Shown here: positions 1 through 64,000 of the stretch, piece after piece
Position numbering within the stretch: the first letter of the stretch is position 1
How the letters are laid out: every line of letters starts with the position of its first letter
From: a virus
Virus record (IMG/VR): IMGVR_UViG_3300035698_012504
Coordinates: 186,694-250,693 of that record
DNA: 64,000 nucleotides
Strand: one strand, 5' to 3'
The notes under the pieces: generated by a model
What the model saw: the letters and a program-made list of their open reading frames with translations, nothing else
Told to the model about the DNA's origin: nothing
The model's database searches: none
Program-made: the position numbers and the translations under genes

Positions 1-3000
1 GTATAGCTGCAGGATTCCGAGGCATAGCCGGGCACATTGGTGCAGCAGTAGGCGAAGCACTTAAGTTCCCAATGAAAGCTATTAATCTTGGACTAGAAGC
101 TGTAAGAGCAACCATACATGCAACGTCAAAGGCGATTGGATCAGCGCTTAATACTGGATTCAAAGCATTAGGTTATGCTGTTCAAGCAGTAGGAGAAACA
201 ATTAAAGTCGGGTGGAGAGGATTCAAAGCAGTAATAACTGCACCATTTAAATTCATTTCTAATTTTCTTAAGAAACCTTGGGAAGCAATGAAGAAAGGTG
301 TAACCAAACTTAAAGATAAATTGTTAGGTAACGAAGTTATTGGTGTGGACTCAATGGGCGAACCCATTAAAGCTAGATGGCCAGGTGCAATAATTAGACA
401 CCTAGTAGGAATAAAACGTAATACAAGTGCGATGGCTGCACACTTCAGTGGTAAAGAAGAAGGAAGTGACGAAGCGCAAGAACAAAGTAGGTACCGTGGA
501 ATATGGGATAGGATTAAAAAGAAGAGAGAGAAGAAAGATGAGAAAGGTGGAGGCGGTGGAATGGGCGGCGGAGTATTTGGCGGCATGCTAGGAGGCATAG
601 GTCCCAAATTATTAGCTGGACTTATTCCGATGATAATTGCTGGAGCAATAACCGGAGATGTTAAGACAGCAATGTTTGCTGGTGGTGGAGGAATGATAGG
701 TGGAATCCTCGGTGGTATTATTGGAATGGCAGGAGGACCTGTTGGTTCTGTTGCTGGGTTTGCAGTAGGTACAGCATTAGGTGGCCTTCTTGGAGGATTT
801 GTAGTTAAACCATTATCTGAAGTATTAGGTGAACATCCTATAATGGGTGGAGTAAGCCTAGGTGTTGGTGCAGCTGTTGGTGCTGTCCTTGGTGGATTCC
901 TAGGATCAGCCGTACCAGTACTTGGTACCATATGGGGTGTTGGTATTGGTGCAGCTTTAGGTGGAGCTATAACAGGATTCGCTATACCAAAATTAGCAGA
1001 TGCATTTGGACCAGAGGTCCCAGCAATGGCTGGAACTGGAGCAGTACTCGGTGGTATCCTAGGTGGTATGCTTGCTGCTCCTACGCTTGCAGGAATCCCA
1101 TTTGGTATAGCTGCTGGTGCTGCCATTGGTGGTGCAGTAGGTACAGTCGTAGGAATTTCAGGTGGGTTCTTTGGAAACATGGCAGAAAAATTAGGACTTC
1201 CGAGAGAGATAGGTAGTGGTGCTGGTATGGGTGCAGCAGCCGGAGCAATACTTGGTGGAATAGTTGGAACTGCAATGGGTGGTCCAATTGGATTACCTAT
1301 AGGTCTCGGACTTGGTGCTGCTCTTGGACTAGCAGTTGGAGCTATCGCTGGCGGTGCTGTATGGACTATTAAAAAAATGATAGGTGTATTTGGCGGTGAC
1401 GATAAAGACATGGCTAAGGGTGGATTTGCATCTGGTGCTATGAATTCTACCTCAGCAATGGCAACCGGAGCATTAGTCGGTACTATTTTAGGTTTCATGA
1501 TGGGTGGTCCAGCAGGTGCTGGAATAGGTGCAGCAGCAGGTGCAGCAGCAGGACCTATGATTATGTTAGCTATGTCTGCAGCAAAGACTGCTAAAGAATT
1601 AAAGGCAGCAAGTGAAAGCGAGAAGAGACTTACACAGAATCAAAAAGCGGTTAGATCCATGGGTGGGGTGATGGCTGGAAAAGAAAAAGGAAAACTTGAA
1701 CGCCTAGATTCTAAGGCCGCCGAAGCAATAGAGTCTGAAGAATCTCAAGGAAAAAGAAAAGAAGAAGCTGGTCGCCTTTATAGGCAAGAATTAAGAAATA
1801 CAAAGACAGAAATGGATTCCTCAAATTCCTCAGTATTTACTGGTTGGAGAGAGAGCTCTGTATACCAACAAAGAAAATCAAAATTAGCAGAGTTGAAAAC
1901 AGATGAAGGAAAAGAGAAAAGACTCAAACAACTCGAAAGAGAAATTAAAGAGAAAGAAAGAAAACGAGCGTTAGAGGGAATGGGTCAGGGTATTGATTAC
2001 GGTAGTATGTCACCCGAAGAAAAAATAAAAAATATATCTGAACTACTTGAAGCTGCAAAAAAAGAAGGGAACCCAGACAAAGTAAGACAGTTGGAAATGA
2101 GATTAAAAAATACGAAGCTGCTGAAGGAAAGAGAAGATAATAAAATGGGTGCAGCCCCACCAAAATTCCACTCAGGTGGAATCGTAGAAGGACAACCTGG
2201 AAAAGATGTTCCTGCTATATTAAAAGCAGGAGAAGCAGTCTTAACTGAAAAGCAACAGGCTGCCATCGGAGATTTCTCTCACCCAGATAATAAAGATTGG
2301 ATGAAATCTAAATCCCTATCTAAGTCTATGGACTTAAGTGAAGACGATATGATGAAGAAAGTTATAGCAACTACTCCTCTTGGTTGGGCTATTAATAACT
2401 GGGAAAAAGTAGACGAAGGGTTAACTAAAGCTGTATTTGATTGGGTTAATAGACCATCAGATACAGATACAATGGCTGATAAGATATCCAATGCTGTCTC
2501 TAGTTCAATTAGTAATGTGGCGGGATCAGCTCAACGAGGACAGCAGGCTGGAGCAAAGGCTGGAAGATCAGTAGGTGGAGCAATTGGTGGCGGCTTTGGT
2601 AAAAAAGCAGGCGGGGCAATTGGTGGTGCTCTTGGTAAGGTAGCTGGTGGCGCTACTGGATTGTTAGATGAAGCTACTGGTGGGGCCATTGGTATGACTC
2701 CAGGAAGCGATTACTTTGATGAGCAAAAGAGAAGTATATCTGATTCCTTTATGCAAGACAATGCTCCTGCTGGCGGCGATGCAGAAGTTAATAATAAGAC
2801 AGCATCAATAGGTGCAGCTTCTATATCAAATGGTATTGCATTTCCATCAGATCATAAATATATTACTTCTCCATGGGGTCCTAGATCTGTTAGAGGTGGA
2901 AGTAGTTATCATAAAGCTGTAGACATTAGAGCTAAGACAGGCGATCCTATTTATGCTTCTATGGGTGGAGTAGTAGTAGATGCTGGTGGAAAATATGGCG

Positions 3001-3602
3001 GTGTGGTTATAGATCATGGAGGCGGATTAAAAACTAGATACCTTCATATGTCTAGTATAAATGTCGGACCAGGCCAGCAGATATCTACCGGGCAAGTTAT
3101 AGGAATGGCAGGCGGTCGTGGACCAAGTGGACCAAATTCATACCCATCTCACTTACACTATGAGATATCAAAAGACGGAGTTAAATATGATCCAGAAAAT
3201 TTCTTAAGTAAATCTGGATTTGCAATGACTGGTCTTACAAACAGAGACCCAGGACAGTTCCTAACATTCCCAGAAAATGCAGCAGTAGGTGGAATAGAAG
3301 ATCCTCCAAGTGCTAGTATAAACCAATCAATACCTACTAGAGATAGATCAGCCCTAGTAGATAATAGTGTGAGCTATGATTTAGCAAGAGATCAAGGAAC
3401 CGGAAATGCAGTTGAGAAAGGCATGGCTGGTGTAGGAGAAACAATGAAGAAAAGTCAAGAGCAAGGATTAATAGTAATAAATAATATGGTATCATCTATT
3501 AATTCTATGGCTAGTAGTTTAGCGGGTGGTGGTGGAAATAGTGATAAGTTTGATGAAGGTGCAGATCCTGATCTACATGCAATATTAACAGGTAACTTAT
3601 AG
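1..3602 (+). CDS. Tape-measure-like virion protein with C-terminal M23 (lysostaphin-type) metallopeptidase domain; 5'-partial, reading frame open to the window edge
   Basis: No stop codon between position 3 and the ATG at 72 in frame 3. Gly-rich hydrophobic segments and a Lys/Glu-rich coiled coil are present. M23 motifs read HKAVDIRA...DHGGG...SHLHYE. Confidence 0.75.
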   Translation, partial: IAAGFRGIAGHIGAAVGEALKFPMKAINLGLEAVRATIHATSKAIGSALNTGFKALGYAVQAVGETIKVGWRGFKAVITAPFKFISNFLKKPWEAMKKGVTKLKDKLLGNEVIGVDSMGEPIKARWPGAIIRHLVGIKRNTSAMAAHFSGKEEGSDEAQEQSRYRGIWDRIKKKREKKDEKGGGGGMGGGVFGGMLGGIGPKLLAGLIPMIIAGAITGDVKTAMFAGGGGMIGGILGGIIGMAGGPVGSVAGFAVGTALGGLLGGFVVKPLSEVLGEHPIMGGVSLGVGAAVGAVLGGFLGSAVPVLGTIWGVGIGAALGGAITGFAIPKLADAFGPEVPAMAGTGAVLGGILGGMLAAPTLAGIPFGIAAGAAIGGAVGTVVGISGGFFGNMAEKLGLPREIGSGAGMGAAAGAILGGIVGTAMGGPIGLPIGLGLGAALGLAVGAIAGGAVWTIKKMIGVFGGDDKDMAKGGFASGAMNSTSAMATGALVGTILGFMMGGPAGAGIGAAAGAAAGPMIMLAMSAAKTAKELKAASESEKRLTQNQKAVRSMGGVMAGKEKGKLERLDSKAAEAIESEESQGKRKEEAGRLYRQELRNTKTEMDSSNSSVFTGWRESSVYQQRKSKLAELKTDEGKEKRLKQLEREIKEKERKRALEGMGQGIDYGSMSPEEKIKNISELLEAAKKEGNPDKVRQLEMRLKNTKLLKEREDNKMGAAPPKFHSGGIVEGQPGKDVPAILKAGEAVLTEKQQAAIGDFSHPDNKDWMKSKSLSKSMDLSEDDMMKKVIATTPLGWAINNWEKVDEGLTKAVFDWVNRPSDTDTMADKISNAVSSSISNVAGSAQRGQQAGAKAGRSVGGAIGGGFGKKAGGAIGGALGKVAGGATGLLDEATGGAIGMTPGSDYFDEQKRSISDSFMQDNAPAGGDAEVNNKTASIGAASISNGIAFPSDHKYITSPWGPRSVRGGSSYHKAVDIRAKTGDPIYASMGGVVVDAGGKYGGVVIDHGGGLKTRYLHMSSINVGPGQQISTGQVIGMAGGRGPSGPNSYPSHLHYEISKDGVKYDPENFLSKSGFAMTGLTNRDPGQFLTFPENAAVGGIEDPPSASINQSIPTRDRSALVDNSVSYDLARDQGTGNAVEKGMAGVGETMKKSQEQGLIVINNMVSSINSMASSLAGGGGNSDKFDEGADPDLHAILTGNL

Positions 3603-3613
3603 GAGATAACAGA

Positions 3614-6136
3614 ATGCCAATAGGTGATTATGATATAAATTCTGGATCGTTTGAGGGAATTACAGGTGCAGATAAAGGACCGGGATTGTCTCCTGCAATG
3701 AATGTACCAGAATCGGCAGGCTCTGGACAGAACCAACTAATAGAAAATACTAGCAAAGAGAGTGCGGCAGGGATTATCGGACTCCCTCCTCAGGCCTCAT
3801 ATAATGTTGGTCCTAATACTGGAGGAGGAGGATCGACTCCTGATATATCTGGATTAATGGAGGGTATGGTATTAAATACTATGCCTGTCTTAGATATTCA
3901 TCCCATGCTTCCTGTATTTTCGAAGTCTAGTGGAGCACAAGCAGGCGCTACATTATACGGATTAAAAGATGCGGGTGCGGATTATAAAAAGATATTAACT
4001 AAGTGCGGGATAGAAGGTGCCGGGGTTAAGATACCTATACAAGTTGCATTTTTAAATGACGTATCTATATCAGAATCATTCAGTGTAGACTTTGGAGAAT
4101 CTTCTTTTGAGAGTATGGGTAATATGGCTTCTCAAAAACTTCAGGAGTTACGATTTGTAACTGGTGAAAAAGAATCAGGGAATGCATTGTCTCAAATTGG
4201 AGAAGATGGAAAAGGAGTGATGGGTGCTTTAAGTAAGTTTGGATTAGGTGCAGCTGGCGGGATTATGAACATGGCTAGTGGTGGGTTAAATGAACTAAAG
4301 GAAGGACTAGGTAATATTCTTGAGGGAGACAAGGTAGACTTTCCAAAAATATGGAAAGGTGTATCTTATACTCCATCTTATTCTGTTACCGTAAGATTAT
4401 ATAATCCCTATCCGAATGATATGACTGCCCATGAGGATAATATAGTTATTCCTGTTGCTAGACTACTAGCAATGGTTGTACCAACATCATCTTCAAACTT
4501 TACATACAGTTATCCTTTAATGTGTAAAGTAACTTGTCCTGGATTGTTTCATATAGATGCAGGATACATATCTGGAATAGATGTTATTAAAGGTGGGGAA
4601 AGTAATGATATTTCTTTTGATCAAAGAGCAGGAAGTGTAGATCTAAAAGTAACATTTCAAGAAGTATATAGTGTAATAATGTCTATGCAAGAAGGAGACA
4701 CTATTGATCCGTTGAGACCAACCTTTGCAAAATATATAGATACTTTAAGAAAGAGTACTACTCCACCAGATATAAAACGTCCGAATGGTAGCAGTAGTTC
4801 TACAAATAAAGGTATCAATTTAATGGATGATTTGATTCCACTCGCACCTGTGGGGGCTTCAGGATTAGACACAAGAGGATTAGAATCCCCATTAAGATTG
4901 AATGTAGATGACCTCGACTTAGGTAAACAATTATCTTTAAACAATGGATCATTCCTAGGACAGAATGAAGCACTCGGTGGAATGTTTAGTGCGACAGATA
5001 GTATAGGAGATCTATTTAACTCTGCGGGAGACCTAGGAGGATTAGGAGATTTAGGAGGACTAGGAGATCTAGGACAGCTTGGGGGATTAGGAGATCTTGG
5101 TGGTGTAACTGATGGTATATTCTCTCCAGTTACAAGTATATTAAGTGGGGGTGGTGGTATAACAGGAAGCCTTGGAAACGCGATGGGTGGGGTTATGGGT
5201 GGACTAGATTCAGTAACAGGAGTGGCTGGCGTCGCCAGTGGTGGGTTAGGATCTCTAGTGACTGGTGGATTAGGAGGACTAACTGGAGGATTGACTGATA
5301 TCTTGGGTGGGTTGTTGGATAGCTTAGATGGATTGACTAGTTCACTTATGGGAGATGGTGTAGGAGATATGCTGACCGGATCATTAGGTGGGTTAATGGG
5401 TAACATGGATATATTGGATAATGGATTTGGCGATACATTAAGTGGAGCATTAGGTGGACTTACTGGAGGACTTAGTGCAGATGCATTTAGTCTAGACGCA
5501 TTAACTGGTAGCCTAGATGGAGATCTATCAGGTAAATTACAAGAAGCTACTAATCTTCTTAGTGGAGTAAGTGGATCTAATCCATTAACGGCGGTTTTAA
5601 ATTCTAATATATCTGGATTGGCCGATGCCGAAGGATTAATGTCGACCATTACATCCTTAAGTGGAGGTATAACAACTGACTTATCTAGTCTTATAGAAGA
5701 TCCAATAAGCAATGCTGGATTAGATTCTAGTATATTGGATAACTTAGATGAATGTATAAGCAAATCTATAGACGTTGAATCATTCTTTGGTGGTATGGAA
5801 ACAGATATGGATTGGGTTGATAAACAAATGCCGGAGATGTTTACATTCGACAATGCTAATTATGCAGACTTATTACCTATTGCTCCGGGCGCTGCTGCCC
5901 CTGCATTACCACCCATATTCTTTACAGATTTAGCAGCGTCCGCAACATCACCAACATATTATACTGGCGCTGGAAAGGTGGATGCTGATGATATGCTAGC
6001 AATATGCGGAGCAACATCAATTATTAAAGAAGCTGGAGAGATAGCAGGTACAATGAAAGATACAATGACTGTTGCGAATGCATCCTTCGGGGTTGCAAAA
6101 AATGAAGTTAGCTTTTGGAACGGCGAGAGCGTATAG
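3614..6136 (+). CDS. Virion structural protein with Gly/Leu/Asp-rich tandem hexapeptide (DLGGLG) repeats
   Basis: 840-aa ORF with an RBS-like GGAGATAACAGA before the ATG. The protein contains (G)DLGGLGDLGGLGDLGQLGGLGDLGG and many GGL/TGGL repeats. Confidence 0.5.
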   Translation: MPIGDYDINSGSFEGITGADKGPGLSPAMNVPESAGSGQNQLIENTSKESAAGIIGLPPQASYNVGPNTGGGGSTPDISGLMEGMVLNTMPVLDIHPMLPVFSKSSGAQAGATLYGLKDAGADYKKILTKCGIEGAGVKIPIQVAFLNDVSISESFSVDFGESSFESMGNMASQKLQELRFVTGEKESGNALSQIGEDGKGVMGALSKFGLGAAGGIMNMASGGLNELKEGLGNILEGDKVDFPKIWKGVSYTPSYSVTVRLYNPYPNDMTAHEDNIVIPVARLLAMVVPTSSSNFTYSYPLMCKVTCPGLFHIDAGYISGIDVIKGGESNDISFDQRAGSVDLKVTFQEVYSVIMSMQEGDTIDPLRPTFAKYIDTLRKSTTPPDIKRPNGSSSSTNKGINLMDDLIPLAPVGASGLDTRGLESPLRLNVDDLDLGKQLSLNNGSFLGQNEALGGMFSATDSIGDLFNSAGDLGGLGDLGGLGDLGQLGGLGDLGGVTDGIFSPVTSILSGGGGITGSLGNAMGGVMGGLDSVTGVAGVASGGLGSLVTGGLGGLTGGLTDILGGLLDSLDGLTSSLMGDGVGDMLTGSLGGLMGNMDILDNGFGDTLSGALGGLTGGLSADAFSLDALTGSLDGDLSGKLQEATNLLSGVSGSNPLTAVLNSNISGLADAEGLMSTITSLSGGITTDLSSLIEDPISNAGLDSSILDNLDECISKSIDVESFFGGMETDMDWVDKQMPEMFTFDNANYADLLPIAPGAAAPALPPIFFTDLAASATSPTYYTGAGKVDADDMLAICGATSIIKEAGEIAGTMKDTMTVANASFGVAKNEVSFWNGESV
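5030..5110 (+). repeat. Tandem 18-nt repeats (gga gat cta gga gga cta) encoding GDLGGL units
   Basis: ggagacctaggaggattaggagatttaggaggactaggagatctaggacagcttgggggattaggagatcttggtggt. Confidence 0.6.
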
Positions 6137-6147
6137 GAAGGAATAAA

Positions 6148-7416
6148 ATGACAGCAAATTATTATGTAGATATAGAGGCCCTTTCTGAACTAGAAGATCT
6201 ATCTAGTTTAGGACAGCTTGGAGAATTAGCATCCCTTGGAGAGCTAGGTAAGCTGGGAGATATTACAGGGATAAGTGAGATGTATAATCTTTACAGATTG
6301 GAAGAACTATCTGCTCTAAGTCAATTAGAACAGCTTGGAGAGCTAGGACAATTAAGTAGATTAAATAATCTTGGGAATAATATTGATATAAAAAGACTCG
6401 CTGATCTAGGAACATTGGGTTACCTTGGTGATCTTGGAGATATGGGAGATGAGTTGTGGGATCTTAGCAAACATAGAACTGACGTTAACGTTGGAGATCT
6501 ATCAAACCTAAATGAATTAGCTGACTTAGTCTCATTAAAAAATTTAGAAAATCTTGAGGTTCTTGGAGTACTTGGAACATTATCAGCATATGAATTTCCA
6601 ACTCTCAATGATGCATCAACATTAAGACTTAAACAAAGTCTAGGGTATCTAATAAATTTATCTAACCTTGGTAAGCTAGGAAACTTATGGAAGTTATCAA
6701 AACTATCAAGACTATCGACACTAGGTGAAAGTGTAACGTATGGAAATTTACATGATCTGCTTTCTGGATTTAGAAGTTTGATGATATCTATATTAGGATA
6801 TATAGATGAGTTGGAAAGAGAAATTGATGGCGGGGTTAATTCTACTACAGTGATAGGGTTACTATCCAATATGACAAATTCAATCAATGGGAATGAACCA
6901 AATATATTTGGAGTAGAAGAGTTAGGAATCTATAGTGTTAATGAAAACACAGGAGTCCATTCATATACTGGGATGGTATATAATCTTTTACAATCGATAG
7001 ACATTTATATAAAAATACTATCTTCTCATATTCCAAAGATTAGTAATATAACTAGTTTCCCAGCAGATATTCCCAGAGGGTTAGATAATATTAATGCTGG
7101 AAATATAGAAAAATTGAAGAACATAAAAAATGCAGATCTAACAGCACCTCTTGGAACTATGTATAGATCTGTACAATCAGAAGTATCGGATCTGTCTGAA
7201 AAAATTACAACATTCCAGTCAGTTATATTAGAAGGTGTCTCCGAAATAGAATTAATTATTTCTACATCCCCCACCCCAGAACGGATTCAATCTAAAATAG
7301 ATATTATGAAACTAACGATAAACGATTCGTTTCTACGAAAATTTGAGGCTACTGTGTCAAATTTATCTGACACAATAGCCGGGGAACTAAGTACGTTTGT
7401 TAATTATCTTAAATAA
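6148..7416 (+). CDS. Repeat-containing protein (LGELG / LSxLxxLG short leucine-rich repeats), probably structural
   Basis: ORF in the track. I chose the ATG at 6148 as start because a purine-rich stretch precedes it. The N-terminal half consists of L-G/S-x-L-x-x-L-G repeats. Confidence 0.4.
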   Translation: MTANYYVDIEALSELEDLSSLGQLGELASLGELGKLGDITGISEMYNLYRLEELSALSQLEQLGELGQLSRLNNLGNNIDIKRLADLGTLGYLGDLGDMGDELWDLSKHRTDVNVGDLSNLNELADLVSLKNLENLEVLGVLGTLSAYEFPTLNDASTLRLKQSLGYLINLSNLGKLGNLWKLSKLSRLSTLGESVTYGNLHDLLSGFRSLMISILGYIDELEREIDGGVNSTTVIGLLSNMTNSINGNEPNIFGVEELGIYSVNENTGVHSYTGMVYNLLQSIDIYIKILSSHIPKISNITSFPADIPRGLDNINAGNIEKLKNIKNADLTAPLGTMYRSVQSEVSDLSEKITTFQSVILEGVSEIELIISTSPTPERIQSKIDIMKLTINDSFLRKFEATVSNLSDTIAGELSTFVNYLK

Positions 7417-8493
7417 TTATACACATATTTTTGACCTCATGAACATAGTAATATAATGACAGAAGAACATATTCAATTGAGAAGAATTTAACTTCTTTAA
7501 TTGATATCCCATTTCTGTTTCATAGAGGACCTTTAGTATTTCTTTTCTCACCTCGTAGTTAACAACCTTTACTTTTGATTCTATTTTTCTAACCAGAGAA
7601 TTTCTCTTATTCTCTAAACAAACATCCTTTGGATTTCTTATTCTACAAATCAAAATCAAAATAAATTTGATTTTATCTCTATAGGCAACAGATGATAATT
7701 CAGATATTAACGGGACGCAAGTCTCTTTTTTTAATCCACTCATTGATATGGCCTTCAATAATGCTATCTTATCTATCTGCTCATATGTACACATAACAGT
7801 ACTCAATTTATCTGCTAGTCTTTCAATAACCTCTCCTTCTTCTTCTCCATCAGACGATGTAATACCTTTAACATTAGACTCATATAATTCATAATAAAGA
7901 TTGGCAAACGATCTCATCGATTGTTCTATTCTACTTCTTAATGCATATACAAAATCAAATATTTGTTTATCGGTTGTAGCCTTTAATAGTTTAGGATATA
8001 TCTTTGCAAATTCTGCATCAGATATAAATGTAACAGCATTAGGAACACCTTTATGTACCTTAAATAAATGACGAGGGGAAACTTGATTCAATGCTAACTC
8101 CCATAAATCATTCCTACAAAACTCTGGAAAGTATTTATGAACCAAGTGACTGTATTGTTTTACAGCTAGGAACTTGTAAATTAAATTTACAAAGTTCTTA
8201 TTATTTTTGTTAGTATAATGTATTATACAAATGTAAAGAAATACATTAAAGCTATCATTAAATATAGCAAACTTTTTAAACTCAGGACTCATAAACTTTT
8301 TGAATTCTTTTATTTGTTTAGCATCAAAGTTTGTTGTCTTATGTAGATCTCTCCAGTATTTAATAAATTTTGGGAAGTAACATGGCCCAGATATGTTAGA
8401 CACTTCGAAAGCGACTATCTTTGATAACTGTCTATAGAATTTACTGTCATCAGAATTGCTCATATTGAGACCGAACTTGCTCATATTTTCCAT
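7417..8493 (-). CDS. Hypothetical protein (last gene of the minus-strand baseplate module)
   Basis: 358-aa ORF. Its start overlaps the stop of the upstream gene by 1 nt, which suggests an operon. Confidence 0.4.
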   Translation of the reverse strand: MENMSKFGLNMSNSDDSKFYRQLSKIVAFEVSNISGPCYFPKFIKYWRDLHKTTNFDAKQIKEFKKFMSPEFKKFAIFNDSFNVFLYICIIHYTNKNNKNFVNLIYKFLAVKQYSHLVHKYFPEFCRNDLWELALNQVSPRHLFKVHKGVPNAVTFISDAEFAKIYPKLLKATTDKQIFDFVYALRSRIEQSMRSFANLYYELYESNVKGITSSDGEEEGEVIERLADKLSTVMCTYEQIDKIALLKAISMSGLKKETCVPLISELSSVAYRDKIKFILILICRIRNPKDVCLENKRNSLVRKIESKVKVVNYEVRKEILKVLYETEMGYQLKKLNSSQLNMFFCHYITMFMRSKICV

Positions 8494-11321
8494 TATCTAA
8501 CCTCTATCAATATACTATTCCTATCGAAATATACTAGCTCAGGAGTGTATGTGAGTAGCTGTGACTGAGAAAAATCATTTAGCGGATCATACTTAAAAAA
8601 TATATCATGTGAAGGTTTTAATACTTTACAATGATCAACGCCTTCTACTTCTTGTACTACCTTTGTAACATCAGACATATATAGTCCAGTGTCGTAACCA
8701 AATATATTATATAATTTATTAACTAAATTTGTTTTGACAGTTTCTACTACAGCGTAATCAGTATATGGTTTAGATCTATCTATCCATATAACTATATGAA
8801 GTTGGATAGGTATTTCCTGTAAAGGATCTTCAAATGTTTCTCCATTAAATATATATTTCTGAATTATATTTCCTGAGAGGTTTCCTAAATCTTGATCAAC
8901 TACTAAATTAAATTGATCATTAACAATTAATCTTTCATACACCCATCCACCAAATCCGCTACTAGCAGTAGAGTCATACTCTGCAATAAATCCATCAGAT
9001 GTTCCATCTGTATTAGTCGGATATCCCCATGGATTAACATCTGGTGCCTCACTCACAGCATATCTATCTCCATTCACAGGAACAATAGGAAGGGTATCTG
9101 GATTTATTCCTATGACTGGTTCTCTTGTTGGAGGATTGAGATACATATTATCTAGTTGACCTGTAGTATTACTAAATTTAAGATTTATAAAATCTGTTAA
9201 CATCTTATAATTGGCAACATCAAATGTCATTATTTTTTGATATACAAATAACTCAAAGTTATCTTGATCTACGTTGTCATAGTATAATTTTTTAATAACA
9301 GGAACATTATATATTACTACATTCTCATTCCCTTCTGTTCCACTTATATCTACATTACTTAACATAAACTCAGATAGATTGCTATGGATAGTTATGGTTG
9401 CTTCGGATTTATTTATACTTCCGAATTGTTCCCATGTACCATATGTAGGATTCTGGACCCACTTCTTAGATATTAAATCAGTAGGAGTCACAAGTGTTTC
9501 ATCAACAACCTCATAAGTAGAAAAGAAAAACTGTACGTTGTCTTCTGGTATATCTGATAAAGAGAACACGTATTTAAATTTAAACACAGGTTCGGAATCG
9601 TTATGTGAATATTGTGAAGTCATATATAATTCTTCGCCCGACCAACTAGGAACAACTAAACATCTAATTGTTGTAAGATCTATAAGACTTAATACATCTA
9701 TATCAGTAGCATCATGTTGATAAGGACTGTATATGTTCTTCAATGGATAGTAATTAAAATAAACCTCTATCTTTGGATCAGTTGAATCAGATTTATCTAA
9801 AGTAAAAGTAGCGCCCTCGGGTTGTATTATAGATTCTGTATTATCACTTCTTCCTAGAACGAGTGATTTTGTAATATCATCAAGTAAATATTTATATATG
9901 GCTGTTTCTTGATCTATATCTATACTTATATTAAACATACTTACATATTCTTCTCCACCAATACTAAACACGTCTCCAGTAAATACATCTAGTGCTTCTG
10001 CGCTGGTAGTATCAATTGATAATGATTCATTTCTAGTTGGAACCAGGGCCTTCTCAAAGATAAGATCTGTGAAAAGAGATATCTCATTACACTGAATGTC
10101 ACTTCGCTTGAGGACATGGATAACATTATTGATAGGTAGATCGCTTATTATTTTCTTAGCATTCTTATAGTCTTGATTAGATACTAGTCTTTTGTTTGAT
10201 GATACTCTTGCAATAGCGTTCGCTCTTATTTCATCAATAGATAATTCATCTCTTCCCCCCATAGCAGGGATAGTATTTATACATGAATATTGTAAGTACC
10301 TAGTAACTGGAGCATTATTAATTGTATCTACTACAGCAAATCTATCTCCAGTTTTGATAGAACCAGCAACTACATTTCCTGATTCTCCCTGTGTCAATGA
10401 ATATGATATTTTTGCAAGGTATCCTGAAGTCGGTTGAACTCCAATTATACCATTACCAAAGAATAATTTTAACCCCGAATTTTGATTCGTGTTTGTCATC
10501 CTATATACAAACCCTCTATAATTATTTGGGATCATAAATAAAGAGTTTCCTTTTATAGGAGAATCTGGGTCATCTGGTCCTCCCCATGTATATCTAATTT
10601 TATTAGCATCAGTCGCAGTGGTCTGCTTCTCTTCCGTTACCAATCTTACACGATGTAATTGTCCAGGTTTACCAAATTTAATTTCGTGTGTAAGGAACTC
10701 ATATGGTTTTAATGTTGGGATAGTAAACTCCTCAACAGGATCTATCTCTTCTATTTGAATTGTATTGATAAGAAAAATAAGTTTACCATCTCTAATATTA
10801 GATGGGATTATTTTTGTCCCGCCACTCTCAAGACTCTCAGTAACTATAGCTGTTTGTAATTCAGAATATATTGTAGCAGTCACTGAATTTTTTGTAGTAA
10901 ATACTGTTTCAAGACCAGCATAGAATTTAAATGGTTCTGGATCTTCTATGTCTTTTCTTAGTCCATGAAAGACTAACTGGGTTACGGGTTGTGTAAATAC
11001 AATAGGTACTTCCATCATTATGGGAACTTCTGCAGGAAGGGGTGGAGCATCAGATGTAGGATTATATCCTAGCATTGTTGCCAAGTTCAATACAGATTCT
11101 TTTTGAATTGCTCTCGTTAAAAAGAATTCTCTATATACACTTGTATTATAATACATTAAGTTAGTTGTAAGAATAGAAAGCATGTTAATAATATATGATA
11201 AATAAGATGCCTTAGAAAAATCTAAGTTTTCTAGTTCGAGATAATCTCTACTGTATTCTAATAACTGTTCTCTAATTCTATCTCTGCTCGAGTAAATTTG
11301 AATATTTCTATCGTTAAACAC
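8493..11321 (-). CDS. Large baseplate wedge protein, gp6/J-like (putative)
   Basis: 942-aa ORF positioned 3' of a gp25-like gene, as in myovirus baseplate modules. There is no diagnostic motif, so the call rests on size and position only. Confidence 0.35.
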   Translation of the reverse strand: MFNDRNIQIYSSRDRIREQLLEYSRDYLELENLDFSKASYLSYIINMLSILTTNLMYYNTSVYREFFLTRAIQKESVLNLATMLGYNPTSDAPPLPAEVPIMMEVPIVFTQPVTQLVFHGLRKDIEDPEPFKFYAGLETVFTTKNSVTATIYSELQTAIVTESLESGGTKIIPSNIRDGKLIFLINTIQIEEIDPVEEFTIPTLKPYEFLTHEIKFGKPGQLHRVRLVTEEKQTTATDANKIRYTWGGPDDPDSPIKGNSLFMIPNNYRGFVYRMTNTNQNSGLKLFFGNGIIGVQPTSGYLAKISYSLTQGESGNVVAGSIKTGDRFAVVDTINNAPVTRYLQYSCINTIPAMGGRDELSIDEIRANAIARVSSNKRLVSNQDYKNAKKIISDLPINNVIHVLKRSDIQCNEISLFTDLIFEKALVPTRNESLSIDTTSAEALDVFTGDVFSIGGEEYVSMFNISIDIDQETAIYKYLLDDITKSLVLGRSDNTESIIQPEGATFTLDKSDSTDPKIEVYFNYYPLKNIYSPYQHDATDIDVLSLIDLTTIRCLVVPSWSGEELYMTSQYSHNDSEPVFKFKYVFSLSDIPEDNVQFFFSTYEVVDETLVTPTDLISKKWVQNPTYGTWEQFGSINKSEATITIHSNLSEFMLSNVDISGTEGNENVVIYNVPVIKKLYYDNVDQDNFELFVYQKIMTFDVANYKMLTDFINLKFSNTTGQLDNMYLNPPTREPVIGINPDTLPIVPVNGDRYAVSEAPDVNPWGYPTNTDGTSDGFIAEYDSTASSGFGGWVYERLIVNDQFNLVVDQDLGNLSGNIIQKYIFNGETFEDPLQEIPIQLHIVIWIDRSKPYTDYAVVETVKTNLVNKLYNIFGYDTGLYMSDVTKVVQEVEGVDHCKVLKPSHDIFFKYDPLNDFSQSQLLTYTPELVYFDRNSILIEVR

Positions 11322-12201
11322 AGGTTTGTACCTCCAATCCCTCTAAGAATTTTTTAAATTCTTCTTTATTATATTTTGCATTCTTCCTCAAATTTTCTTT
11401 AGCTGGAAGAAATTGTAAATTGCTTTCATGATTTATTAATTTTAAATCATAAATATTATTATCTGTAAATGCCTTTATAGGAAAAATATGATCAACATGA
11501 ATATTTGGATTATTAATATTATTCTTTTTTCTGAGTTTTCTCTTATAACTATTACTTAAACTTTGTAGTTCTAGAACTATTCTTATTTTTTTCCTATCTG
11601 GATTCCACATATATGAATTTGATCCAGACAATGCCTCTATTTTACACCTTCTACATTTAACACCATTTAATAAACTACTAAGTGATATTTTAGTAGGATT
11701 TCCACATGAACATAATGAATCTACAGAATCATTATATCGTACATATTTCCCAATTAATTTAAATCCTCTTTCTTCAAACAATTTAAACACTTCTTCCTGT
11801 GTATATTTAACATTCCCTGAACAATTCATACATCTCCGACCAGCCTTAAATGATTTAAGTTGTGTTTTAGATATATTTCCACATGAACAACGGTATCTTA
11901 ATGTTTTTGCATTGTTACCGTCATATATGTCTAACAATTCACAACCACTATCTATAAACGTATTCTCCACCTCTTCTTGAGACAATCTCAGCTTCGACCC
12001 TACGTTTCTATAATGACATTTTTTACATCTTTTTTCGTTATGTATAAATGAGCTTACTTGTATAATAGATTCGTTCCCACATGGGCAAATATATTTTACT
12101 TTAGATCTTGATGTAATACTATCGGAATATTCTTCTAATAATACACCACCTCTTTTTTCAAATTCTTCTTTTATCTTATAGTAACCTAGGCATTTACCCA
12201 T
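11314..12201 (-). CDS. HNH endonuclease with 3 tandem Zn-ribbon (C-x-C-G-N ... R-C-x-x-C) modules; probably a free-standing homing endonuclease
   Basis: Repeats read Y.C.CGN.S...F..G.RC..C. The C-terminus has HVDHIFPIKAF...NLQFLPAKEN, an HNH motif. Confidence 0.75.
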   Translation of the reverse strand: MGKCLGYYKIKEEFEKRGGVLLEEYSDSITSRSKVKYICPCGNESIIQVSSFIHNEKRCKKCHYRNVGSKLRLSQEEVENTFIDSGCELLDIYDGNNAKTLRYRCSCGNISKTQLKSFKAGRRCMNCSGNVKYTQEEVFKLFEERGFKLIGKYVRYNDSVDSLCSCGNPTKISLSSLLNGVKCRRCKIEALSGSNSYMWNPDRKKIRIVLELQSLSNSYKRKLRKKNNINNPNIHVDHIFPIKAFTDNNIYDLKLINHESNLQFLPAKENLRKNAKYNKEEFKKFLEGLEVQTCV

Positions 12202-12206
12202 ATTAT

Positions 12207-12680
12207 TTATCCACTCTTAGAAAAATCTGGAGCGTGCTTCGCCACGCGTGTCACGACAGCATCTTTGGCCTTTTCTATCTGAGCCCTACCTTTTTCTTTA
12301 ACTATTTGGAGCATTGATCTTTTTGATTTTAATAAAGCTGCTAGCTCTTTGTCTTTTGCTTTTAATGTCGTTCTCAAATTACTCATCTCAGTTCTTTTAA
12401 TCTTTGCAGCTATGATCTTTCTTCTCTTAATTAAATTTCTTATAGCTATAGATATCCTATTCCATATTACCTTTAATCCTCTAGACATATCTTTAGCTAG
12501 ATTCGCCTTCCCTTCATCTAACATTTCATCCCTATGTAGATTAATATATTGTTCTTCTAATCTTTTTTCTAAACTATCTAGCTGTTCATAATTGAGATGT
12601 TCTAAAAAAGAATCGAAGTCATTCGTATCAATTCTCTCTGACTCTAAAAAAATAAGAAAGCTTTCTGATAAATTGTTCAT
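12207..12680 (-). CDS. Hypothetical coiled-coil protein
   Basis: 157-aa charged helical ORF. Confidence 0.4.
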   Translation of the reverse strand: MNNLSESFLIFLESERIDTNDFDSFLEHLNYEQLDSLEKRLEEQYINLHRDEMLDEGKANLAKDMSRGLKVIWNRISIAIRNLIKRRKIIAAKIKRTEMSNLRTTLKAKDKELAALLKSKRSMLQIVKEKGRAQIEKAKDAVVTRVAKHAPDFSKSG

Positions 12681-12683
12681 GTT

Positions 12684-13352
12684 TTAATCCTCTATAAAAT
12701 AAAATCCAGATGTGTTATCAAATAAACTATTAAGTCGTGTAGACATAGAAGCTGATCTCTCTTGTAATCTTAATAAGAAATTAGCATTCTCTAACGGCAA
12801 AATAGTCTTAGTAAACTCTAGAAATTTCCAATGTGTAGACACTTGTAGTTCTAAATCCCTCACTGCGTGCGGAGCACCTTTTAATTGACACTGATATATA
12901 TTATAAAAATCTCCGAAGTGTGCCAAGTTAACATTAGTAACAACCATCAATCTTTCATTTACTGACTCAGTTTTTATTCCAAAACTAATATCTACGAAGT
13001 CCCCTTCTGCTGGTTTTAATCCATATACAGAAGGGATTGCTAATTGTGTACTAATAGATGCTCCGAATCTTAATCCTTTTTCCTCAGAGTCTCCTGTTGG
13101 TTGAACTTGTTCTAATCCAAATACAGGTAACAATGATATTTTTATCCACTGTTGTCCAGATAGTTCGCCCACTCCTAGCTTCTCATATGAACCACCTAAT
13201 AAATTTTCATTCTCCCATACAGTTTCATCGTGATCTGTAGCATAATATGTTACTGGAAACGCTGGGTATTCTTTTATATAATGTTCATAAGCTGTTTCAA
13301 AGTAATCACTTATATAATTATATCTTCTTAACCAAGGTTGTACTGTAGACAT
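12684..13352 (-). CDS. Hypothetical baseplate-module protein
   Basis: 222-aa ORF immediately downstream of the gp25-like gene. Confidence 0.4.
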   Translation of the reverse strand: MSTVQPWLRRYNYISDYFETAYEHYIKEYPAFPVTYYATDHDETVWENENLLGGSYEKLGVGELSGQQWIKISLLPVFGLEQVQPTGDSEEKGLRFGASISTQLAIPSVYGLKPAEGDFVDISFGIKTESVNERLMVVTNVNLAHFGDFYNIYQCQLKGAPHAVRDLELQVSTHWKFLEFTKTILPLENANFLLRLQERSASMSTRLNSLFDNTSGFYFIED

Positions 13353-13353
13353 T

Positions 13354-13782
13354 TTATTTCTCCATTGTAGTAAGTAGAGTCTCGTCTACATCAATAGAAA
13401 CTCGTTTAGACTCACCCTTATATGATATTAAAAAATTAACTCGGAAGCCTTTCTTATTACTGAAGTATTTAACTGAGTATGTTATAGTGGCAAGGTGTTT
13501 ATAATATGCAATAGCATCATCTATCTCCATCCTTGCTCTCATGTTTGTCTCAGTATCAGATGGTTCGAATATTAATTTATATAAATCGGATCCAAATTCT
13601 GGATCAAATGGGTACGTCCTTCTAGCAGTTAATAGAGTATTCTTTATTCCCTGCACCACTACATCTACCCCAGATAGCTCCCTAAAATCACCTGTCTTTG
13701 TAATAGTAGAGTGGACATCTATAGGTCCATCTCTGCGACCAGGTATTATTTTTAAAAAATCACTTGTAGTTATATTATTCAT
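13354..13782 (-). CDS. Baseplate wedge protein, gp25/GpW-like
   Basis: The stretch IKNTLLTARRTYPFDPEFGSDLYKLIFEP matches the GpW/gp25 family signature (I..LL.T..GER...P.FG..L..L.FEP). Confidence 0.6.
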   Translation of the reverse strand: MNNITTSDFLKIIPGRRDGPIDVHSTITKTGDFRELSGVDVVVQGIKNTLLTARRTYPFDPEFGSDLYKLIFEPSDTETNMRARMEIDDAIAYYKHLATITYSVKYFSNKKGFRVNFLISYKGESKRVSIDVDETLLTTMEK

Positions 13783-14553
13783 TTATACTTTTTCCTCAAC
13801 GTAATTTTTAAACTGAGTTGAATTATATTTTCCCTGTTTGCTTAGATTTTCCTTAGCTGATAATAGTTGTAAATTATCTAATGAATTAATAACTTTAGGA
13901 TCGGTAATTCCATTTTCAACAAATGCTTTTACTGGAATAATATGATCAACGTGATAATGATACGAATCCTCTTTCCAAGCGTCAAACAAAGGATCTTTCC
14001 TTAAATGGTTTAAAAGATCTTCTCCAGAATATCCAAGTAATTTATATGTTTTAGTATTTTTTAACTGACCTGTAGATTTTAAACTATGTCTTATTAACGA
14101 TTTTGATAAACTTCTTACTCTTTCTTTTAATTTTATATACTCTCTATCAATAATCCAATTATGATTTTTTCGACCTGACTTTATTATTGATCTATATTTA
14201 TTTGCACACTTCATACATCTTTTTCCATTTTTAAAATTCGAAAAAGATATTTTAGATATGTTTCCACATTTACATATATATTTAACAGGATCGTGAGATT
14301 TTTTATATATTCCTAATAACTCGCAGTTATTATCTCTAAAATATTGAGATACATACTTTTGTGAATATTTAGGAGTTCCGGAACATTTCATACATCTGCA
14401 TCCTTGCCTAAATTTATCAAAATTTATATATGATATATTACCACAAGAACATTTATATTTCATCTTAGTTTTAGCATTCTTATAAAAAGATAGTAATTTA
14501 CAATCATTATCTTTAAAATACTTTTCTATATATTCCTGAGAATGTTTCTTCAT
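13783..14553 (-). CDS. HNH endonuclease with 2 tandem Zn-ribbon modules
   Basis: Two KYKCSCGNIS...RCMKC modules. The C-terminus has HVDHIIPVKAF...NLQLLSAKEN. Confidence 0.75.
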   Translation of the reverse strand: MKKHSQEYIEKYFKDNDCKLLSFYKNAKTKMKYKCSCGNISYINFDKFRQGCRCMKCSGTPKYSQKYVSQYFRDNNCELLGIYKKSHDPVKYICKCGNISKISFSNFKNGKRCMKCANKYRSIIKSGRKNHNWIIDREYIKLKERVRSLSKSLIRHSLKSTGQLKNTKTYKLLGYSGEDLLNHLRKDPLFDAWKEDSYHYHVDHIIPVKAFVENGITDPKVINSLDNLQLLSAKENLSKQGKYNSTQFKNYVEEKV

Positions 14554-14625
14554 TTACTTGACTCCGTATATTTCTGTAGATGCTTCTTTCATATGAACTT
14601 ACCTCATCATAATGTAACTACTTTA

Positions 14626-14640
14626 AAATTTGTCCGTAAT
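14626..14640 (-). promoter_or_regulatory. Promoter-like motif (sense strand ..ACGGACAAATTTT..)
   Basis: aaaatttgtccgtaat, 75 nt upstream of the minus-strand gene starting at 14553. Confidence 0.4.
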
Positions 14641-14889
14641 TTTTTAGGGAAATGATTAATAAAAAAATAGAGGGTAAAAATACCCTCTATTTCCTTCTAT
14701 TTCTTTCGGCGTGTGGACTCTTCCATCTTCTTACGCTTCTCTTCTTCTAGGTCAAATTTCCATTTAATGGTATCAATAAAGAATTTATATGGCATAATCA
14801 TTATATCAGTATAATCTTGCTTCATAAGCTCCATCATAGATCTAATATTTTCTTCTAAATTCTTTTGAAATCTTTCAGATTCTTCTTGA

Positions 14890-16047
14890 TTAGACGAGTG
14901 CGACCATTCGAAAAAATTGACTTGATATTTCCACTCCCAGATCGTTTTCTGAACCACACTGTGTGCAGTTCCAAACAGCCTTAAGGTCAATACCATACTG
15001 ACCAAACTCATCTCTGAATTTTTCAATGAGTTTAATCTGATCTCTAGGTGGGAGACTTCTATACGCCATTATAATTTCTTGTCTTTCAGTAACACTGATC
15101 ATAGGGATAGTTTGACCTGGAGCATATTGATCAAATCTTTCAATGATTAATGTTTCATAAATGATATCAATCTGTGCTCTCTGAGAAAAAGGAACACTAC
15201 TCATCATTTGTTCTTCATCATGTAGAGTTGGTTGTCTTAGCGTAACAACTACATTGGATACTGGTAGTTCAAACTGAACTTTCTTTAATAGTATATCTGA
15301 ACCAAGATCCATAGTTCTAGCGAGATCTAATTCAGTAGGCTCCTGGTTTCTAACTACTGGCTCTTCAGATACTTCTGGTGCCTCCTGAAGACCCCTGAGT
15401 GACCCAGGAGTGACATCGATGTTAGATTCAGGCAAACCAGGTGGTTGAGATAGCGTAAGAGGCTTAGAAGGCTCTACAGGAGGTTCGGGAAGATCGAGCG
15501 GTTGTGTAGTTTCCTTTCCAGCATTCTTCTGTTTAATGGCTTCTTCCATTACATCATCTGGTTCAACATCATTTGATTGAGAAAGTTTATAACTTTCCTG
15601 TAAACCGTCACTACCAGGATACGAATTCATATTAAACATCTGTGAAATATTTACTTTAATGTCTTGCTTATTAGCACACTGTTTACATGTAACATTAAAA
15701 TCTGTTTCGTTTCCAAATGTGGAATGATATAATCCATATAATAGTGCGTCTCTATCTCTTACAGTAACTTGCTTTTTAAATGAATCATAGTCCTTTACTT
15801 CCGGTGGACTATTTTCTAATGCATCAAATATACATTTATTAATTGACTCTGTAGCTTTCGTTGGGGTCGTGGCTGAGTTCTTCAGCTTTGAAACCTCTGA
15901 AACATTCAAGCTCCTAACATCATAAGCCGTTCCTGTTTGTGGGGTTACAACAGAATATGTTGGGTACTTAAATTTAAATCCTCTGAATGGGGTACTCATA
16001 TTACACTCTCTCCTATTTTTCTTTTGTCTTGGCGCAGTTTGCACCAC
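14890..16047 (-). CDS. Hypothetical structural protein. The true start may be the internal Met MSTPFRG. A 109-aa ORF at 14697..15026 in another frame overlaps its 3' end.
   Basis: 385-aa ORF lying between the 272-aa structural gene and the HNH/gp25 module. Confidence 0.45.
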   Translation of the reverse strand: MVQTAPRQKKNRRECNMSTPFRGFKFKYPTYSVVTPQTGTAYDVRSLNVSEVSKLKNSATTPTKATESINKCIFDALENSPPEVKDYDSFKKQVTVRDRDALLYGLYHSTFGNETDFNVTCKQCANKQDIKVNISQMFNMNSYPGSDGLQESYKLSQSNDVEPDDVMEEAIKQKNAGKETTQPLDLPEPPVEPSKPLTLSQPPGLPESNIDVTPGSLRGLQEAPEVSEEPVVRNQEPTELDLARTMDLGSDILLKKVQFELPVSNVVVTLRQPTLHDEEQMMSSVPFSQRAQIDIIYETLIIERFDQYAPGQTIPMISVTERQEIIMAYRSLPPRDQIKLIEKFRDEFGQYGIDLKAVWNCTQCGSENDLGVEISSQFFRMVALV

Positions 16048-16126
16048 TAAATTTTAAAAGTTTCCTTCCATTGATTACATAAGCTTAAACAAGACATAAC
16101 AATATCTTATTCCCCTCATGTTTCAA

Positions 16127-16140
16127 AAATTTGTCCGTAT
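16127..16140 (-). promoter_or_regulatory. Promoter-like motif (GGACAAA core)
   Basis: aaatttgtccgtat, upstream of the gene starting at 16047. Confidence 0.4.
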
Positions 16141-16166
16141 ATATTTTAAGGGTTAATATTATATAA

Positions 16167-16202
16167 CTGGATCCTCAAGGAAATAAATCCTCAAGGATCC
16201 AG
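16167..16202 (-). terminator. Hairpin downstream of structural gene 16235..17053 (candidate terminator/attenuator)
   Basis: ctggatcc-(20 nt containing a direct repeat of atcctcaagga)-ggatccag. Confidence 0.35.
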
Positions 16203-16234
16203 CATTAATAATTGTAATAAATAAATTAATTAAA

Positions 16235-17053
16235 TTATGATGTGTATGGTGCGTAATCTCCTGACTCGGCTTCGCCATATACCTTACCAATTTCACCACC
16301 ATCGGTGACACCATTCCAAGCTTTACCATAGAATATATCAGATAGATCTTGAGCGTTACTTAATACCCAATCTTCGTGCCATAAGTAATCACAGTTAAAG
16401 TCTATATCTATTTCTAATTTATCATTAGTTGTAATATCAGAACTAAGTAAATCAGTAGGATCTTTCTTCGGGAACATACCACTCATACAAGATGCATATT
16501 CTACAAGATGACCATCAGGTTTAGTAACCCAGTAATACATTGTTGCAGCATATTCTGTCTTGATATATGCACCATCCCCATCTTTTTTTCCACCAGAGTC
16601 TAGAGGTGTAACTCCAGATCTGTAATCTCTAATCATTCTTGTCCAACCATGGAAGATAGCATGAATCGGAAGTGAAGAGAGTTCTAGGAACCTAAGTGTT
16701 ACAGTATTATCCCACTCTACATTAGTAGGGACTGCCCACTTTACTCCACCTAGTCCAACAATATCAGTAGTGTTTACTGTTCCACCAGGAATAGTAACTG
16801 ATAAACAAGTTGAATGTAGAGTACTAGCAATAGATTTAAGACCATCGTCACCTTTACCAATACCATCTGGGCCTGCGGCGTGGGATACATTATTGGCCAA
16901 TTGCTTAGGTAGGTATGAAAAATGGATGAAAAAATAACCTGAGATAAAAGGTTCTACTGCACTGTTAGTAGTACCAAACTTTCTTGTAAATCTATTTTGA
17001 AATCCGTGTAGTGATGCGAAACTATTAGAAACTGACATTATTAAATCCTCCAA
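16235..17053 (-). CDS. Virion structural protein (first gene of the minus-strand structural block; tail-tube/baseplate-like, unassigned)
   Basis: 272-aa ORF. The promoter-like motif lies 40 nt upstream, and a hairpin at 16167..16202 follows the gene on the minus strand. Confidence 0.45.
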   Translation of the reverse strand: MEDLIMSVSNSFASLHGFQNRFTRKFGTTNSAVEPFISGYFFIHFSYLPKQLANNVSHAAGPDGIGKGDDGLKSIASTLHSTCLSVTIPGGTVNTTDIVGLGGVKWAVPTNVEWDNTVTLRFLELSSLPIHAIFHGWTRMIRDYRSGVTPLDSGGKKDGDGAYIKTEYAATMYYWVTKPDGHLVEYASCMSGMFPKKDPTDLLSSDITTNDKLEIDIDFNCDYLWHEDWVLSNAQDLSDIFYGKAWNGVTDGGEIGKVYGEAESGDYAPYTS

Positions 17054-17092
17054 ATTTTTGATTATTGTTAAAACTCAGCTCTTGCTGTTTAC

Positions 17093-17106
17093 AATTTTGT
17101 CCTCAT
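17093..17106 (-). promoter_or_regulatory. Promoter-like motif (GGACAAA core)
   Basis: aattttgtcctcat, 40 nt upstream of the gene starting at 17053. Confidence 0.4.
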
Positions 17107-17338
17107 TATATGAGGGCGTCTACTTCTTTATTTCTATAATATATTAAATTCGATATGTGATACTAAATATGAAGTGAAATTCGATTCCTACTAAATATAT
17201 TAAATAGTGAGGTAGCCGAATTCTTCTTAATTCTCTATGAGAATTAAGTCCTTTTTATTCTTCGAAAAATAAATGGACCGGTCTCATGTTAGAAACCGAT
17301 CCTGAGCCACCATTGAGGGGGGAAGGCGACTCCCGCAA

Positions 17339-17352
17339 TAGTTTGTCCGCAG
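17339..17352 (-). promoter_or_regulatory. Promoter-like motif (GGACAAA core), second copy in the divergent intergenic region
   Basis: tagtttgtccgcag. Confidence 0.3.
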
Positions 17353-17435
17353 ATTTCATATTGATATGGACTATATATATTAAAACATGAGTACAGTTTT
17401 TTAGTATGTGTTACACTTTCTGAAATCGCAACACA

Positions 17436-17915
17436 ATGAAGAGGATGAGGACTATGGGAAATACGGACAAATTCTCGGCATCAACCCGCGAAGCAGCAGA
17501 GGCATTGGGTATGACTTATGTTTGTCTTGCCGCCAGGACAGAGCTCCGGGAAAAGTATGCACGAAACGTAGGTACAGGAAAGAAGGGGCGATTTGCCTGG
17601 GACGTCAATGCAATGAAGAAGGATGGGATCAAATCCACTGGACGTGGAAGACCTTCTGCTCCGACATCTATCGGTGAGGGCGGGCTCCCTGGCAGTATAC
17701 TCAAGGCAATCCGCAAACTGTCCGAACCGACGCGCAAGCAGCTGGAGGAAGTGATGCAGGCACGGCAAGGAATTGCCAAATTGCAGGCACATTGGCCCAA
17801 AGACAAGGACGTCGTCGCTCTGGCTAATAAGAATCAGAAGCGCTTTGCGATGATCCTGGCCAAAGAAATGGAAGCGAGCGAAGTAGTTCAGGACATGCTC
17901 GCGTTGGCTTTCTAG
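17436..17915 (+). CDS. Hypothetical protein encoded on a GC-rich island
   Basis: 159-aa ORF. Its base composition is strikingly GC-rich relative to the flanks. A 15-bp perfect hairpin follows it. Confidence 0.4.
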   Translation: MKRMRTMGNTDKFSASTREAAEALGMTYVCLAARTELREKYARNVGTGKKGRFAWDVNAMKKDGIKSTGRGRPSAPTSIGEGGLPGSILKAIRKLSEPTRKQLEEVMQARQGIAKLQAHWPKDKDVVALANKNQKRFAMILAKEMEASEVVQDMLALAF

Positions 17916-17990
17916 GTTACCCATAGTCCAGCGATCCCGGAATGGCTCCAGGGGATGGTGGCTGTTTCGAAGAGATCGCAGGTTCCGCTA

Positions 17991-18038
17991 GGGAGCGGGG
18001 TGAAACACGGAGTATTAACATACTTTCACCCCGCTCCC
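17991..18038. other. 15-bp perfect GC-rich inverted repeat (hairpin) at the edge of the GC-rich island, immediately upstream of tRNA-Arg
   Basis: gggagcggggtgaaa-(18 nt)-tttcaccccgctccc. Confidence 0.6.
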
Positions 18039-18053
18039 CTCGTTATTCAATTA

Positions 18054-18130
18054 GCCCCAATAGCTCAGCTGGATAGAGCGACGGCCCTCTAAGCCGTAGG
18101 CCGCAGGTTCGAGCCCTGCTTGGGGTGCCA
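18054..18130 (+). tRNA. tRNA-Arg (anticodon TCT)
   Basis: Cloverleaf: acceptor gccccaa/ttggggt, D arm tagctcagctggatagagc, anticodon arm acggc-cctctaa-gccgt, T arm gcaggttcgagccctgc, CCA encoded. Confidence 0.8.
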
Positions 18131-18162
18131 TTTTTTTCGAAGAACAAACGAAGGAGGATATC

Positions 18163-18621
18163 GTGCAGGTAATTAAAGTAGGAACGTTCGTTCGATATTT
18201 CGACGCTGAACGAGGCGTCATAATTCATGGACAAGTGGATGGATTCCAAACAGTTGGTAAGATCAATGTTGTTCCCTTTGATGGAACAGACGATCAAGTT
18301 GCAATTGAGGATACTCAAATTGTATGCTTCTCCAACGAAACGGGAGTCTGTCCCACCAGAGATGGATCGTATATCCCATATTCCTTTTTCGCAAAAAATA
18401 AATATCCTTTGGCCGCAAAGGCAGCATTAAGAGGAATCGTAGAACCGCTTCGGGAAGAAGAACCTATCGACGATGAACCACATGATCATTCGGGGATCGC
18501 TGAGGGAGATGGGGTAGGTGTCGAAGATGTAGTAGTCCAGCCCAAGAAGAAGGTAATCACTACGCTGGATACGGATGCGATCCTTCACAGGAAGGGACGA
18601 TTCGGTAGAAGTTACATGTGA
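18163..18621 (+). CDS. Hypothetical protein
   Basis: 152-aa ORF between two tRNA genes with an RBS-like GAAGGAGGA. Confidence 0.4.
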   Translation: MQVIKVGTFVRYFDAERGVIIHGQVDGFQTVGKINVVPFDGTDDQVAIEDTQIVCFSNETGVCPTRDGSYIPYSFFAKNKYPLAAKAALRGIVEPLREEEPIDDEPHDHSGIAEGDGVGVEDVVVQPKKKVITTLDTDAILHRKGRFGRSYM

Positions 18622-18630
18622 GTGAAGCAT

Positions 18631-18707
18631 GGGCGGATAGCTCAGTTGGTTAGAGCGCGACACTGATAATGTCGAGGTCGAAGGTTCAATTCCTTCTCCG
18701 CCCACCA
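18631..18707 (+). tRNA. tRNA-Ile (anticodon GAT)
   Basis: gggcgga/tccgccc acceptor, tagctcagttggttagagc D arm, cgaca-ctgataa-tgtcg anticodon arm, gaaggttcaattccttc T arm, CCA. Confidence 0.85.
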
Positions 18708-18907
18708 TTTTTAAGAGATGAAGGATATGCTCGATACGTTCTTGTAAATAATGAAAGACATTGGGAACTTATACCTAAGGCAGAACTAACACCAGAGAAA
18801 CCAGTACCGATCCTACCTACTGGATACTGGTGTTGGATATCGGAAGACGGAAAGATTATTTATACTGAGAGAGATCAGTGGGATAAAACCCCTAACCTGG
18901 AGGAAAT

Positions 18908-19471
18908 ATGGAAGTCACTGGCTATACCATAAGAGAAGCATTAAAGTATTGGAATTTAAAATTAGAAGCATTGAGTGAACAGTTCCCAACAACAATCTTT
19001 GGATTTGAAGGCGACGAGGAAGCAGATCCAAGCGATTTATTTGTAGAAATAGTTGAGGCAGAATCAGCAATTGTAAGATTACAAACATTACAACAAAAGT
19101 ATAACCTTAGTATTGAGGTTATTATTAAAGATACTAATCAACATCGCTCTGTTATGCCATTGGCAACAGCCATAAAAATAGCTGGGTATATGGGGAGATT
19201 TGAAAAACTATGGAAAACTTCCATGTCTACTTCTAAGGGTAGAGGCATGTTTGGAGAACGATTTGGGGGAGGCGGTGCCGAGACCAGGAAGGTAGACGAC
19301 ATGGTAGCCAAACGGAGAATCTCAATCGTGGCATGTAGAAATAATTCATTAAGCTTTTCTAAACTTGCAAGTGCCTGTAGATCTGTTATTGCAGAAGCAA
19401 ATGGTACCGCTGTAACTCTCGGAGAGGGAGAGTTCGTAGGTTTTGACGACTCATTGTTCAGTGTCCTCTAG
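18908..19471 (+). CDS. Hypothetical protein
   Basis: 187-aa ORF. Confidence 0.4.
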   Translation: MEVTGYTIREALKYWNLKLEALSEQFPTTIFGFEGDEEADPSDLFVEIVEAESAIVRLQTLQQKYNLSIEVIIKDTNQHRSVMPLATAIKIAGYMGRFEKLWKTSMSTSKGRGMFGERFGGGGAETRKVDDMVAKRRISIVACRNNSLSFSKLASACRSVIAEANGTAVTLGEGEFVGFDDSLFSVL

Positions 19472-19735
19472 GATTACTGGATGATGACGAGTCCGCTGAG
19501 ACGTTGAAAACCTCCTTGGTCAAAGGAATATACCTCCACTGGTCATCCGTATCACCGATGCTCACAAACCAGCCCGCATGATTCTTGAAGAGCGGAACTT
19601 AACTGGTACCAATAAAAGGTGTAGACGAGACCAATTCCTAGCTCATTGCTGTTCAACGTCTCAGCAACTTTTTTAATTCGTCTGTAAAATGTATGTATAT
19701 AGAAGGGATTTAGATTTTGAAAAAAAGGAGAAAGA

Positions 19736-20971
19736 ATGTTTAAGAAGATTATGTCGTTGGTATTAGTTTCGTTCATGGTAATCAGTTTAACTGCTGCAGC
19801 ACAATCATATGATTACTCACATAGAAAATCATCTGCTACCATCGAGGTAACAGATTTGAGTGGTAATGCTGCGCCCGGCGTGAGTGTAGAAGTCACACAG
19901 ACCGGTCACGAGTTCCTATTTGGTATGGGTCCAGGAGTATTCTATAAACCAGAACTCCTGGATAAAGTTGATGATGTCTTCAACAATGCTACACTCGGGT
20001 TGTATTGGTCTAGCTTAGAAAGCCCACAAGGTACCTATAAGTTTCCAACACTTCAGATCCAGGTAGATTGGTGCAAGACAAGAGGGTGGCCTATGAAAGG
20101 ACATCCAATTCTTTATACTATAGCACAACCAACATGGGGCGCTACGCCAGAAGCACAAATAGAACATATTAATAAACTATTAAATGAATATGCAGATGAC
20201 TTTATGTTCTGGGATACGGTGAACGAACCTATTAATAATCCTGGAATAGATATAGGATCTGTTCATTCTTATATAAGAACATTACCATACAATGACTTGA
20301 AGATAGGAATTAATGAATATGGAATCCTTGGTGGTTGGTTGAATCTTGCTACTATACTGAAAGGTGTTGGAAGCCAATTTGACTATGACTATGTAGGAAT
20401 TCAGTCTCATATTCCAGACGATAAAGAATATGATATTAATTATATAAAATCAAAGATAGAAGAATTTAATGATCTTGGAAAACCTATTCACATTAGTGAA
20501 GTATCTGTTCAGTCCGCTGGTGGAATTTGGAATGAAACCAATCAAGCAGACTATGCAGAGAAATTATATAGATTGTATTTCTCAATACCCTCAGTAGAAG
20601 TTATTACCTGGTGGAGCATTCCAGATGGAGATCCTTGGAAACCTACGATTGGATTATTCAGAACGAATGGTACATCGAAGCCAGCATTCGATAGATTGAA
20701 AAATCTTATTACAAATGAATGGTATACTAAATTAACAGTTGAATCTAATAGTGAAGGTAAAGTAATATTTAATGGGTTCCGTGGCAATTATAAAATATTG
20801 GTAGAAGACGTAGAGGTTCCGCTTACTTTAGATAAGAGTAATCCTACTGTTACAGTCGCGGTTGCTGTTGAAGTAGTTGAACCAGAACCCGATCCTGAAC
20901 CGGATCCGGAACCAGTTCCAGAACCAAAACCAAGGAAAAGATGGTGGAAATTCTGGAGATGGGGTAGATAG
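19736..20971 (+). CDS. Secreted glycoside hydrolase (clan GH-A, GH5/GH26-like) with Pro-Glu repeat linker and Trp/Arg-rich C-terminal tail
   Basis: N-terminal signal peptide MFKKIMSLVLVSFMVISLTAAAQS. VNEP catalytic acid/base motif and ISEVSV nucleophile motif. C-terminus EPEPDPEPDPEPVPEPKPRKRWWKFWRWGR. Confidence 0.6.
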   Translation: MFKKIMSLVLVSFMVISLTAAAQSYDYSHRKSSATIEVTDLSGNAAPGVSVEVTQTGHEFLFGMGPGVFYKPELLDKVDDVFNNATLGLYWSSLESPQGTYKFPTLQIQVDWCKTRGWPMKGHPILYTIAQPTWGATPEAQIEHINKLLNEYADDFMFWDTVNEPINNPGIDIGSVHSYIRTLPYNDLKIGINEYGILGGWLNLATILKGVGSQFDYDYVGIQSHIPDDKEYDINYIKSKIEEFNDLGKPIHISEVSVQSAGGIWNETNQADYAEKLYRLYFSIPSVEVITWWSIPDGDPWKPTIGLFRTNGTSKPAFDRLKNLITNEWYTKLTVESNSEGKVIFNGFRGNYKILVEDVEVPLTLDKSNPTVTVAVAVEVVEPEPDPEPDPEPVPEPKPRKRWWKFWRWGR

Positions 20972-20975
20972 ATAG

Positions 20976-21347
20976 ATGGAATACTTTACCATGGGAAGTG
21001 ATCATGTTTATCCATTGGGGGAAAAATTCGTAGTGGATTACTATATCTCTGGTACTTGTTCCACTGGCAAAGCCTATAGGCTCCTTGAGACATTAATTAA
21101 TACATTGACGTTCGTTAGAACATATGACCGGAGTTATAAACGACAACAATTAATTTTATTAAAGACATGGCACGACAGAATATGGAATGCTATTGAGTTA
21201 GGATATATTGATAATAAGACTGATGACGATTTAAGAATATTTCTTCCTTCTGAAATGCATCCCAAGAGGGATAAAAAAGTTCGAATGGATTTTCTAAGGG
21301 ATCAGTTACACCGACTGATCTCTGAAAACGCAGGGCTTATAATTTAG
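20976..21347 (+). CDS. Hypothetical protein
   Basis: 123-aa ORF. Confidence 0.35.
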   Translation: MEYFTMGSDHVYPLGEKFVVDYYISGTCSTGKAYRLLETLINTLTFVRTYDRSYKRQQLILLKTWHDRIWNAIELGYIDNKTDDDLRIFLPSEMHPKRDKKVRMDFLRDQLHRLISENAGLII

Positions 21348-21355
21348 GAGGAAAG

Positions 21356-21490
21356 ATGGATATACATCCTGTCCAGAAGAAAAAAGGATTTACATTAATA
21401 GAATTGATAATTGTTGTTGCCATCCTTGGAATATTAGCACTCGGGGCAATTGTCGCTGGTGTTATATTGTTTATGTTCATTCTTTCATAA
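21356..21490 (+). CDS. 44-aa prepilin-like peptide (type IV pilin/pseudopilin N-terminal motif)
   Basis: This ORF is absent from the track because it is under 60 aa. A strong RBS AGGAGGAAAG precedes the ATG. It translates to MDIHPVQKKKGFTLIELIIVVAILGILALGAIVAGVILFMFILS, which carries the G-FTLIELIIVVAI signature of prepilin cleavage/methylation domains. Confidence 0.45.
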   Translation: MDIHPVQKKKGFTLIELIIVVAILGILALGAIVAGVILFMFILS

Positions 21491-21594
21491 AGGAGATTAA
21501 TGCAGTATTGTATTGGTTGTGGATTACCAATTCGCGAAGGATTTGTGAATTGTATAAAATGTAAAATAAAAGAAACTAATGAGGAGAAAGTGGA

Positions 21595-21978
21595 ATGCCT
21601 AGAGGTAGACCGGCAAAATTAATGACCGCAGATTTAGAAAAATTTAACAAAAAATTACAGGCTACTTTGGTTAGAAAATTAGAATCAGATGATAGTGATA
21701 ACGAATCACTTATCGAATTAGCGATGGCTGGTAGATTTCTACATCAAGTAGACCAAAGAGATTCTGGAAAAATTTCAATAGAGTTGAGAAAAGTTGATGG
21801 ATCGGTTGCACATACTTTATACATTGAACCTGAAGATAGTGAATTACTAGCAGAGTTGATGGCAGATGATGCCAATGAAGTCCTAGTAACGAGTACTAAT
21901 CCTCCTAGCGATACTGAGATCCTTAGTGAAATCATGGCGGAAGATAAAGACTCAATAGACGAAGAGGTTCCCATCTAG
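21595..21978 (+). CDS. Acidic hypothetical protein
   Basis: 127-aa ORF with an RBS-like GAGGAGAAAG. Confidence 0.4.
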   Translation: MPRGRPAKLMTADLEKFNKKLQATLVRKLESDDSDNESLIELAMAGRFLHQVDQRDSGKISIELRKVDGSVAHTLYIEPEDSELLAELMADDANEVLVTSTNPPSDTEILSEIMAEDKDSIDEEVPI

Positions 21979-22000
21979 AGGAACTTAATGTTTTTGTTTT

Positions 22001-22134
22001 GGAGGAGTAGCTCAGTTGGTAGAGCGCATGCCCGTAAAAATGCCCTATTCGATATTTTCCCCTTCAAGGGTTATGAGGAACAGGGTTACTTCGCAAAAAG
22101 CAAGAGGTCGCCAGTTCGAGTCTGGTCTCCTCCA
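22001..22134 (+). tRNA. tRNA gene with a ~60-nt insertion in the anticodon-loop region (candidate intron). Anticodon tentatively GTA (Tyr) if the insertion sits at the canonical 37/38 position.
   Basis: Perfect acceptor stem ggaggag/ctcctcc. Canonical D arm tagctcagttggtagagc and T arm gccagttcgagtctggt. Between them lie 75 nt instead of 17+5, namely catgc-ccgtaaa-[60 nt]-a-gcaag. Confidence 0.5.
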
Positions 22135-22192
22135 AAACAATTTATTTAAATAATATATTAAAAGAATTTAAAATTCTTTTATATTAAAAATT

Positions 22193-22208
22193 TTTAGGAC
22201 AAATAAAA
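22193..22208 (+). promoter_or_regulatory. Promoter-like motif (GGACAAA core) upstream of tRNA-Asn
   Basis: tttaggacaaataaaa. Confidence 0.35.
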
Positions 22209-22211
22209 AGA

Positions 22212-22287
22212 TCCGGGGTAGCTCAGTTGGTAGAGCGGGTGGCTGTTAACCATCAGGTCGCAAGTTCGAACCTTGCTCCCGGAGCCA
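22212..22287 (+). tRNA. tRNA-Asn (anticodon GTT)
   Basis: tccgggg/tcccgga acceptor, tagctcagttggtagagc, ggtgg-ctgttaa-ccatc, gcaagttcgaaccttgc, discriminator G, CCA. Confidence 0.8.
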
Positions 22288-22315
22288 TTTTTAAAGAGAG
22301 GGAGATTGGAGAGTT

Positions 22316-22594
22316 ATGGCTACAACTAGAGAAGATATCCAAAGCTGGATAGACGAATCAGGTGATAACCAATTTCTAATGATTGTATGTGATACATTTG
22401 ATTGGGAAGATTATCCAGTTAGAGTAAACGATGAAGCTCATTTAATTTCAGAAGTAAAAAGAATTAGGTCTGTTGGTATGCAGAAGATAATGGAAGTATA
22501 TAATCTCTCTGGAGACGTACCAAAACAACTTAGTCAACATAGATCTTGTGAAGTTCCCAGATCTGTTCTTGACGAAACCGGAGCTATACTCTAA
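22316..22594 (+). CDS. Hypothetical protein
   Basis: 92-aa ORF. Confidence 0.35.
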   Translation: MATTREDIQSWIDESGDNQFLMIVCDTFDWEDYPVRVNDEAHLISEVKRIRSVGMQKIMEVYNLSGDVPKQLSQHRSCEVPRSVLDETGAIL

Positions 22595-23253
22595 TGGAAA
22601 TGTCTGATATTCTTTACGCCCCAACCATTGCAGATGATAGAGATCGGGAAATATTTACAGCATTTGAATTATTCATACACGATTGTATATTCGGTGGGTC
22701 ACTAATCGAAGCAGCAGCAAATAGACATTTTCATACAATCTTTCCTAATTGTAATGCTTATGCGACAGCAGTAAGATACTTCAAACCCAGTATATCATTA
22801 TTAATAAACCATCTAGCTTTTAGACATGCGCTCGAAACGTATGCTAAAACTAAGAATTTTGAAGCTTGTAAAACAAATGTATGGAAATCAGTACCCGGTA
22901 ATACATATAATACATACACTGGATATACTTTTAAAGATATAGTAGGTGCAACTAATAATTACTGGTTGAATACAAGATGTAAGAGTTATATAGAATTATT
23001 TGAGATATATGGATCTGTTATAAGAAGAATAGAAGACGATGCTATTGAGCGCGGCCTACATCCACAATATGCTCCACATGTAAAAAATATGAGAGGCATT
23101 TATTACATTAGTAAAATTCTTCTTGGTGCCTATGGTGCTTACGAGGTAATGGATAAGATGAGAAATATAGCACTACTGTTTTCAAACGGAAGAAGTACAG
23201 ATGTAATTATGAAACACTTCCTAAGTAAAGGAATTGTATTCGAAGACATTTAA
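22594..23253 (+). CDS. Hypothetical protein
   Basis: 219-aa ORF. Its start overlaps the stop of the previous ORF (ATGA). Confidence 0.4.
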   Translation: MEMSDILYAPTIADDRDREIFTAFELFIHDCIFGGSLIEAAANRHFHTIFPNCNAYATAVRYFKPSISLLINHLAFRHALETYAKTKNFEACKTNVWKSVPGNTYNTYTGYTFKDIVGATNNYWLNTRCKSYIELFEIYGSVIRRIEDDAIERGLHPQYAPHVKNMRGIYYISKILLGAYGAYEVMDKMRNIALLFSNGRSTDVIMKHFLSKGIVFEDI

Positions 23254-23271
23254 TGTAAGACATATTAAAAA

Positions 23272-23362
23272 GCCGGGGTCGCATAGTTGGTCGATTGCAC
23301 CGGACTTGTAATCCGGATGGCTTTACGCCGCATCGTAGGTTCGAATCCTACCCTCGGCTCCA
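23272..23362 (+). tRNA. Type-II-shaped tRNA (18-nt variable arm, 3-bp D stem) with anticodon TGT (Thr-decoding) and discriminator U
   Basis: gccgggg/cctcggc acceptor, ccgga-cttgtaa-tccgg anticodon arm, variable arm atggctttacgccgcatc, T arm gtaggttcgaatcctac, CCA encoded. Confidence 0.55.
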
Positions 23363-23441
23363 TTTTTAATATATATGTTCATCCAGAATCAACGGATTGA
23401 GATTGGGCAGGGTTGTTTAAAAGAAACAAGAGGTGATAAGT

Positions 23442-23747
23442 ATGAACGAGGCAGGGCCATGGAGATTCAAGTACCAGCTTTCTGAGGAGCAAATGAAAGC
23501 AGTAGGCACTGAAATACATAGAAAGATCCACGGGGAAATTATAACAATCGGAGTAGATAAAAATGATTCGATTGTGGAATTGATTGGAGACAAAGGCATG
23601 GAACTTCATCTTGTTGATGGGAATGGTCTGTCAAATAGCGAACTTGCTCTGCTGTTCCCAGTCGACCACTTGAAGATACTTGGAAAGTTATGTATCTTCG
23701 TTGGGTCTCTTATTGATATGGGAACAATTCCAAAGGCAACAATGTAG
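23442..23747 (+). CDS. Hypothetical protein
   Basis: ORF with RBS AAGAGGTGA before the ATG at 23442. Confidence 0.35.
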   Translation: MNEAGPWRFKYQLSEEQMKAVGTEIHRKIHGEIITIGVDKNDSIVELIGDKGMELHLVDGNGLSNSELALLFPVDHLKILGKLCIFVGSLIDMGTIPKATM

Positions 23748-23838
23748 ATTTCTCAGTGGGGGTGTGGTGGAATTGGCAGACACGCGAGACTCGTACGGTT
23801 ATCGCAATCATCAGTGTATTCCTGATTTGGACTATTAT

Positions 23839-23853
23839 TTTGAGGACAAACTC
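23839..23853 (+). promoter_or_regulatory. Promoter-like motif (GGACAAA core) upstream of an HNH gene
   Basis: ttttgaggacaaact. Confidence 0.35.
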
Positions 23854-23872
23854 TTAAAAGGAGAGTTCTCGA

Positions 23873-24463
23873 ATGAGTTGGAAATCCAAAGAAGAAAGAC
23901 GCTGTATTGATTGTGATAAAAAGGGTGTTGTAGAAAGAAGACGGTGTAAGGAATGTGTTAAAGAATACAATCGAGCGCGTGCGAAGGAAAGACACGCTCG
24001 GTTGGGAAGACACAATTATGGTATATCCACATGTCCTATATGTGGAAAACCCATGACAATGTGGAGAAAGACCCAGGCAACGCATGCTACATGTATACCT
24101 AAAACGACTGGGGATTATAACTTAGTCGGGAGGTCTCCATCTGGCAGAACATTGGGTCGACAGAAGATGATTGACGCTGGCGTCGATGTCCCAACCGAAT
24201 TCGTTGTTCACCATCTGGACGAAAATCCAGATAATAACGATCTTGGGAATTTGATAGCAGTGAGGCGGTCGTCACACACAACCCTACACAGAAATCTACA
24301 GTATCATAGGTCGCTGTTCCTGAAAGAGAACAGTAAGTATTCCGAGGATTGCTGGAAACCCCTTAGAGATCATCTAACCAAAGCATGGATGGAAACGTCG
24401 AGTGCGAAGGTTCTAAAAATAGATGATATTGGGCAATCAGCAGCCGAGCCTCTAAACTCCTAA
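23873..24463 (+). CDS. HNH endonuclease
   Basis: Cys-rich N-terminus, then VVHHLDENPDNNDLGNLIAVRRSSHTTLH (HNH motif). The GGACAAA promoter-like motif lies 25 nt upstream. Confidence 0.7.
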   Translation: MSWKSKEERRCIDCDKKGVVERRRCKECVKEYNRARAKERHARLGRHNYGISTCPICGKPMTMWRKTQATHATCIPKTTGDYNLVGRSPSGRTLGRQKMIDAGVDVPTEFVVHHLDENPDNNDLGNLIAVRRSSHTTLHRNLQYHRSLFLKENSKYSEDCWKPLRDHLTKAWMETSSAKVLKIDDIGQSAAEPLNS

Positions 24464-24600
24464 TAAGGAGCAAGAGGAAGGTTCAGAGGCCATGCACGGA
24501 ACACCTACGTCCAGATTGGATATGGTGAAGATATGGTCCAGACTTCAACAATCGATGTCTTTAGATTGGTTGGTGAAAGCCAATGAGGTATGTAAAATCT

Positions 24601-24645
24601 CGTGATCGCAAGATCGTGTGGGTTCGATTCCCACCATCCCTACCA
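24601..24645 (+). tRNA. tRNA 3' fragment: hairpin + T arm + 3' acceptor strand + CCA. No matching 5' half adjacent.
   Basis: cgtgatc-gcaa-gatcgtg hairpin, gtgggttcgattcccac T arm, catccct-a-cca. A possible 5' partner gggggtg lies about 840 nt upstream at 23768. Confidence 0.4.
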
Positions 24646-25065
24646 TTTTATATTATACCCAGTTGCCCATTTTCTAACTGCGTTATCTGAGACTTTGTAC
24701 TTTCTACCCAACGCCGAAAAAGAACTATTTCGAATTTCAAGTTCTAATATTTCTTTTGTTGGGCGTGATACTTTTCTTGGGCGAAGTTTACCACTACATG
24801 ATTTACATCTAACTGCACCTGCAGATATATGTTTATGACAATCAATACACACATTGATTTGTAATTTAGGTCTTACTTTAGATGTCTTTTGTTTGATCAC
24901 ATTTTTCCGACCCCTATATGTAGGTGTCTGTGCATGACAGTTCGGGCATATAATTCTTAAATTTTCCAATCTATTATCATTATTAATGCCATTAATATGA
25001 TCTAATTCCAGAGAGATAGGTTTATTATTCCATTCGGTTAGTCCACACATCTCACATACATACAA
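24640..25065 (-). CDS. HNH endonuclease
   Basis: DHINGINNDNRLENLRIICPNCHAQT HNH motif plus a C-terminal CxxC zinc ribbon. Confidence 0.7.
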   Translation of the reverse strand: MYVCEMCGLTEWNNKPISLELDHINGINNDNRLENLRIICPNCHAQTPTYRGRKNVIKQKTSKVRPKLQINVCIDCHKHISAGAVRCKSCSGKLRPRKVSRPTKEILELEIRNSSFSALGRKYKVSDNAVRKWATGYNIKW

Positions 25066-25299
25066 TTTAAACCCTTCTTTTATTAATCTCTCTCTAAGTT
25101 TAGACGAACTGATACTATTTCCTTTATTTGTTGAGAGCTTTACAAAATTCTATAATTCTCTTAATGTGGTGACTCTTGTTAAAACAGTAATATGTATTAT
25201 TGGAATTGGATTATATATTATGGCGGCGAGTAATCCAGATATACTGAAGCGTTCTCCACAAACCGAAGAGGTAATATCAACTGAAGAGGAACCTAATGT

Positions 25300-25713
25300 A
25301 TGAAAGTAATTCTGTTAGGCATCGTAGCTTTAGCAATTGCAGTGCTTCTCGTTATGAACAACAATGAAAAATTGAAGGGGTATCTTCAGAAAGCAAAAGA
25401 ATTTATTTCTAATGGTACAGATGGAATGATTGCTATATCGTTTGCATTGATATGTGTGAATTTACTTCAGTTTGTATACTGGGCTAGGTATTCAGAGATG
25501 TTATCTTTCTTCGTATTACCTTGTGTCCTCTTCTGTGTATTAGTTGGGGTAATTATATTATTCACATGTATGTATGCAGATCAAGAAAGAGAAGATCCAA
25601 TGAAACTTGTTCCCAAAGTATTAGTTGGTGTTATCGGAATAATAAGTCCCATCATATTCTCTCTTACACTTATAATAGATATAATGGTTAAGACATACGT
25701 AAACAGCTTGTAG
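25300..25713 (+). CDS. Small membrane protein (3-4 TM helices)
   Basis: 137-aa hydrophobic ORF. Confidence 0.4.
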   Translation: MKVILLGIVALAIAVLLVMNNNEKLKGYLQKAKEFISNGTDGMIAISFALICVNLLQFVYWARYSEMLSFFVLPCVLFCVLVGVIILFTCMYADQEREDPMKLVPKVLVGVIGIISPIIFSLTLIIDIMVKTYVNSL

Positions 25714-25718
25714 CTAAA

Positions 25719-25796
25719 TGAGGTGTAGCTCAATTGGATTAGAGCACCAGAATTTGGATCTGGATGTTGGAGGTTCGAGTCCTCCCACCTCATCCA
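25719..25796 (+). tRNA. tRNA-Gln (anticodon TTG)
   Basis: tgaggtg/cacctca acceptor (U1-A72), tagctcaattggattagagc, ccaga-atttgga-tctgg, ggaggttcgagtcctcc, CCA. Confidence 0.8.
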
Positions 25797-25826
25797 ACAC
25801 AACCCCCGAACCCAAGGAGAAGACAA

Positions 25827-26675
25827 GTGGCAATTAGAGGGAAAAACACTCAGCTCCTGGTCATCGATCCACAGGTGGACTTTTGTGATCCGACCGGAGC
25901 CCTATTTGTACCTGGCGCTGTGGAAGATTCAGTCCGCCTTGCGACAATGATCGACCGACTAGGAACCGGTATCAAAGATATCCACATTACACTGGATTCG
26001 CATACCCAACTTGACATTTCCCATATTATGTGGTGGAAGTATGTGGATGGCCAAGCAGTCAAGCCGTTCACCGTAGTCATTACGCGGCATGGTCGGATAT
26101 ACGGAATGGAGATCAACCTGACGGATGGTTCTCTTGGACCGGAACGCGAACTCATCACGGCGGCTCCCTTCGCGGCGCAGAGGACTCTCGACTATCTGGA
26201 AGCTCTCGAGAAGAGCGGGCGGTATGGTCACACAATCTGGCCGGATCACTGCATCATCGGATCAGTGGGTCACAGCATAACCCAATCCATCTTCGATGCC
26301 GTTCTTGGTTGGGAACAGAAGATCTTCGGTAGAGCCCAGCGAGTCGTGAAAGGCTCCAACATCTGGACCGAACACTTCGGTATCGTCAAGGCTGAGGTGC
26401 CCGATGACACCGACAGCTCGACACAAGTCAACACGAAGCTCATCGATATCTTGATTGCCGCAGACGAAGTGTTTCTTGCCGGGCAAGCGTCCACCCATTG
26501 CGTGGCAAATTCCGTGATGGACATCGCAGATGAATTCGGTGACGAGAACATTCACAAGCTCATCCTTCTCGAAGATGCGACTTCACCCGTTCCCGGATTC
26601 GATGCCCTGGAAGCTGACTTCAAAGCGAAAATGACTGCGCGGGGCATGCAGTCCGCCAAAACCACAGACGTATAA
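25827..26675 (+). CDS. pncA: Nicotinamidase / pyrazinamidase (isochorismatase-fold, PncA-like)
   Basis: GTG start after RBS AAGGAGA. The stretch LLVIDPQVDFCDPTGALFVPGA matches the PncA N-terminus (LLVDLQNDFC..GALAV). Conserved Cys context GQASTHCVANS. GC-rich gene. Confidence 0.7.
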   Translation: MAIRGKNTQLLVIDPQVDFCDPTGALFVPGAVEDSVRLATMIDRLGTGIKDIHITLDSHTQLDISHIMWWKYVDGQAVKPFTVVITRHGRIYGMEINLTDGSLGPERELITAAPFAAQRTLDYLEALEKSGRYGHTIWPDHCIIGSVGHSITQSIFDAVLGWEQKIFGRAQRVVKGSNIWTEHFGIVKAEVPDDTDSSTQVNTKLIDILIAADEVFLAGQASTHCVANSVMDIADEFGDENIHKLILLEDATSPVPGFDALEADFKAKMTARGMQSAKTTDV

Positions 26676-26689
26676 GGAGACAGATACAA

Positions 26690-27481
26690 ATGCCTTCATT
26701 CGAAGATATGGTAGACCAAAACATTACGGGAAGCGAATTCCATTTCTCCTCAGTAAATATTGACAAATTAGACGAGCTCAAGTACACGGTCGCAAACATC
26801 TCCGCCGACGTAAGCGGTAGTATGTGGGGGGAAGAAGCCAAAGTCGATGAGGCGTTGCAGCGGATTATCAAGACATGTCAAAATGCTGCGACAGCCGATA
26901 ACATCCTTCTGAGGCTCATTGCATTCAACAACTCCGTGCAGGAAATCTTCGGGTTCAAACCGATCCACACGATTACCCCTGCTGATGTCGCAGTGCCGTC
27001 GCCCGGTGGAGGTACGGCACTGAATGATGCCGTGTTCAGTTCGGTAGGTGCCGTGGAAGACGAATGCGTCCAACTCTTTGATCAGTCCTGTGATACCAAC
27101 GGCATCGAGGTTATTATCACGGACGGCTATGAGAACTCGAGCAAATCAAGCAACAAGAAGGTTCGCAATCGGATCAAATCGATGAAGAAAAACGAGGCGA
27201 TGGAGTCGAACATCAGTATCCTCGTTGCAATGGGTTGCGACACCAGCACCGACAAAGCATACTTCACCAAGTTGTGCACGGACCTTGGCATCGATCACTT
27301 CTTGCCGTTCCCGGACATGACCGAGGCGACGTTCGGCAAGTTGGTCCAGCTCATCTCGCAGTCGATCAGCTCACAGAGCAAGGCGCTTGGGAACGGTGGT
27401 CCTTCTCAGATCATCAACCCACTTACCGGCGCAGTGTCCCAGCCTGTTACGGGTGGGGCTTCAGTGAGTCTCTCGATATAA
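26690..27481 (+). CDS. von Willebrand factor A (vWA) domain protein, TerY-like
   Basis: MIDAS motif DVSGSM, then GGTAL and ITDG motifs. GC-rich like pncA. Confidence 0.7.
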   Translation: MPSFEDMVDQNITGSEFHFSSVNIDKLDELKYTVANISADVSGSMWGEEAKVDEALQRIIKTCQNAATADNILLRLIAFNNSVQEIFGFKPIHTITPADVAVPSPGGGTALNDAVFSSVGAVEDECVQLFDQSCDTNGIEVIITDGYENSSKSSNKKVRNRIKSMKKNEAMESNISILVAMGCDTSTDKAYFTKLCTDLGIDHFLPFPDMTEATFGKLVQLISQSISSQSKALGNGGPSQIINPLTGAVSQPVTGGASVSLSI

Positions 27482-27548
27482 TCCGCAGATCCTTGGGGGT
27501 GGGGGGTCGAAAGACCTTCTGCCTCCACCATCTTTTAGGAGGTACGCC

Positions 27549-28430
27549 GTGATAACTAGCGATGCGTTTTTGGCAATTGGTGCCACTCACGCAATGTGTG
27601 AAGATTACATCAGAACTGGAATCATTGGACAACACATAGGAGAAGATGTACCATTTGCCATAGTTTCAGATGGATGTTCAGGTTCTCCAAATACAGACAT
27701 AGGGTCAAGACTCTTAACAATTGCTGCAGAGAAAACAATTAAAACTATTCATTCACTTAATTCTGCTCTTTCATTTGGAACCGATTATCGTAGCTTAGGA
27801 TTTATAATCTCTAACGAAGCCAATCAGCTGAATGCTGGTAATACTGTAACTCCAAAACAATGTCTTGACGCAACATTAATAATGATGGCTGGTATGAAAA
27901 CTGTATATGTTTACGGAGACGGATATATTATTCTACAATTCACAAGTGGAAGAATTATAATTATTGAACTAAGTTGCTATAAAGGTGCACCTCCGTATCT
28001 TTCTTATCAAACTCAGCCCGAGAGATTGGACATGTATAATAGTAAAGTCCCGAAGGCAGCCATTAAAGTGAAAGCCTGGGAACTAAATGGGGGACCAGTA
28101 ATAGAATTTAATGGATGGGAATTTGGGTACCAGGGTGGTAAGTTTCAATTCAATGTATCCGAGCTTATCCATGTTGATATTGGTTCCTTCGAAGAAATAA
28201 CAACCACATTAATTTCATCTGATGGACTAGGTTCGTTTATTCATGTTCCAACTGGAGAGCAAGTACCAGTTGATGATATAGTTGCAAAACTATTTGATAG
28301 GATGCCTAATCATGGGAAGTTCATTCAGAGAAGAGCTAAGCGGGTTCTCAAGGAACTTGCAAAGGATCAAATAGTCCACAACGACGATGTCTCTATCGCC
28401 GGTATGACATGGAGGGAGGATCAGGTATGA
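27549..28430 (+). CDS. PP2C-like (PPM) Ser/Thr phosphatase (putative)
   Basis: GTG start after AGGAGG. GATHAMCEDY (motif 1-like), FAIVSDGCSGS (motif 2, DGHGG-like) and LISSDGLGSF (C-terminal DG motif). AT-rich gene. Confidence 0.5.
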   Translation: MITSDAFLAIGATHAMCEDYIRTGIIGQHIGEDVPFAIVSDGCSGSPNTDIGSRLLTIAAEKTIKTIHSLNSALSFGTDYRSLGFIISNEANQLNAGNTVTPKQCLDATLIMMAGMKTVYVYGDGYIILQFTSGRIIIIELSCYKGAPPYLSYQTQPERLDMYNSKVPKAAIKVKAWELNGGPVIEFNGWEFGYQGGKFQFNVSELIHVDIGSFEEITTTLISSDGLGSFIHVPTGEQVPVDDIVAKLFDRMPNHGKFIQRRAKRVLKELAKDQIVHNDDVSIAGMTWREDQV

Positions 28431-28560
28431 TGTTTAAAATCTTTCTATGCGTAATAGCATTTCTTGTAGTATCTTATTTCGTTACATATCCAGAAGAGAT
28501 TCCAAGAGACTTCAAAGATTTGTTTGAGAAGTTCAAAGGGAAAGATAAGGATGATAAATA

Positions 28561-30312
28561 ATGGCTGCGATATCTGTTATAAATGAGGCGACAGGTAAAA
28601 CAGTTAAGTTGAAAGATAAACAATTCTTGGCTTCTGGAGGAGAAGGAAAAGTATTTCTAGTCAATGGAGTAATATATAAAGTATGCCATGATATATCTAA
28701 TATGATACCTAAAGAAAAAATACAGGAACTATGGGCGCTGTCGTCTCATGGAAATATTGCTTGTCCAGAAGATATTCTTGTAACATCCAATAAGGCAAGA
28801 ACACCAATAGGATATACTTCCAAATTCATACCAAACTCTATCCCTATTGCTAAGCTTGTCTCGAATGGGTTCAGAACCAAACAAGGATTTGGTGCAGAAC
28901 AAACTGTAGAATTAGTAGAGAGTTTAGTTAAGATGGTTAAGTTTGTTCATTCTCATCCAGGAATTTTGATAGTAGATCTTAATGAATTTAATTTCCTAGT
29001 CAATGAATTGAAGTTAACAGACCCATTTGCAATTGATGTTAATTCATGGCAGACACAGAACTTTCCTGCTTCTGCTATAATGCTACATATAATAGATCAT
29101 AAGACCAGTAAGTTTTCAAAGTTAACAGATTGGTTTTCATTAGGAGTTGTATCTACTATGTTGTTCTTAGGAGATGGTCCATACGGAGGAAGACATCCGA
29201 ACTTCGCTGCAAGAGATATCAAAGCAAGACAAGCAGCAACCGCTTCCATATTTGGACCAGGCGTAACCCTTAATAAGAATATAAGATCATTCGATGTTAT
29301 TCCAGATCAGTATAGAAGCTGGCTGGAGTCAATGTTTCAAAAAGGAATGAGACTTCCTCCTCCTGATGTGTTGGGACTGATGAGTCTGGAGAGCATCGTA
29401 GTGAAATTACTTACTGGTAGTGACTTATTTGAAATAGTAAAATTGTCAGAATATACTTCTGATGTTATTGAATGGCGCTCCGTTAATAATACAGTGATAT
29501 GTATTACAAAGAACTCATTGATTGTAGGGAATGAAAGCAAAAAAATTAGACGGAATGATTTAGATGTAGTAGTAACTGATGAATCACGTACACCAATTGC
29601 TATCGCTATTAAGAAAGATTCAACTACCTCAGGATTACCATCAGGATACGGTCTACTTTCTCTGGTGAATTTCTTAACAAATGATCCTATAGGTGGAGCA
29701 TCCTTGGCTGCGAAAGGATTCTTTGTTGCTGGTAATAGAATATATGTTCTCTCAGTAGATAAAGTAATTGAATTAGGTATTCGTGAAATGGGAAGTAAGA
29801 TAGTTGCTGCTGTTAATAAAGAGTGGGCATTTCAAAGCTTGTCAAGTACAGTATATTCTGGATTAATATATTCTGACATATTCGGCAAACCATACCTTAC
29901 AATCCCATATGCTGTAGGAAAATGTCTGAAGCGACACTTCCCAGAACTTGACGGGATCAAAATTACAGACGCCAAATATGAATCAGGTGTCGCATTTGTA
30001 ATAGGTGCAGACCAGGATGGTAAATATAACAAATATATATTTGTGTTCGATGAGAAACACAGCACACACACTACAATAGAAGAAAAGGATATTACTCCAA
30101 GCGATATAAATTTCACTGTTCTTGATAATGGAACGGTTGCATATATAGATTCAAATGACGCACTGGTACTCTTCAAGAAAGATGCACCAGATAAACGAAA
30201 AGAAATAAGAGACCCAGCCGTACATGGCGGGATGACTCTAACGAAAAGAGGGACTCAGGCAATGGCATTTGTAGGCAAGACGGTCTATACCATTTCCATG
30301 AAGACCCCATAG
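28561..30312 (+). CDS. Protein kinase-like (Ser/Thr kinase fold) protein
   Basis: Gly-loop SGGEGKVF, VIYKV lysine, HSHPGILIVDLNEFNFLV catalytic-loop-like segment. It has a long C-terminal extension. Confidence 0.5.
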   Translation: MAAISVINEATGKTVKLKDKQFLASGGEGKVFLVNGVIYKVCHDISNMIPKEKIQELWALSSHGNIACPEDILVTSNKARTPIGYTSKFIPNSIPIAKLVSNGFRTKQGFGAEQTVELVESLVKMVKFVHSHPGILIVDLNEFNFLVNELKLTDPFAIDVNSWQTQNFPASAIMLHIIDHKTSKFSKLTDWFSLGVVSTMLFLGDGPYGGRHPNFAARDIKARQAATASIFGPGVTLNKNIRSFDVIPDQYRSWLESMFQKGMRLPPPDVLGLMSLESIVVKLLTGSDLFEIVKLSEYTSDVIEWRSVNNTVICITKNSLIVGNESKKIRRNDLDVVVTDESRTPIAIAIKKDSTTSGLPSGYGLLSLVNFLTNDPIGGASLAAKGFFVAGNRIYVLSVDKVIELGIREMGSKIVAAVNKEWAFQSLSSTVYSGLIYSDIFGKPYLTIPYAVGKCLKRHFPELDGIKITDAKYESGVAFVIGADQDGKYNKYIFVFDEKHSTHTTIEEKDITPSDINFTVLDNGTVAYIDSNDALVLFKKDAPDKRKEIRDPAVHGGMTLTKRGTQAMAFVGKTVYTISMKTP

Positions 30313-30322
30313 GAGAACGCCT

Positions 30323-30805
30323 GTGAAGTTTCTAAGGTTCAGTCTAAGGATGCTTTGGGCAACAGCCATTGGACTGTGTAAAGGCACCATCGGCGGTGCA
30401 AAAATGTTCTGGAAATTTCTTATGAATACAAATTGGAAACAAAAAATAGGTGTAGTTATTGCTACAATACTCATTGGGTTTTGGGGATTCTATGGATTCA
30501 TGTCGGAAGAACTGGTTATCAATGTTAACAAAACTGAGAAAGTAATTGATGCAGTACATGGTACATCTGTTTACAGAGTATCAAGCTACAACCTCACTGA
30601 TGAGAAAGCGGAGGTATTTGTCAATAAAGATTCGCTTGCGTATTTTAAGTGGAACTCTGCAGATGTAGATAACATCCTATCTCCATATGGCCTCTTCAAA
30701 GTTCGTGTGTGGGGAGTACGATTCGTCTATATGTCTTGGTTCAGAAATGTCATTTCAGCAACACCATTTCCTGGAATAAAACCGTTAACGGCTCAGGCGA
30801 ACTGA
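30323..30805 (+). CDS. Membrane protein
   Basis: 160-aa ORF with N-terminal TM helices. Confidence 0.4.
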   Translation: MKFLRFSLRMLWATAIGLCKGTIGGAKMFWKFLMNTNWKQKIGVVIATILIGFWGFYGFMSEELVINVNKTEKVIDAVHGTSVYRVSSYNLTDEKAEVFVNKDSLAYFKWNSADVDNILSPYGLFKVRVWGVRFVYMSWFRNVISATPFPGIKPLTAQAN

Positions 30806-30825
30806 ATCACAATAGGTGAATATAA

Positions 30826-31119
30826 ATGAAAAATTTGATCAGCCTATTATGGGCACCTAAAGCTGAGGACAAATATAAAGATTGGTGGAAAGTAAGAATT
30901 GGAGATTTCTGGATTAAGAGTACAAGAAATAATGAATTGATTATTACACTAAATAGATTGAAGGCTGCTAAATTCAGTTGTAGAGATGCGGCTGATCTGT
31001 TGGTAAAATCCACAAATGGATGTTTGGTAAGTAGGTATTGCAACAGACGTAGAGTTGTTGTACATGAATGCCAACCATTACGAGAAGATGGACTTCGAGA
31101 AGAATCTCCCATCAACTAA
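30826..31119 (+). CDS. Hypothetical protein
   Basis: 97-aa ORF. Confidence 0.35.
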   Translation: MKNLISLLWAPKAEDKYKDWWKVRIGDFWIKSTRNNELIITLNRLKAAKFSCRDAADLLVKSTNGCLVSRYCNRRRVVVHECQPLREDGLREESPIN

Positions 31120-31692
31120 ATATATTAAATAGTGACTAACAGGTTTCATCTTTGTGGGGGTGACCTGGTTTCGACGTGGGTGAATGGAAGGATGAGTTGC
31201 GTACCGAGGACTCCGATGGCCTCGTAAAAAATCGGAAAACGCTTAATTGCGAAAAACGTAGTAGACTTCGCTAGCCGTGTGGCTTCCAAGATCGCAGATG
31301 TTGTGGCTCCGGCCCCCGCGTTCGCACTTGCTGCCTAATCGGATGAACTAGCTGTCTCGTTCTAGACGCCCTCTATGGGATGAGACAACGACAGAGGGAC
31401 TGGACTCGGTAAGATGTAATCACTTGTAACCGAGAAGAGTACTTACTAGTGGTATAGGCGAAAGGAACCGTGCCTGACGGGTTCTGAGCTGAAACTAAAT
31501 GAAAGGCTATGTACGTAGACGCTTGTGCGGATACACTGACGGACGCGGGTTCGATCAATCTGGTCGACTTGGGAAGTAATTCCCTCGATTAAAGAGTGCT
31601 CATACGGTGAAAGCTAAGTCGTGCAATACGATAAGCCAATACCGTGGGGTTGAGGAAGAAATTCCAAAAGCCCTGTAGAGACTTATAGACAC

Positions 31693-32136
31693 CTAACTCT
31701 CACTGAGACATGGTGTACTAGGATGGAAAAATTCTTCCTGAAATTGTTCCTTTGCTATAGTGGCGGCGTTGTTGTACTTCCCATTCCGTGGGGTTACTTC
31801 AATATACCGATCTATCAGAAGATCGGTACGTCGGATCTTATCCGGTTCTCGGAGATAAGGTCGAAGTTGTTCTAGGAATTGTATGGCCTTCCTACCTTGT
31901 ATTGCCCAAACAAACGACGGTTTGTGGTGATCTTTGTAGGTTTTCTTATGGGATATGCACCCACCATAATTGGCTTTCATGAACTCTAGTAGTTCATACG
32001 TTGTGCTTGCAATAGAAACAATGGGTCTTCTCCATAGATCTGATCGTTTCTGTTTGGTCACCGTTACACTTCCTTCGCCATCAAACAACCCAGCAGCATA
32101 GGAATCATTCAGTTGTGAATCTTTCATAATACGCAC
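31693..32136 (-). CDS. LAGLIDADG homing endonuclease (single-motif, I-CreI-like)
   Basis: YAAGLFDGEGSV motif. 147 aa, typical of homodimeric LAGLIDADG enzymes. A promoter-like TTTGTCC motif lies 20 nt upstream inside the intron. Confidence 0.8.
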   Translation of the reverse strand: MRIMKDSQLNDSYAAGLFDGEGSVTVTKQKRSDLWRRPIVSIASTTYELLEFMKANYGGCISHKKTYKDHHKPSFVWAIQGRKAIQFLEQLRPYLREPDKIRRTDLLIDRYIEVTPRNGKYNNAATIAKEQFQEEFFHPSTPCLSES

Positions 32137-32151
32137 TCCTCTTGAAGTTTA

Positions 32152-32165
32152 TAGTTTGTCCTCAT
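32152..32165 (-). promoter_or_regulatory. Promoter-like motif (GGACAAA core) inside the tmRNA intron, upstream of the LAGLIDADG ORF
   Basis: tagtttgtcctcat. Confidence 0.4.
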
Positions 32166-32245
32166 TAGGATAGGGCTTCGAGATGAAGGTATAGTCCAGG
32201 CCTTTGCGAAAGCATTGGATCCACCTGTCCCGCCACCTCCACCAT

Positions 32246-32323
32246 CGGGTAGTAGCGCAGTCCGGTTAGCGCACTTGCTTTGGGAGCAAGGGGTCGTGAG
32301 TTCGAATCTCACCTACCCGACCA
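32246..32323 (+). tRNA. tRNA-Pro (anticodon TGG)
   Basis: cgggtag/ctacccg acceptor, tagcgcagtccggttagcgca D arm, cttgc-tttggga-gcaag, gtgagttcgaatctcac T arm, discriminator A, CCA. It starts 2 nt after the tmRNA CCA. Confidence 0.8.
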
Positions 32324-32495
32324 AATATTTCATGTACAATAAGCGTGCCCGGCGAAGGAGATGAGAACATCCGGGATTGGCCGTCAACGCGGTGACTTAA
32401 AACTCCTATTGTACATTTGCATCCGTTTCAGGGAGATCTTGTTCTCCAGCTCGAGGTTGTGGGCTTCCCCCAATCTCGGGTTTCAGTTTCTATGA

Positions 32496-32572
32496 CGCAG
32501 GGTAGGGCAGTTGGTCAGCCCGCTTGACTCATAATCAAGAGGTCGTGAGTTCGAATCTCACTCCTGCTACCA
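32496..32572 (+). tRNA. tRNA with CAT anticodon (Met or Ile2). The 1:72 pair is a C:U mismatch, so it may be initiator-like.
   Basis: cgcaggg/tcctgct acceptor, tagggcagttggtcagccc, cttga-ctcataa-tcaag, gtgagttcgaatctcac, CCA. Confidence 0.7.
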
Positions 32573-33042
32573 ATATTCAGATGGTAACTGGGTTGCGTGT
32601 ACCTCGGATACTCCTATACCCTTCGGGGCTGGAAACAAACATGGCACTTTAAAATGTATCCGCGCCTCTGATGTTCATGTATGTGCTTCTACAATGTGGG
32701 ACCGATCACCCCGTTTAAAGCACACCCATGGGTGACTCTTTCCGTAGTGTCCACCAATGAATTGCTCCCTCCAAAGGAGAACGAATGGGAAATGGGCATG
32801 CCCATGTAGAGTGTTGTAGCACTCATATCAAGTTTAAATCGGAAAGAATTGTCGTATCCTGTTGTTGGGAGCCGTGGGCATATCGACGCCGCGCAGTACC
32901 AACAACGAAAGCGAATGGGAGTGGGCCCACATACTCGCAAGGTGTGTGGAGAAACTGTTAGTCCTGGGGGAGCACGGTACCCCGGCGGACGCAATCTGCA
33001 GAGGCCGTTCGAATCGGCAGCTAACTTTACCCATTGCTTCTA

Positions 33043-33119
33043 GGGCTCTTAGCTCAGTTGGTCAGAGCACCGGCCTCATAAGCCGTTGGTCCTCGGTTCA
33101 AGTCCGAGAGGGCCCACCA
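33043..33119 (+). tRNA. tRNA with CAT anticodon (elongator Met or Ile2)
   Basis: gggctct/agggccc acceptor, tagctcagttggtcagagc, ccggc-ctcataa-gccgt, ctcggttcaagtccgag, CCA. Confidence 0.75.
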
Positions 33120-33220
33120 ATTTTCAAAAATCCTAGGTAGCATTCCGCTGCCTAGGTTGGATCGGGAACACATCTCGATTTTTTAGTTTCAGACTTAACG
33201 CAAAGAAAGGGCAGATTAAT

Positions 33221-34018
33221 ATGCCAAGCAATGAAAATAGAAATCAGCTGCATGCGCTTCTTGCAGCCGATAACGATAAATCCAAACTACTTATCGGATT
33301 TCTCAGAGAAGCACAAAAGACGTTCCAGGAGCGGCGAGGCCACTTCGACGGACTCACCACCTCGGTCGAGTTCTACGATGATGAGCGAGCGCTCCAAGAG
33401 AACAAAACCGAAGTGAAGCGGATGGAAGAGACCGTCTACGGAAAGCTTCGGTATGTGTTCGCACATGCTGCACAGGCATTCAATCTCGGTACATCCAAAG
33501 AACGCACCAACACCATAGCCACAGCTGACTTGATCGTCAATGGGGTCACGGTGGCGAAAGACGTGCCAGCGGCGGAGCTTCTGTATCTAGAGAAGAGGAT
33601 GAGTACCATTCGCGAACTGCTTCATCAAGTTCCAACACTTGCTCCGGGTAAGGTTTGGACTGAGTTGACAACTGTAGCGGAAGAAGGGGTATACTCTTCC
33701 CCAGAGGAGCTGACCACAAGAACGGAAAAGGAAACAGTCTCACTCGAACTTTCACCGGCTACGGAAAAGCATGCCGCACAAGTCCAACCCCAGGTGAAGG
33801 ACGTTCGTGTAGCGAAGATACTGAAGTCCCACCAGTCGAGTGCGGTTACGCCCCTCACCAAATCAGGGATTCTGGCGCGTTGTGATGACATCATCTCGGC
33901 AACCCGTGCCGCACGAATGGCTGCGAACACTGCAACAGTGAATCAGCAGACATACTCCGAGAAACTTCTTGCGTACATTCTGGATGGAGACGAAGCTCTG
34001 TCAGAATCCTCCGAATAG
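33221..34018 (+). CDS. Hypothetical protein on a GC-rich island
   Basis: 265-aa ORF preceded by AAAGAAAGGG. Confidence 0.45.
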   Translation: MPSNENRNQLHALLAADNDKSKLLIGFLREAQKTFQERRGHFDGLTTSVEFYDDERALQENKTEVKRMEETVYGKLRYVFAHAAQAFNLGTSKERTNTIATADLIVNGVTVAKDVPAAELLYLEKRMSTIRELLHQVPTLAPGKVWTELTTVAEEGVYSSPEELTTRTEKETVSLELSPATEKHAAQVQPQVKDVRVAKILKSHQSSAVTPLTKSGILARCDDIISATRAARMAANTATVNQQTYSEKLLAYILDGDEALSESSE

Positions 34019-34209
34019 GCATTGAGCCTCCCCTGTGGAGGCTGGGTCTAGTGTAAGTCTTATGATTCAGATTCAACGATTGGGAAATTGGAGAGGTTAC
34101 GAATCTCTTCTAAAAACCCATGGTCAGAGTCAGATTATTGAGACCCACAGATTCAGCTCGCAGGTTCAACATAGAACCCTCTCTTTATATCCTGGTGAAA
34201 TCAATCAAC

Positions 34210-34287
34210 GAGCAGACGCGAGTTCGATTCTCGTCCAGGCCCCCATAAATATCATCGGCCTGGTCGTCTAGACGGTAGGACATGCTC
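34210..34287 (+). tRNA. Candidate circularly permuted or rearranged tRNA: 3' half (anticodon stem 3' strand to CCA, 34210..34245), 11-nt linker, 5' half (acceptor to anticodon stem 5' strand, 34257..34287)
   Basis: 3' half: gagca-gac-gcgagttcgattctcgt-ccaggcc-c-cca. 5' half: ggcctgg-tc-gtct-agacggta-ggac-a-tgctc. The acceptor strands (7/7) and anticodon stem strands (5/5) are perfectly complementary across the two halves. Confidence 0.4.
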
Positions 34288-34374
34288 GCTAAGACTGAAG
34301 GTTTTGCAGAGGAAGAATGAGAGAGATCAACACGGGCCCATCAACATGTAAGACATGAAATCTTATAATAAAAG

Positions 34375-34803
34375 ATGGCAATCAGCCCGGAGTCGACGGG
34401 AATTCGGCTCCGGGCTTCTTTACTCAACAAACGATATGCTCAACGAGGAGGAACCGGTATGTATAGTATGCTGACGATACTACTCGATTTTGCGATGGTT
34501 TTCATCAATGCATTTTTCCTGCAGTCCACTTGGAATCTTACACTCCCTCATTTGTTTGACACTCCGTATACTGGTCCGATCATTTTCATACAAGCTCTAG
34601 GAATAGTTTGTTTCTATTCGATATTTAAATCATGTGATGCAACTATAATGGAACCATCTGAATTTAAGGATGTAGTAAGGATATTTAATGAATCTGATGA
34701 GGATACACTGGGACGGAGCTTAGGTTCCAAGGGAATCCTCTTACTTGGGAAATCAATATTTGTTATATTTGTATTTGTAATTGCCCACCTACTTTGGATA
34801 TAG
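34375..34803 (+). CDS. Membrane protein
   Basis: 142-aa ORF with TM helices. Confidence 0.4.
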   Translation: MAISPESTGIRLRASLLNKRYAQRGGTGMYSMLTILLDFAMVFINAFFLQSTWNLTLPHLFDTPYTGPIIFIQALGIVCFYSIFKSCDATIMEPSEFKDVVRIFNESDEDTLGRSLGSKGILLLGKSIFVIFVFVIAHLLWI

Positions 34804-35174
34804 TTCTTAAATAGTTATCTTTCTAAATTGGAAAGAGGCTATTTGATATGATTGATATGAACCATAACCTTTTTTATTTTAGGAGAAAACGTGGTTATTG
34901 ATATAGGAAAAGATAAAACATTATATAAACAAATGTAGGTGTACCCGTACACGTAAAGGAAAGTTAACTATAAAGGATTAATATATGTTTATTGAAGTTG
35001 GGCCGGGTAAATTTGTGAATGAAAATCGAGTAGAATATATTAAGTTTAAACCCAAACATGTTTTTATATTAACAACTCAGGATGAGTATAAAGTTCCTGA
35101 ATTGGTTTTAGTGGCACTGGAAGAACTTACAATGAGAAGTTAATTATTCCCTCAACAAACAAAAGGAGGTATCC

Positions 35175-35435
35175 GTGGTTAAGTTTACCACACAAACAGC
35201 GACTGGGCCTTTGATTGGGCTCGGCGTATCCGAAGGAAATGTGGAACGATTGAAAAAGGGTGAGCCCATATTAGTTGAATTAAATGAGATTGGACAAGGC
35301 GGCGGGCAAATACTATTGATGTATGGTGAAACGGAGAAAGCCATAGTGGCAGAATTAGAGTCAAATGGATTGATGACAACTGAAACAGTTGTACAACATC
35401 CTGATGCAAACTTCCCAACAGATAGTAAACACTAA
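35175..35435 (+). CDS. Hypothetical protein
   Basis: 86-aa ORF with RBS AAAGGAGG and a GTG start. Confidence 0.35.
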   Translation: MVKFTTQTATGPLIGLGVSEGNVERLKKGEPILVELNEIGQGGGQILLMYGETEKAIVAELESNGLMTTETVVQHPDANFPTDSKH

Positions 35436-35743
35436 TGTTCGCATACATAGGTGGGATGGTTTTATATTTCATAATAGGATTTGTATCTGCAATATTAGTT
35501 GGTAAGATTATAGTAGTATTTAAAATATGGGATATACATAATGATTATTGTGGAGACATGGGGGATGAGTTCTCTGGTTCAGGATTCTTTTCATTCATGA
35601 TGGGCGGGTTCTTAATAGCTTGGCCACTGTTCGGAGCAGTTTCATTAATCGTAGTTTTTGCTACTGGTGTAATATATACAATAGAACATTCTGTTGCATT
35701 GATTAAGAAACTAGTAGATCCAATTGGATTATTAAGGGTGTAG
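35435..35743 (+). CDS. Small 2-TM membrane protein, paralog 1
   Basis: Shares the AWPLFGAVSLIVVFATG-type motif with the next two ORFs. Start and stop overlap the neighbouring genes. Confidence 0.4.
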   Translation: MFAYIGGMVLYFIIGFVSAILVGKIIVVFKIWDIHNDYCGDMGDEFSGSGFFSFMMGGFLIAWPLFGAVSLIVVFATGVIYTIEHSVALIKKLVDPIGLLRV

Positions 35744-35774
35744 TGGGTGGTCACAAACATGTGAAGGAGAAATA

Positions 35775-36113
35775 TTGATGGTTACATTTCTTGCGTTAGT
35801 CGGTATATTGTTTTGTTGGATCGTGATTGGAATAGCTTCCACATATTTACTAGCATTTCTCGTACGAAATAAAGACATTCCGAAACATTCATATGTTATG
35901 TCTAATCCAGATGAAGGAGACTATGAATTTTTATGGTGGTTAGCATTAACAGTTCCACCAGGATTTTATATACTGCTTGTAGTTGGCCTGATTGTAAAAG
36001 TAGTTGAACCAATAATAAGTGGTATCAGTTTTAAGAACATAATAATCAAACAGCGTGAATCAGTTCGAAAGAAAACGGATGCTCCTGTGAAAATTGAAGG
36101 CGATTCACGATGA
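35775..36113 (+). CDS. Small 2-TM membrane protein, paralog 2
   Basis: ILFCWIVIGIASTYLLAF...VPPGFYILLVVG. Similar to 36110..36394. Confidence 0.4.
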   Translation: MMVTFLALVGILFCWIVIGIASTYLLAFLVRNKDIPKHSYVMSNPDEGDYEFLWWLALTVPPGFYILLVVGLIVKVVEPIISGISFKNIIIKQRESVRKKTDAPVKIEGDSR

Positions 36114-36394
36114 TTATCTTAGCTTTGATCGGAGGCATAGTCCTCTGGCTAGGAGTAGGAATTGCAACTACATTTCTAATAACATATATATCACGGACTT
36201 GGATAGAGGAATCAAAGACAGATCCAAAAATAACTGCAAAGGCTATGCAAGAAAATATATTAGCACTTAAAGTAATAGCAATAATAGTCCCACCACTATT
36301 CTATCTTCTACTCATTGTGGGGGGAGGTTGGGAAATAGTCCATAATCTTTTTAAGTACCAAGATAAATTGTTCCAAGAAGAAGAGAAAGATTAG
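36110..36394 (+). CDS. Small 2-TM membrane protein, paralog 3
   Basis: IVLWLGVGIATTFLITY...VPPLFYLLLIVG. It overlaps the previous stop (ATGA). Confidence 0.4.
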   Translation: MIILALIGGIVLWLGVGIATTFLITYISRTWIEESKTDPKITAKAMQENILALKVIAIIVPPLFYLLLIVGGGWEIVHNLFKYQDKLFQEEEKD

Positions 36395-37298
36395 AAGGGA
36401 TTTAAATGGACGAGGATACTGCATTAGAAATATGTAACTTCTGTGGCAAAGAAGAATATTGTACTCATACTACTGACCCATATATGTATGAAGTATTTGG
36501 AGATACTAGAGTGGATTGGTGGTGTGGTAATTGTTTATATGAACGATCAAAAAAAATAGGGTTAGCATAATATGGATGATTGTGAAGAAAGAATAGCTAA
36601 GTTATTAGATGCATTAGAAAGAATAACTACCTTCGGACATACAGAGGGTTGTAATTGTCAATGCGCCCCAGTATATGAATGTGGCTGCTATGAGGAAGAT
36701 CAAGCAGACATAGCAAGAAAAGCATTAGAGGAGTATGGATACGAATGAGTGATTTAAATTCTTTAAAAGAAAAAGCTGAATTAATTATTGCAAGAATGAC
36801 AAGCAATATAGGATTACTAGAAATGCAAATGGATGAATTAAAAGAAGTTATGATATTAATCCAAAAGAGAGATGTCGATGAAGACATTCATATCACCAAC
36901 GGAAATGTTTAAGGAGGAATAATGTCGGATGATAATAAGTATTCTGCGTACACGGCCTTCGCAGCAATGGGAGAATATATAGCATATGCAATAGTTATCT
37001 CTGTGCTTATTGGCTCCTGTGCATTTATAAATGTGAATCGTGACAATCAGAGACACGAATTAAAGAAATTAGAAATACAGATGGAACAGCAGGAGAAACC
37101 TCAGTAAGGGAGGATATATGTTAGCGACCTGGCCTTTCTCTGTTATCGAAACCCTTATTGGGGATATCCTCATAAGATTCATCAAGAAAATAAGAGACAC
37201 TTACTTCGAAATATATAAAGCAATCTATGTAGCCATCCTGGAAAATATTTTGACACCAGAAGAGTTGGAACAAAAGATGAAAATGTAATTCGATTTCT

Positions 37299-37383
37299 AG
37301 GAGGAGTAGCGTAATTGGTAACGCAGCGGTCTTGAAAACCGCCGCCTTCGGGCTTGGGGGTTCGAGTCCCTCCTCCTCCGCCA
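37299..37383 (+). tRNA. tRNA-Ser (anticodon TGA), type II
   Basis: ggaggag/ctcctcc acceptor, tagcgtaattggtaacgc D arm, gcggt-cttgaaa-accgc, 14-nt variable arm, gggggttcgagtccctc T arm, discriminator G, CCA. Confidence 0.8.
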
Positions 37384-37405
37384 TATTTATAGAAAGGATA
37401 TTGTC

Positions 37406-37951
37406 ATGGATGTCGGAGTGTTCCTAGGAAGAATGTGCCCTATTCATTTAGGACACCAACATGTTATAGAAAAAATGAGATTAGACTATGGCCGAGATTA
37501 TCTTATAATACTAGGAAGTTCAAATGAAATTATTACTCATAGAAACATATTTTCTTACAGGCAGAGGACATCGTACATTAGAATGGTGTATGGGGAAACT
37601 GCCCGTCTAATAGGATTGGGGGATCATGGTGGAAGAAACTTTCTTGATGACTTGGCTGAGTGGCTTGCCGAACTAAAAGATACAATTAAATTAGCTTTTT
37701 ATGGGCAAGATGTTCATCCAATATTTTATAGTGGAAGTGAATTTGATATTAGTTTCTTTGTTAATAATGATATGAGATTTAAGATAGTAAATAGAACTGG
37801 GCCTGGCTCTTATGATGTAGCCGGAGAAGATATAAGAAAACATCTGTTGCGTGAGGAACATGATCAATTAGGAGGACTCCTTGATCCGAGAATTATTCCT
37901 CATGTATTAACTGATTTCGAACAAAACCTAAAAATCCTTTTGTCTATGTAA
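37406..37951 (+). CDS. nadM: Nicotinamide/nicotinate mononucleotide adenylyltransferase (NadM/NadR-type nucleotidyltransferase)
   Basis: The N-terminal GRMCPIHLGH matches the GxFxPxHxGH signature. A later GEDIRKHL segment is SxTxIR-like. 181 aa, the size of archaeal/bacterial NMNATs. Confidence 0.6.
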   Translation: MDVGVFLGRMCPIHLGHQHVIEKMRLDYGRDYLIILGSSNEIITHRNIFSYRQRTSYIRMVYGETARLIGLGDHGGRNFLDDLAEWLAELKDTIKLAFYGQDVHPIFYSGSEFDISFFVNNDMRFKIVNRTGPGSYDVAGEDIRKHLLREEHDQLGGLLDPRIIPHVLTDFEQNLKILLSM

Positions 37952-37984
37952 ACGCAAAACCCAAAGTAGGGAAGGACATTATAT

Positions 37985-39454
37985 ATGCCTACGGCTAGTC
38001 AAATGAATTCCGTGATGGCCAAAAACGAGCAACTAGAAAGTGTGCTCGAAGAAGCCAAAGAAACAATAATAGCTCTTGAGGCGAGGCTTGTGGAGATAAC
38101 GACTCCTCCTCTTTCAGTGAGTACAGTTCAGAGTGTCGATTTGGAGAGTGGGGTCTGTTCATTAGCAACAGGTGAATCAATAATAGACGTATTGATTCCA
38201 GCCCATATGAAAGACACTATCGTAATTGGTGACGTAGTACAAGTAGAATCCATGTCGAAGCAAATCATCGGCCCTTCCGGCTGCGCGACAATCGGAGAAA
38301 TTGCATTAATTAAAAGAGTGATTGATAACAACACAGTAGAAGTTGATGTTGGTGGTACAGTGAAAGTAGTAACATATAATAAATTATTCAAACATGAAAA
38401 AGGCGACAGAGTTCAATTAGATCTGACAAGAAATATCATAGTGCGAAACCTTGGAAAAGACGATGAGCAGTTCAAGTTCTCAGGCGAGACGGCAGTCACC
38501 TGGGATGATATCGGTGGGCTCGAAGATGCGAAACTCTCTATGAGAGAAGCTCTCGAGTTGCCATATCAATACAGGGAAATTTTCGCACACTACTCCAAGT
38601 CGCCTGCAAAAGGAATCCTATTATGGGGTCCTCCTGGTTGCGGCAAAACACTTCTTGCAAAAGCAGCTGTATCATCCATTGCTGCCACGCATGGAGCGGA
38701 GACAACGAATACGGCATTGATATATGTTAAGGGTCCTGAGATCCTCAGTAAGTGGGTAGGTGAATCAGAAGCAGTCATTCGCGGACTCTTCCAACGCGCC
38801 AGAGAGCACCACAAAGAACACGGATATCCTGCCGTTCTGTTCATAGATGAGGCCGAGTCCATTATGAATAGAAGAGGATCAGGTATCAGTTCGGACATGG
38901 ATAGAACAATCGTTCCCATGTTCTTGTCTGAGATGGACGGTCTCGATGAATCCCATGCAATAGTAATAATGGCAACTAATAGACCCGACATGCTCGACCC
39001 AGCCGTCACAAGAGATGGTCGTGTCGATAGAAAGATTGAGATTCCAAGACCAAGATTAACCGAAGCAAGCAGTATCTTCGGAATCCATCTTCGGAACAAA
39101 CCACTTGCCAAGAAAACTAAAAGTGAAACATTGGTAGAACTGGCATGCGAAATGCTTTTCGATGACGAATTGAAGTTGAAGAAAATTGTGATGAAAGATG
39201 GCGGATCAAGATTCCTTCGCATGAAGCATGTCTTGAATGGAGCTATGATCGCCACCCTTGTCGAGAAGGCAACTGGTATCGCGATCAGACGCGACATCGA
39301 ATCAGGGAAACCTTCGGGGATCACTGAGGGGGATATTAAAGAAGCCATTGAAGATGCGATTGTTGAAAATAAAGGATTGGGTCTTAAGACCGAAGTTAAA
39401 GAATTAATGGGTGGAAAAGTGAGTGGTGTGGCCAGCGTAGAGAGAGTGATATAA
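37985..39454 (+). CDS. AAA+ ATPase of the classic clade with N-terminal coiled coil and OB-like domain (proteasomal-ATPase/ARC/PAN-like architecture)
   Basis: Walker A GPPGCGKTLLAK, Walker B LFIDEAES, second region of homology ATNRPDMLDPAVTRDGRVDRKIEI. The N-terminus has a coiled coil (EQLESVLEEAKETIIALEARL) followed by a beta-rich segment. Confidence 0.8.
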   Translation: MPTASQMNSVMAKNEQLESVLEEAKETIIALEARLVEITTPPLSVSTVQSVDLESGVCSLATGESIIDVLIPAHMKDTIVIGDVVQVESMSKQIIGPSGCATIGEIALIKRVIDNNTVEVDVGGTVKVVTYNKLFKHEKGDRVQLDLTRNIIVRNLGKDDEQFKFSGETAVTWDDIGGLEDAKLSMREALELPYQYREIFAHYSKSPAKGILLWGPPGCGKTLLAKAAVSSIAATHGAETTNTALIYVKGPEILSKWVGESEAVIRGLFQRAREHHKEHGYPAVLFIDEAESIMNRRGSGISSDMDRTIVPMFLSEMDGLDESHAIVIMATNRPDMLDPAVTRDGRVDRKIEIPRPRLTEASSIFGIHLRNKPLAKKTKSETLVELACEMLFDDELKLKKIVMKDGGSRFLRMKHVLNGAMIATLVEKATGIAIRRDIESGKPSGITEGDIKEAIEDAIVENKGLGLKTEVKELMGGKVSGVASVERVI

Positions 39455-39457
39455 GTT

Positions 39458-39712
39458 ATGGCTCGGGCGCAAGCTACCAAGAAACGTACCAAACAATCGT
39501 CTGGGGTAAGTTCTGCTCCACTTAAGACATCTACTCATACTGGACAATTCAAAACAACAAAGGCTGGAATACCTGGCGGCGATGTGCTTGGTGCTATAGA
39601 TGAAGCTTTGTCAGGTTCTTCGGATTTGAAAGAGGAGCTGGCCAGGGAGTGGGAGGCGAAGAGGTCCAGCTGCTGTGGTAGCAATTGTTGTGACAGTGAT
39701 GATGGTTATTGA
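39458..39712 (+). CDS. Small Lys/Ser-rich protein with C-terminal Cys cluster
   Basis: 84-aa ORF. Confidence 0.3.
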   Translation: MARAQATKKRTKQSSGVSSAPLKTSTHTGQFKTTKAGIPGGDVLGAIDEALSGSSDLKEELAREWEAKRSSCCGSNCCDSDDGY

Positions 39713-40169
39713 AAACTTAGTAGCTGCTATTTGGGTGTGCCTAGCAGTCGGTTCAATTTCTCTGACTATTACTAAGTCTGTCATATTCTCTCCGATAAGA
39801 GATTTCGTTGAGAAGAGATTTGGACGGGATAGTAAAATAGATGAATTGTTCAACTGTTCATATTGTATGTCACATTGGGTGGCATTATTTCTAGTAGGAA
39901 TATCAGGACTAAGAGTTACGTACTCTAACTTTATTGCAGATTTTATTATCTCCTGGTTCGCTGTCGTATCCATATCGACAGTAATAATTTGGATAGTATA
40001 TAGATCATTTCATTATTTACAAATACCTAATGTCGATAAGTTAAGAAGTTTACTAGAATTATCGAAAGAACGGTTGATGGAGCTGGAGGAGAAGACTACC
40101 AATCTCGAGCAAGAGAATGCAGAGTTGCAGGAATTGCTCGTTAAAAATATTGAGTCCTCACAGGATTGA
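39675..40169 (+). CDS. Membrane protein with C-terminal coiled coil
   Basis: 164-aa ORF: TM helices, then LMELEEKTTNLEQENAELQELL. Confidence 0.4.
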   Translation: MVAIVVTVMMVIENLVAAIWVCLAVGSISLTITKSVIFSPIRDFVEKRFGRDSKIDELFNCSYCMSHWVALFLVGISGLRVTYSNFIADFIISWFAVVSISTVIIWIVYRSFHYLQIPNVDKLRSLLELSKERLMELEEKTTNLEQENAELQELLVKNIESSQD

Positions 40170-40196
40170 TATTCATACATGCGTAAGACAAGAGGA

Positions 40197-40238
40197 GAGA
40201 GGCCCTAAACAGATATTGATTGGGCCTCTCATTTTTTG
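40197..40238 (+). terminator. Rho-independent terminator
   Basis: gagaggccc-(16 nt)-gggcctctc followed by attttttg. Confidence 0.7.
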
Positions 40239-40250
40239 AAAGGAAAGGAT

Positions 40251-41789
40251 ATGAAAGCACCACCTGGTATGGAGGATGGTATGTCTTCCAAGGTTGTTGA
40301 CGCGACGAGTGGAGAAAGTTCCAATCCATGGGTTGATAGACGCGGACTGGCATTACTTACAGACTTCTACGAATTAACAATGGGTGCAGGGTTTTTTAAG
40401 ACTGGCAAAGCAGAAGATGAATCATGCTTTGAATATTTCTTCAGAGGTCTTCCTGAGCACAATGGAGTTGGTGTCTTCTGTGGAATCCAATCTGTTCTCA
40501 AGTATCTCACGCACTTCAGATTCACTGAGGATGACATATATACTTTAGAACGTACTAAAATGTTTACAGGCGAATATCTAAATTACTTGAAAAATATGGA
40601 GCTGAAACTCACGGTCAGGGCTGCTAAAGAGGGAACACTTGTTTTCCCTGGCGAGCCCCTAGTCCAAGTTTCAGGTCCATTAATTCAGTGTCAATTAATT
40701 GAGAGTGCCCTCCTTAATTTTCTTAATTTTCAAACTTTAATAGCGACAAAAGCTGCCAGAATGGTAAGAGCAGCTAACCATGAAATGGTACTTGACATGG
40801 GATTGAGAAGAGCACAAGGCCCCGATGGTGCTCTATCTTCATCGCGCGCACAATACATTGGTGGTTGTTCATCAACATCAAATACTCTTGCACATAAATA
40901 CTTCGGAATTCCAGTCAAAGGAACAATGGCTCACTCATGGGTAATGATCTTCGATACTGAGATTGAATCGTTCCGAGCATATGCTGATACCTTTCCAGAA
41001 AGTTGTGCGCTGTTAGTAGATACATACGACACTATTAGATCAGGTGTACCAAATGCAATAACAGTATTTAAAGAACTGGCAAAACACAATCCGATGATTA
41101 GACCAGCAATACGATTAGACTCCGGTGACCTTGCAAAGCTAAGTAAACAAGCACACCAGATGTTTGTAGATGCAGGGTTCAAAGATCCTCTCATTGTCGC
41201 ATCGAATGACCTTGACGAACATTTGATTGCAGATCTTAAGAGACAAGGTGCCAAAATTAATGCTTGGGGAGTTGGAACAAAACTCACTACAGCATATGAT
41301 CAACCAGCTCTTGGCGGAGTCTACAAATTGGTAGCAGTGAAGGAGGGAGAAACTTGGGCTCCTAAAATAAAAGTTTCATCAAATATAGACAAAATAACAA
41401 ACCCTGGGCGTCACGATGTCGTTCGATTTTTGGATGAAACTGATTCACCAATTGGGGATGTGATATACGAACAAGGGGAAGCGAAGAATGTCGCCGGAGT
41501 TGGAACTGTTGTTGTAACTGACGCAACCAATCTCTGGAAGGAAGTAAAAATAAGAGGAGCCCATAAAAGGGTGAATCTATTAGATGATGTTTTTGTAAAT
41601 GGATCGACTGTCAACGTAGATACTAGAACTATTGCACAAATAAGAACCGATGTAATACTTCATCTAGATAGATTGGATGATGAATTCAAGAGACTTCTAA
41701 ATCCTGAATATTATAAGGTAGCTCTTTCAACTGGATTAGGTGAAACAAAGAAACGGCTCTTGCAAGAGGCACAAGATATGGAGGGATAA
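40251..41789 (+). CDS. pncB: Nicotinate phosphoribosyltransferase (NAPRT/PncB family)
   Basis: LALLTDFYELTMGAGFFKTGK...ESCFEYFFRGLP resembles the NAPRT N-terminus (ALLTDLYQ.TMA.GYW...FELFFR). GTMAHS motif present. RBS AAAGGAAAGGAT before the ATG at 40251. Confidence 0.8.
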   Translation: MKAPPGMEDGMSSKVVDATSGESSNPWVDRRGLALLTDFYELTMGAGFFKTGKAEDESCFEYFFRGLPEHNGVGVFCGIQSVLKYLTHFRFTEDDIYTLERTKMFTGEYLNYLKNMELKLTVRAAKEGTLVFPGEPLVQVSGPLIQCQLIESALLNFLNFQTLIATKAARMVRAANHEMVLDMGLRRAQGPDGALSSSRAQYIGGCSSTSNTLAHKYFGIPVKGTMAHSWVMIFDTEIESFRAYADTFPESCALLVDTYDTIRSGVPNAITVFKELAKHNPMIRPAIRLDSGDLAKLSKQAHQMFVDAGFKDPLIVASNDLDEHLIADLKRQGAKINAWGVGTKLTTAYDQPALGGVYKLVAVKEGETWAPKIKVSSNIDKITNPGRHDVVRFLDETDSPIGDVIYEQGEAKNVAGVGTVVVTDATNLWKEVKIRGAHKRVNLLDDVFVNGSTVNVDTRTIAQIRTDVILHLDRLDDEFKRLLNPEYYKVALSTGLGETKKRLLQEAQDMEG

Positions 41790-41790
41790 T

Positions 41791-43722
41791 ATGCAATTAT
41801 GTAAAATTGGCACAACATGTATCTCAACATTAGTGGGTGATTTCGAAGGGAATGTGAATAGAATAATTAGTGCAATTAAACTTGCCGAGAGACAAGGTGT
41901 ACAGATTCTAGTAACTCCAGAGTTGGGAGTAACCGGATATAGTCTGGGGGACCGAGTTCTTTGGGATGATATTGAATTGAAGTGCGAAGAAGCTATGCGA
42001 AAAATAAAAGAGCATTGTTCTAAAGTTACTGTGTTTGTTGGTCTTCCGATATTCGCAGATGGAAAAATATATAATGGAATGGTTTGTATTTGTGGTAGAA
42101 AGTATTGTGGGGGATTTCTAAAAGCCCACCTACCAAGTTATAATATATTTTATGAAACAAGAAATTGGTCTCCGTATGATGGAGAAGATAGCATACATCA
42201 TGATTTATATGGATACTTAGGTCATAATATTATAGAAATTGGTGGGGTTAAAATATTTGGGGAAATATGTGAAGATGTTTGGGCGAATTCCCAGACTGTT
42301 TCTCAAGCAGTTAGTGGAGAAAATGGAGCCGTACTCGTTGTCAATGGTAGTGCTTCTCCATTCTCACCACAAAAGAATGTATCTAGAATGAAATTGATTC
42401 AGACAACTGCACAAAAAAATATATGCGTATATGCATATGCAAATCAATTAGGATTAGACGAAGGCAGGACTGTATTCGATGGTGGTGGAATCATCGCATC
42501 TCCGGATGGTATATTGTCTGCTGGGAAAATACTTAGTGATGCTGCGTTTACTATTAACACTGCCGTAGTAGATTTTGATAAGATAAGAAGACAAAGAAGA
42601 GAAAACAATACATGGAAATCTATAAAATCGAAACATATGTCGCGGATCCATAGCGAATATACCAAACCTATTTTAACAAATTATCAACTGATAAAAGAAA
42701 TGCTAGAATGCGATAGATACAAAGAAGCACATTACTCTTCTGCAATAGATGAACGCCAAATATTTAAGGCATTATCTCTTGCGTTAAGAGATTATTTTAT
42801 TAAGGCTGGTTGTTTTAATCATATCCTAATTGGTCTATCTGGAGGTAGAGATAGCGCATTATGTCTATTGGCTGCCCATACTGCAGTTCATAGCATGGGT
42901 AAACTCCCATCCGAAATAATAAAGACAGTGTATTTAGATCATAGTAGAAATAGTAGTGACAGAACAAAACAAGCAGCAATTGCTTTAGCTGGGGCACTAT
43001 GTATTCCGATTGAAGTAGTTAATATTGACGAAGCATCTGATATATCAAACACATTCGCGCATGATATGTTAAAGAAAAGTTCTAATCTTGATAATCCTCC
43101 GTTGGATCGAATCACTATGCAAAATACACAGGCAAGAGTTCGTGGGGCATTCATGCTCAACTGGGCAAATGCAATAGGTGGATTAGTAATAGTAACTGCG
43201 AATATGAGTGAAACTGCTGTGGGATATTGTACGACCGGTGGAGACAATCAAGGCGGGTATTCACTCCTAACAAATGTTCCGAAGACTATGGTTAATTCCA
43301 TTCTAGTTGACAGAACCATTGTATACAAACCAATGGGGAATCCTATTTCAAAAGCCATTCGAGAAATATTGAATATGAAACCAAGTGCAGAACTGGAACC
43401 AGATCAAACAGATGAAGATGATCTAATGCCATATCAAGTATTGGATAATTTACTAGTATTATATATAAAAGAAAGAAGACCAATAATAGAATGTTTAGAA
43501 ATTCTGAAGGTGATGTACGAAGTTGATTTTTATATATTTGGAAAGCTGACTAAATATTGTAAACGATTTATTCAGATGTTAGTTAAAAATCAATGGAAGA
43601 GAGACCAGCATCCAGTGGGTCCAAGAGTAATGGACTTCGATCTCGATCCAAAAACTGGATTCAGATTCCCAGTACTCCAAGTACTAGAGGAAGATCTTGA
43701 GTCACTAGAAGGGAAGTTATGA
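41791..43722 (+). CDS. nadE: Glutamine-dependent NAD+ synthetase (N-terminal nitrilase/CN-hydrolase domain + C-terminal NAD synthetase PP-loop domain)
   Basis: CN-hydrolase triad context VTPELGVTGY ... ICEDVW. PP-loop LIGLSGGRDSALC. ATG at 41791 after GGAGGGA. Confidence 0.8.
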   Translation: MQLCKIGTTCISTLVGDFEGNVNRIISAIKLAERQGVQILVTPELGVTGYSLGDRVLWDDIELKCEEAMRKIKEHCSKVTVFVGLPIFADGKIYNGMVCICGRKYCGGFLKAHLPSYNIFYETRNWSPYDGEDSIHHDLYGYLGHNIIEIGGVKIFGEICEDVWANSQTVSQAVSGENGAVLVVNGSASPFSPQKNVSRMKLIQTTAQKNICVYAYANQLGLDEGRTVFDGGGIIASPDGILSAGKILSDAAFTINTAVVDFDKIRRQRRENNTWKSIKSKHMSRIHSEYTKPILTNYQLIKEMLECDRYKEAHYSSAIDERQIFKALSLALRDYFIKAGCFNHILIGLSGGRDSALCLLAAHTAVHSMGKLPSEIIKTVYLDHSRNSSDRTKQAAIALAGALCIPIEVVNIDEASDISNTFAHDMLKKSSNLDNPPLDRITMQNTQARVRGAFMLNWANAIGGLVIVTANMSETAVGYCTTGGDNQGGYSLLTNVPKTMVNSILVDRTIVYKPMGNPISKAIREILNMKPSAELEPDQTDEDDLMPYQVLDNLLVLYIKERRPIIECLEILKVMYEVDFYIFGKLTKYCKRFIQMLVKNQWKRDQHPVGPRVMDFDLDPKTGFRFPVLQVLEEDLESLEGKL

Positions 43723-43883
43723 ATTGTCCTAATTGTAATGAACCATATACCTCTAAAGAAATAGAGGATTCCGGGGAACCATTTAATTGTCATATGTGTG
43801 GATCAGAACTAATAACAAGTGGCCCCAAATTAAAAACGGTTAAAGCGGTGATGAATGAAACTGAACCAGAGGATTTTCAATGA
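43719..43883 (+). CDS. 54-aa zinc-ribbon protein
   Basis: MNCPNCNEPY...FNCHMCGSEL, two CxxC pairs. ATGA overlap with the nadE stop. Confidence 0.4.
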   Translation: MNCPNCNEPYTSKEIEDSGEPFNCHMCGSELITSGPKLKTVKAVMNETEPEDFQ

Positions 43884-44188
43884 ACAAAGAGCGGGACGAA
43901 TTAATAAAACTTGCATTAGATGTAGAGGAAGAAGTAACATTAAAAATAATAAGACCGGCACATATAATAATTTTTGAACCAAAAGATATAATTGATATTT
44001 ATAAAAGACATAGTGAACATAATGAAGAAATAGATATTTCTGAAGCAGCTTTATTATTGGATCAACTAATGGATGATATGGAAGCTGAGATCACCCCTAT
44101 AATTGAAGAACGGATATTTGAATTACTATCCCAACAACGAGAGGACAACGCCAATGGGAACCAAGACGGAGATTTTTCCACCGATTAA
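43880..44188 (+). CDS. Acidic hypothetical protein
   Basis: 102-aa ORF. Confidence 0.35.
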   Translation: MNKERDELIKLALDVEEEVTLKIIRPAHIIIFEPKDIIDIYKRHSEHNEEIDISEAALLLDQLMDDMEAEITPIIEERIFELLSQQREDNANGNQDGDFSTD

Positions 44189-44528
44189 AACTGAAACCAG
44201 TCTTTCTTATTTCGGATTCAAAACGAGATACGGAATATTATTTAAAGTTTACTTACCAGAAGCAAATGAAATTCGAGAAATAAATATAACCAAACCAATA
44301 TTTGTGGTAAAAAATGGGGTTAGAAGTATGAGAGAACAAGCGAAGGTTTCTTTGTGTGAGCCGACTGCAGTGTTCCGTGGCGGGGATTTAATGATAATGA
44401 CTAAGATGATGAAGATTGCAGCAGTTGTTGCGAAGAGATTAGAAGATGAGGAAGACGCAACTACGTTGATAAAGGGTACTGTCAATTACAAACGATTTAA
44501 AGAATTAGCTGGAGCGGAACCATTATAG
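44154..44528 (+). CDS. Hypothetical protein. It ends at a TAG that is in frame with the downstream DHH gene.
   Basis: ORF 44103..44528 in the track. The internal ATG at 44154 fits the overlap better. Confidence 0.35.
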   Translation: MGTKTEIFPPIKTETSLSYFGFKTRYGILFKVYLPEANEIREINITKPIFVVKNGVRSMREQAKVSLCEPTAVFRGGDLMIMTKMMKIAAVVAKRLEDEEDATTLIKGTVNYKRFKELAGAEPL

Positions 44529-44609
44529 GAGAATGTCATAGAGGAAGATAGCAAAAATGTTTTAGAAGGGATTTTTGAAAATTCTGTAGGTAAGTCGGCT
44601 GCAATTTTC

Positions 44610-45563
44610 ATGCATAGAAATCCCGATCCTGATTCATTAGGTGCAGCCATATGTATGAAGTTTATATTATCAAATAAATTTGGGATTCATCCAACTATAT
44701 TTTTAGAAGGTGAGGTTAGTCATTTACAAAATCAAACGATGGTTAATATATTATCAATTCCTCTCATCAAGGTAGAAGAATATAAAAAAGATGAATTCGA
44801 TTTTGTAATAATTTTAGATACTACAACAAAGAATTCATTTCCAGATGAGTCAATTTTAACAATAGATCACCATAGGTCTGGAGATAGTAACGCGGCCAAT
44901 TCTCAAATAGAAGAAATAGGATCGACTTGTACTTTCATGTGGGAACATATGAAAGCTCTCAATTTAATAGAATTGGATGAAGATCAATCAATAAGAACTG
45001 CCCTAGTTTGTGGTATAGTTACAGATACTAATTTTCTAATCGAGCCTACTGTAACCAATAGAGATCAGGCAGCATATCAAGAACTAGTTCAAAATGTAGA
45101 TAAGAAAAAGTTAGATACTTTTCTCAATTATCCACTCCCTACTTATTACTTTGATCTTGAACGAAAAGTATTTGAGCCAGATAATTTTATAGAAGATGAT
45201 ACGTTTTTTATTGGTGGGACGGGGATTATTAGTGATGCCAGGCGGGATGTGATTCCTATGATTGCGGATAGGCTTCTTCGGAAACAAGGAATCGACACGG
45301 TATTCATATTTGGAATAATAGGAACCAGTCTTGTCTTTAGTGTTAGAAGTAAAAATTCATCGTTAGATGTTAATACATTCTGCCAGAAGGCCACCAACAC
45401 AAAGGCGAGTGGTGGAGGAAAACAAGGAATGGGTGGAGGTAGGATTTCATTGGCGGGTATTTATGAAACAACTTATCCAGATGAGCTGAAGGCTCACTTC
45501 TGGACATACGTCAAAGGAAGTATGTTTCATAGAGTTTCTAGCCTCCTATCAGGCGAACTATAA
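44610..45563 (+). CDS. DHH/DHHA1-family phosphoesterase (NrnA-like nanoRNase / pAp phosphatase fold)
   Basis: MHRNPDPDSLGAA (motif I), ILDTTTKN, TIDHHRSGD (DHH motif), C-terminal GGGK...G motif of DHHA1. The true N-terminus may lie upstream: the frame is open back to the TAG at 44526. Confidence 0.65.
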   Translation: MHRNPDPDSLGAAICMKFILSNKFGIHPTIFLEGEVSHLQNQTMVNILSIPLIKVEEYKKDEFDFVIILDTTTKNSFPDESILTIDHHRSGDSNAANSQIEEIGSTCTFMWEHMKALNLIELDEDQSIRTALVCGIVTDTNFLIEPTVTNRDQAAYQELVQNVDKKKLDTFLNYPLPTYYFDLERKVFEPDNFIEDDTFFIGGTGIISDARRDVIPMIADRLLRKQGIDTVFIFGIIGTSLVFSVRSKNSSLDVNTFCQKATNTKASGGGKQGMGGGRISLAGIYETTYPDELKAHFWTYVKGSMFHRVSSLLSGEL

Positions 45564-45631
45564 CGTAAAGAGGAGCGCATCCAGGAAGTTAGATGCGCTC
45601 CTCTCGTTCGGATAGGGGAGAGTGTGGAAGA

Positions 45632-47350
45632 TTATACAACGAAGAAGTTCAGGTGAATTTGTTCAACAACCCTTGTCGGATTGAGAGTAATATTCGCTTG
45701 GATTCTCTTCGCTTTAATGTCATACTCAGATGCACCAACAGTAACACCAAATGAATATAATCCTCTTCTGTCTTGAACTGTCTTCAAGAAAGCAGAGATG
45801 TTATTGCTAATTGCACCCCAGGTTGCGGTATCGTTTAATTCAAATATATAGAATCTGCAGAACTGTTCTAGAGCACGCTTAATATAAAGAATCAATCTCA
45901 TAATATTAAGATCCTGTAGTGCAGTTGGTCTTACCTGTGAAGTAAGTTGTCCATAAACTGTGAATCCTACATTAAATTTAACAATTGGGTTAATCTGTTT
46001 CAGGTAGAATTGATCTCTCTGAGACAGGTTCGGGCTGAATCTTAGTTCTTGAATCTGAGCAATTGTCGCTCTGTTAAATCCAGCTGGAGCATACCAAAGT
46101 TCTGCAATGTTATCCGTGTAAGGAATTATATTTGCCATGTGGTATACAGGAGTCATCCAAAGATAACGTCCAGTAAACTTATCAAATATTTTTGAATATG
46201 GTTCATATATCGCAGCGTATCTAGTATTAATACCGTAGGTATCACCTCCAGATTCTGATCTAGAATCGTATGCTGCTTGATAGTTAACGTTGTCGCCATT
46301 ATCAATTATAGCAATACAATCCTGTCTTAGATCGCGGGTTAATTCTACAATGTTTCTCTTGACATTTGTGCTGTATCCACCGTCAAACACTATATTAAAA
46401 TAGTGGTCTTCTGTATCAATAACAGATTCTAATGCTTGACCCGTTAATGGGTTTGTAATGTCACCAGTGTATGCTAATGATAATATTGAATCACCAACAG
46501 TTGTAGTTACTGCTCCGTTTGCATCAAATAGAGATCCAGTTGATCCGTTCTCTAGATTAAGTGCGCCATCTAGGAATGGTATATCAAACTCACAAGATCC
46601 TTCTACTGCTGCTAAGCAGGCTACTTCATCTGCAATACAATTTAAATGTCTACTATATCTATTAACAATATCTTCGATCCACATGGACTCACCGTCGTCG
46701 TCAAGTCTTGTGCTTAAGAAAGATACCATATAGGTTTCAATTATCTCAAATTGATCAGCGCCTGTATCTGGATTTACATCGTTTTGTTTTTCATATACAT
46801 CCATTACATAAATGTCTGGTTTATCAGTTTGGACAGTTGTATTTGCTGGTTTTGTTATTTCAACTCTAAACCTATCATACCAATCACCACGACCAACTCC
46901 ATAAAACACACAGCATGTATCTTCTGAGCCTGTCTCATAAGTATTAGTAAGTAGTGTTGATAGTTCGTTTAATGTATTAACTCCTGCTTCAGATGTGGCG
47001 ACTGCGGATGCTGTACCATCAGCGCCGTACTCACCAGCTCTTTCAGCCATTAATATCAAGTTTGAATATGCAGCGTCTGTCGGAAGACATCTAACTACAT
47101 ATAGGGAATCAGATTGTTTCAAGAACGAATCTGCTACATACGGTCCTTGACCGAATGCCTTTTTCGCATAGGTGATATCTGGTCTACCGAAGTCTAGATA
47201 AAAGTCTCTAGCATTAGTGAAGATCAGTTGATTATCCGGACCATGCTCGGAAATGATGCAAATGAAACCAATGGTTGATGGTACATTTTGCACGAATTCA
47301 GACAGGTCTATAATCTTAGTATATACACCTGGAGAAATATGTTGTGCCAT
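45632..47350 (-). CDS. Contractile tail sheath protein
   Basis: The N-terminus MAQHISPGVYTKIIDLSEF...GFICIISEHGP...FGRP matches the conserved sheath N-terminus (SPGV..E.D.S......G...G.F.GP). 572 aa. Confidence 0.85.
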   Translation of the reverse strand: MAQHISPGVYTKIIDLSEFVQNVPSTIGFICIISEHGPDNQLIFTNARDFYLDFGRPDITYAKKAFGQGPYVADSFLKQSDSLYVVRCLPTDAAYSNLILMAERAGEYGADGTASAVATSEAGVNTLNELSTLLTNTYETGSEDTCCVFYGVGRGDWYDRFRVEITKPANTTVQTDKPDIYVMDVYEKQNDVNPDTGADQFEIIETYMVSFLSTRLDDDGESMWIEDIVNRYSRHLNCIADEVACLAAVEGSCEFDIPFLDGALNLENGSTGSLFDANGAVTTTVGDSILSLAYTGDITNPLTGQALESVIDTEDHYFNIVFDGGYSTNVKRNIVELTRDLRQDCIAIIDNGDNVNYQAAYDSRSESGGDTYGINTRYAAIYEPYSKIFDKFTGRYLWMTPVYHMANIIPYTDNIAELWYAPAGFNRATIAQIQELRFSPNLSQRDQFYLKQINPIVKFNVGFTVYGQLTSQVRPTALQDLNIMRLILYIKRALEQFCRFYIFELNDTATWGAISNNISAFLKTVQDRRGLYSFGVTVGASEYDIKAKRIQANITLNPTRVVEQIHLNFFVV

Positions 47351-47416
47351 AATAGTTTCCTCCTAAAATTTATTAGTTACTTATTATTAAATCACGAAAA
47401 TAAAGAGGTCATCTTT

Positions 47417-47431
47417 ACAATTTGTCCTCAA
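47417..47431 (-). promoter_or_regulatory. Promoter-like motif (GGACAAA core) upstream of the tail sheath gene
   Basis: acaatttgtcctcaa. Confidence 0.4.
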
Positions 47432-47464
47432 AAAAATGGGCCATCAAAAAAAGGAGAAAATCGG

Positions 47465-47731
47465 TTGAAAGTCTTAAGTAAAACGGCCAGTGGTGGAGCA
47501 ATTATTGAAGGTACTAAAGAGGAATTAATACTTTTATTAGGCGATCTTGAAGTCAATGATGGTCAAAATTTTGATCTAAGTAAACTAATAGACGATATAG
47601 CTACAGTTAGATGGCTTCGTACTGAAGGGATATTTGTTGCAAACTGCTTGACCGAGATGGCAAATCGTACAAGAAAAATTGAGAGTGTTGTTCCGAAGGA
47701 AAAGAAAGAGGCGGTCCCAGTGGCACCATAA
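47465..47731 (+). CDS. Hypothetical protein (TTG start)
   Basis: Track ORF 47288..47731 overlaps the sheath start. The TTG at 47465 is preceded by AAAGGAGAAAA. Confidence 0.3.
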   Translation: MKVLSKTASGGAIIEGTKEELILLLGDLEVNDGQNFDLSKLIDDIATVRWLRTEGIFVANCLTEMANRTRKIESVVPKEKKEAVPVAP

Positions 47732-47745
47732 CACATGGAGATGAT

Positions 47746-48465
47746 ATGAAAATACCCCATCAAAACCTCCATCTACATTCATATTCCATGGAGAGTGCAA
47801 AACGTCATATAGTTGGGGTAGCACTAGAAGCAAAAGAAAAAAAGATAATTACTTCTCCTAGAATGTCTTTTACCAACCATAACTTTATGTTGGATCCAGA
47901 ATTTATGACCAGTTTCTCTAGTAGATATGATATAGATTATGTTCCTGGTTTTGGATTTAAAACAAAAGAAGGAATTGAATTAAATGTTTATAATCCTGGG
48001 GATGAGTCTCTAGAGTTCTTAAATAAGTTATCTGCTGAAAAAGAATTCTGGTTATTGCTATTGATGGAAAAATTAGACGAACTAGGATATCCTATAGATC
48101 CGACTAAAGTATTAGAGTTAGTTAAAAAATCGGAATTAAAATTATTAGAAATCTGTGATATATGTAAATACTATGTAGAAGATGAATACACAGAGATCGA
48201 TACTGAAACTGAATGTTTAATTAAATTAGTACGTCCAGTGTTGGCATCCGGACTAGTTCCTATGTTGAGATTTCCTTTTGAGAAGTCTGTAGACGAATTA
48301 GCCGATTGCGAAGTATCGCTTGTAAACCCGAACGAGTTCCCAGAGTTGGTAGGCCACATAAGTATATCCAGCGTTATCTTCTGTGAGGAGACGCGAGGAG
48401 AAATAATAGAGAGCTGTACAGACAAAGGAACTCAATTGTGGTATGGGAATGGGGATTGGATATAA
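47746..48465 (+). CDS. Hypothetical protein
   Basis: 239-aa ORF. Confidence 0.4.
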   Translation: MKIPHQNLHLHSYSMESAKRHIVGVALEAKEKKIITSPRMSFTNHNFMLDPEFMTSFSSRYDIDYVPGFGFKTKEGIELNVYNPGDESLEFLNKLSAEKEFWLLLLMEKLDELGYPIDPTKVLELVKKSELKLLEICDICKYYVEDEYTEIDTETECLIKLVRPVLASGLVPMLRFPFEKSVDELADCEVSLVNPNEFPELVGHISISSVIFCEETRGEIIESCTDKGTQLWYGNGDWI

Positions 48466-48470
48466 ATAAG

Positions 48471-48516
48471 GCGGGAAGGCTAAACACCTTCCCGCCCGTT
48501 TCACTTTAATTTTTTG
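48471..48516. terminator. Hairpin terminator between convergent genes
   Basis: gcgggaagg-ctaaaca-ccttcccgc followed by ccgtttcactttaatttttt. Confidence 0.5.
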
Positions 48517-48651
48517 TTAAGAATTTATATTATTAGACTCGATATAAAATTGGAATTCTTTTTCATTCATTATCTTCAAAATACTTCCTAACATATTTGT
48601 ATGTGTGTTTCTTACTCATATTTTTAATTCCTAATATACCACATTATATCT

Positions 48652-49914
48652 CTAATCAAATACTATAAACTGTTCTATGTATTCCATGAAGTCATCTTCA
48701 TCATAATACCCATTTTTACTCATATTTTCTCTACCGGGAAGAGGCCGTAAATTTCTTTCATCATTGATTATATCTAAATCAAATATCCCATTTTCCACGA
48801 ATGCTTTTACTGGTATTATATGATCTATATGTATGTTTTTCAATGTTATATTATATTTTTTTCTGTAGTTATTTTTATATGTTGCGCTTAATTGATGAAT
48901 ATCTCTTATATTTCTAACAGCATTTCTATCAGGGTTCCAGTTATAATGGTTAGCCCCCGATATTTTTTCTGCTACTTTTTCATATCCACACTTCATACAT
49001 CTATGTCCTTGATTAAAACTACCAAATGTTACTTCTGAAATATTCCCACAACTGCATTTATATTTCATTTTAGTAACTATATTAGTATATTCATCTTCTA
49101 ATAAAATACAATCACGATCTGAAAAGTATTGTTTCACATATTCAAACGAGTGTTTTAGTTTTTCAGATCTCTTTTCATTACCACAATTATTACATCTTTG
49201 ACCTTGTTGAAAGTGGCTAAATGTTATTTCTGAAGTATTACCACACGAACATATATATTTCATTTTAGTGTTTGCATTTACATATTCATCTTCTAATAAA
49301 ATGCAGACATGGTCTTTAAAATAACTTTCAACATATTCATAGGTGAGTTTTTCATTACCACCGCATTCTCCACATCTATGTCCATGTTTAAAACTGCCAA
49401 ATGTTATTTCTGAAATATTCCCACAACTGCATTTATATTTCATTTTAGTATGATTATCAACATAATCTTTTTCTAATAATTCACAACCATTATCTTCAAA
49501 ATATTGATTTGTATATTCGAATGTATGTTTTTGTTTTTCGCCCGCTCTTTTAGATCCACACTTCATACACCTGTGCCCATATTGAAATCTGTTAAAAGTT
49601 ATTTCTGCAGAGTTACCACAAGAACATATATATTCCATATTAGTATGATTATTAATATATTCTGTTTCTAATAACCCACAACCATTATCTTCAAAATATT
49701 GCTTTACATATTTATGGGTGAGTTTTTCTCTACCACCACACTTTGCGCAACGTTTTCCTTGTTGAAAATCATTATATTTTATCTCTGAGATATTACCACA
49801 TGAACATTGATATTTCATTTTGGCGTGCGCCCTAACATACTCTTCCTCCAACAGCTCACACCCCTGTTGCTCGAAATATTCCTTTACAAATTCATAGGTT
49901 AATTTCTTAGACAT
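48652..49914 (-). CDS. HNH endonuclease with 5 tandem ~60-aa Zn-ribbon modules
   Basis: Five repeats of YV..YFE..GC.LLE.EY.N...KMKY.CSCGN.SEI.F..F..G.RC..CG. C-terminal HIDHIIPVKAF...NLRPLPGRENMSKN. Confidence 0.8.
   Translation of the reverse strand: MSKKLTYEFVKEYFEQQGCELLEEEYVRAHAKMKYQCSCGNISEIKYNDFQQGKRCAKCGGREKLTHKYVKQYFEDNGCGLLETEYINNHTNMEYICSCGNSAEITFNRFQYGHRCMKCGSKRAGEKQKHTFEYTNQYFEDNGCELLEKDYVDNHTKMKYKCSCGNISEITFGSFKHGHRCGECGGNEKLTYEYVESYFKDHVCILLEDEYVNANTKMKYICSCGNTSEITFSHFQQGQRCNNCGNEKRSEKLKHSFEYVKQYFSDRDCILLEDEYTNIVTKMKYKCSCGNISEVTFGSFNQGHRCMKCGYEKVAEKISGANHYNWNPDRNAVRNIRDIHQLSATYKNNYRKKYNITLKNIHIDHIIPVKAFVENGIFDLDIINDERNLRPLPGRENMSKNGYYDEDDFMEYIEQFIVFD
48690..49900. repeat. Five tandem ~180-nt DNA repeats (the Zn-ribbon module repeats inside the HNH gene)
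   Basis: Recurrent ...ccacaactgcatttatatttcattttagt... / ...ttccacacgaacatatatatttcattttagt... units. Confidence 0.6.
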
Positions 49915-49932
49915 TTATTCTCAGCATTCCCT

Positions 49933-50253
49933 TTATTTACATGTAACTTTTACATCAATACAAACATCTATCGATTTATCTTCGGATATAGGAATGCTAG
50001 TTTCAATTATCCCACTCAATCCATTTTCACAGTGGTCCTTAATCTGAGAAATCTTATTATCTATATCTAAATCTGGATAGGTGTTAAAAAAATCTTCACC
50101 ATTAAGCATAATATATACTGCAATATATTTTTTAAAATTTTCTATAAAGTCTTTTCCAGTATCTAAAAATTTCTTAAGTTGTAAATCCTCTTCATAATCC
50201 ACACCATCGATTGTAAAATGTCTATATTTCGAAGGGTCTATATATTCTTCCAT
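49933..50253 (-). CDS. Hypothetical protein
   Basis: 106-aa ORF. Confidence 0.35.
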   Translation of the reverse strand: MEEYIDPSKYRHFTIDGVDYEEDLQLKKFLDTGKDFIENFKKYIAVYIMLNGEDFFNTYPDLDIDNKISQIKDHCENGLSGIIETSIPISEDKSIDVCIDVKVTCK

Positions 50254-50268
50254 TATAATTTTCTTTCC

Positions 50269-50853
50269 CTACACGGCACTTTTCCAATATTTACCTTGTA
50301 GTATTTTACCTACCATTGTTCTATCAACACTAAAGATATTCGCTATCTTCTGATGTGTTAATTTTTCTTCTTCTCTTAATCTAAATATCTCTGGTATATC
50401 TGATTCTTTTAGTTTTGTATTCGGATGATTATCTCCTCTTGGGGCAGCCGCTTTTATTCTATCTTTATGTTCCTCTGATAGCTTTCGCACCTTAGTCTTC
50501 GGGGCAGAGTTTAATGAACCCCTACTCAATATATTAGTTAGATTTTCTAATCCAAATTCTTTTATACATTGTTCTTCCATATTCAATGCATCTGATTCTG
50601 AGACACCATATAATATTTTTTGAGATATTATATGTCCTACTTCATTCACGATCTTTCTATTTTTATTATAAGTCTTAATTCCATCTCGTGGCTTATACCC
50701 TTTATTAACATCTTGTTCATGATGATTAATCCTATTCCCTTTTCCTTTTCCAAAATAATATGGTTTAAATAAAAATGAAACGTTGAGTACCTGGGATGCA
50801 AATCTCCCAGGTACCCTCGGATCCAATAAGACATATGTATAAAAATTATTCAT
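50269..50853 (-). CDS. GIY-YIG homing endonuclease with C-terminal helix-turn-helix
   Basis: FYTYVLLD...YYFGKGKGNRINHH (GIY-YIG core). C-terminal LTHQKIANIFSVDRTMVGKIL. Confidence 0.7.
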   Translation of the reverse strand: MNNFYTYVLLDPRVPGRFASQVLNVSFLFKPYYFGKGKGNRINHHEQDVNKGYKPRDGIKTYNKNRKIVNEVGHIISQKILYGVSESDALNMEEQCIKEFGLENLTNILSRGSLNSAPKTKVRKLSEEHKDRIKAAAPRGDNHPNTKLKESDIPEIFRLREEEKLTHQKIANIFSVDRTMVGKILQGKYWKSAV

Positions 50854-50885
50854 ATATTTTCAATCTGATAATAGTATGATTACTA

Positions 50886-51719
50886 CTAAAAATAAATATA
50901 CCACGAAAAAACAATTTCACGAGAACTACTCTTTCTAATCGTAGAGAAGCATACTCTTGCAAACATTTCAGGATCTGGAGTGATTCTGGATGCTTCACCA
51001 ACTGTTGATGATATGCTTGTAAATAATCCTGCTTCGTTTATATCAAGATAATCATCGTCAGTGAGTCCACCATTATATTCATTAGATTCTATAGTTACTC
51101 TTACAAGAGCAATTAAGAAACTTGCATCAGGTCTACTCTCTGCTGTAACTGGATCAGTATGTAAGTTCGTTGCTCCAGTTTCCATATCAGTTGCATCAAC
51201 ATTTATATCAGATATAAATATCGGATACGATGTATCAAACGCATGATACTCTCTATTAGATGTATCAGTTACCCTGCTGCTTCCAGCGCCCACACTAGCA
51301 TGACTTAGTCTGTCTCCACCAAGTCCATAATCTGATAGTACTGGTTCATATGGTTGCAGCGGATCAGTAGATGCCGCACCCCCAGTTCCAAGTCCAAACC
51401 AATTGATCCACCTAGTGTAATCAACATCTCCTGTCTTTAATGCTTTATTAAACGCTCTTCGCATCAACCAAGAGCGACCAGTATAAACAATTAAATTAGT
51501 AGTGTCTTCAATTTTACCATACTCGGGATCATGATCTAGAGAACGTGGAAGAATTATATTATCCGTATTAGGTCTATACAAAACTCCATCATTCTTTTTC
51601 TCATGAATCTGAACTCTATTCTTAGGAAAGGGCGTTCCCGAACCTGAAATAAATTTATCAGATACACTATGTTGATCTATAAGATCTACGGAAATTCTTT
51701 CCACTTTATTTTTTTCCAT
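50886..51719 (-). CDS. Hypothetical virion protein
   Basis: 277-aa ORF directly downstream of the giant gene. Confidence 0.4.
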   Translation of the reverse strand: MEKNKVERISVDLIDQHSVSDKFISGSGTPFPKNRVQIHEKKNDGVLYRPNTDNIILPRSLDHDPEYGKIEDTTNLIVYTGRSWLMRRAFNKALKTGDVDYTRWINWFGLGTGGAASTDPLQPYEPVLSDYGLGGDRLSHASVGAGSSRVTDTSNREYHAFDTSYPIFISDINVDATDMETGATNLHTDPVTAESRPDASFLIALVRVTIESNEYNGGLTDDDYLDINEAGLFTSISSTVGEASRITPDPEMFARVCFSTIRKSSSREIVFSWYIYF

Positions 51720-51728
51720 TTTTTTCTC

Positions 51729-54700
51729 CTATGTTATATTTAAATAAGATGATAGATCCGATATTGTAACACCTATATCGGGATTTGTACAAAATTCCGA
51801 AAAGTCTATCCAACTAAGATCGGGAAACTCTTCTCTTACTTCATCAAACGTTATTTTACCATCTCCACTTGAATCTATTTGTCCAAATTTACTATACATT
51901 ATTGCCGCCACTATATAATTATGTGGTGGTACAATAGCACTTTCTTCTAGTTCTGAAATTGTCAATACTAGATCGTCATTTATATCATATACATTCATGT
52001 ATTGTTCTGCTGCTCCAGTTGCCTCACCAATGATGCTCCTTAATTCTTCAACTGAAAGTTTCTGATTATCATCTAAATCAACACCATTAAAATGATGTAT
52101 AATATAATGTGCAAAATTACTTTTTGCATATTCTGCTGTTGTCGGTGCTGTAGATGGAACTTCAATTTCTTCTATCTCAACCCTATCATAGCACTCCGAC
52201 ATATCAAGTAAAGTCTCGTGACCTGGGCATTGATCTACTATTACTAAATCAACTAAATCCATTTCCTCATCGTCTGGAATCCGTCCATCTGTCTTTACCC
52301 ATCTATTATTATTAAACATATAATATGTTGCATTTTTCTCATTAAATAAAACATCTAAATAACTAGGGTATTCTTCTTTAGACCATCTTCCAGTTGTTTC
52401 GTTATATGTAACAACATAATTATCAATGTTATTTCCAAGCTCAGTGGCAGAAGGAATACTAAGTAAATTCATTATATATCTATCACCATCTGAAGGTGAG
52501 TCTGGTAAAGCAGTTATAATTTCTTTTACAGGTGGTCCACATTCTACAATTTCAGTACTATCTATAATACCACTAGAAATTAATAGATCTCTTGTCGGGT
52601 AAATAGAAAATTCATTTGCGAGAGCATCCATTATTGTGGTTGATCTCTCTGAAATTTCCTTGGCTAAAATTACTTCAGATGTTATTATCCTGTCAGTCGT
52701 TAATCTATCTTCTACTGATGATATATCTCCCTCTTCTGATATAAGAATAGGAGTAATTTTTACACTACTTACATAAAAATCTGGAATTGGCGCAACAGGA
52801 TTTCCGTGGGTAGTAGAATCGTACATTGCTTCTATATAGAATTTAGAGTATTCGCATATGTCTTCACCTTGGTTAACAATAACTTGTTCATATGTTAATG
52901 TATAAAATTTATTAACTTCTAATTCTAATTTAGGTTCTAGATAACATAGTGGGCTTGATCCATTTTTAGTCATAGATGTACGAACACTAAACGTTTCATC
53001 TGCATCATCATTTGGGATAGTGTAACAATCTATTTCTATTTTATATGTCATTCCAGGATATAATAATCCGCTATCCTCATTGCTGCATGTGGTTACTAAT
53101 TTTTTATTATAAGTAAACCACGCCATTGAATAATATGAACCATATATATCTTCTCTTATGGGTTCTTCAAAGGTTAATGATAATCTACTTTCTGGTATTT
53201 CTCCAACACAAGAAGAGCATGTTAAACTAGGGTGTATTGATTTAATTATAGGTGCATCTGCTGAGTCTTTCCCATACGATGCTTGAGCAGTAAATCGCAA
53301 TTGATTTATGTCTGCTTCTATATCTATAGTTTCCTCTACCAATATTCTGGATATTTCTTCTGGTTCTCTATATTCTTTTCTAAATAAAATGTCACCAGTT
53401 TCAGGGTTATCAATAGTTACTGTACATATAGTTCTCATAGATACTTTATCATCATCGCCTTCATACATTCTAAACTCATATGATAAATCATATTCCCCAG
53501 CAGGAATAGATTGGTATGTAGAGTAATGAGTATGACCATAAATTGGACCTCTTCCTACTTCAAAAATAACATCATCTGCCTGTGTTAATGATTCTAATAT
53601 ATAAGCATTCGGATTCACTACAATCTCTTGCAATCTTTCTAAACTCATTAATCCATTTGAATCACAATATAATAACCAATCGCTTTCAGGAGTATATCCA
53701 TGATAAGCACCTGTTTCTTCGTATGATAAATACCCGTCATGGTTTGCATCTAATTGAGCAAACGAAGGAATCAATAAAATATATGCATATATGGGTAGAC
53801 CATAGCTTCCAACAAGATCAGTAATTCCTAGTTTACCATCCCCATCTATATCCATATCATTAAATAATTCTTGGGATATTTGAGCTCGTTCTGATGTTCC
53901 TGGAATAGTAACTAATGCTTCAGAGTATGTTAGATACCCATTGGTTTCCATTTCGTCGTGGTGTAAAACCAAATAATTATTTAGGTCAAATGCTATTAAT
54001 CCTTTTGGAAACCTATCGAACATTGCAGAGGATGTAATTCTTCCGTTCGAACTGTATTTTCTATCAAGGTGTCTGAATATCTTTCTAGTTATTTCTAAAG
54101 CATCCAATCTATGTATTGCATTTAAATTTGTTAAAATGAAATCTTCAATTAGATCATTGAAGTTTATCCAATTTACATGACTAGCCATCAACCCATTCCA
54201 AGAATTCCAAGCCATGAATGCTGCTTGCTCTCGGGAAGGTAGGAAATAATCATTACATAATTCTAAATTAGTTTCTCCAATCGCAATAGTCTCTGTTACG
54301 ACCTTCATAATATTATGTCTAACTTCTGGAATAAATGGTAATATAACCTCTATATCCATATTAATAATATTTGCTAATTCTGATTCATCTATAAGAACTC
54401 TTTCTTGATCATCATTAATATAATATCTCCAAAGTAGACCTTGTGCTATCTGTTCAACGACACCATCTTCTTCGTCATACATATCTGTAAATCTGATAGT
54501 AAATGTTTTATTATCAGATATTAAACTATCTGATAGAGGTACTAATGAATCCTTAGACAATCCTTCATCTAAATTCCAATGGCTAGTTTCAACAAACATT
54601 TCATCTAATATTGAAATATTATAATCAAGGAGATGGAGAACTGATGGGTACATGACCACATCAAATCCAGCGCCATGTAAATCATTTATGGTTGTTGGGA

Positions 54701-57700
54701 CACCATCTATCTCAGTAGGAAGATGTTCTAAATATACCATATCCGTGTTGTCTGTTCTAACTTCAACGGTTTTATTAATTGGTATAAGTTCTTCTCTAGA
54801 TTTATCTATATATCTAGCATTCGCTAATATTTCAAACTCTGCCTTACTTACATATCCATCTCCATTTGGATCAAGGATTTCAAAAAATGCATTGAGATCA
54901 TTGCCGAGCTCTGGAAAATATTCCTGCACCTCTCCATAAGTAACCCTATCGTTTCCAGATTCACCCAAATCACTAAAGTTTAATGGAGAAGTTCTACCTC
55001 CAAAGTAAACATTTCCGCCAAGAATCTGTTCAACATTAGTCATCTCTACATCATCAGTATCATAATAAACATTATCATCTCTATGATTAATAGAATCCAA
55101 ATCATAAAGTCTATATGATCTATATTTCAATCCAGGATATGTATCATCATGCATAGCTAATTCATATGCAACTTGAATTATAACTTCTATATTTAAATCT
55201 TCTTGTGGAAGACTTAGATTTTCTACCTTACTTAAATCACAGGGGATTTCTAAAGTAAAATTCTTACTCGATGGATAATGTTGTTTTAGATCCCAATAAA
55301 GAACTGAGGATCCAAGTGACTTCTCAGAATCTATTGATTCATCTCCACTAACATGTTTATATCTAGACATTACAAAAACTCTAATTGGGCCTGCGCCATA
55401 ATTAAAATTAGTAATTAGATCTATATCAAATCTTAAGTTGCTTTTTGAAGTCCATCTTACAGTAGGATCAACCCCAACATTATTCTGGAGACTAAATTTA
55501 TATATTTCATTATTATAATGTCCATGATTAGGATCATTATATACTGCTAAAGATTGGTATCTACTTGGGCGGAATATAATAGGATCCCTAGTAAGTACTT
55601 CCCTATATGGATTTGAATACAAACTATCTTTAATTACGTCTAACCATGTTTCATCCCATTCATCTTTTGCATGACCCAACAAATCTAGTAGATCATCATA
55701 AGACCAAAATCCTTTATCTAGCATAAATTGAGAAATTAAATCTTCATGGAATTCGTCGATGAGTAATGCATAATCTCCCAATGGATCATCTATTTTATAA
55801 GAAGTAATAAATTCCTTTACTCTTACTCTGAATGGTTTGAAGAAATCTATAATTGGAAATAATTTACTATAAAAATCTAGACCCAATACTATATATGATA
55901 AAGGTACATCAATTATTCCGAGGACTTCTTTTAGATAGTCTTCGAAATCTTTCATAATAGATTCTACAAGATCTTGATCATTACTAATCCCTCTGAAGTA
56001 TTCTAATTCATTTTTAAAATCTTTATTCATTGCTCTTAAAAATGTGCTAGGATTTTTTAATAATGTAAAGAAACTAGTGGAATCATAGTAGTCTAGTGGC
56101 TCTGTAAAATTACTAGTTCTATCTTGAAGTAGATTGTGTCTACTTTTTACATTCCCACTAATTGTAGACCCATATGTTTTATCCCATTTAGAACGGACGC
56201 CGCCCACCTCCTCTGGAAATTCTGTAGAGTCGTTTAAAATAGCTCCTGAGAATCTAGATACATCTGATTTATTCGGAGTATGTCTTAACAGTAATGGTTT
56301 AGTAAAAGATAATTCCTCATACTCTTCAAATACTCTTCTAAATTTATCTTCTGGATCATCGTCAACATCATCCCTAATTCCTGTTAATGTATCTTCTTCA
56401 TCAAAAGGTGCAGACGCACCATTATACATTAAAAATCTTTTATTATCAAATTGAATTTCTTTCCAGGGATAATTATCCATTTCTTTTAATTGCCATTCAT
56501 CATCTGTCCAAATATAATGAGCGCCGTCTAAATTTATAATATCTCCTTCTATTGGGATCTCATATCTATAGGTACCATTATTGTTTGCAAATAATATTAA
56601 ATTAGATACATCTGCAATCGGGTCTCCATCCATAGGATCAGGACTTGGATAAAAACATTGTACACCTTCTCCTAGCAAATATCTATGACCGGCAATCGGA
56701 GGGCCAGTTATACCCAAATCCATATCAGATGTAAATAACAGATCCATTAATTTAGAGTCTTTATATTCTCCAGTGTATACATAATATACTCCATCTAATA
56801 TAAAAACATCACCTCTATCTGGTTTTGATATAGTAGTATCGGTACCATCCCATTCAAAATAATACCCAGTACCACATTGTCCTGATGGTAGTATAATTCC
56901 CTCAGGAAGTATATATTTTTTATTTGCGTACGAGGCTGCGGGGAAAGGTGTAAAATCATTAATAAAATTGTCGGCTGTTAGAAACCCATAAACATCTTCT
57001 GGAACTATATCATTAAATAAATTTCCAATTGATAACATAACTTCCAAGAAAGAAAATGCACCATTTATTTTTGTAAGATAAACATTCTTATAAAAATCAC
57101 CAGACTTAGATGTGTTTAATTTACCACTAGTATCTTCATCAACACTTGAAACTGCTGGTAATCTCACTCCCAAATCTACCCATTCTTCTTCATTCCAAAC
57201 ATAATGGGTATCTGTGTCTACATTTAAAACAACCCAATTTTTTTCTGGTGTTGTAAATAACCAACCATCTGAGTAGGTTGCGATCTGACCATCTCTTCCT
57301 AGGAAATTAGTATCTGCACTATCTCCAATTAAATATATGTCTCCGTTGGTTGGAGAATCGGGAGGAGTAGTAACTTCTGATGTTACATTACTAGATGGGA
57401 TTAATACATATTCTATCCAATATTCATATGTCTCCTGCATCTTCCTAGATAGTATGGCCAAACCAGGGGTAACATCTAATAAGCTGACAGCACCTTCGAT
57501 ACTTATTATTGGTGTAATGGATGGTAATCCAATTACATTTGTAAGATATCCATATTCTAATTGATCTTCTGTTAATCTCCAATATGGGTCTCCATCTATA
57601 AAATCAGCATATGTCATTTCACGCATATACTCTGTATTATTTCTCTGATTTGCAGGAACAATAGGCTGAGACTTAGCATAAAAATCATGGGAAGAACTAT

Positions 57701-59984
57701 AAACAAGAAACAATTCTTGAGTATTAATTTCCATTGTTACTTCGTCACCATTATATGATTCTATTACTGCATCGAAATTTAAGACCATAGCACAATTATG
57801 AGGAGTATCAAATGTAAACGTATCACTAAATGTAACTTCTTCATTTAATCCAACATTATAAATAATAGTTTCATATACTTTATACGATAATCCAGTAGTA
57901 TCAAATGCATTAGAAAATATTCTTAATCTAACTTCTTGACATCTTGGTTGATCTCCATTAACAGAATATACTGTAAAGTTTAAGTTTAAATTATATGTTC
58001 CGGGGTGTAACATATCAGATGTATATGATCGAACATTTGTAGATTTTTCATTCGGATAAGTATTGTATGGTACTGCTGGGGCGGGTACTGTGTGGGGTGG
58101 GGAAAGTCCAATCATGTCATTAAGTATACTGAATGATGAATAAAATCCAGTAATCATGCTTTCATTTTCAAGTCCATCTGATATATCTGCTAATATATCT
58201 GGAAACGTTAGTGTACCATCTCCATCATGATCCATTCGATTGAATACACTCTCCGGAATATAATCTGCACCCATCGCACCTACGAGTGTAGCATATGTAG
58301 CATGGTCAGTTCCTAGCATCTGTCCTATAAGGAATGATAGAAAAAGAAGTCCGAATACTTCAAAATCTGGTATATTGTTCCAGCAGTCATCCAAAGTTAA
58401 TTCCCCATCATGATCAGTATCTAATACATCAAAAAATGTTCTTGGAAATGGCATTCCACCCATCTCATTCCAAAAGTCATTCCATGATACTCTATCACTT
58501 AAAGGATCGATCCCACCGACTATAAATGTTATGTAACTAAAGAAAGCCATGTAATTTGCACCATGCATCAATATATTATCTTCATCTTCATTTCGTAAAT
58601 ATTCCATTAATGAATCATATGATATATATCCAGTTTCATTAGTGTCAACTTCTCTAAAAAAATGTCGAACAATATGCTCAGGATATCCGTCCAGATCGTA
58701 TAGTATAAATACCAAATTGTCTTCAGTTAATCTACCACCACTAATCATATCTGTCCAGGAATCCTCAAGTTCTACAGGATCCATAAGCGATCCTTCCAAT
58801 ATGAGAAGTAAAAAATTCACAAATATAAATTTTAATCTAATATATGGGAGTTGATGAACAGCAGACTGGGGGGTCTCTCTTTTTCTTATCCACCATTCTG
58901 AGATAACTACATCATGTAATCCAAAATACCCCAACACTTTTTTAAGAACATCAGGTGTTCCTTTTTTATGATAGAAGTCTATTAGTTGTAAAAGGAATGT
59001 TGCTTTATTATCCCTAGTTCCTAATTCATGTGGATATGGGAATCCAAAACTTTCAATCAATTCATTTAATTCTTGACCAGATAAAGAGAATGGATCAGTA
59101 GCTACTCTGGCCTGGGTGACATTGGTTTTATTAACTGAGTACCAATCTAATATCATTCTCCTTAATCTTCTATGATCTTCTGTCATAAACGCAGGAACAT
59201 CTATAATAGTTTTAAAATACTCCAGCGCCTTTTGTCGTTCACTGAATGTTAGTTGTGCTAAGTTATCTTCAATACCTAACTCGCGGACAATCCTCTCAAG
59301 AGAATTATCGGAAAATGTAAATTGGCCTCTAAGGGCGGCAGCTTCTGGAATAACATAATCCAAATATGCGTTTCTTATAAATTTTCCACTAGAGTATACA
59401 GAGTATCTAATTTTAAAGACATCTGTTTCTTTTACATATAGTTTACCTATGTCATCTTGAATTTGATAAATAGGAATTCTAGCTAGATCTTCAGATATAG
59501 TTAGATCGATAGTTCCGATCTCTCCACTATTAGTACCCTTTCCTGTAATGGTAACTATATTAGTTTGCTTTAAAGCGGTTACTAATCCAGAACTACTAAC
59601 AGATGCAAACGAAGAATTAGACGAAGCCCATTCTACCGATGTATCATTAGGATCTAATGAAGTAAAGTTAAGAAGCATTGTATTCTTTCCTGCTTCTAAT
59701 AAAAGACCTTGATATGTTTTATAAATATTTGTACCTGACTTCAAATATTTAACAGTTGGAATAACAGTAATAAATTTTTTAGGTTGCCAGGATACTATAA
59801 TCTCGTTTACACTTGAGGATACAGAATAATATTTATCAGATATAACTACATCGTTCAATTCTACTGAATCAACAACGTAACTGTAAATGTCCTCTCCCTG
59901 TCTAAGAAGTTCCATTAGTTTGAAGAAATGTGTTATGCGTTCATGTGGAAATGACGCAAGATTAATCTCAAAATTTTGAGGCAT
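51729..59984 (-). CDS. Giant (2751 aa) virion-associated protein with multiple EF-hand/dockerin-like Ca2+-binding loops
   Basis: Loops DTDHDGELTLDD, DHDGDGTLTFPD, DPNGDGYVSKAEF, DIDGDGKLGITD, DANHDGYLSYEE and DSSGDGKITFDE are spread along the protein. Confidence 0.6.
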   Translation of the reverse strand: MPQNFEINLASFPHERITHFFKLMELLRQGEDIYSYVVDSVELNDVVISDKYYSVSSSVNEIIVSWQPKKFITVIPTVKYLKSGTNIYKTYQGLLLEAGKNTMLLNFTSLDPNDTSVEWASSNSSFASVSSSGLVTALKQTNIVTITGKGTNSGEIGTIDLTISEDLARIPIYQIQDDIGKLYVKETDVFKIRYSVYSSGKFIRNAYLDYVIPEAAALRGQFTFSDNSLERIVRELGIEDNLAQLTFSERQKALEYFKTIIDVPAFMTEDHRRLRRMILDWYSVNKTNVTQARVATDPFSLSGQELNELIESFGFPYPHELGTRDNKATFLLQLIDFYHKKGTPDVLKKVLGYFGLHDVVISEWWIRKRETPQSAVHQLPYIRLKFIFVNFLLLILEGSLMDPVELEDSWTDMISGGRLTEDNLVFILYDLDGYPEHIVRHFFREVDTNETGYISYDSLMEYLRNEDEDNILMHGANYMAFFSYITFIVGGIDPLSDRVSWNDFWNEMGGMPFPRTFFDVLDTDHDGELTLDDCWNNIPDFEVFGLLFLSFLIGQMLGTDHATYATLVGAMGADYIPESVFNRMDHDGDGTLTFPDILADISDGLENESMITGFYSSFSILNDMIGLSPPHTVPAPAVPYNTYPNEKSTNVRSYTSDMLHPGTYNLNLNFTVYSVNGDQPRCQEVRLRIFSNAFDTTGLSYKVYETIIYNVGLNEEVTFSDTFTFDTPHNCAMVLNFDAVIESYNGDEVTMEINTQELFLVYSSSHDFYAKSQPIVPANQRNNTEYMREMTYADFIDGDPYWRLTEDQLEYGYLTNVIGLPSITPIISIEGAVSLLDVTPGLAILSRKMQETYEYWIEYVLIPSSNVTSEVTTPPDSPTNGDIYLIGDSADTNFLGRDGQIATYSDGWLFTTPEKNWVVLNVDTDTHYVWNEEEWVDLGVRLPAVSSVDEDTSGKLNTSKSGDFYKNVYLTKINGAFSFLEVMLSIGNLFNDIVPEDVYGFLTADNFINDFTPFPAASYANKKYILPEGIILPSGQCGTGYYFEWDGTDTTISKPDRGDVFILDGVYYVYTGEYKDSKLMDLLFTSDMDLGITGPPIAGHRYLLGEGVQCFYPSPDPMDGDPIADVSNLILFANNNGTYRYEIPIEGDIINLDGAHYIWTDDEWQLKEMDNYPWKEIQFDNKRFLMYNGASAPFDEEDTLTGIRDDVDDDPEDKFRRVFEEYEELSFTKPLLLRHTPNKSDVSRFSGAILNDSTEFPEEVGGVRSKWDKTYGSTISGNVKSRHNLLQDRTSNFTEPLDYYDSTSFFTLLKNPSTFLRAMNKDFKNELEYFRGISNDQDLVESIMKDFEDYLKEVLGIIDVPLSYIVLGLDFYSKLFPIIDFFKPFRVRVKEFITSYKIDDPLGDYALLIDEFHEDLISQFMLDKGFWSYDDLLDLLGHAKDEWDETWLDVIKDSLYSNPYREVLTRDPIIFRPSRYQSLAVYNDPNHGHYNNEIYKFSLQNNVGVDPTVRWTSKSNLRFDIDLITNFNYGAGPIRVFVMSRYKHVSGDESIDSEKSLGSSVLYWDLKQHYPSSKNFTLEIPCDLSKVENLSLPQEDLNIEVIIQVAYELAMHDDTYPGLKYRSYRLYDLDSINHRDDNVYYDTDDVEMTNVEQILGGNVYFGGRTSPLNFSDLGESGNDRVTYGEVQEYFPELGNDLNAFFEILDPNGDGYVSKAEFEILANARYIDKSREELIPINKTVEVRTDNTDMVYLEHLPTEIDGVPTTINDLHGAGFDVVMYPSVLHLLDYNISILDEMFVETSHWNLDEGLSKDSLVPLSDSLISDNKTFTIRFTDMYDEEDGVVEQIAQGLLWRYYINDDQERVLIDESELANIINMDIEVILPFIPEVRHNIMKVVTETIAIGETNLELCNDYFLPSREQAAFMAWNSWNGLMASHVNWINFNDLIEDFILTNLNAIHRLDALEITRKIFRHLDRKYSSNGRITSSAMFDRFPKGLIAFDLNNYLVLHHDEMETNGYLTYSEALVTIPGTSERAQISQELFNDMDIDGDGKLGITDLVGSYGLPIYAYILLIPSFAQLDANHDGYLSYEETGAYHGYTPESDWLLYCDSNGLMSLERLQEIVVNPNAYILESLTQADDVIFEVGRGPIYGHTHYSTYQSIPAGEYDLSYEFRMYEGDDDKVSMRTICTVTIDNPETGDILFRKEYREPEEISRILVEETIDIEADINQLRFTAQASYGKDSADAPIIKSIHPSLTCSSCVGEIPESRLSLTFEEPIREDIYGSYYSMAWFTYNKKLVTTCSNEDSGLLYPGMTYKIEIDCYTIPNDDADETFSVRTSMTKNGSSPLCYLEPKLELEVNKFYTLTYEQVIVNQGEDICEYSKFYIEAMYDSTTHGNPVAPIPDFYVSSVKITPILISEEGDISSVEDRLTTDRIITSEVILAKEISERSTTIMDALANEFSIYPTRDLLISSGIIDSTEIVECGPPVKEIITALPDSPSDGDRYIMNLLSIPSATELGNNIDNYVVTYNETTGRWSKEEYPSYLDVLFNEKNATYYMFNNNRWVKTDGRIPDDEEMDLVDLVIVDQCPGHETLLDMSECYDRVEIEEIEVPSTAPTTAEYAKSNFAHYIIHHFNGVDLDDNQKLSVEELRSIIGEATGAAEQYMNVYDINDDLVLTISELEESAIVPPHNYIVAAIMYSKFGQIDSSGDGKITFDEVREEFPDLSWIDFSEFCTNPDIGVTISDLSSYLNIT

Positions 59985-59986
59985 TA

Positions 59987-60829
59987 TTACTCTCCCTGAT
60001 ACTCTATATAATAATCAATTATCAATACATCTCCCTCCTCGAAAGAAGAACTAAACCCGTCCCATCCAAAAATAAAATTACTTTCTCCTATTACTATTCC
60101 ATATTCTGTACTCTCCAATAAATCACCATCCTTATAAACAAACCTATCTGTTCCTGTGTATGGTAAATCAGAAACAACTATATATCCAAGAGTCACGTCG
60201 CTCTCGGTAATAGTTCTTCGGTATCTACGTATTACTAAATTAATCTCATCACCTTCTACTAGATACGCCCAAGCTTTAATTTTTTTATGTGCCTCGTTTA
60301 TCAGATATGTTTCAAAAAGATTAGATAACACATCATCACTATCGCTAAATATAGTAGATAAATTTATATTTTCATATTCATTATTAATCATAAGATCTAA
60401 ATATAGATAGATTAATTTAGAAAGTTTGGTTGATAAGGTACTATAGGTCACAGTGGTCAGATCACACGTCTGTGTTGTCCTGTAATCAAATAAAAGCTCT
60501 AACATGGGTAAAGAGTCCTCTAGATCTAAAACGTCCTCTGAGCCCGTCTCACTAGTCTTATAGCAATAAACCGTTCCTCTTTTAAAATGTATTCTATCTC
60601 TTATTGGTAATGAAAATGAGGTTAATGTAACTGACTCAAACAGATGATTATATGAAGAAGAACTGAAGGAACTAGAGAACAACAATTCTAATACAGAGTC
60701 ATCTGGGATATCATCCGTAATATTTGATTCATGTGTAGATGTTGCTATGTTATACGTTGTTATTTCGCCATACGTATCCCAGTAACTCTTAAAAAAATAA
60801 TCTAATTCTGGTATAAAGTTAGTTGCCAT
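59987..60829 (-). CDS. Hypothetical virion protein
   Basis: 280-aa ORF, 2 nt upstream of the giant gene. Confidence 0.4.
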   Translation of the reverse strand: MATNFIPELDYFFKSYWDTYGEITTYNIATSTHESNITDDIPDDSVLELLFSSSFSSSSYNHLFESVTLTSFSLPIRDRIHFKRGTVYCYKTSETGSEDVLDLEDSLPMLELLFDYRTTQTCDLTTVTYSTLSTKLSKLIYLYLDLMINNEYENINLSTIFSDSDDVLSNLFETYLINEAHKKIKAWAYLVEGDEINLVIRRYRRTITESDVTLGYIVVSDLPYTGTDRFVYKDGDLLESTEYGIVIGESNFIFGWDGFSSSFEEGDVLIIDYYIEYQGE

Positions 60830-60846
60830 ATCGGTTGTATGCTCCT

Positions 60847-61668
60847 TTAATCGCTAAAGTATTTCTCAAATGCTGAGTTTATAGTAATATATACTTTTTT
60901 AATACCCGATCTACTTGAGATAGCCATTCGATTGTTATTAAATATAACTCCCATTATAGAAACTAATTCCTTTATCTGATTTTCAGATGATACTGAAATA
61001 GGTCTAGGTACTGTTGCTGATTGAAACACTAAATCATAATCAAATATTCCGTTCTCGTCTAGGTATATTTGAGTTTTTGCTGTGGCCCAATCTTCATCTA
61101 GTTCCGAATATAATTCAAGGTCTTCCATTGGATTATTTTCATATATACTATTATACTCTTGTATTGCTGTTGGAATTCCAAATGGGATCATATTATATTT
61201 AATTATCGTTATTAATACTGCAAGCTTCACTTCTTCTAATTCATAATTAAGTATAAATGCTAAAACTATAGCAGACATTAGATCTTCATTTAAAACAGAA
61301 GCAAACATCCTAGGTATAGATGTTAATTGTTCAACCTCCGCTGCCGTTTCACAATCTAATGCTCGCTTCATTCTAGAATTTGTAATAACAGTATCGGCAT
61401 TTTCTTTTAAACGTGTTAATAACTCATCTGCATCATCGGACCCTTCATCAAAGTCAAAAATAAATGTAGACATATTCGCTTTTAAATCAGCTATTGTTGT
61501 TACCGTAGTGGTTGGGTCTCCCTCGAATGAATCTATAAATGTATCTATTGTTTCCACCATAAATTCTATTTGGCTATAATAACTGACCAACTTTGAGATT
61601 ATCTCTGATAATCCCACATACCCGATATTTACATCGACAGCCATCAGTAATATATTATTTAATGCCAT
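60847..61668 (-). CDS. Hypothetical virion protein
   Basis: 273-aa ORF. Promoter-like motif 33 nt upstream. Confidence 0.4.
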   Translation of the reverse strand: MALNNILLMAVDVNIGYVGLSEIISKLVSYYSQIEFMVETIDTFIDSFEGDPTTTVTTIADLKANMSTFIFDFDEGSDDADELLTRLKENADTVITNSRMKRALDCETAAEVEQLTSIPRMFASVLNEDLMSAIVLAFILNYELEEVKLAVLITIIKYNMIPFGIPTAIQEYNSIYENNPMEDLELYSELDEDWATAKTQIYLDENGIFDYDLVFQSATVPRPISVSSENQIKELVSIMGVIFNNNRMAISSRSGIKKVYITINSAFEKYFSD

Positions 61669-61696
61669 TATAATATTTCTCTCTTTCTATTTATCA

Positions 61697-61711
61697 AAAA
61701 TTTGTCCGCAA
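61697..61711 (-). promoter_or_regulatory. Promoter-like motif (GGACAAA core)
   Basis: aaaatttgtccgcaa. Confidence 0.4.
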
Positions 61712-61828
61712 ATAGATTGGACATTTCTTTTTCTATATATTATTAAAAAGGGCCGGATTCAATAGAATCCGACCCTTCCAATAATTTAAACAATTATTAT
61801 ATGATAAGGAAGGAGTTCCTTATTATTC

Positions 61829-63346
61829 TTATGCCTTGGCTTTTCTAGCCTGCCAAGATGAAATCTTGTTCTGGATAGAACGTCTGCATTTCTCAGGATT
61901 CTTAGCATCTTTACATGCGCGAGACTGAGAGCGTAGGGCTTTAATTGCTTGGTCAGCAGCTTGTCCACGATTCTTACCAGAACCTTTAGCTTTCTTATAT
62001 GCTAAAGCTCCTGCGGCAGAAGCTGCGGCCACGCCTGTAACAGCCAACCCAACTTTACCAGCTTTGGATTTCATAGCCTTGGCAACGTTACCAGCTGCGT
62101 TGGACAATCCTTTTCTCATTTTACCAACTTTTTCATTTCCTTTAACTGCACCAATTTTACCAGTTACATAACTCTTGGCACCAGCAGCTTTTCTAGCAAC
62201 ATAACCAGCTTTATCTTTAGCTACGGCCTTGATTTTATGTTTTCCAAGAGCTGTGCCTGTTCTAGATACAGCATTACCTGCTCTAGTTGCGCCTTTACCA
62301 GCAAGTGCTGCAGCTCTCTTACCACCTTTTACTGCAAGATTTTTAGCAGCTATAATCTGTTTTCTTACAGCTTCTATCATTTTACCAATTCTTTCTCTAG
62401 CAGCACCGGCTGCCTTACTTAACTTGGCTCTTAACTCTTTAAGTTTCAGCTGAAGCTTCCATACCGTACCTCTAACTTTAGAGTCTGTTACGGAACCACC
62501 AGAACGGCTGGATGTAGCAGTATACTCGGATAGTTCAATCTGACTCCACTCTTCAAGAATTGATGGGCTTCCTTCAATTTCAAAGATCTTGTTTGATTCA
62601 ACTATTAACTCAGTAACTTGTTGGATAGATGGGGTAAGATTATGAGTACCATATGCTAGATTATATTGAATTGCTTCATCTATAATGTAAGCCATTACTG
62701 ATTCATCAGTAATAGACCATCTTTCAAATAATGATCTAAGTCCAGCAACATCTAAGTCACCTTCTTCTAGTACATATATATCTTCGTCATCATCCTCGTA
62801 GTCTTCTGCTAACAGATCTTCGTCGAGATCTAAGTCTTGAGCACCTTCGGATAAATAAGAAATAAGATTCTCATTTACACGACCAGTAGATTCAGTAACA
62901 TATCCGTCACTAATATCTTCTGTTAATGATGCTTCGCCTTCAGTTTCATATCTTAATTTGGCTTCTTCAAGGGACAAAGCTACCTCATAAGTAACAAGAT
63001 CTAAAGAGACGGGGGCGTCGGCTTCTTCAAGATAATCGGGCTCAAGGGCTCCAATCATCTCAAGAATTGGTTGAATTGTTTCGTTCATAAAATTGGCAAT
63101 GTGCTCTTCTTTAAATACAGTATTCTCAATGACTTCCAAATGCCGAAGCTTATCTTCTGCTGGAGTGGAACTCTCCAATACTATACCACGAAGAGAATCT
63201 CTCATCGCTTCTTCTGTAAGAAAATCAAGCTCGGCATATATTTCAGAATCTGATTCGTCAATATCAATACCGTCTTCTATTCCTTGAAGGACTCCGTCAC
63301 TGCCTTCAGTGAGATAAAAGTCCAAAATTTCAAATTGCTTACTCAT
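61829..63346 (-). CDS. Virion protein with acidic N-terminal half and very basic Lys/Ala-rich C-terminal half
   Basis: 505-aa ORF. Promoter-like motif about 80 nt upstream. Confidence 0.4.
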   Translation of the reverse strand: MSKQFEILDFYLTEGSDGVLQGIEDGIDIDESDSEIYAELDFLTEEAMRDSLRGIVLESSTPAEDKLRHLEVIENTVFKEEHIANFMNETIQPILEMIGALEPDYLEEADAPVSLDLVTYEVALSLEEAKLRYETEGEASLTEDISDGYVTESTGRVNENLISYLSEGAQDLDLDEDLLAEDYEDDDEDIYVLEEGDLDVAGLRSLFERWSITDESVMAYIIDEAIQYNLAYGTHNLTPSIQQVTELIVESNKIFEIEGSPSILEEWSQIELSEYTATSSRSGGSVTDSKVRGTVWKLQLKLKELRAKLSKAAGAARERIGKMIEAVRKQIIAAKNLAVKGGKRAAALAGKGATRAGNAVSRTGTALGKHKIKAVAKDKAGYVARKAAGAKSYVTGKIGAVKGNEKVGKMRKGLSNAAGNVAKAMKSKAGKVGLAVTGVAAASAAGALAYKKAKGSGKNRGQAADQAIKALRSQSRACKDAKNPEKCRRSIQNKISSWQARKAKA

Positions 63347-63421
63347 TATTAATTCCTCCTATTTAATTGCAGGATATTTGCACTTATTTTTGTTTTACGT
63401 TATTATAAAGCAAAACCTTTA

Positions 63422-63435
63422 TAATTTGTCCTCAA
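63422..63435 (-). promoter_or_regulatory. Promoter-like motif (GGACAAA core)
   Basis: taatttgtcctcaa. Confidence 0.4.
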
Positions 63436-63440
63436 AATAA

Positions 63441-63989
63441 TTACTTAGAAAAATACTTCAGATACGCCTCCGAAGTAAACTTTAAAATCGACACGGTAAC
63501 GGATCCAGCCATGCCTCCAGAATCACTTCCCATAGCCTGATAATTTGCAGCACTAGTAGATACGTGTCTGGCACACGCTGCCAAAGCTGGTTTAGATCCA
63601 TTCTTTAAAAGAGCGGCTACTTTTCTAGAAGTAGATGTGTCTGGTGCAGCTTTAGATATAGATGAATATACTTTTTTAGTACTTACTACAGTTTTTCCTA
63701 ATGTTTTTAATGGTTTTAACATATCTCTAAATAAAGAAAATATTTCAAATACTACGACAGATAATACTGTTATCATTATAAGAACTGGAGATGATATTAA
63801 TAAAAAAAGAAATAAAGATATTAAAAAAAGAATTAGAGTTGCTACGTATAGCGAAGCCATTATCCAAGAAGCTAGACCAGTACCATATACTGTTCTCACC
63901 TCATTGAATAATTCTCCAAAACCTTTTAAAAGAACTTTAATTGCTGATGTTATATTTTCAGATTTAATTGATTTAACAAACTCTGGCAA
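63441..63989 (-). CDS. Membrane protein
   Basis: 182-aa ORF with a central hydrophobic helix. Confidence 0.4.
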   Translation of the reverse strand: MPEFVKSIKSENITSAIKVLLKGFGELFNEVRTVYGTGLASWIMASLYVATLILFLISLFLFLLISSPVLIMITVLSVVVFEIFSLFRDMLKPLKTLGKTVVSTKKVYSSISKAAPDTSTSRKVAALLKNGSKPALAACARHVSTSAANYQAMGSDSGGMAGSVTVSILKFTSEAYLKYFSK

Positions 63990-64000
63990 GACTTTCTTAG

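Follow-up and report, generated by a model that had tools for sequence, protein, structure and literature searches.

Three genes in the genome of an uncultured myovirus are probably free-standing homing endonuclease genes (HEGs) that belong to one paralogous family and occupy intergenic gaps among the tail and baseplate genes. They are intergenic, intron-free, and variably present, and one of their paralogs has decayed, which is how free-standing HEGs behave. Each gene joins a tandem array of Cys modules to an HNH nuclease domain. A preliminary description of the window (the whole 64,000-nt stretch of DNA analyzed here) had proposed three free-standing HNH genes, and we found the three ORFs on the minus strand at exactly the coordinates it gave:

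11314..12201, minus strand: 3-module HNH gene, 295 aa, intact; array at about nt 11635-12201, short-linker H-N-N nuclease domain at about nt 11317-11634
13783..14553, minus strand: 2-module HNH gene, 256 aa, intact; array at about nt 14197-14553, long-linker (LLGY) H-N-N nuclease domain at about nt 13786-14196
48652..49914, minus strand: 5-module HNH gene, 420 aa, intact; array at about nt 48979-49914, short-linker H-N-N nuclease domain at about nt 48655-48978

In all three proteins, the module array is N-terminal and the nuclease domain follows at the C terminus. Three approaches agree on the 2, 3, and 5 modules first described. A six-frame regular expression search for C.CG...C..C found 10 modules in the 64-kb window, all of them in the three HNH ORFs (3/2/5 in the order listed above); Pfam PF21817 matched 3, 2, and 5 stretches in the 3-, 2-, and 5-module genes, respectively; and a six-frame HMM scan again counted 3/2/5, at 77 to 105 bits per module. 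The claim that the genes are paralogs also holds, with pairwise amino acid identities of 43 to 48%.

The modules repeat with a period of 59 to 66 aa, which matches the upper limit of the originally suggested 45- to 60-aa range or exceeds it slightly. Besides its Cys part, each module has an N-terminal helix (Y..YF...GC.LL). The Cys residues are arranged as CxC-(17-18)-CxxC, and a fifth one, in GC.LL, is invariant. The layout is one helix, a beta-hairpin with the CxC knuckle, a short helix, and the CxxC knuckle. In the AF2 model, the CxC knuckle sits in the turn of the beta-hairpin and the CxxC follows the short helix, an arrangement that is more treble-clef-like; in the last module, the CxxC starts helix H114-126. 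The modules had been called Zn ribbons; they are indeed tandem Cys modules, but the label appears imprecise, as the domain looks more like the ∼60-aa CapR-like/DUF4379 treble-clef-like type. Structure prediction of one module, proposed earlier as a check, gave a model with no significant structural neighbor, so the case for DNA binding by the modules rests on distant homology.

This homology comes from several profiles. Whole-protein PF21817 scores are 62.8, 29.5, and 22.8 bits for the 5-, 3-, and 2-module genes; with a gathering threshold of 24.2 bits, the first two are above and the 2-module gene is below. Per window module, the score is a weak ∼10 to 12 bits, and PF21817 gives no match for two sets of proteins with the same module type, those of phage Lietuvens and of a related phage, L015. 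DUF4379 matches the window arrays weakly, and PHROG 559 (“HNH endonuclease”) and PHROG 681 (“endonuclease”) match them as well. Against the module that lies beside T5orf172 in ICP1 gp165/gp174, HHalign gave a probability of 91.5% (E 8.6e-7). At their N terminus, the ICP1 proteins have a further repeat, CxxC...(24-26)...CxC, which is the PF21817 core and differs from the CxC...(17-18)...CxxC of the window modules; here the HHalign probability was 0.8%. The window modules likewise do not have the CapR-type CxxC-(24-26)-CxC arrangement, and they are not detectably related to the N-terminal CxxC...CxC repeat that was mutated in CapR. Judging by sequence, then, the modules are CapR-like/DUF4379-like predicted zinc NUMODs. 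By analogy, there is support for placing these predicted modules in a superfamily needed for sequence-specific DNA binding in other proteins: Cys mutants of CapR from PLE no longer bind DNA (PMC8096241), and the CapR domains of CasPRs are needed for site-specific repression (bioRxiv 10.64898/2026.02.23.707548).

The array is not tied to one nuclease. Among GenBank phage proteins, it aligns with HNH, Vsr, and homing endonucleases at 30 to 39% identity, and its homologs carry Vsr, Zn-HNH, PF24308-type, and T5orf172-like nucleases; Vsr-like fusions make up 13 of 120 such homologs and also occur in SBSphiJ5. Altogether, arrays of 1 to 5 modules were found on at least five nuclease classes. Within the modules, scaffold positions are conserved and the positions between them are highly variable. 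It is tempting to see in the CapR-like modules a putative modular DNA recognition code, in which each ∼60-aa unit reads a fixed subsite. A zinc-finger-like code is plausible, though we regard a fully modular one as unlikely. If it were true, target length and sequence would scale with module number and order, nature would have “programmed” the 2-, 3-, and 5-module nucleases for new targets by duplicating and shuffling modules, and the array would be a third programmable protein scaffold beside C2H2 zinc fingers and TALEs.

The three proteins share the nuclease domain. The common C-terminal motif reported earlier, H[IV]DHI[IF]P[IV]KAF...N...EN, is present in 3/3 genes, in the wider form HxDHIxP...NLxxL...EN..K. 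D203, H204, N227, and N236 show little or no variation among 18 two-module homologs, and D/H/N/N/K are invariant in an alignment of 23 nuclease domains. The AF2 model (pLDDT 90.9) has a beta-beta-alpha core in this domain, and the nuclease-domain profile matches the BrxU DUF1524 HNH exactly across the motif. We therefore take the domain to be probably of the beta-beta-alpha-metal type, in the Cys-less H-N-N subtype of HNH. The best scores against the Pfam models HNH and HNH_4 are 16.0 and 14.6 bits, respectively, below their cutoffs of 21.4 and 22. These low scores, along with a frameshifted close paralog, might suggest that the genes are decaying or inactive remnants that kept their DNA-binding arrays and lost DNA cutting. 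The short-linker form could be read the same way: it lacks ∼35 residues of the helical region before the core and is rare (5 of 61 family members), and two of those members are the 3- and 5-module genes, i.e., two of the three window genes. However, the three window ORFs are full length, and each retains the D-H, N, and N/K catalytic positions, which are invariant across the family. Furthermore, the Pfam scores are low because the nuclease is a divergent HNH subfamily that current Pfam models miss, with 38,787 H-N-N cluster representatives in metagenomes, and not because it has decayed. Loss of cutting is thus very unlikely. The fusion of array and H-N-N domain was found in 130 of the 150 top cluster representatives, a pairing that has no name, and in none of the records of the GenBank phage collection at ≥80% coverage. 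PADLOC gave no significant match to a defense protein; its HEC-05 matches were confined to the HNH motif and reached at most 21 bits.

[quoted passage not shown] The surrounding features are as follows:

8493..11321, minus strand: gp6-like baseplate wedge gene, conserved, bordering the 3-module gene on its downstream side
12207..12680, minus strand: coiled-coil ORF, 157 aa, just upstream of the 3-module gene
12684..13352, minus strand: conserved baseplate-cluster gene, 222 aa, between the two HNH insertions; query for relatives
13354..13782, minus strand: gp25-like baseplate wedge/sheath-initiator gene, conserved, bordering the 2-module gene on its downstream side
14697..14855, minus strand: small conserved gene (...MPYKFFIDTIKWKFDLEEEKRKK...), intact; directly upstream of gp25 in relatives
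14890..16047, minus strand: T4-baseplate hub-like gene, conserved upstream flank
47351..50885, unstranded: island of ∼3.5 kb between the sheath gene and a 277-aa gene
48469..48497, unstranded: GC-rich hairpin resembling a bidirectional terminator, between the 239-aa gene and the 5-module HNH gene, which converge
50269..50853, minus strand: LEM-3-like GIY-YIG endonuclease gene, which adds another class of homing-type nuclease to the island

Two of the genes had been placed inside the baseplate cluster, and their neighbors (the gp6-like wedge, gp25-like, and T4-baseplate hub-like proteins) bear this out. The 3′ end of the 3-module gene overlaps the start of the gp6-like gene by 8 nt, and the stop codon of the 2-module gene abuts the gp25-like start codon. 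Since the small gene adjoins gp25 in relatives, the 2-module gene was inserted between them and disrupted neither. No baseplate cluster of the relatives examined contains the 157-aa coiled-coil ORF, which may therefore have been inserted together with the 3-module gene. The 5-module gene lies in the tail region, between the gene for a giant EF-hand-rich protein, possibly fiber-like, and the sheath gene. Its island also contains two plus-strand ORFs (147 and 239 aa), a 106-aa ORF, and the GIY-YIG gene.

Comparison with endonuclease-free relatives, another check proposed at the outset, showed variable presence at all three sites. In L011 to L014 (∼50% amino acid identity), the order is hub, small gene, gp25, 225/227-aa gene, and gp6, with no HNH gene at either baseplate junction. 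L015 carries two members of the family, both elsewhere: one at gp25|227aa and one at 227aa|gp6. In L021 to L023, only 120 to 160 nt separate the 277-aa ortholog from the sheath gene, with no 3.5-kb island. In addition, a 2-module paralog that is 74% identical to the 5-module gene at the nucleotide level is frameshifted in three metagenomes. Intergenic ORFs of their own, presence and absence at all three sites, diverged paralogs, and a degenerate copy are what is expected of HEGs, and this sequence-level pattern supports the homing endonuclease call. At only ∼50% protein identity, the HEG-less relatives are too distant for precise empty sites and target sequences to be read, and their presence/absence pattern could partly reflect old gain and loss rather than current homing.

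The same comparisons bear on two other roles. All three genes lie among structural genes, and their place in structural operons would make sense if they encoded accessory HNH proteins that serve virion morphogenesis or DNA packaging, in the manner of HK97 gp74, a stimulator of terminase. HNH proteins associated with packaging have been described (see the discussion in PMC10448857), and the array homolog in Lietuvens lies between the large terminase and portal genes. However, no HNH gene adjoins a terminase gene in the window, the three paralogs have unequal module numbers, and HEGs are themselves known to cluster near essential and structural genes. Related phages that share the baseplate and tail genes lack the HNH genes entirely, so these cannot be needed for assembly, and we give this role hardly any credence.

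Alternatively, the proteins could be domesticated DNA-binding effectors rather than selfish elements, with arrays that target a satellite, a coinfecting phage, or a host defense locus to repress or restrict it. PLE CapR, with CapR-type domains, represses ICP1 capsid genes (PMC8096241), CasPRs with such domains silence cas genes (bioRxiv 10.64898/2026.02.23.707548), and domesticated HEG-derived nucleases exist, e.g., ICP1 Odn. The three intact ORFs and conserved catalytic residues are also what selection for such a role predicts. Yet CapR and the CasPRs are without a nuclease domain, and the window genes are three diverged paralogs at different intergenic junctions, with absence or alternative junctions in relatives and one frameshifted copy, a pattern typical of selfish HEGs and not of a fixed accessory function. 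An effector role therefore seems quite unlikely, though the two roles are not mutually exclusive; the T4 Seg and Mob enzymes also mediate marker exclusion.

The tandem DNA repeats noted in the longest gene are real. At 48977-49737, Tandem Repeats Finder (TRF) reported a sub-period of 195 (1.9 copies, 75% matches) within the 5-module gene and a longer repeat:

48997..49737, minus strand: 375-nt tandem DNA repeat in the 5-module gene, 2.0 copies, 76% matches

The 375-nt repeat is a duplicated two-module unit, [m2 m3][m4 m5]. The “ongoing duplication” inferred earlier thus holds only in part: this gene is an example (76% nucleotide identity), but across the family, module identity is barely higher within proteins (44%) than between proteins (42%) and only 6 of 62 proteins have a pair of modules at ≥60%.

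If the genes are HEGs, the cycle would begin with coinfection by a relative without the HEG. The array would bind a long asymmetric site located at the empty junction or close to it, whereupon the HNH domain would nick or cut nearby, and repair by recombination from the HEG-carrying genome would copy the gene and flanking markers into the recipient. Module copy number could change by unequal recombination between repeated module-coding DNA, and a changed copy number might alter target length or specificity, allowing paralogs to colonize different junctions. Zinc binding, DNA binding by the modules, cleavage, target sites, and homing itself are all predictions.

HNH domains joined to small DNA-binding modules are familiar from the free-standing or intron-borne T4 Mob family, I-TevIII, and I-HmuI, and T4-type HNH HEGs are flanked by conserved phage genes, with related phages differing in whether they carry them. 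Like the window genes, I-HmuI is of the H-N-N type without Zn cysteines; Mob and I-HmuI have the HNH at the N terminus, opposite to the window genes. The modules of T4-type HEGs and I-HmuI are a single Zn finger or NUMOD/HTH, and we know of no tandem ∼60-aa Cys modules in Mob, I-TevIII, or I-HmuI. T4-type free-standing HNH HEGs are also summarized in PMC10448857. The closest solved relatives of the nuclease core are the GmrSD/BrxU DUF1524 HNH and Cas9 HNH, which share HxDHIxP...NL...N..K without structural Zn, but their protein context and function are different and the likeness is a ∼60-residue catalytic core with marginal scores. An H-N-N domain of the same subtype that is ∼40 to 45% identical (LLGY...WHIDHI.P...NLQPL...N..K) occurs in 101 GenBank phage records, with examples in proteins of Vibrio, Klebsiella, and Salmonella phages, e.g., vB_KsaM-C1 UTC26012.1 (“HNH endonuclease”) and Vibrio phage 1.240.O (“coil containing protein”). 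In contrast to the window genes, these have one or two “YFTGKPCKHGH...C..C” Zn ribbons and a coiled coil at the N terminus, with no CapR-like array.

The architecture is less novel than the preliminary description implied, as variable-number CapR-like arrays on homing endonucleases have already been published (PMC10448857; PMC12350094). HEGs in phage group I/II introns combine 3 to 5 CapR-like ∼60-aa domains with an EDxHD/Vsr nuclease, and their tandem modules are read as NUMOD-like specificity modules (PMC12350094, 2025). Like the window genes, they have a CapR/DUF4379/DUF723-like ∼60-aa module, a variable-number N-terminal tandem array, and a C-terminal nuclease, but this nuclease is PD-(D/E)xK/Vsr and several are intron-borne, whereas the window genes are Cys-less HNH, free-standing, and intergenic. 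The ICP1 T5orf172 (GIY-YIG-like) HEGs are also modular, with a variable number of Zn finger repeats and locations next to essential or structural genes, but with a different nuclease domain; repeat number variation in T5orf172 HEGs arises by recombination between repeat-coding DNA (PMC10448857, 2023). The pairing of the array with a canonical HNH is already in GenBank phages. The PHROG 559 “HNH endonucleases” (Sporosarcina phage Lietuvens ORF4, QIG62518.1; Staphylococcus phage St14.GH XUQ15341.1; Lactococcus 949-group and Bacillus phage proteins) are free-standing and lie between conserved genes, with tandem modules ∼37 to 39% identical to the 5-module array and a C-terminal HNH, but that HNH is the Zn-stabilized CxxC...HH...CxxCH form rather than Cys-less H-N-N.

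The window genes are thus new examples, not a new kind, and current understanding of such elements is unchanged by them. They are a well-documented case in an emerging picture in which a few kinds of nuclease domain are shuffled onto tandem arrays of CapR-like zinc modules and changes in repeat number alter phage homing endonucleases. To this, they add that the array is also paired with a Cys-less H-N-N subtype that is abundant in metagenomes and has no Pfam model above threshold. With 2-, 3-, and 5-module paralogs at three tail junctions of one genome, they form a convenient natural series for relating module number to target length, and the HEG-less junctions of relatives are ready-made candidate substrates.

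The preliminary description proposed three HNH genes, and each was recovered as an open reading frame with exactly the boundaries it had assigned:

11314 to 12201, minus strand: three-module HNH gene, 295 aa
13783 to 14553, minus strand: two-module HNH gene, 256 aa
48652 to 49914, minus strand: five-module HNH gene, 420 aa

The counts of 3, 2, and 5 modules were borne out by a six-frame search of the 64-kb window, in which C.CG...C..C had exactly ten matches, all inside these ORFs (3/2/5). Pfam model PF21817 independently marks 3, 2, and 5 stretches in them, and a hidden Markov model (HMM) built from the window modules recovered only the same three ORFs in the window, at 77 to 105 bits per module. 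Modules recur with a period of 59 to 66 aa and consist of a helix-like half, Y..YF...GC.LL, followed by Y.C.CGN.S.I.F..F..G.RC..C. The C-terminal HNH motif said to be shared, H[IV]DHI[IF]P[IV]KAF...NL..L...EN..K, is indeed common to all three genes, which are 43 to 48% identical overall and 50 to 58% identical in the nuclease core.

The modules had been described as Zn-ribbon-like. They match the "CapR homology domain" (PF21817) at only ∼10 to 12 bits each, for totals of 62.8, 29.5, and 22.8 bits in the five-, three-, and two-module genes (cutoff, 24.2). CapR, from the PLE satellite, represses ICP1 capsid genes; its cysteine mutants lose DNA binding, and related domains are present in ICP1 T5orf172 homing endonucleases (PMC8096241). 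Site-specific cas gene silencing likewise depends on CapR domains, of which a protein may have two (2026 preprint, bioRxiv 10.64898/2026.02.23.707548). In ICP1 gp174 and gp165, PF21817 is centered on an N-terminal CxxC-(25)-CxC repeat, to which the window module has no detectable match (HHalign probability, 0.8%). The second element of these proteins, made up of a helix and a Cys knuckle beside the T5orf172 domain, does match (HHalign, 91.5%; E, 8.6e-7), though only by profile-profile comparison, as the HMM of the window modules missed both gp165 and gp174. Because the second element matches and the N-terminal repeat does not, we classify the modules as CapR-like/DUF4379-like NUMODs, neither core CapR nor the plain zinc ribbons first suggested. 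It is reasonable to suppose that they may recognize DNA in the manner of a zinc-finger array, as already proposed in the literature.

The C-terminal domain scored under threshold with every Pfam HNH model. NCBIfam yielded no meaningful match, and a phmmer search of PDB sequences with the 420-aa protein gave none. The HNH assignment comes from the D-H, N, and N..K positions, which are invariant across homologs, from the strand-strand-helix core of the predicted nuclease model, and from a profile match to the BrxU DUF1524 HNH that falls exactly over HxDHIxP...NLQ.L...N..K (E, 0.01). The domain is a predicted Cys-less H-N-N variant of HNH, a subtype with 38,787 cluster representatives (E ≤ 1e-3). 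Its linker is of a long form (LLGY) in 56 of 61 family members, including the 256-aa gene, and of a short form in the other 5, including the 295- and 420-aa genes; the long form has a weak, nonsignificant likeness to a Fis/NtrC-type HTH (PDB 2m8g; E, 0.18).

Tandem Repeats Finder confirmed the DNA repeats reported in the longest gene, at 48977 to 49737, with periods of 195 (75% matches) and 375 (2.0 copies, 76% matches). Modules 3 and 5 of this gene are 66% identical and modules 2 and 4 are 60% identical, which shows duplication of a two-module unit. The broader suggestion of ongoing duplication stands for this gene but is only partly borne out in the family: across 62 proteins with the same fusion, mean module identity was 44% within proteins versus 42% between them, and only 6 of the 62 had a pair at ≥60% (maximum, 78%). 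Module duplication happens, as the five-module gene exemplifies, yet most modules are old.

The window (G+C, 37%) has an identical counterpart in a 79.6-kb Logan contig, and the protein table has a 152.5-kb contig. This phage is only distant kin of cultured phages; a megablast search of GenBank phages with 12 kb of the window gave zero matches, and its gp6-like protein is 25% identical to that of Flavobacterium phage immuto. As previously noted, the three- and two-module genes lie within a baseplate cluster, surrounded by genes for a gp6-like wedge protein, a gp25-like protein, and a T4-baseplate hub-like protein. The five-module gene falls in the interval from the tail sheath gene to a gene for a 2751-aa EF-hand-rich protein, where it neighbors a GIY-YIG endonuclease gene. 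Baseplate neighbors for two genes and a sheath neighbor for the third thus place all three in the tail module. A sigma-70 promoter scan around the five-module gene found fewer sites than in shuffled sequence (15 versus 21.6) and was uninformative.

Several neighboring genes deserve mention. The GIY-YIG gene (50269 to 50853, minus strand), two genes upstream of the five-module gene, is LEM-3-like (PF22945, 45 bits) and represents a second homing-type nuclease class in the same 3.5-kb island. Also in this island, which separates the sheath gene from a conserved 277-aa gene, are plus-strand ORFs of 147 and 239 aa (47288 to 48465), which have no family match and no tblastn match in the corresponding loci of four relatives (L020 to L023). 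A 157-aa ORF encoding a lysine/glutamate-rich coiled coil (12207 to 12680, minus strand) adjoins the three-module gene. Nothing in Pfam, PHROG, or PADLOC matches it, and it is missing from the baseplate clusters of all the relatives examined; it may be insertion cargo or a remnant. The 2751-aa ORF (51729 to 59984, minus strand) has many EF-hand matches (PF13499, 96 bits; PF13405, 80 bits) and also matches DUF2793 and Big_2; unusually rich in calcium motifs, it is possibly a tail fiber or other structural protein. A DHH/DHHA1 phosphoesterase gene (PF01368, PF02272; 44610 to 45563, plus strand) adjoins the sheath gene.

Are these genes mobile? An IMG/VR search with the 222- and 239-aa flank proteins found no related locus, and relatives were found through protein homologs and the contigs encoding them, and through the sheath protein. 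Homologs of the 222-aa baseplate protein (∼50% identity) occur on long contigs. Four of these (L011 to L014) lack an HNH gene and have the order hub, small gene, gp25, 225/227-aa gene, gp6-like. In the window, the two-module gene is inserted between gp25 and the small gene, which is intact, and the 222-aa and gp6-like genes enclose the three-module gene together with the 157-aa ORF, which is not present elsewhere. A fifth contig (L015) has two two-module family members at other junctions, gp25/227-aa and 227-aa/gp6-like. At the sheath locus, the 277-aa gene is 120 to 160 nt upstream of the sheath gene in three relatives (L021 to L023), versus the 3.5-kb island in the window. In L020 the gap is ∼940 nt (∼5740 to 6680), where something other than a member of the HNH array family may have inserted. 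Three independent metagenomes contain a two-module paralog, 74% identical in nucleotides to the five-module gene, that is split by a frameshift:

L004, 1753 to 2440 (also L005 and L006): frameshifted two-module paralog, broken between array and HNH into 167-aa and 75-aa ORFs

Its sequence is the same in all three of these JGI metagenomes, so it would be a copy in decay or else a site of recoding; positions 1 to 183 of L004 are the 3' end of a further family member.

This presence/absence pattern is the classic signature of free-standing homing endonuclease genes (HEGs), with the caveat that empty-site sequences are unreadable in relatives this distant. With the alternative junctions and the frameshifted paralog, it backs the earlier call, and the identification of the three genes as putative homing endonucleases is well supported. 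Genomic context and absence from relatives led us to reject a packaging HNH; a defense-system component was also rejected. An intron-encoded HEG was rejected as well, since Rfam shows no intron in the window.

Rfam also detects a full-length tmRNA gene (31164 to 31557, plus strand; RF00023, 102 bits, model positions 1 to 374 of 374) in a tRNA-rich region, which ARAGORN did not report over 17500 to 38000. The 10 to 11 tRNA genes (Arg, Ile, Asn, Thr, Gln, Pro, Met ×2, Cys, Ser) cluster at 18054 to 37383 (plus strand). One Rfam tRNA match (22001 to 22134) may be interrupted or atypical, as it spans 134 nt versus a 71-nt model and has no ARAGORN call.

Modular phage HEGs with CapR-like arrays are an already known kind of element. 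Barth et al. described T5orf172 HEGs with variable numbers of CapR/DUF723/DUF4379 repeats, whose copy number is altered by recombination between repeats (PMC10448857), and 181 GenBank phage records, most annotated as HNH or homing endonuclease, match the array by itself. Fusion of the array to H-N-N is common in metagenomes: it occurs, with C-terminal domains classified by HMM, in 62 of the best 120 array homologs (1 to 5 modules in 2/19/24/14/3 proteins) and in 130 of the top 150 HNH-subtype representatives (18/60/38/8/6). Other nucleases fused to the same array are canonical HNH (26), Vsr-like (13), PF24308-type (10), and T5orf172-like. Three longer proteins (P0159, P0191, and P0273; 580 to 615 aa) have ∼260 extra C-terminal residues after three modules and the H-N-N domain. 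No GenBank phage record combines the CapR-like module and H-N-N subtype in one protein. Lietuvens ORF4 has three modules of the same type but a canonical Zn-HNH, the protein of Staphylococcus phage St14.GH is similar, and Bacillus phage SBSphiJ5 joins the same modules to a Vsr-like domain. Conversely, GenBank phages with the window's HNH subtype have a different Zn ribbon and a coiled coil at the N terminus. One previously undocumented detail is the pairing of a CapR-like array with the Cys-less HNH subtype.

Follow-up and report, generated by a model that had tools for sequence, protein, structure and literature searches.

A conserved GGACAAA element as the probable core of a phage-specific late promoter in uncultured jumbo phages

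The heptamer GGACAAA recurs ahead of structural, tRNA and endonuclease genes in a 64,000-nt stretch of viral DNA (hereafter the window), and a preliminary description read it as a phage-specific promoter. Does its placement bear this out, where would transcription begin, and what would read the element? Our analysis of the window and of related genomes suggests that it is very probably the core of a phage-specific promoter for late genes that lacks a -35 element, with a phage-encoded reader as the most likely one.

Placement of GGACAAA in the window

The window contains 15 copies of GGACAAA against 8.6 expected, a weak enrichment above chance (at least 15 copies were seen in 3 of 100 shuffles). 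Non-coding DNA makes up 11.6% of the window and holds 10 of the 15 copies (binomial P = 8e-7), and a ranking of all 7-mers placed GGACAAA at the top of the intergenic list (10 vs 0.9 expected). The ten copies listed in the preliminary description, which spoke of about ten, are all present and are the intergenic ones; five more, unlisted there, lie within ORFs (Table 1). The copy given at 22198 occupies 22197-22203. All ten intergenic copies are oriented with the downstream gene, as had been claimed. A PWM scan of the window returned zero degenerate intergenic copies, and the heptamer is therefore considered invariant. Terminator-like hairpins were found immediately preceding sites in the window.

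A distance of 15-80 nt to the gene start, as first described, does not apply to site 5, which ends 8 nt before tRNA-Asn, or to site 4, which has no ORF nearby and is followed by a structured RNA of ~72 nt. Site 7 had been placed inside a tmRNA intron; however, the Rfam tmRNA is complete, and the HNH gene preceded by this site lies downstream of it, between tmRNA and tRNA-Pro.

Table 1. GGACAAA copies and associated RNA features of the window (L numbers denote clade loci)
Feature	Position	Strand	Sequence	Context
Site 1	14629..14635	-	ttacGGACAAAttttaaag	Upstream of HNH endonuclease gene 13783-14553 and baseplate operon; terminator-like hairpin 14665-14692 ~30 nt upstream
Site 2	16130..16136	-	atacGGACAAAtttttgaaac	Upstream of baseplate hub gene 14890-16047; orthologous hub sites in L017, L019, L021, L023
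Site 3	17096..17102	-	atgaGGACAAAattgtaaac	Upstream of tail tube gene 16235-17053; orthologous tube sites in L017, L021, L022, L023, and in L019 with variant GGACAtA
Site 4	17342..17348	-	ctgcGGACAAActattG	No ORF downstream; precedes structured small RNA
Candidate small RNA, ~72 nt	17265..17336	-		First base is G at motif position 13 of site 4; terminator at 17275-17302
Site 5	22197..22203	+	tttaGGACAAAtaaaaaga	tRNA-Asn (22212-22287) starts at motif position 16
Site 6	23844..23850	+	ttgaGGACAAActcttaaAAGGAG	SD from motif position 15; ATG of HNH gene 23873-24463 at position 30
Site 7	32155..32161	-	atgaGGACAAActataaac	Upstream of HNH endonuclease gene 31693-32136; likely ATG 32127
Site 8	47421..47427	-	ttgaGGACAAAttgtaaag	Upstream of tail sheath gene 45632-47350; orthologous sheath sites in L019, L021, L022
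Site 9	61701..61707	-	ttgcGGACAAAtttttgataaa	After terminator-like hairpin; upstream of gene 60847-61668; downstream operon includes 2751-aa ORF; orthologous site L111:2439
Site 10	63425..63431	-	ttgaGGACAAAttataaag	Upstream of 505-aa gene 61829-63346; ortholog L111:727 precedes 28%-identical homolog
Ambiguous 11th copy	30867..30873	+	ctgaGGACAAAtataaag	Good flank; within two short ORFs that exclude each other; tmRNA 290 nt downstream
tmRNA	31164-31557			Complete (Rfam, model positions 1-374)
Copies within ORFs	10813, 51878	-		
Copies within ORFs	17465, 30867, 62972	+		

The candidate RNA behind site 4 has a predicted fold of -31.4 kcal/mol (z = -4.2), with UUCCCCCCUCAAU in the loop of hairpin 1 and a terminator formed by hairpin 2 and a T-run, which was independently called as such. 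No family match to it was found in Rfam; L017, L022 and L023 retain it, with covariation in the stems. Site 4 may represent a complete promoter-RNA-terminator unit, conserved in four genomes.

Conservation of the element across the clade

The conserved block, A-GGACAAA-Y-T-w-T-A-A-A (~15 bp), is found ahead of the sheath, tube, hub and gp25 orthologs of no fewer than nine further genomes of uncultured jumbo phages. These relatives range from 27 to 45% GC, share 40-65% protein identity and have intergenic DNA that is elsewhere unalignable; tube, hub, gp25 and sheath orthologs in L017, L019, L021, L022 and L023 carry the element within flanks that cannot be aligned (gene calls at several loci were crude longest-ORF calls). 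In a pool of six genomes that had been picked through protein homology and independently of the motif, 29 of the 44 GGACAAA copies fell in the 8.9% of DNA that is non-coding (P = 2.4e-20). Within tandem gene pairs the pooled copies were co-oriented with the genes in 19 of 19 cases (P = 1.9e-6); ten further copies fell in divergent regions, and convergent regions had none. Back-to-back divergent pairs of elements occur in L073 and L023. Over 255 kb of clade sequence, GGACAAAC was enriched 68-fold in intergenic DNA. Matches to the motif followed by an SD numbered seven, in five loci, in a 236-kb genome, and were present at five loci in a 223-kb genome, compared with about one in each unrelated contig. 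The element is intergenic, co-oriented with and upstream of transcription units, and kept while its flanks diverge, as is generally expected of a phage-specific promoter.

A sister subclade uses AGAACAAA(t/a)wTAAA throughout at the equivalent places, a switch of one base (GGACAAA vs GAACAAA). A second clade-wide motif, TAATATATATAG, is AT-rich. Because the GGACAAA block is shared by phages of 27-45% GC, their hosts are probably different. The clade consists of uncultured jumbo myoviruses and is known from metagenomes only; its contigs measure 150-335 kb and come from many habitats.

Layout of the element and position of the start site

Logo information is restricted to columns -1..+15, and neither the 33-site nor the 53-site logo contains a -35 element. 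About 20 sites in the 53-site logo came from searches keyed on the motif itself, so that their downstream conservation is partly circular; the 33-site logo, free of any site from motif-keyed scans, gives the same columns. Conserved flanks had been noted before, but their main part, the downstream yTwTAAA, had been missed. The TAAA half is looser in the window, where four of the ten sites match exactly and the rest are 1-nt spacing variants. At motif position 13 a purine (A or G) is present in 52 of 53 sites.

SDs start 6-10 nt past the heptamer, at motif positions 13, 15, 17, 17 and 17 in five sites, and start codons are found anywhere between 26 and ~150 nt from the motif. Since one SD begins at position 13, tRNA-Asn at 16 and the small RNA at 13, the predicted transcription start must lie within or near TAAA. 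A start inside TAAA would put GGACAAA at roughly -12 to -6, with initiation at a purine within TAAA (motif positions 12-14), and it excludes TATAAA as a -10 box of the sigma70 or T4 late type. A T4-type -10 box at TwTAAA was likewise ruled out by the SDs, tRNA and small RNA, which start 0-4 nt after it. Ordinary sigma70/sigma-A promoters (TTGACA-N16-18-TATAAT) were not enriched relative to shuffles (57 vs 58.6; 69 vs 75.5), none coincided with the sites, and no -35 conservation was seen.

In every sequence-level test applied, the outcome favoured the original proposal of a phage-specific promoter, as with intergenic placement, uniform co-orientation, clade-wide conservation and the lack of coincidence with sigma70 sites. 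Its targets would be the late (virion) genes together with free-standing homing-endonuclease genes, a small RNA and one or more tRNAs; the timing is suggested by gene content, namely sheath, tube, hub, gp25, virion proteins and free-standing HNH genes. From the observed location, orientation and conservation, and from the bound on the start site, we infer promoter function, late timing and a phage-encoded reader; the consensus would be a new one for phage late promoters, of a known kind.

Candidate readers and comparison with known promoters

Conservation of the motif across 27-45% GC, together with the use of AGAACAAA throughout the sister subclade, makes a phage-encoded specificity determinant most likely, and this determinant would co-evolve with the motif. 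Candidates are a sigma-like factor able to work without contacting a -35 and an RNA polymerase of the phage. Searches for RNA polymerase, sigma and gp55-like genes were negative both in the window and across ~260 kb of clade DNA, which covered at most ~45% of any one genome, the window genome being the best sampled (~66 of 152 kb). AR9 RNAP subunits had no tblastn match in the window or any clade locus, Rpb1/Rpb2 Pfam models had none in the precomputed annotations of five 20-kb loci, and no T7-like RNAP gene was seen. PHROGs families for sigma, gp55 and gp33 were absent among 20 window ORFs, and those for sigma and gp55 among the best 25 of 71 families in a pooled scan of 93 ORFs. A phage-modified or phage-encoded RNA polymerase, as originally suggested, is plausible as the reader, although the gene search was negative in the clade DNA sampled.

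Chance, compositional artefact or a dispersed mobile repeat is effectively refuted: the whole-window count alone is marginally above chance, but the pooled intergenic placement (P = 2e-20), the orientation in 19 of 19 cases and the conservation in genomes of 27-45% GC all stand against it, and because only ~15 nt are shared between unrelated flanks the element is not a repeat. It is improbable that the motif is an operator for a late activator or repressor, with host RNAP starting at a nearby ordinary promoter. Short conserved activator sites do lie upstream of late genes in P2 Ogr and Mu C-type systems, but the present site is asymmetric, lacks a dyad, and occurs once per gene, always in one orientation; no second conserved element is found in -45..+27, SDs beginning 6-10 nt past the heptamer leave no space for a separate -10 box and start, and sigma70-like sites are neither enriched nor co-located. 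A role in RNA, either as a site of RNase processing or as a signal in the 5'-UTR of longer transcripts, appears very improbable. Co-oriented sites in 5' regions would be transcribed given read-through, and processing might account for the one directly before a tRNA, but sites also sit directly after terminator hairpins, form the divergent pairs described above and precede non-translated RNAs, with no conserved structure attached and a widely varying distance to the start codon (26 to ~150 nt).

The reader of the element may tentatively be sought in a phage sigma-like protein that guides host core RNAP to GGACAAAYT as a -35-free -10 element, either through region 2 alone, as T4 gp55 does, or as a relative of sigma-F/G. 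Bacillus sigma-F has a -35 of GYATA 14-15 nt upstream of the -10. GGACAAAYTw matches the sigma-F -10 consensus GGnnAnAHTR (PMC11599450) at every specified position (G1, G2, A5 and A7 invariant; H8 in 53/53 sites, T9 in 50/53, R10 in 35/53), and T4 gp55 is an established minimal sigma reading -35-free late promoters (mentioned in PMC5312081). Strong use of SDs further suggests SD-using hosts such as Firmicutes. However, the sigma-F -35 is absent (of the 53 sites, 3-5 show G where it is expected; columns -20..-15 below 0.25 bit), the additional conserved TAAA is foreign to sigma-F, and a -10 ending at position 9-10 predicts a start around 16-18, which is too far downstream, truncating several SDs and falling inside tRNA-Asn. 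The ORF scans gave no sigma or gp55 match (20 window ORFs; best 25 of 71 families from the 93-ORF pool), and a host sporulation sigma is unlikely because the motif is kept in phages of very different GC content.

AR9 late promoters have the consensus AACA-(6N)-T-A/G+1 with AACA at -11..-8, essential template dU at -11 and -10, and a template strand read by a non-virion multisubunit RNAP with gp226 as specificity subunit (PMC5312081, PMC7598289). It seems unlikely that the element is a late promoter of a homologous phage polymerase, with ACA at -10..-8, the start at position 13 and TAATATATATAG as the early promoter of a virion RNAP. In its favour are the invariant ACA, the purine at position 13 in 52 of 53 sites, the missing -35 element, the full AACA of the sister subclade, the resemblance of the second AT-rich motif to the AR9 early consensus AAATATATATTAT, the lack of sigma70 enrichment, and the proteins: AR9/PBS1 is the best cultured sheath match (30%), and five tail/virion proteins match AR9. 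But other virion proteins do not point to AR9, the -11 equivalent is G rather than A in all 53 sites (G-A-C-A in the window and its subclade), T stands at -1 in 9 of 53 sites and A in 44, and neither AR9 RNAP subunit homologs in ~260 kb of clade DNA nor Rpb1/Rpb2 Pfam matches in the annotated loci were found. A 5-nt spacing instead gives T-A at the equivalents of AR9 -1/+1. It is rather unlikely that the motif is read by a non-canonical transcription machine of the phage, be it a strongly diverged AR9-like RNAP acting on a single-stranded ACA-containing element or an unrecognised -35-independent specificity factor. If true, and with TAATATATATAG as early promoter, it would imply a two-promoter, largely host-independent transcription programme, invisible to current annotation, in a large, globally distributed clade of uncultured jumbo phages.

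Predicting the late promoters of jumbo phages is usually difficult, and a review states that bioinformatics fails on those of RNAP-encoding members. The present clade has a sharp 15-bp signal. It could directly mark the limits of late transcription units, help to spot members of the clade in metagenomes, lead to non-coding genes like the conserved small RNA with its C-rich loop, and act as bait for the cognate sigma factor or polymerase. The GGACAAA and GAACAAA subclades offer a natural specificity pair for the study of promoter-polymerase co-evolution.

Compared with known systems, the element resembles AR9 late promoters in being compact (about -12..+1), in lacking a -35, in having ACA ~8-10 nt before a purine start and in preceding virion genes and a tRNA. 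In many cases a second promoter-like motif, AT-rich, is located upstream of it, an arrangement also seen at the 'continuously expressed' genes of AR9. It differs from AR9 late promoters in its far higher information content (GGACAAA and yTwTAAA), in the unconserved T at -1 and in that no msRNAP genes were detected in the DNA sampled. T4 late promoters carry TATAAATA at -10, start ~6 nt downstream and depend on gp55/gp33/gp45. They share with the present element a single -35-free block upstream of virion and free-standing homing-endonuclease genes, and about half of our sites contain TATAAA; unlike in T4, the terminal TA of TATAAATA (positions 15-16) is unconserved, the dominant block is GGACAAA, and no gp55-like protein was found. 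Promoters of the T7/T3/SP6 single-subunit RNAPs are longer (~23 bp vs ~15 bp), and the phages here are jumbo myoviruses in which no T7-like RNAP gene was seen, yet the element shares with them a contiguous conserved block across the start site and, as in the T7 group, a consensus that differs by one base between related phages (GGACAAA vs GAACAAA).

Placement of GGACAAA in the window and its gene context

The recurrence of GGACAAA reported in the preliminary description was confirmed. The heptamer was found 15 times in the window (8.6 expected), a number reached in 3 of 100 shuffles, so the raw count itself was unremarkable. Ten of the 15 copies were located in non-coding DNA, which makes up 11.6% of the window (P = 8e-7). 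When all intergenic 7-mers of the window were ranked, GGACAAA came top with 10 copies versus 0.9 expected, and none of its one-mismatch intergenic variants there exceeded the score threshold. All ten intergenic copies point at the downstream gene, as had been claimed, and terminator-like hairpins immediately precede several of them. The listed copies all exist, with 22198 corrected to 22197, and the rule that they lie shortly upstream of gene starts fails for the site at 17342, around which there is no ORF within 80 nt. For the site at 32155, the HNH gene that follows had been placed inside a tmRNA intron; this proved wrong, because the tmRNA, although not called by ARAGORN, is complete in the Rfam alignment (102 bits, covering model positions 1-374), and the HNH gene stands by itself, with the tmRNA on one side and tRNA-Pro on the other.

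The five copies within ORFs lacked shared flanks, except for an ambiguous one at 30867. The flank of this copy (ctgaGGACAAAtataaag) resembles a promoter well. It is situated 290 nt before the tmRNA, where it is covered by two short ORFs that overlap and exclude each other; should this stretch be non-coding, as it may, the copy would count as an 11th functional site.

The window (37% GC) encodes a contractile-tail phage, together with several HNH homing endonucleases, NAD-salvage enzymes, 11 tRNAs and the tmRNA (see table). Nucleotide searches returned no matches to the window among deposited phages. Its tube protein, itself on a 152-kb contig, belongs to a large metagenomic family with several members on 200-335 kb contigs, and we therefore assign the phage to an uncultured jumbo-phage clade. 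The nearest cultured relative of the sheath was Bacillus AR9/PBS1 (30% identity), and five tail or virion proteins of the window gave weak AR9 matches. The baseplate wedge matched Flavobacterium and cyanophage myoviruses, not AR9, and a 505-aa protein had no match among cultured phages. The NAD-related cluster and the GH10-like gene are of the auxiliary metabolic type that very large phages typically carry. Directly upstream of the tRNA-Asn promoter site, a 134-nt Rfam tRNA match (48 bits; not called by ARAGORN) may represent a tRNA gene interrupted by an insertion or an intron.

Coordinates of features in the window and, where prefixed, in loci of relatives
Feature	Position	Strand
Baseplate wedge	8493-11321	minus
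Baseplate hub	14890-16047	minus
Tail tube	16235-17053	minus
Tail sheath	45632-47350	minus
2751-aa ORF (among the structural genes)		
Candidate small RNA	17265-17336	minus
Candidate small RNA homologs	L017:5609-5690; L023:9806-9890; L022:9861-9950	
TAATATATATAG motif, window	17371-17384; 61733-61746; 17134-17150	minus
TAATATATATAG motif, window	23367	plus
TAATATATATAG motif, relatives	L017:5071; L019:7136; L022:4205 and 5018; L001:1265; L002:2048	
20-mer CTAAATATATTAAATAGTGA	17191-17210; 31116-31135	plus
GGACAAA copy in short ORFs	30867-30873	plus
tmRNA	31164-31557	plus
HNH gene	31693-32136	minus
tRNA match (Rfam)	22001-22134	plus
GH10 xylanase-like gene	19736-20971	
NAD-related cluster (cytidylyltransferase-like, NAPRTase, glutamine-dependent NAD synthase, with DHH phosphoesterase)	37406-45563	plus
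Small-gene array	L023:323-9738	minus
316-aa ORF (RNA_pol_A_CTD)	L022:11431-12381	minus

Conservation across relatives

Loci of relatives were chosen for comparison by protein homology alone: L017/L018 (65% tube identity), L019/L020 (201-kb contig, 28% GC), L021 (236 kb, 27% GC), L022 (335 kb, 45% GC) and L023 (306 kb, 33% GC). The same element was present, co-oriented, before orthologous tube, hub, gp25-like and sheath genes, in surrounding intergenic DNA that was unalignable. Individual genomes carried 3-5 intergenic copies, with non-coding DNA making up 5-11% of the sequence (P from 4e-6 to 0.017). With six genomes pooled, 29 of 44 copies lay in the 8.9% of DNA that is non-coding (P = 2.4e-20), all 19 copies between same-strand gene pairs were co-oriented (P = 1.9e-6), and divergent regions held 10 copies, convergent regions none. 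Across 255 kb of clade DNA, GGACAAAC occurred 21 times in intergenic versus three times in coding sequence, a 68-fold enrichment.

Further genome regions were sampled by two motif-keyed IMG/VR scans, which gave five loci in a 223-kb genome, seven matches at five loci in the 236-kb genome (L021) and single matches in unrelated contigs; a first viral scan with a 17-mer had returned mostly an unrelated contig family of ~55% GC, with single matches each. Intergenic copies in the newly sampled regions all face the next ORF, including those in back-to-back divergent pairs. In the literature, the GGACAAA string was encountered in primer sequences only. Ahead of an unbroken one-strand array of ~30 similar-sized small genes (~100-125 aa each) on L023 stands a GGACAAA site (agaGGACAAAatatttta), arranged back-to-back with those on the tube side.

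Absence of the motif from the first relatives retrieved (IMG/VR, JGI, ~50% identity) was considered and rejected, as their upstream regions carry a one-base variant. At equivalent places, loci L001-L005 and L008 (43-51% sheath/tube identity) have AGAACAAA(t/a)wTAAA in place of AGGACAAA. Within each genome this variant is used uniformly, suggesting that it co-evolves with the polymerase or specificity factor recognising the motif (the reader).

Motif anatomy and associated elements

The logo built from 33 sites, none of them from the motif-keyed scans, reads t-R-A-GGACAAA-Y-T-w-T-A-A-A. With 53 sites, information was confined to positions -1 to +15 relative to the first G, and no column from -45 to -2 exceeded 0.25 bit, so a -35 element is absent. 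Several window sites have a CCC(T/A) block 11-14 nt ahead of them; considered as a -35-like element, it was dropped because it is not conserved across the clade. At five sites, Shine-Dalgarno sequences start at motif positions 13, 15, 17, 17 and 17; the first base of tRNA-Asn falls on position 16, and that of a structured RNA downstream of site 17342 on G13. From these, we infer that transcription must start within or adjoining TAAA (positions 11-14), and GGACAAA would then span roughly -12 to -6. TwTAAA is thereby excluded as the -10 box of a sigma70 or T4-late promoter, since either would put the start near position 20-22. A reading as Bacteroidetes TAnnTTTG on the opposite strand was rejected: it would drive antisense transcription, and strong Shine-Dalgarno use argues against such hosts.

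The structured RNA is a candidate small RNA of ~72 nt a short way upstream of the tube gene (-31.4 kcal/mol, z = -4.2), comprising one hairpin with a UUCCCCCCUCAAU loop and a second that is an intrinsic terminator. It matched no Rfam family. In L017 and L023, where the tube gene has two tandem sites upstream, the corresponding unit comes after the promoter-distal one; in L022 it comes after the single site present there. Over the four genomes, 4 of 7 stem pairs change on both sides and the CCCCUCA loop is invariant; this loop is complementary to the Shine-Dalgarno-like GAGGGG, and the RNA may act as an anti-Shine-Dalgarno regulator. Such a complete motif-RNA-terminator cassette is difficult to account for if the motif is anything other than a promoter. 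We consider GGACAAA very probably a promoter; sequence analysis, as far as it goes, supports the phage-specific promoter proposed in the preliminary description, and an operator, RNA-processing or chance explanation is unlikely.

Another intergenic motif that recurs across the clade, (t)TAATATATATAG(t), was 6-10-fold enriched in non-coding DNA, was present even in the 45%-GC genome and often lay 25-45 nt upstream of a GGACAAA site. It is a candidate early promoter and resembles the early consensus of the AR9 vRNAP, AAATATATATTAT. The 20-mer CTAAATATATTAAATAGTGA occurs in two identical copies, the second of which starts 48 nt before the tmRNA gene; it may represent a strong version of this AT-rich promoter-like element. 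The GGACAAA motif exposed both the conserved small RNA and the candidate early promoter, and gives practical access to the transcription programme of a group of phages that only metagenomes have revealed.

Candidate readers and known promoter systems

Searches for the reader extended over no more than ~45% of each genome, the window genome being represented by ~66 of its 152 kb. A phage sigma-like factor working with the host core is a possible reader, which we put forward tentatively. The motif fully matches the sigma-F -10 consensus, GGnnAnAHTR (PMC11599450); the sigma-F -35 element, GYATA, is absent from its sites, and the start that a sigma-F reading predicts would lie too far downstream. 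Sigma70-type promoters were not enriched anywhere in the window, and PHROGs revealed no sigma, gp55-like or RNAP families among 20 window ORFs, nor among the best 25 of 71 families matched by 93 pooled ORFs. In L022 (335 kb), the tube gene adjoins a 316-aa ORF that carries an RNA_pol_A_CTD domain and matches Sigma70_r4 faintly; this ORF was rejected as the core factor for want of a homolog in the other clade DNA examined, and may be a lineage-specific transcription factor mimicking the RNAP alpha subunit.

An AR9-like phage RNAP appears a rather doubtful reader, and the probability remaining after these two falls to other readers. Homologs of AR9 RNAP subunits were not detected by tblastn in the window and the sampled clade DNA, nor sigma, gp55-like or RNAP families by Pfam on large ORFs; a DFDGD motif scan was uninformative, AR9 itself having no literal match in these frames. 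In AR9, late promoters read AACA-(6N)-T-A/G(+1) and are recognised by the phage non-virion RNAP, and early promoters read AAATATATATTAT-(6N)-G (PMC5312081, PMC7598289). The present motif differs in having G rather than A at the equivalent of the essential -11 and in not keeping T(-1). It shares with the AR9 late promoters a compact layout without -35 and an ACA core, together with a purine at the +1 equivalent in 52 of 53 sites, and, as in AR9, an AT-rich early-like element (TAATATATATAG) occurs alongside it. The GGACAAA consensus is new and would represent a phage-specific late promoter without -35, conserved across an uncultured jumbo-phage clade and of a kind already known.

Follow-up and report, generated by a model that had tools for sequence, protein, structure and literature searches.

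A phage-borne GH10 enzyme with a predicted signal peptide, an acidic Pro-Glu linker and a Trp/Arg-rich C-terminal tail

Virome surveys of soil, mangrove, rumen and fermentation systems list CAZymes among virus-encoded auxiliary metabolic genes, usually without asking where the enzyme ends up. Among enzymes of family GH10, the closest described systems are of two kinds. AcXyn10A of Acetivibrio clariflavus (PDB 8B73), an endo-beta-1,4-xylanase, and XynA (7D88/7D89) combine a catalytic barrel with an accessory beta-domain, and relatives of the 8B73 type are cytoplasmic and have no signal peptide. Secreted xylanases of the CBM60-GH10 type, found in Planctomycetota, Verrucomicrobiota, Hydrogenedentota and related MAGs, share the same accessory beta-domain, are in many cases exported, and carry an N-terminal CBM60 together with C-terminal Ig-like, dockerin, RTX or PKD modules. 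Basic or membrane-active C-termini are described from other settings: fibrolytic enzymes of Fibrobacter succinogenes carry a C-terminal basic segment, the basic terminal domain or BTD (PMC3079729), and AMP-like C-termini of phage endolysins and the engineered Artilysins (PMC10053066, PMC4161244) stand beside the phage protein disruptin (bioRxiv 10.1101/515445).

The gene described here lies in a 64-kb stretch of phage DNA (the window), part of a genome that spans at least 152 kb. Its product has the barrel and accessory beta-domain of AcXyn10A and XynA, aligns with 8B73 over 408 columns (TM 0.74, sequence E = 2.8e-27), matches 8B73 and 7D88 identically at the catalytic Glu pair and the −1 subsite, and has a TLxxYW motif in common with 8B73. 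It differs from both in sequence (22-25% identity) and in being more compact, and neither of them has a Pro-Glu linker or a cationic tail. Identity to the CBM60-GH10 xylanases reaches 39% over residues 27-375; unlike the window enzyme, however, these proteins are cellular and modular, and some 150 of them end without a short cationic tail.

The gene, its export signal and its catalytic domain

The ORF runs from ATG to TAG and encodes a 411-aa product that finishes ...EPEPDPEPDPEPVPEPKPRKRWWKFWRWGR (Table 1). The first-pass annotation had read this ORF, the catalytic motifs, the linker and the tail from the DNA, and all are present in the translation. A Shine-Dalgarno site similar to that of the GH10 gene precedes 31 of the 48 window genes, which argues weakly against a Bacteroidota host. 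A 152 kb contig and an independent 6 kb contig encode an identical protein, and an independently assembled contig from SRR5581654 (L001) is 100% identical across 5.3 kb; the exact gene is known from one sequence, the other assembly being identical. In a search for strain variants the phage was absent from IMG/VR and the JGI metagenome set, and GenBank phages gave no DNA-level match to it. Past the TAG only 9 in-frame codons precede a TGA, and the frame of the downstream ORF has a TAG directly before its ATG; read-through would therefore add 9 codons, with a TAG standing before the next ATG, so that neither stop-codon recoding nor a simple frameshift hides an extra C-terminal domain. The downstream 123-aa ORF, considered as a detached CBM, gave a single-sequence AF2 model with pLDDT 55 and mixed alpha/beta content.

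Table 1. Features of the GH10 gene and its product, in window coordinates
Feature	Position	Strand	Basis
GH10 gene, complete, 411 codons + TAG	19736..20971	+	ORF list, translation, Pfam PF00331
Shine-Dalgarno site AGGAG, 5 nt before ATG	19726..19730	+	read from sequence
Sec-type signal peptide, residues 1-22 (MFKKIMSLVLVSFMVISLTAAA), predicted cleavage between AAA and QS	19736..19801	+	by inspection
N-terminal beta-strands, residues 27-58, part of accessory beta-domain	19814..19909	+	AF2
(beta/alpha)8 GH10 catalytic barrel, residues 59-330	19910..20725	+	Pfam, AF2, Foldseek
Acid/base Glu164 (Asn163-Glu164)	codon 20225-20227	+	residue mapping
Nucleophile Glu255	codon 20498-20500	+	residue mapping
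C-terminal beta-strands, residues 331-376, complete accessory beta-domain	20726..20863	+	AF2 strands 332-375
Acidic Pro-Glu/Asp linker, residues 377-397 (AVEVVEPEPDPEPDPEPVPEP), 21 residues	20864..20926	+	sequence
Cationic Trp/Arg tail, residues 398-411 (KPRKRWWKFWRWGR)	20927..20968	+	sequence

The product is a GH10 enzyme with the conserved catalytic machinery and fold of its family. Pfam PF00331 (GH10) matched residues 90-322 with 82 bits against a gathering cut-off of 22.1, and the E-value of 5.8e-23 places the protein far above chance; the clan GH-A proposed earlier thus narrows to family GH10, both in the profile check suggested for it and in the fold. HMMER returned 3608 relatives, 1389 of them at E <= 1e-10. 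The AlphaFold (AF2) model (pLDDT 90.1, pTM 0.84; mostly 93-98 in the barrel) matched GH10 xylanases in all of the top 50 Foldseek PDB hits, with E down to 3.6e-31, the best being the endo-xylanases 8B73 (TM 0.74, full length) and 7D88. Strands 31-39 and 50-58 (pLDDT >95) pair with the C-terminal strands, and the N-terminal extension aligns across the full length of 8B73 and 7D88. Residues 331-376 align with the C-terminus of 8B73, and this is where about 150 cellular relatives stop.

The NEP (residues 163-165) and ISEV (residues 253-256) motifs, previously proposed to hold the acid/base and the nucleophile, fall where GH10 enzymes have them. Asn163-Glu164 ends AF2 strand 158-163, as expected for a GH10 acid/base at beta4, and Glu164 aligns with E182 of 7D88 and with N127-E128 of Streptomyces lividans Xyn10A. 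Glu255, in IHISEVS on AF2 strand 251-257, matches the beta7 position of the GH10 nucleophile and aligns with E280 of 7D88 and E236 ("aitEld") of Xyn10A; both aligned 7D88 residues are Ala in 7D89, an inactive E182A/E280A structure whose mutated sites correspond to Glu164 and Glu255. The two Glu residues are invariant in alignments of relatives. At the −1/+1 subsites His123, Asn193/Tyr195, Gln223/His225, Trp293 and Trp301 align with their Xyn10A counterparts (the beta5 placing of Asn193/Tyr195 rests on AF2 strand 189-194), and catalytic and subsite residues show little or no variation in alignments A1-A4. The classical −2 subsite residues are changed (TLGLYW stands in place of ENxxKW, Y127 in place of W85 and A130 in place of Q88, the replaced residues in Xyn10A numbering), and several barrel loops are deleted, giving a more compact enzyme. 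The ENxxKW replacement also occurs in the solved xylanase 8B73 and is hence no bar to GH10 membership; with the −2 subsite altered, substrate specificity could differ from that of textbook xylanases.

Biochemically characterised xylanases in this comparison include one 41%-identical enzyme and one 89%-identical relative of 7D88, and the nearest cellular relatives (34-39% identity) carry xylan-binding CBM60 modules. We infer endo-beta-1,4-xylanase activity with xylan as the substrate; the enzyme is most likely a retaining endo-beta-1,4-glycanase acting as a xylanase on xylan or xylo-oligosaccharides, and as an enzyme it is of an ordinary kind.

By inspection, the N-terminus MFKKIMSLVLVSFMVISLTAAA followed by QS has a basic n-region (MFKK), an 18-residue hydrophobic core (IMSLVLVSFMVISLT) and an A-x-A site (AAA before Q), with no lipobox Cys, and AF2 places a helix at residues 2-18 of this segment with low pLDDT. 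The conserved domain starts right after the A-x-A site. Cytoplasmic homologues begin at their initiator Met (M-x-x-DYSHRKS), equivalent to residue 25; in alignment the signal segment is an add-on. The signal peptide of the first-pass annotation is credible on these grounds and the protein is predicted to be exported via Sec; the call is one of rule-based inspection, and the segment may alternatively be a non-cleaved signal anchor.

The linker and tail, and their recurrence in phage-borne relatives

Beyond the accessory domain the protein ends in two segments of opposite charge. The linker, with net charge −8, is predicted by AF2 to be a non-globular coil, and no other (P[ED])n run occurs in the window; a weak match to PARP repeats falls in the linker. 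The tail, with net charge +7, contains KRWWKF and has 4 Trp in 9 residues against a Trp background of 1.0%, a density unique to it among the plausible window genes; the few other Trp/Arg-rich strings in the window are short, out-of-frame and inside larger genes. With the core at −17 and the linker at −8, the tail is the sole cationic patch. AF2 gives it no structure (pLDDT <50). For the last 12 residues (charge +6) the Wimley-White interfacial free energy is −3.3 kcal/mol, and by computation both energy and charge are comparable to those of known Trp/Arg peptides, in line with the earlier remark that the tail is AMP-like and with the resemblance of KRWWKF to RRWWRF. Trp favours the bilayer interface and Arg the anionic head groups (PMC2937036). 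The tail is predicted to partition into membrane interfaces, and it probably attaches the enzyme to the cell envelope. A search with the 40-aa C-terminus gave 23 word candidates, none significant, probably owing to low-complexity filtering.

The enzyme's closest relatives are a small and divergent group of compact GH10 genes, ten of which lie in phage-type contexts (named among them P0017, P0019, P0021, P0032, P0045, P0054, P0059, P0134 and P0159). Such genes recur in large uncultured phages, often near nucleotide-metabolism genes. By taxon, the nearest cellular GH10s (30-35% identity) belong to Planctomycetota, Verrucomicrobiota and allied MAGs, and nothing known exceeds 39% identity to the window enzyme. 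The 14 small relatives that were aligned diverge too far for pattern scanning. A signal peptide is present in P0059 as well, but most GH10s of the phage lineage have none. Two phage-borne members, P0045 and P0054, have a Pro-rich linker followed by a short cationic/aromatic tail of 10-14 residues; both lack a signal peptide and are only 31-33% identical to the window enzyme. Of the 163 complete GH10 ORFs that the fetched loci contain, only phage-borne copies have tails of this kind (rough Fisher p ~2e-4), and about 150 cellular relatives have none. A phage-borne GH10 lineage thus exists, and such tails recur in it. A collection of 50,697 phage genomes gave one distant match (26% identity), the BFVD viral structures gave no GH10-annotated match (the best were GH5 at 13-15% identity), and PHROGs has no family for the catalytic domain. 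In the literature we found no account of a GH10 lineage specific to phages, nor of versions with a cationic tail, and as far as we found neither the tail nor this small group of relatives has been described before.

This distribution bears on the reading, in our view rather improbable, that linker and tail are functionless, either what is left of a linker that once led to a CBM or dockerin, since lost, or a chance 3' extension in which purine-rich DNA also contributes to the ribosome-binding site of the following gene. The tail-coding DNA does hold GGAG/GGGG just upstream of the next ATG, tail pLDDT is low, and Trp/Arg-rich strings also arise in out-of-frame translations of the window. Cellular relatives often have linkers followed by further domains, as in P0010, where PTPDPEPEPEPQP precedes a dockerin. 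With a single sequence of the gene, selection on the tail is not measurable, and there is hence no sign of purifying selection. Against this stand the same architecture in two other phage GH10s at 31-33% identity, its absence from the roughly 150 cellular relatives, and an extreme composition in which the tail at +7 nearly offsets the linker at −8.

That the C-terminus is a PEP-CTERM/exosortase sorting signal or another processed anchor seems to us highly improbable. PEP tripeptides do precede the basic cluster, one relative (P0122) ends in VPEPGAMSALAVVVLALARRR, and two other family members finish with a TM helix and a basic tail. Planctomycetota and Verrucomicrobiota, the sources of the nearest cellular relatives, are phyla in which PEP-CTERM proteins are common. 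However, no hydrophobic transmembrane stretch separates PEP from the basic cluster, and a phage gene would depend on a host exosortase. Neither PEP-CTERM (TIGR02595) nor another curated sorting signal matched at E <= 10, and no TM segment was found.

The near-compensation of −8 by +7 also recalls antimicrobial peptides, which may have anionic pro-regions, and so suggests a masked pro-peptide: proteolysis after the linker would free a Trp/Arg antimicrobial of 11-14 residues, directed at the outer membrane of the host or at competing bacteria. KRWWKF is a close match to RRWWRF, an active hexapeptide, and a cationic lytic peptide encoded by a phage is known. Neither a protease site nor a partner can be identified, though, the data give no sign of cleavage, and the tails of the tailed relatives are less AMP-like (GGLLGLLSRLFRRR); we hold this version to be very unlikely. 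A bolder reading takes the tail as an active device rather than a passive anchor: within a lineage of compact GH10s that belongs to large phages, some members would have gained, probably in several separate events, a cationic peptide that acts on membranes and sits on a rigid stalk. The peptide would actively breach or cross the outer membrane, for self-promoted release of a periplasmic enzyme or as a disruptin-like egress step, or else it would be set free as a Trp/Arg AMP from an acid-masked precursor; the members would be natural counterparts of the engineered Artilysins. We give this proposal only a small chance.

Genome context and proposed role

The window comes from a large contractile-tailed phage, as its hallmark contractile-tail genes bear out for the phage origin assumed at first. 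Sheath, tube, baseplate and giant fibre protein genes flank the + strand block that holds the GH10 gene together with 10 tRNAs, NAMPT, NAD synthetase, a cytidylyltransferase and a DHH phosphoesterase; the nearest structural gene is 2.7 kb away on the opposite strand. The sheath's best matches, at 25-30% identity, are to PBS1/AR9 and phiR1-37; those to IMG/VR fragments lie at about 50%. With viral hallmark genes on both sides, xylanases as cellular homologues, and a position outside the structural and lysis modules, the gene has the operational marks of an auxiliary metabolic gene. PADLOC found no defence or anti-defence match in it or its neighbours. A synteny check for moron insertion found no relatives of its upstream neighbour in IMG/VR.

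We suggest that the gene encodes an auxiliary exported xylanase that is tethered to the anionic cell envelope of the phage-infected host, a reading we consider slightly more probable than not. Carried as an auxiliary (moron/AMG-type) gene in the tRNA and NAD-salvage block, the enzyme would be exported and its signal peptide cleaved, whereupon the Trp/Arg peptide at its C-terminus would insert at the interface of a negatively charged surface, which might be one leaflet of a membrane or some other polyanionic layer of the envelope. The stalk of acidic Pro-Glu residues, rigid and about 6 nm long if extended, would space the strongly acidic catalytic domain off that surface, and the enzyme would be kept on the infected cell rather than diffusing away, so that throughout the long cycle of infection by a large phage its products could supply host sugar uptake. 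Export, xylan as the substrate, envelope anchoring and benefit to the phage are the conjectural steps here. The tailed relatives P0045 and P0054 fit an anchor for an exported enzyme less neatly, for without a signal peptide their tails would meet the inner membrane face or act only after lysis.

The first-pass annotation had instead offered a depolymerase or a lysis/entry enzyme, and in that spirit the GH10 domain might cut host envelope, capsule or biofilm polysaccharide as a depolymerase or an accessory to lysis and egress, with the Trp/Arg tail binding or perturbing the outer membrane or cell wall in the manner of AMP-like helices at the C-termini of Gram-negative endolysins, or of the phiKT disruptin. 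Cationic amphipathic C-termini are documented for phage enzymes (PMC10053066), and so is a free cationic peptide with which a phage disrupts the outer membrane during lysis (bioRxiv 10.1101/515445). Most GH10s of the phage lineage, including the two other tailed ones, lack a signal peptide, like canonical endolysins, and the recurrence of GH10 in large phages suggests a phage-specific use. An SLT-domain gene lies near the GH10 gene in two relatives' loci (three genes upstream in L007 and L008), and L010 also has one. In the window, by contrast, no holin, spanin or endolysin is adjacent: the neighbours had no lysis-related Pfam or PHROG match (within the 64 kb covered, out of 152 kb or more for the whole genome), and GH10 was the sole domain found in the protein, with no peptidoglycan-hydrolase domain. 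To our knowledge no GH10 or clan GH-A enzyme cleaves peptidoglycan, and we know of no bacterial envelope polymer that is a GH10 substrate. The closest cellular relatives are endo-xylanases bearing CBM60, which also speaks against a lysis or entry enzyme. As to a depolymerase, the gene lies outside the tail, tail-fibre/spike and baseplate modules, among tRNAs and NAD salvage, and its product has a Sec signal, a TIM-barrel fold and no virion-attachment domain; virion proteins normally have no Sec signal, and virion-associated depolymerases are typically beta-helical. We regard such a role as unlikely, and an auxiliary, envelope-held xylanase fits the data better.

Comparison with known systems

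Several known systems resemble the C-terminus in part. In composition the tail is like the Trp/Arg AMPs (RRWWRF "Combi", the lactoferricin core RRWQWR, indolicidin and tritrpticin), and its KRWWKF is RRWWRF with conservative R-to-K changes. Unlike those free peptides of 6-13 residues, however, it terminates an acidic enzyme of 43 kDa, and behind a rigid acidic linker anchoring is more plausible for it than killing. The EP/DP run followed by KP and basic residues recalls the rigid (Glu-Pro)n/(Lys-Pro)n spacer of TonB. NCBIfam TonB models matched residues 369-402 weakly (E about 0.6-1.4), far below cut-off, and the protein has no TonB domains; the likeness is compositional only, and a TonB-like extended, rigid conformation would be expected to act as a spacer. 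As with the F. succinogenes BTD, what is probably an exported plant-cell-wall hydrolase ends in a basic C-terminus. The BTD is a longer domain than the tail, no curated model matched the tail, and the BTD is brought in only as an analogy. Gram-negative endolysins with AMP-like C-terminal helices, the phiKT gp28 disruptin and Artilysins likewise have a cationic membrane-active segment; unlike those, which work with peptidoglycan hydrolases in lysis cassettes, the window protein is a GH10 with a Sec signal and no lysis genes nearby. If its tail is membrane-active, it would offer a natural model for fusing enzymes to peptides and, at 12-14 residues, a candidate antimicrobial or anchoring tag, and the small, loop-trimmed, highly divergent (<=39% identity) enzyme may itself interest enzyme engineers.

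In its setting the gene is most like the virus-encoded CAZymes called auxiliary metabolic genes, a plant-polysaccharide glycoside hydrolase amid viral genes and outside the structural and lysis modules. Here the signal peptide, acidic stalk and Trp/Arg interfacial peptide together suggest a localisation device within the sequence itself, and an active xylanase held on the infected cell would be a means by which a phage reshapes its host's access to plant polysaccharide.

A divergent GH10 enzyme behind a predicted export signal

The reading frame proposed in the first-pass annotation was exact, extending over 411 codons from ATG to TAG, with an AGGAG ribosome-binding site 5 nt before the ATG, and a second, independent assembly was identical over 5.3 kb. 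Its NEP and ISEV motifs were located at residues 163–165 and 253–256, and its signal peptide corresponds to three predicted Sec regions at the N-terminus (MFKK, IMSLVLVSFMVISLT, and AAA before the cleavage site with QS after it), with no lipobox cysteine. Cytoplasmic homologues start with M-x-x-DYSHRKS, and in the window protein YDYSHRKS comes immediately behind the predicted cleavage site, so that the putative signal peptide is an add-on to a conserved domain. The protein ends in ...EPEPDPEPDPEPVPEPKPRKRWWKFWRWGR. A hidden domain after the linker was ruled out, as read-through of the TAG adds only nine codons and the frame of the next ORF has its own TAG just 5′ of its ATG.

The glycoside hydrolase assignment, for which a profile search had been proposed, held up: Pfam Glyco_hydro_10 matched at 82 bits (cut-off 22.1) with the catalytic Glu pair aligned. 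An exhaustive HMMER search gave 3608 relatives, all ≤39% identical. The nearest solved proteins by sequence were the xylanases 8B73 (E = 2.8e-27) and 7D88; in 7D89, the inactive E182A/E280A form of 7D88, the mutated positions align with E164 and E255. Direct alignment with S. lividans Xyn10A paired H81 with H123, N127/E128 with N163/E164, the β6 Gln-x-His with Q223/H225, E236 with E255, W266 with W293 and W274 with W301, residues that are invariant or nearly so in 58 relatives. The −2 (glycone-distal) subsite differs, with TLGLYW in place of ENxxKW (a replacement common to 8B73) and W85 and Q88 (Xyn10A numbering) changed to Y127 and A130. From these residues, the protein is very likely a catalytically active glycanase of the retaining type whose −1 site resembles that of xylanases, but with the −2 subsite changed its fine specificity could depart from that of classical xylanases.

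An AlphaFold2 model built from a 58-sequence alignment (pLDDT 90.1, pTM 0.84) placed a (β/α)8 barrel at about residues 59–330 and an accessory β-domain formed by N-terminal strands 31–58 and C-terminal strands 332–375, followed by a non-globular linker and a low-confidence tail. The best 50 Foldseek PDB matches were all GH10 xylanases, and 8B73 (AcXyn10A, an endo-β-1,4-xylanase of Acetivibrio clariflavus) aligned over its full length, including the accessory domain. Published work on two enzymes, one sharing 41% identity with 8B73 and the other 89% with 7D88, characterizes both biochemically as endo-xylanases. The enzyme is a new, very divergent GH10 member, with kin among both the CBM60 xylanases and the "extended" xylanases 8B73/7D88.

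An auxiliary gene block in a large contractile-tailed phage

The phage origin claimed at first reading is borne out by structural genes in the window, which is part of a large contractile-tailed phage; the protein's own contig is 152 kb, and the sheath is 25–30% identical to those of jumbo phages PBS1/AR9 and phiR1-37. The GH10 gene sits inside a plus-strand block (17.4–45.5 kb) with minus-strand structural modules on either side. Besides ten tRNAs and an apparent NAD+ salvage set, the block encodes a DHH phosphoesterase, a kinase-like protein and small membrane proteins. The genes adjacent to GH10 have no recognizable function, with no holin, endolysin, spanin or fibre among them, and by position GH10 is an auxiliary rather than a virion or lysis gene.

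Features of the window and their positions
Position	Strand	Feature	Observation
16235-17053		Tail tube	
45632-47350		Tail sheath	
		Baseplate wedge and hub	
		M23-peptidase-bearing protein	1176 aa
51729-59984	-	2751-aa ORF, presumably a giant tail fibre or decoration protein	Fibre-like family match only at residues about 865-945
19736-20971	+	GH10 gene	
21356-21490	+	44-aa ORF (MDIHPVQKKKGFTLIELIIVVAILGILALGAIVAGVILFMFILS)	Two genes downstream of GH10; strong AGGAGG site
18054-37383	+	Ten scattered tRNA genes	Arg, Ile, Asn, Thr, Gln, Pro, Met x2, Cys, Ser
23272-23362	+	tRNA-Thr	Unusually long, 91 nt
25719-25796	+	tRNA-Gln	Overlaps listed start of next entry
25764-26675		ORF	True start probably further downstream, given the overlap
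28561-30312	+	583-aa protein	Pkinase 27.5 bits, below cut-off 31.7
33221-34018		DUF7873 protein	Pfam 180 bits
34375-36394	+	Four small ORFs (142, 102, 112, 94 aa)	Long hydrophobic, membrane-protein-like stretches by eye; run broken by a soluble 86-aa ORF; three (35435-36394) contiguous or overlapping, paralogous-looking
37406-37951	+	Cytidylyltransferase-like protein	Possible NMN adenylyltransferase
40236-41789, 41740-43722	+	Nicotinamide phosphoribosyltransferase (NAMPT) and NAD synthetase	50-nt overlap
11314-12201, 13783-14553, 48652-49914	-	Homing-endonuclease-type genes	
23873-24463	+	Homing-endonuclease-type gene	
31693-32136	-	Homing-endonuclease-type gene	LAGLIDADG-like by eye (AGLFDGEGS); upstream of tRNA genes at 32.2-33.1 kb
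26001-28000, 32001-34000		G+C 49-50%	31-33% in minus-strand structural modules; second peak holds a tRNA cluster and the DUF7873 protein

Several other features were recorded in the window. The homing-endonuclease-type genes include three HNH paralogues (phrog_559) in or beside structural modules and one HNH_3 protein in the auxiliary block. The 583-aa protein could be a phage Ser/Thr kinase, and the small hydrophobic ORFs might be holin-like or superinfection-exclusion proteins. The 44-aa ORF has a prepilin-type N-terminal methylation motif (Pfam N_methyl, 38.7 bits; cut-off 21.2) followed by a hydrophobic stretch alone, without a pilin head domain; it could be a minimal pseudopilin interfering with or exploiting host type IV pilus/type II secretion machinery.

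Cellular and phage-borne relatives

The nearest cellular relatives (34–39% identity) are exported multidomain proteins in which a xylan-binding CBM60 stands at the N-terminus and Ig-like, dockerin, RTX or PKD modules at the C-terminus. Where these relatives lie in named genomes (30–35% identity), the great majority belong to Planctomycetota, Verrucomicrobiota, Hydrogenedentota and allied MAGs. Small proteins of 343–436 aa that lack a CBM make up a second group; of 11 looked up, 10 had phage-type context, and P0039 lay on a short, uninformative contig. P0021 (contigs up to 186 kb; the locus described here is from one of 38.7 kb) adjoins a PIF1 helicase; P0019 and P0159 neighbour HNH, dCMP deaminase, SLT, scaffold and tape-measure genes; P0045 is beside a phage-type RNA ligase; P0054 occurs with a multisubunit RNA polymerase beta subunit, Macro, SLT and QueC; P0059 with NYN, NT5C, NUDIX, an Acb1-like ligase and dCTP deaminase; P0134 beside phiKZ-type Gp80 genes; P0017 with GIY-YIG and PhoH; and P0032 with Cpn10, dCMP deaminase and PARG. 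A dCMP deaminase lies one to three genes from GH10 in four otherwise different phage contigs (L004, L006, L007/L008 and L179); none was recognized next to GH10 in the window.

In a rough neighbour-joining tree, the small phage-borne proteins lie apart from the cellular ones. PHROGs has no family for the GH10 catalytic domain, a set of 50,697 phage genomes gave one match (26% identical), BFVD gave none annotated as GH10, and relatives in IMG/VR were only 22% identical. For the window phage itself, searches of GenBank phages at the DNA level, IMG/VR and a JGI metagenome set found no strain variants or close relatives. The small proteins are new as a group, a compact GH10 lineage that recurs in large uncultured phages.

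The lysis or depolymerase role suggested at first reading we consider rather unlikely. In its favour, most phage-lineage members lack signal peptides, like endolysins; Gram-negative endolysins with cationic C-termini are known, the outer membrane is disrupted by phiKT gp28, a free cationic peptide, and SLT genes lie near GH10 in two related loci. Against this, nothing within the window links the GH10 gene to lysis or the virion, and GH10 enzymes are not known to cut bacterial envelope polymers.

Linker, tail and a proposed role at the cell envelope

The Pro-Glu spacer and Trp/Arg-rich peptide were confirmed, and no other real gene of the window has a comparable Trp/basic stretch or (P[ED])n run. 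Among 163 complete GH10 ORFs from all fetched loci, 153 end right after the β-domain; a short Pro-rich extension with a cationic/aromatic end occurs in three, all phage-borne (window, …PEPKPRKRWWKFWRWGR; P0045, …PAPAPSIPWWKRLFSR; P0054, …PTQPSSGGLLGLLSRLFRRR), a restriction with a rough Fisher p of about 2e-4. The rough neighbour-joining tree makes sisters of P0045 and P0054 and puts the window protein among phage enzymes that have no tail, so the tail was gained at least twice or lost repeatedly. With a single sequence of the window gene known, the tail might be vestigial; its recurrence in other phages makes this improbable. A broader set of 150 representatives includes one cellular protein with a similar end (…SLFGWFFRRR), another whose end is PEP-CTERM-like, and two that finish in a TM helix and a basic tail; the family does evolve anchoring devices at its C-terminus. 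That the window tail is itself a PEP-CTERM-type signal is barely credible, as it has no transmembrane stretch and no match to curated sorting models, the defining test.

The last 12 residues carry a charge of +6, and their Wimley-White interfacial free energy is −3.3 kcal/mol, near that of tritrpticin; both the catalytic core (−17) and the linker (−8) are strongly acidic. KRWWKF in the tail differs only conservatively from RRWWRF, an antimicrobial hexapeptide whose Trp inserts into the bilayer interface while Arg binds anionic head groups (PMC2937036). A masked pro-antimicrobial peptide is a speculative and highly improbable reading of this likeness.

We favour, with little better than even confidence, an auxiliary exported GH10 xylanase-type enzyme held at the cell envelope. 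From the sequence-level features we infer export, substrate, anchoring and benefit as follows: the phage would express a Sec-exported xylanase-type enzyme, its signal peptide would be removed, the Trp/Arg tail would lodge in an anionic interface of the envelope, and the stiff acidic stalk would hold the catalytic domain, also acidic, some 6 nm from it, so that the enzyme would stay cell-associated and the infected cell could capture its products. Such feeding of the host would be consistent with the surrounding NAD-salvage and tRNA genes, which also sustain host metabolism.

We found no description of a compact phage GH10 lineage or of a stalk joined to an interface peptide; in three lineage members a Pro-rich stalk carries a short membrane-interface peptide, a fusion that is new. 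The EP/DP run of the linker resembles the rigid TonB spacer in composition only. As a phage gene, GH10 belongs with the viral carbohydrate-active auxiliary genes already known.
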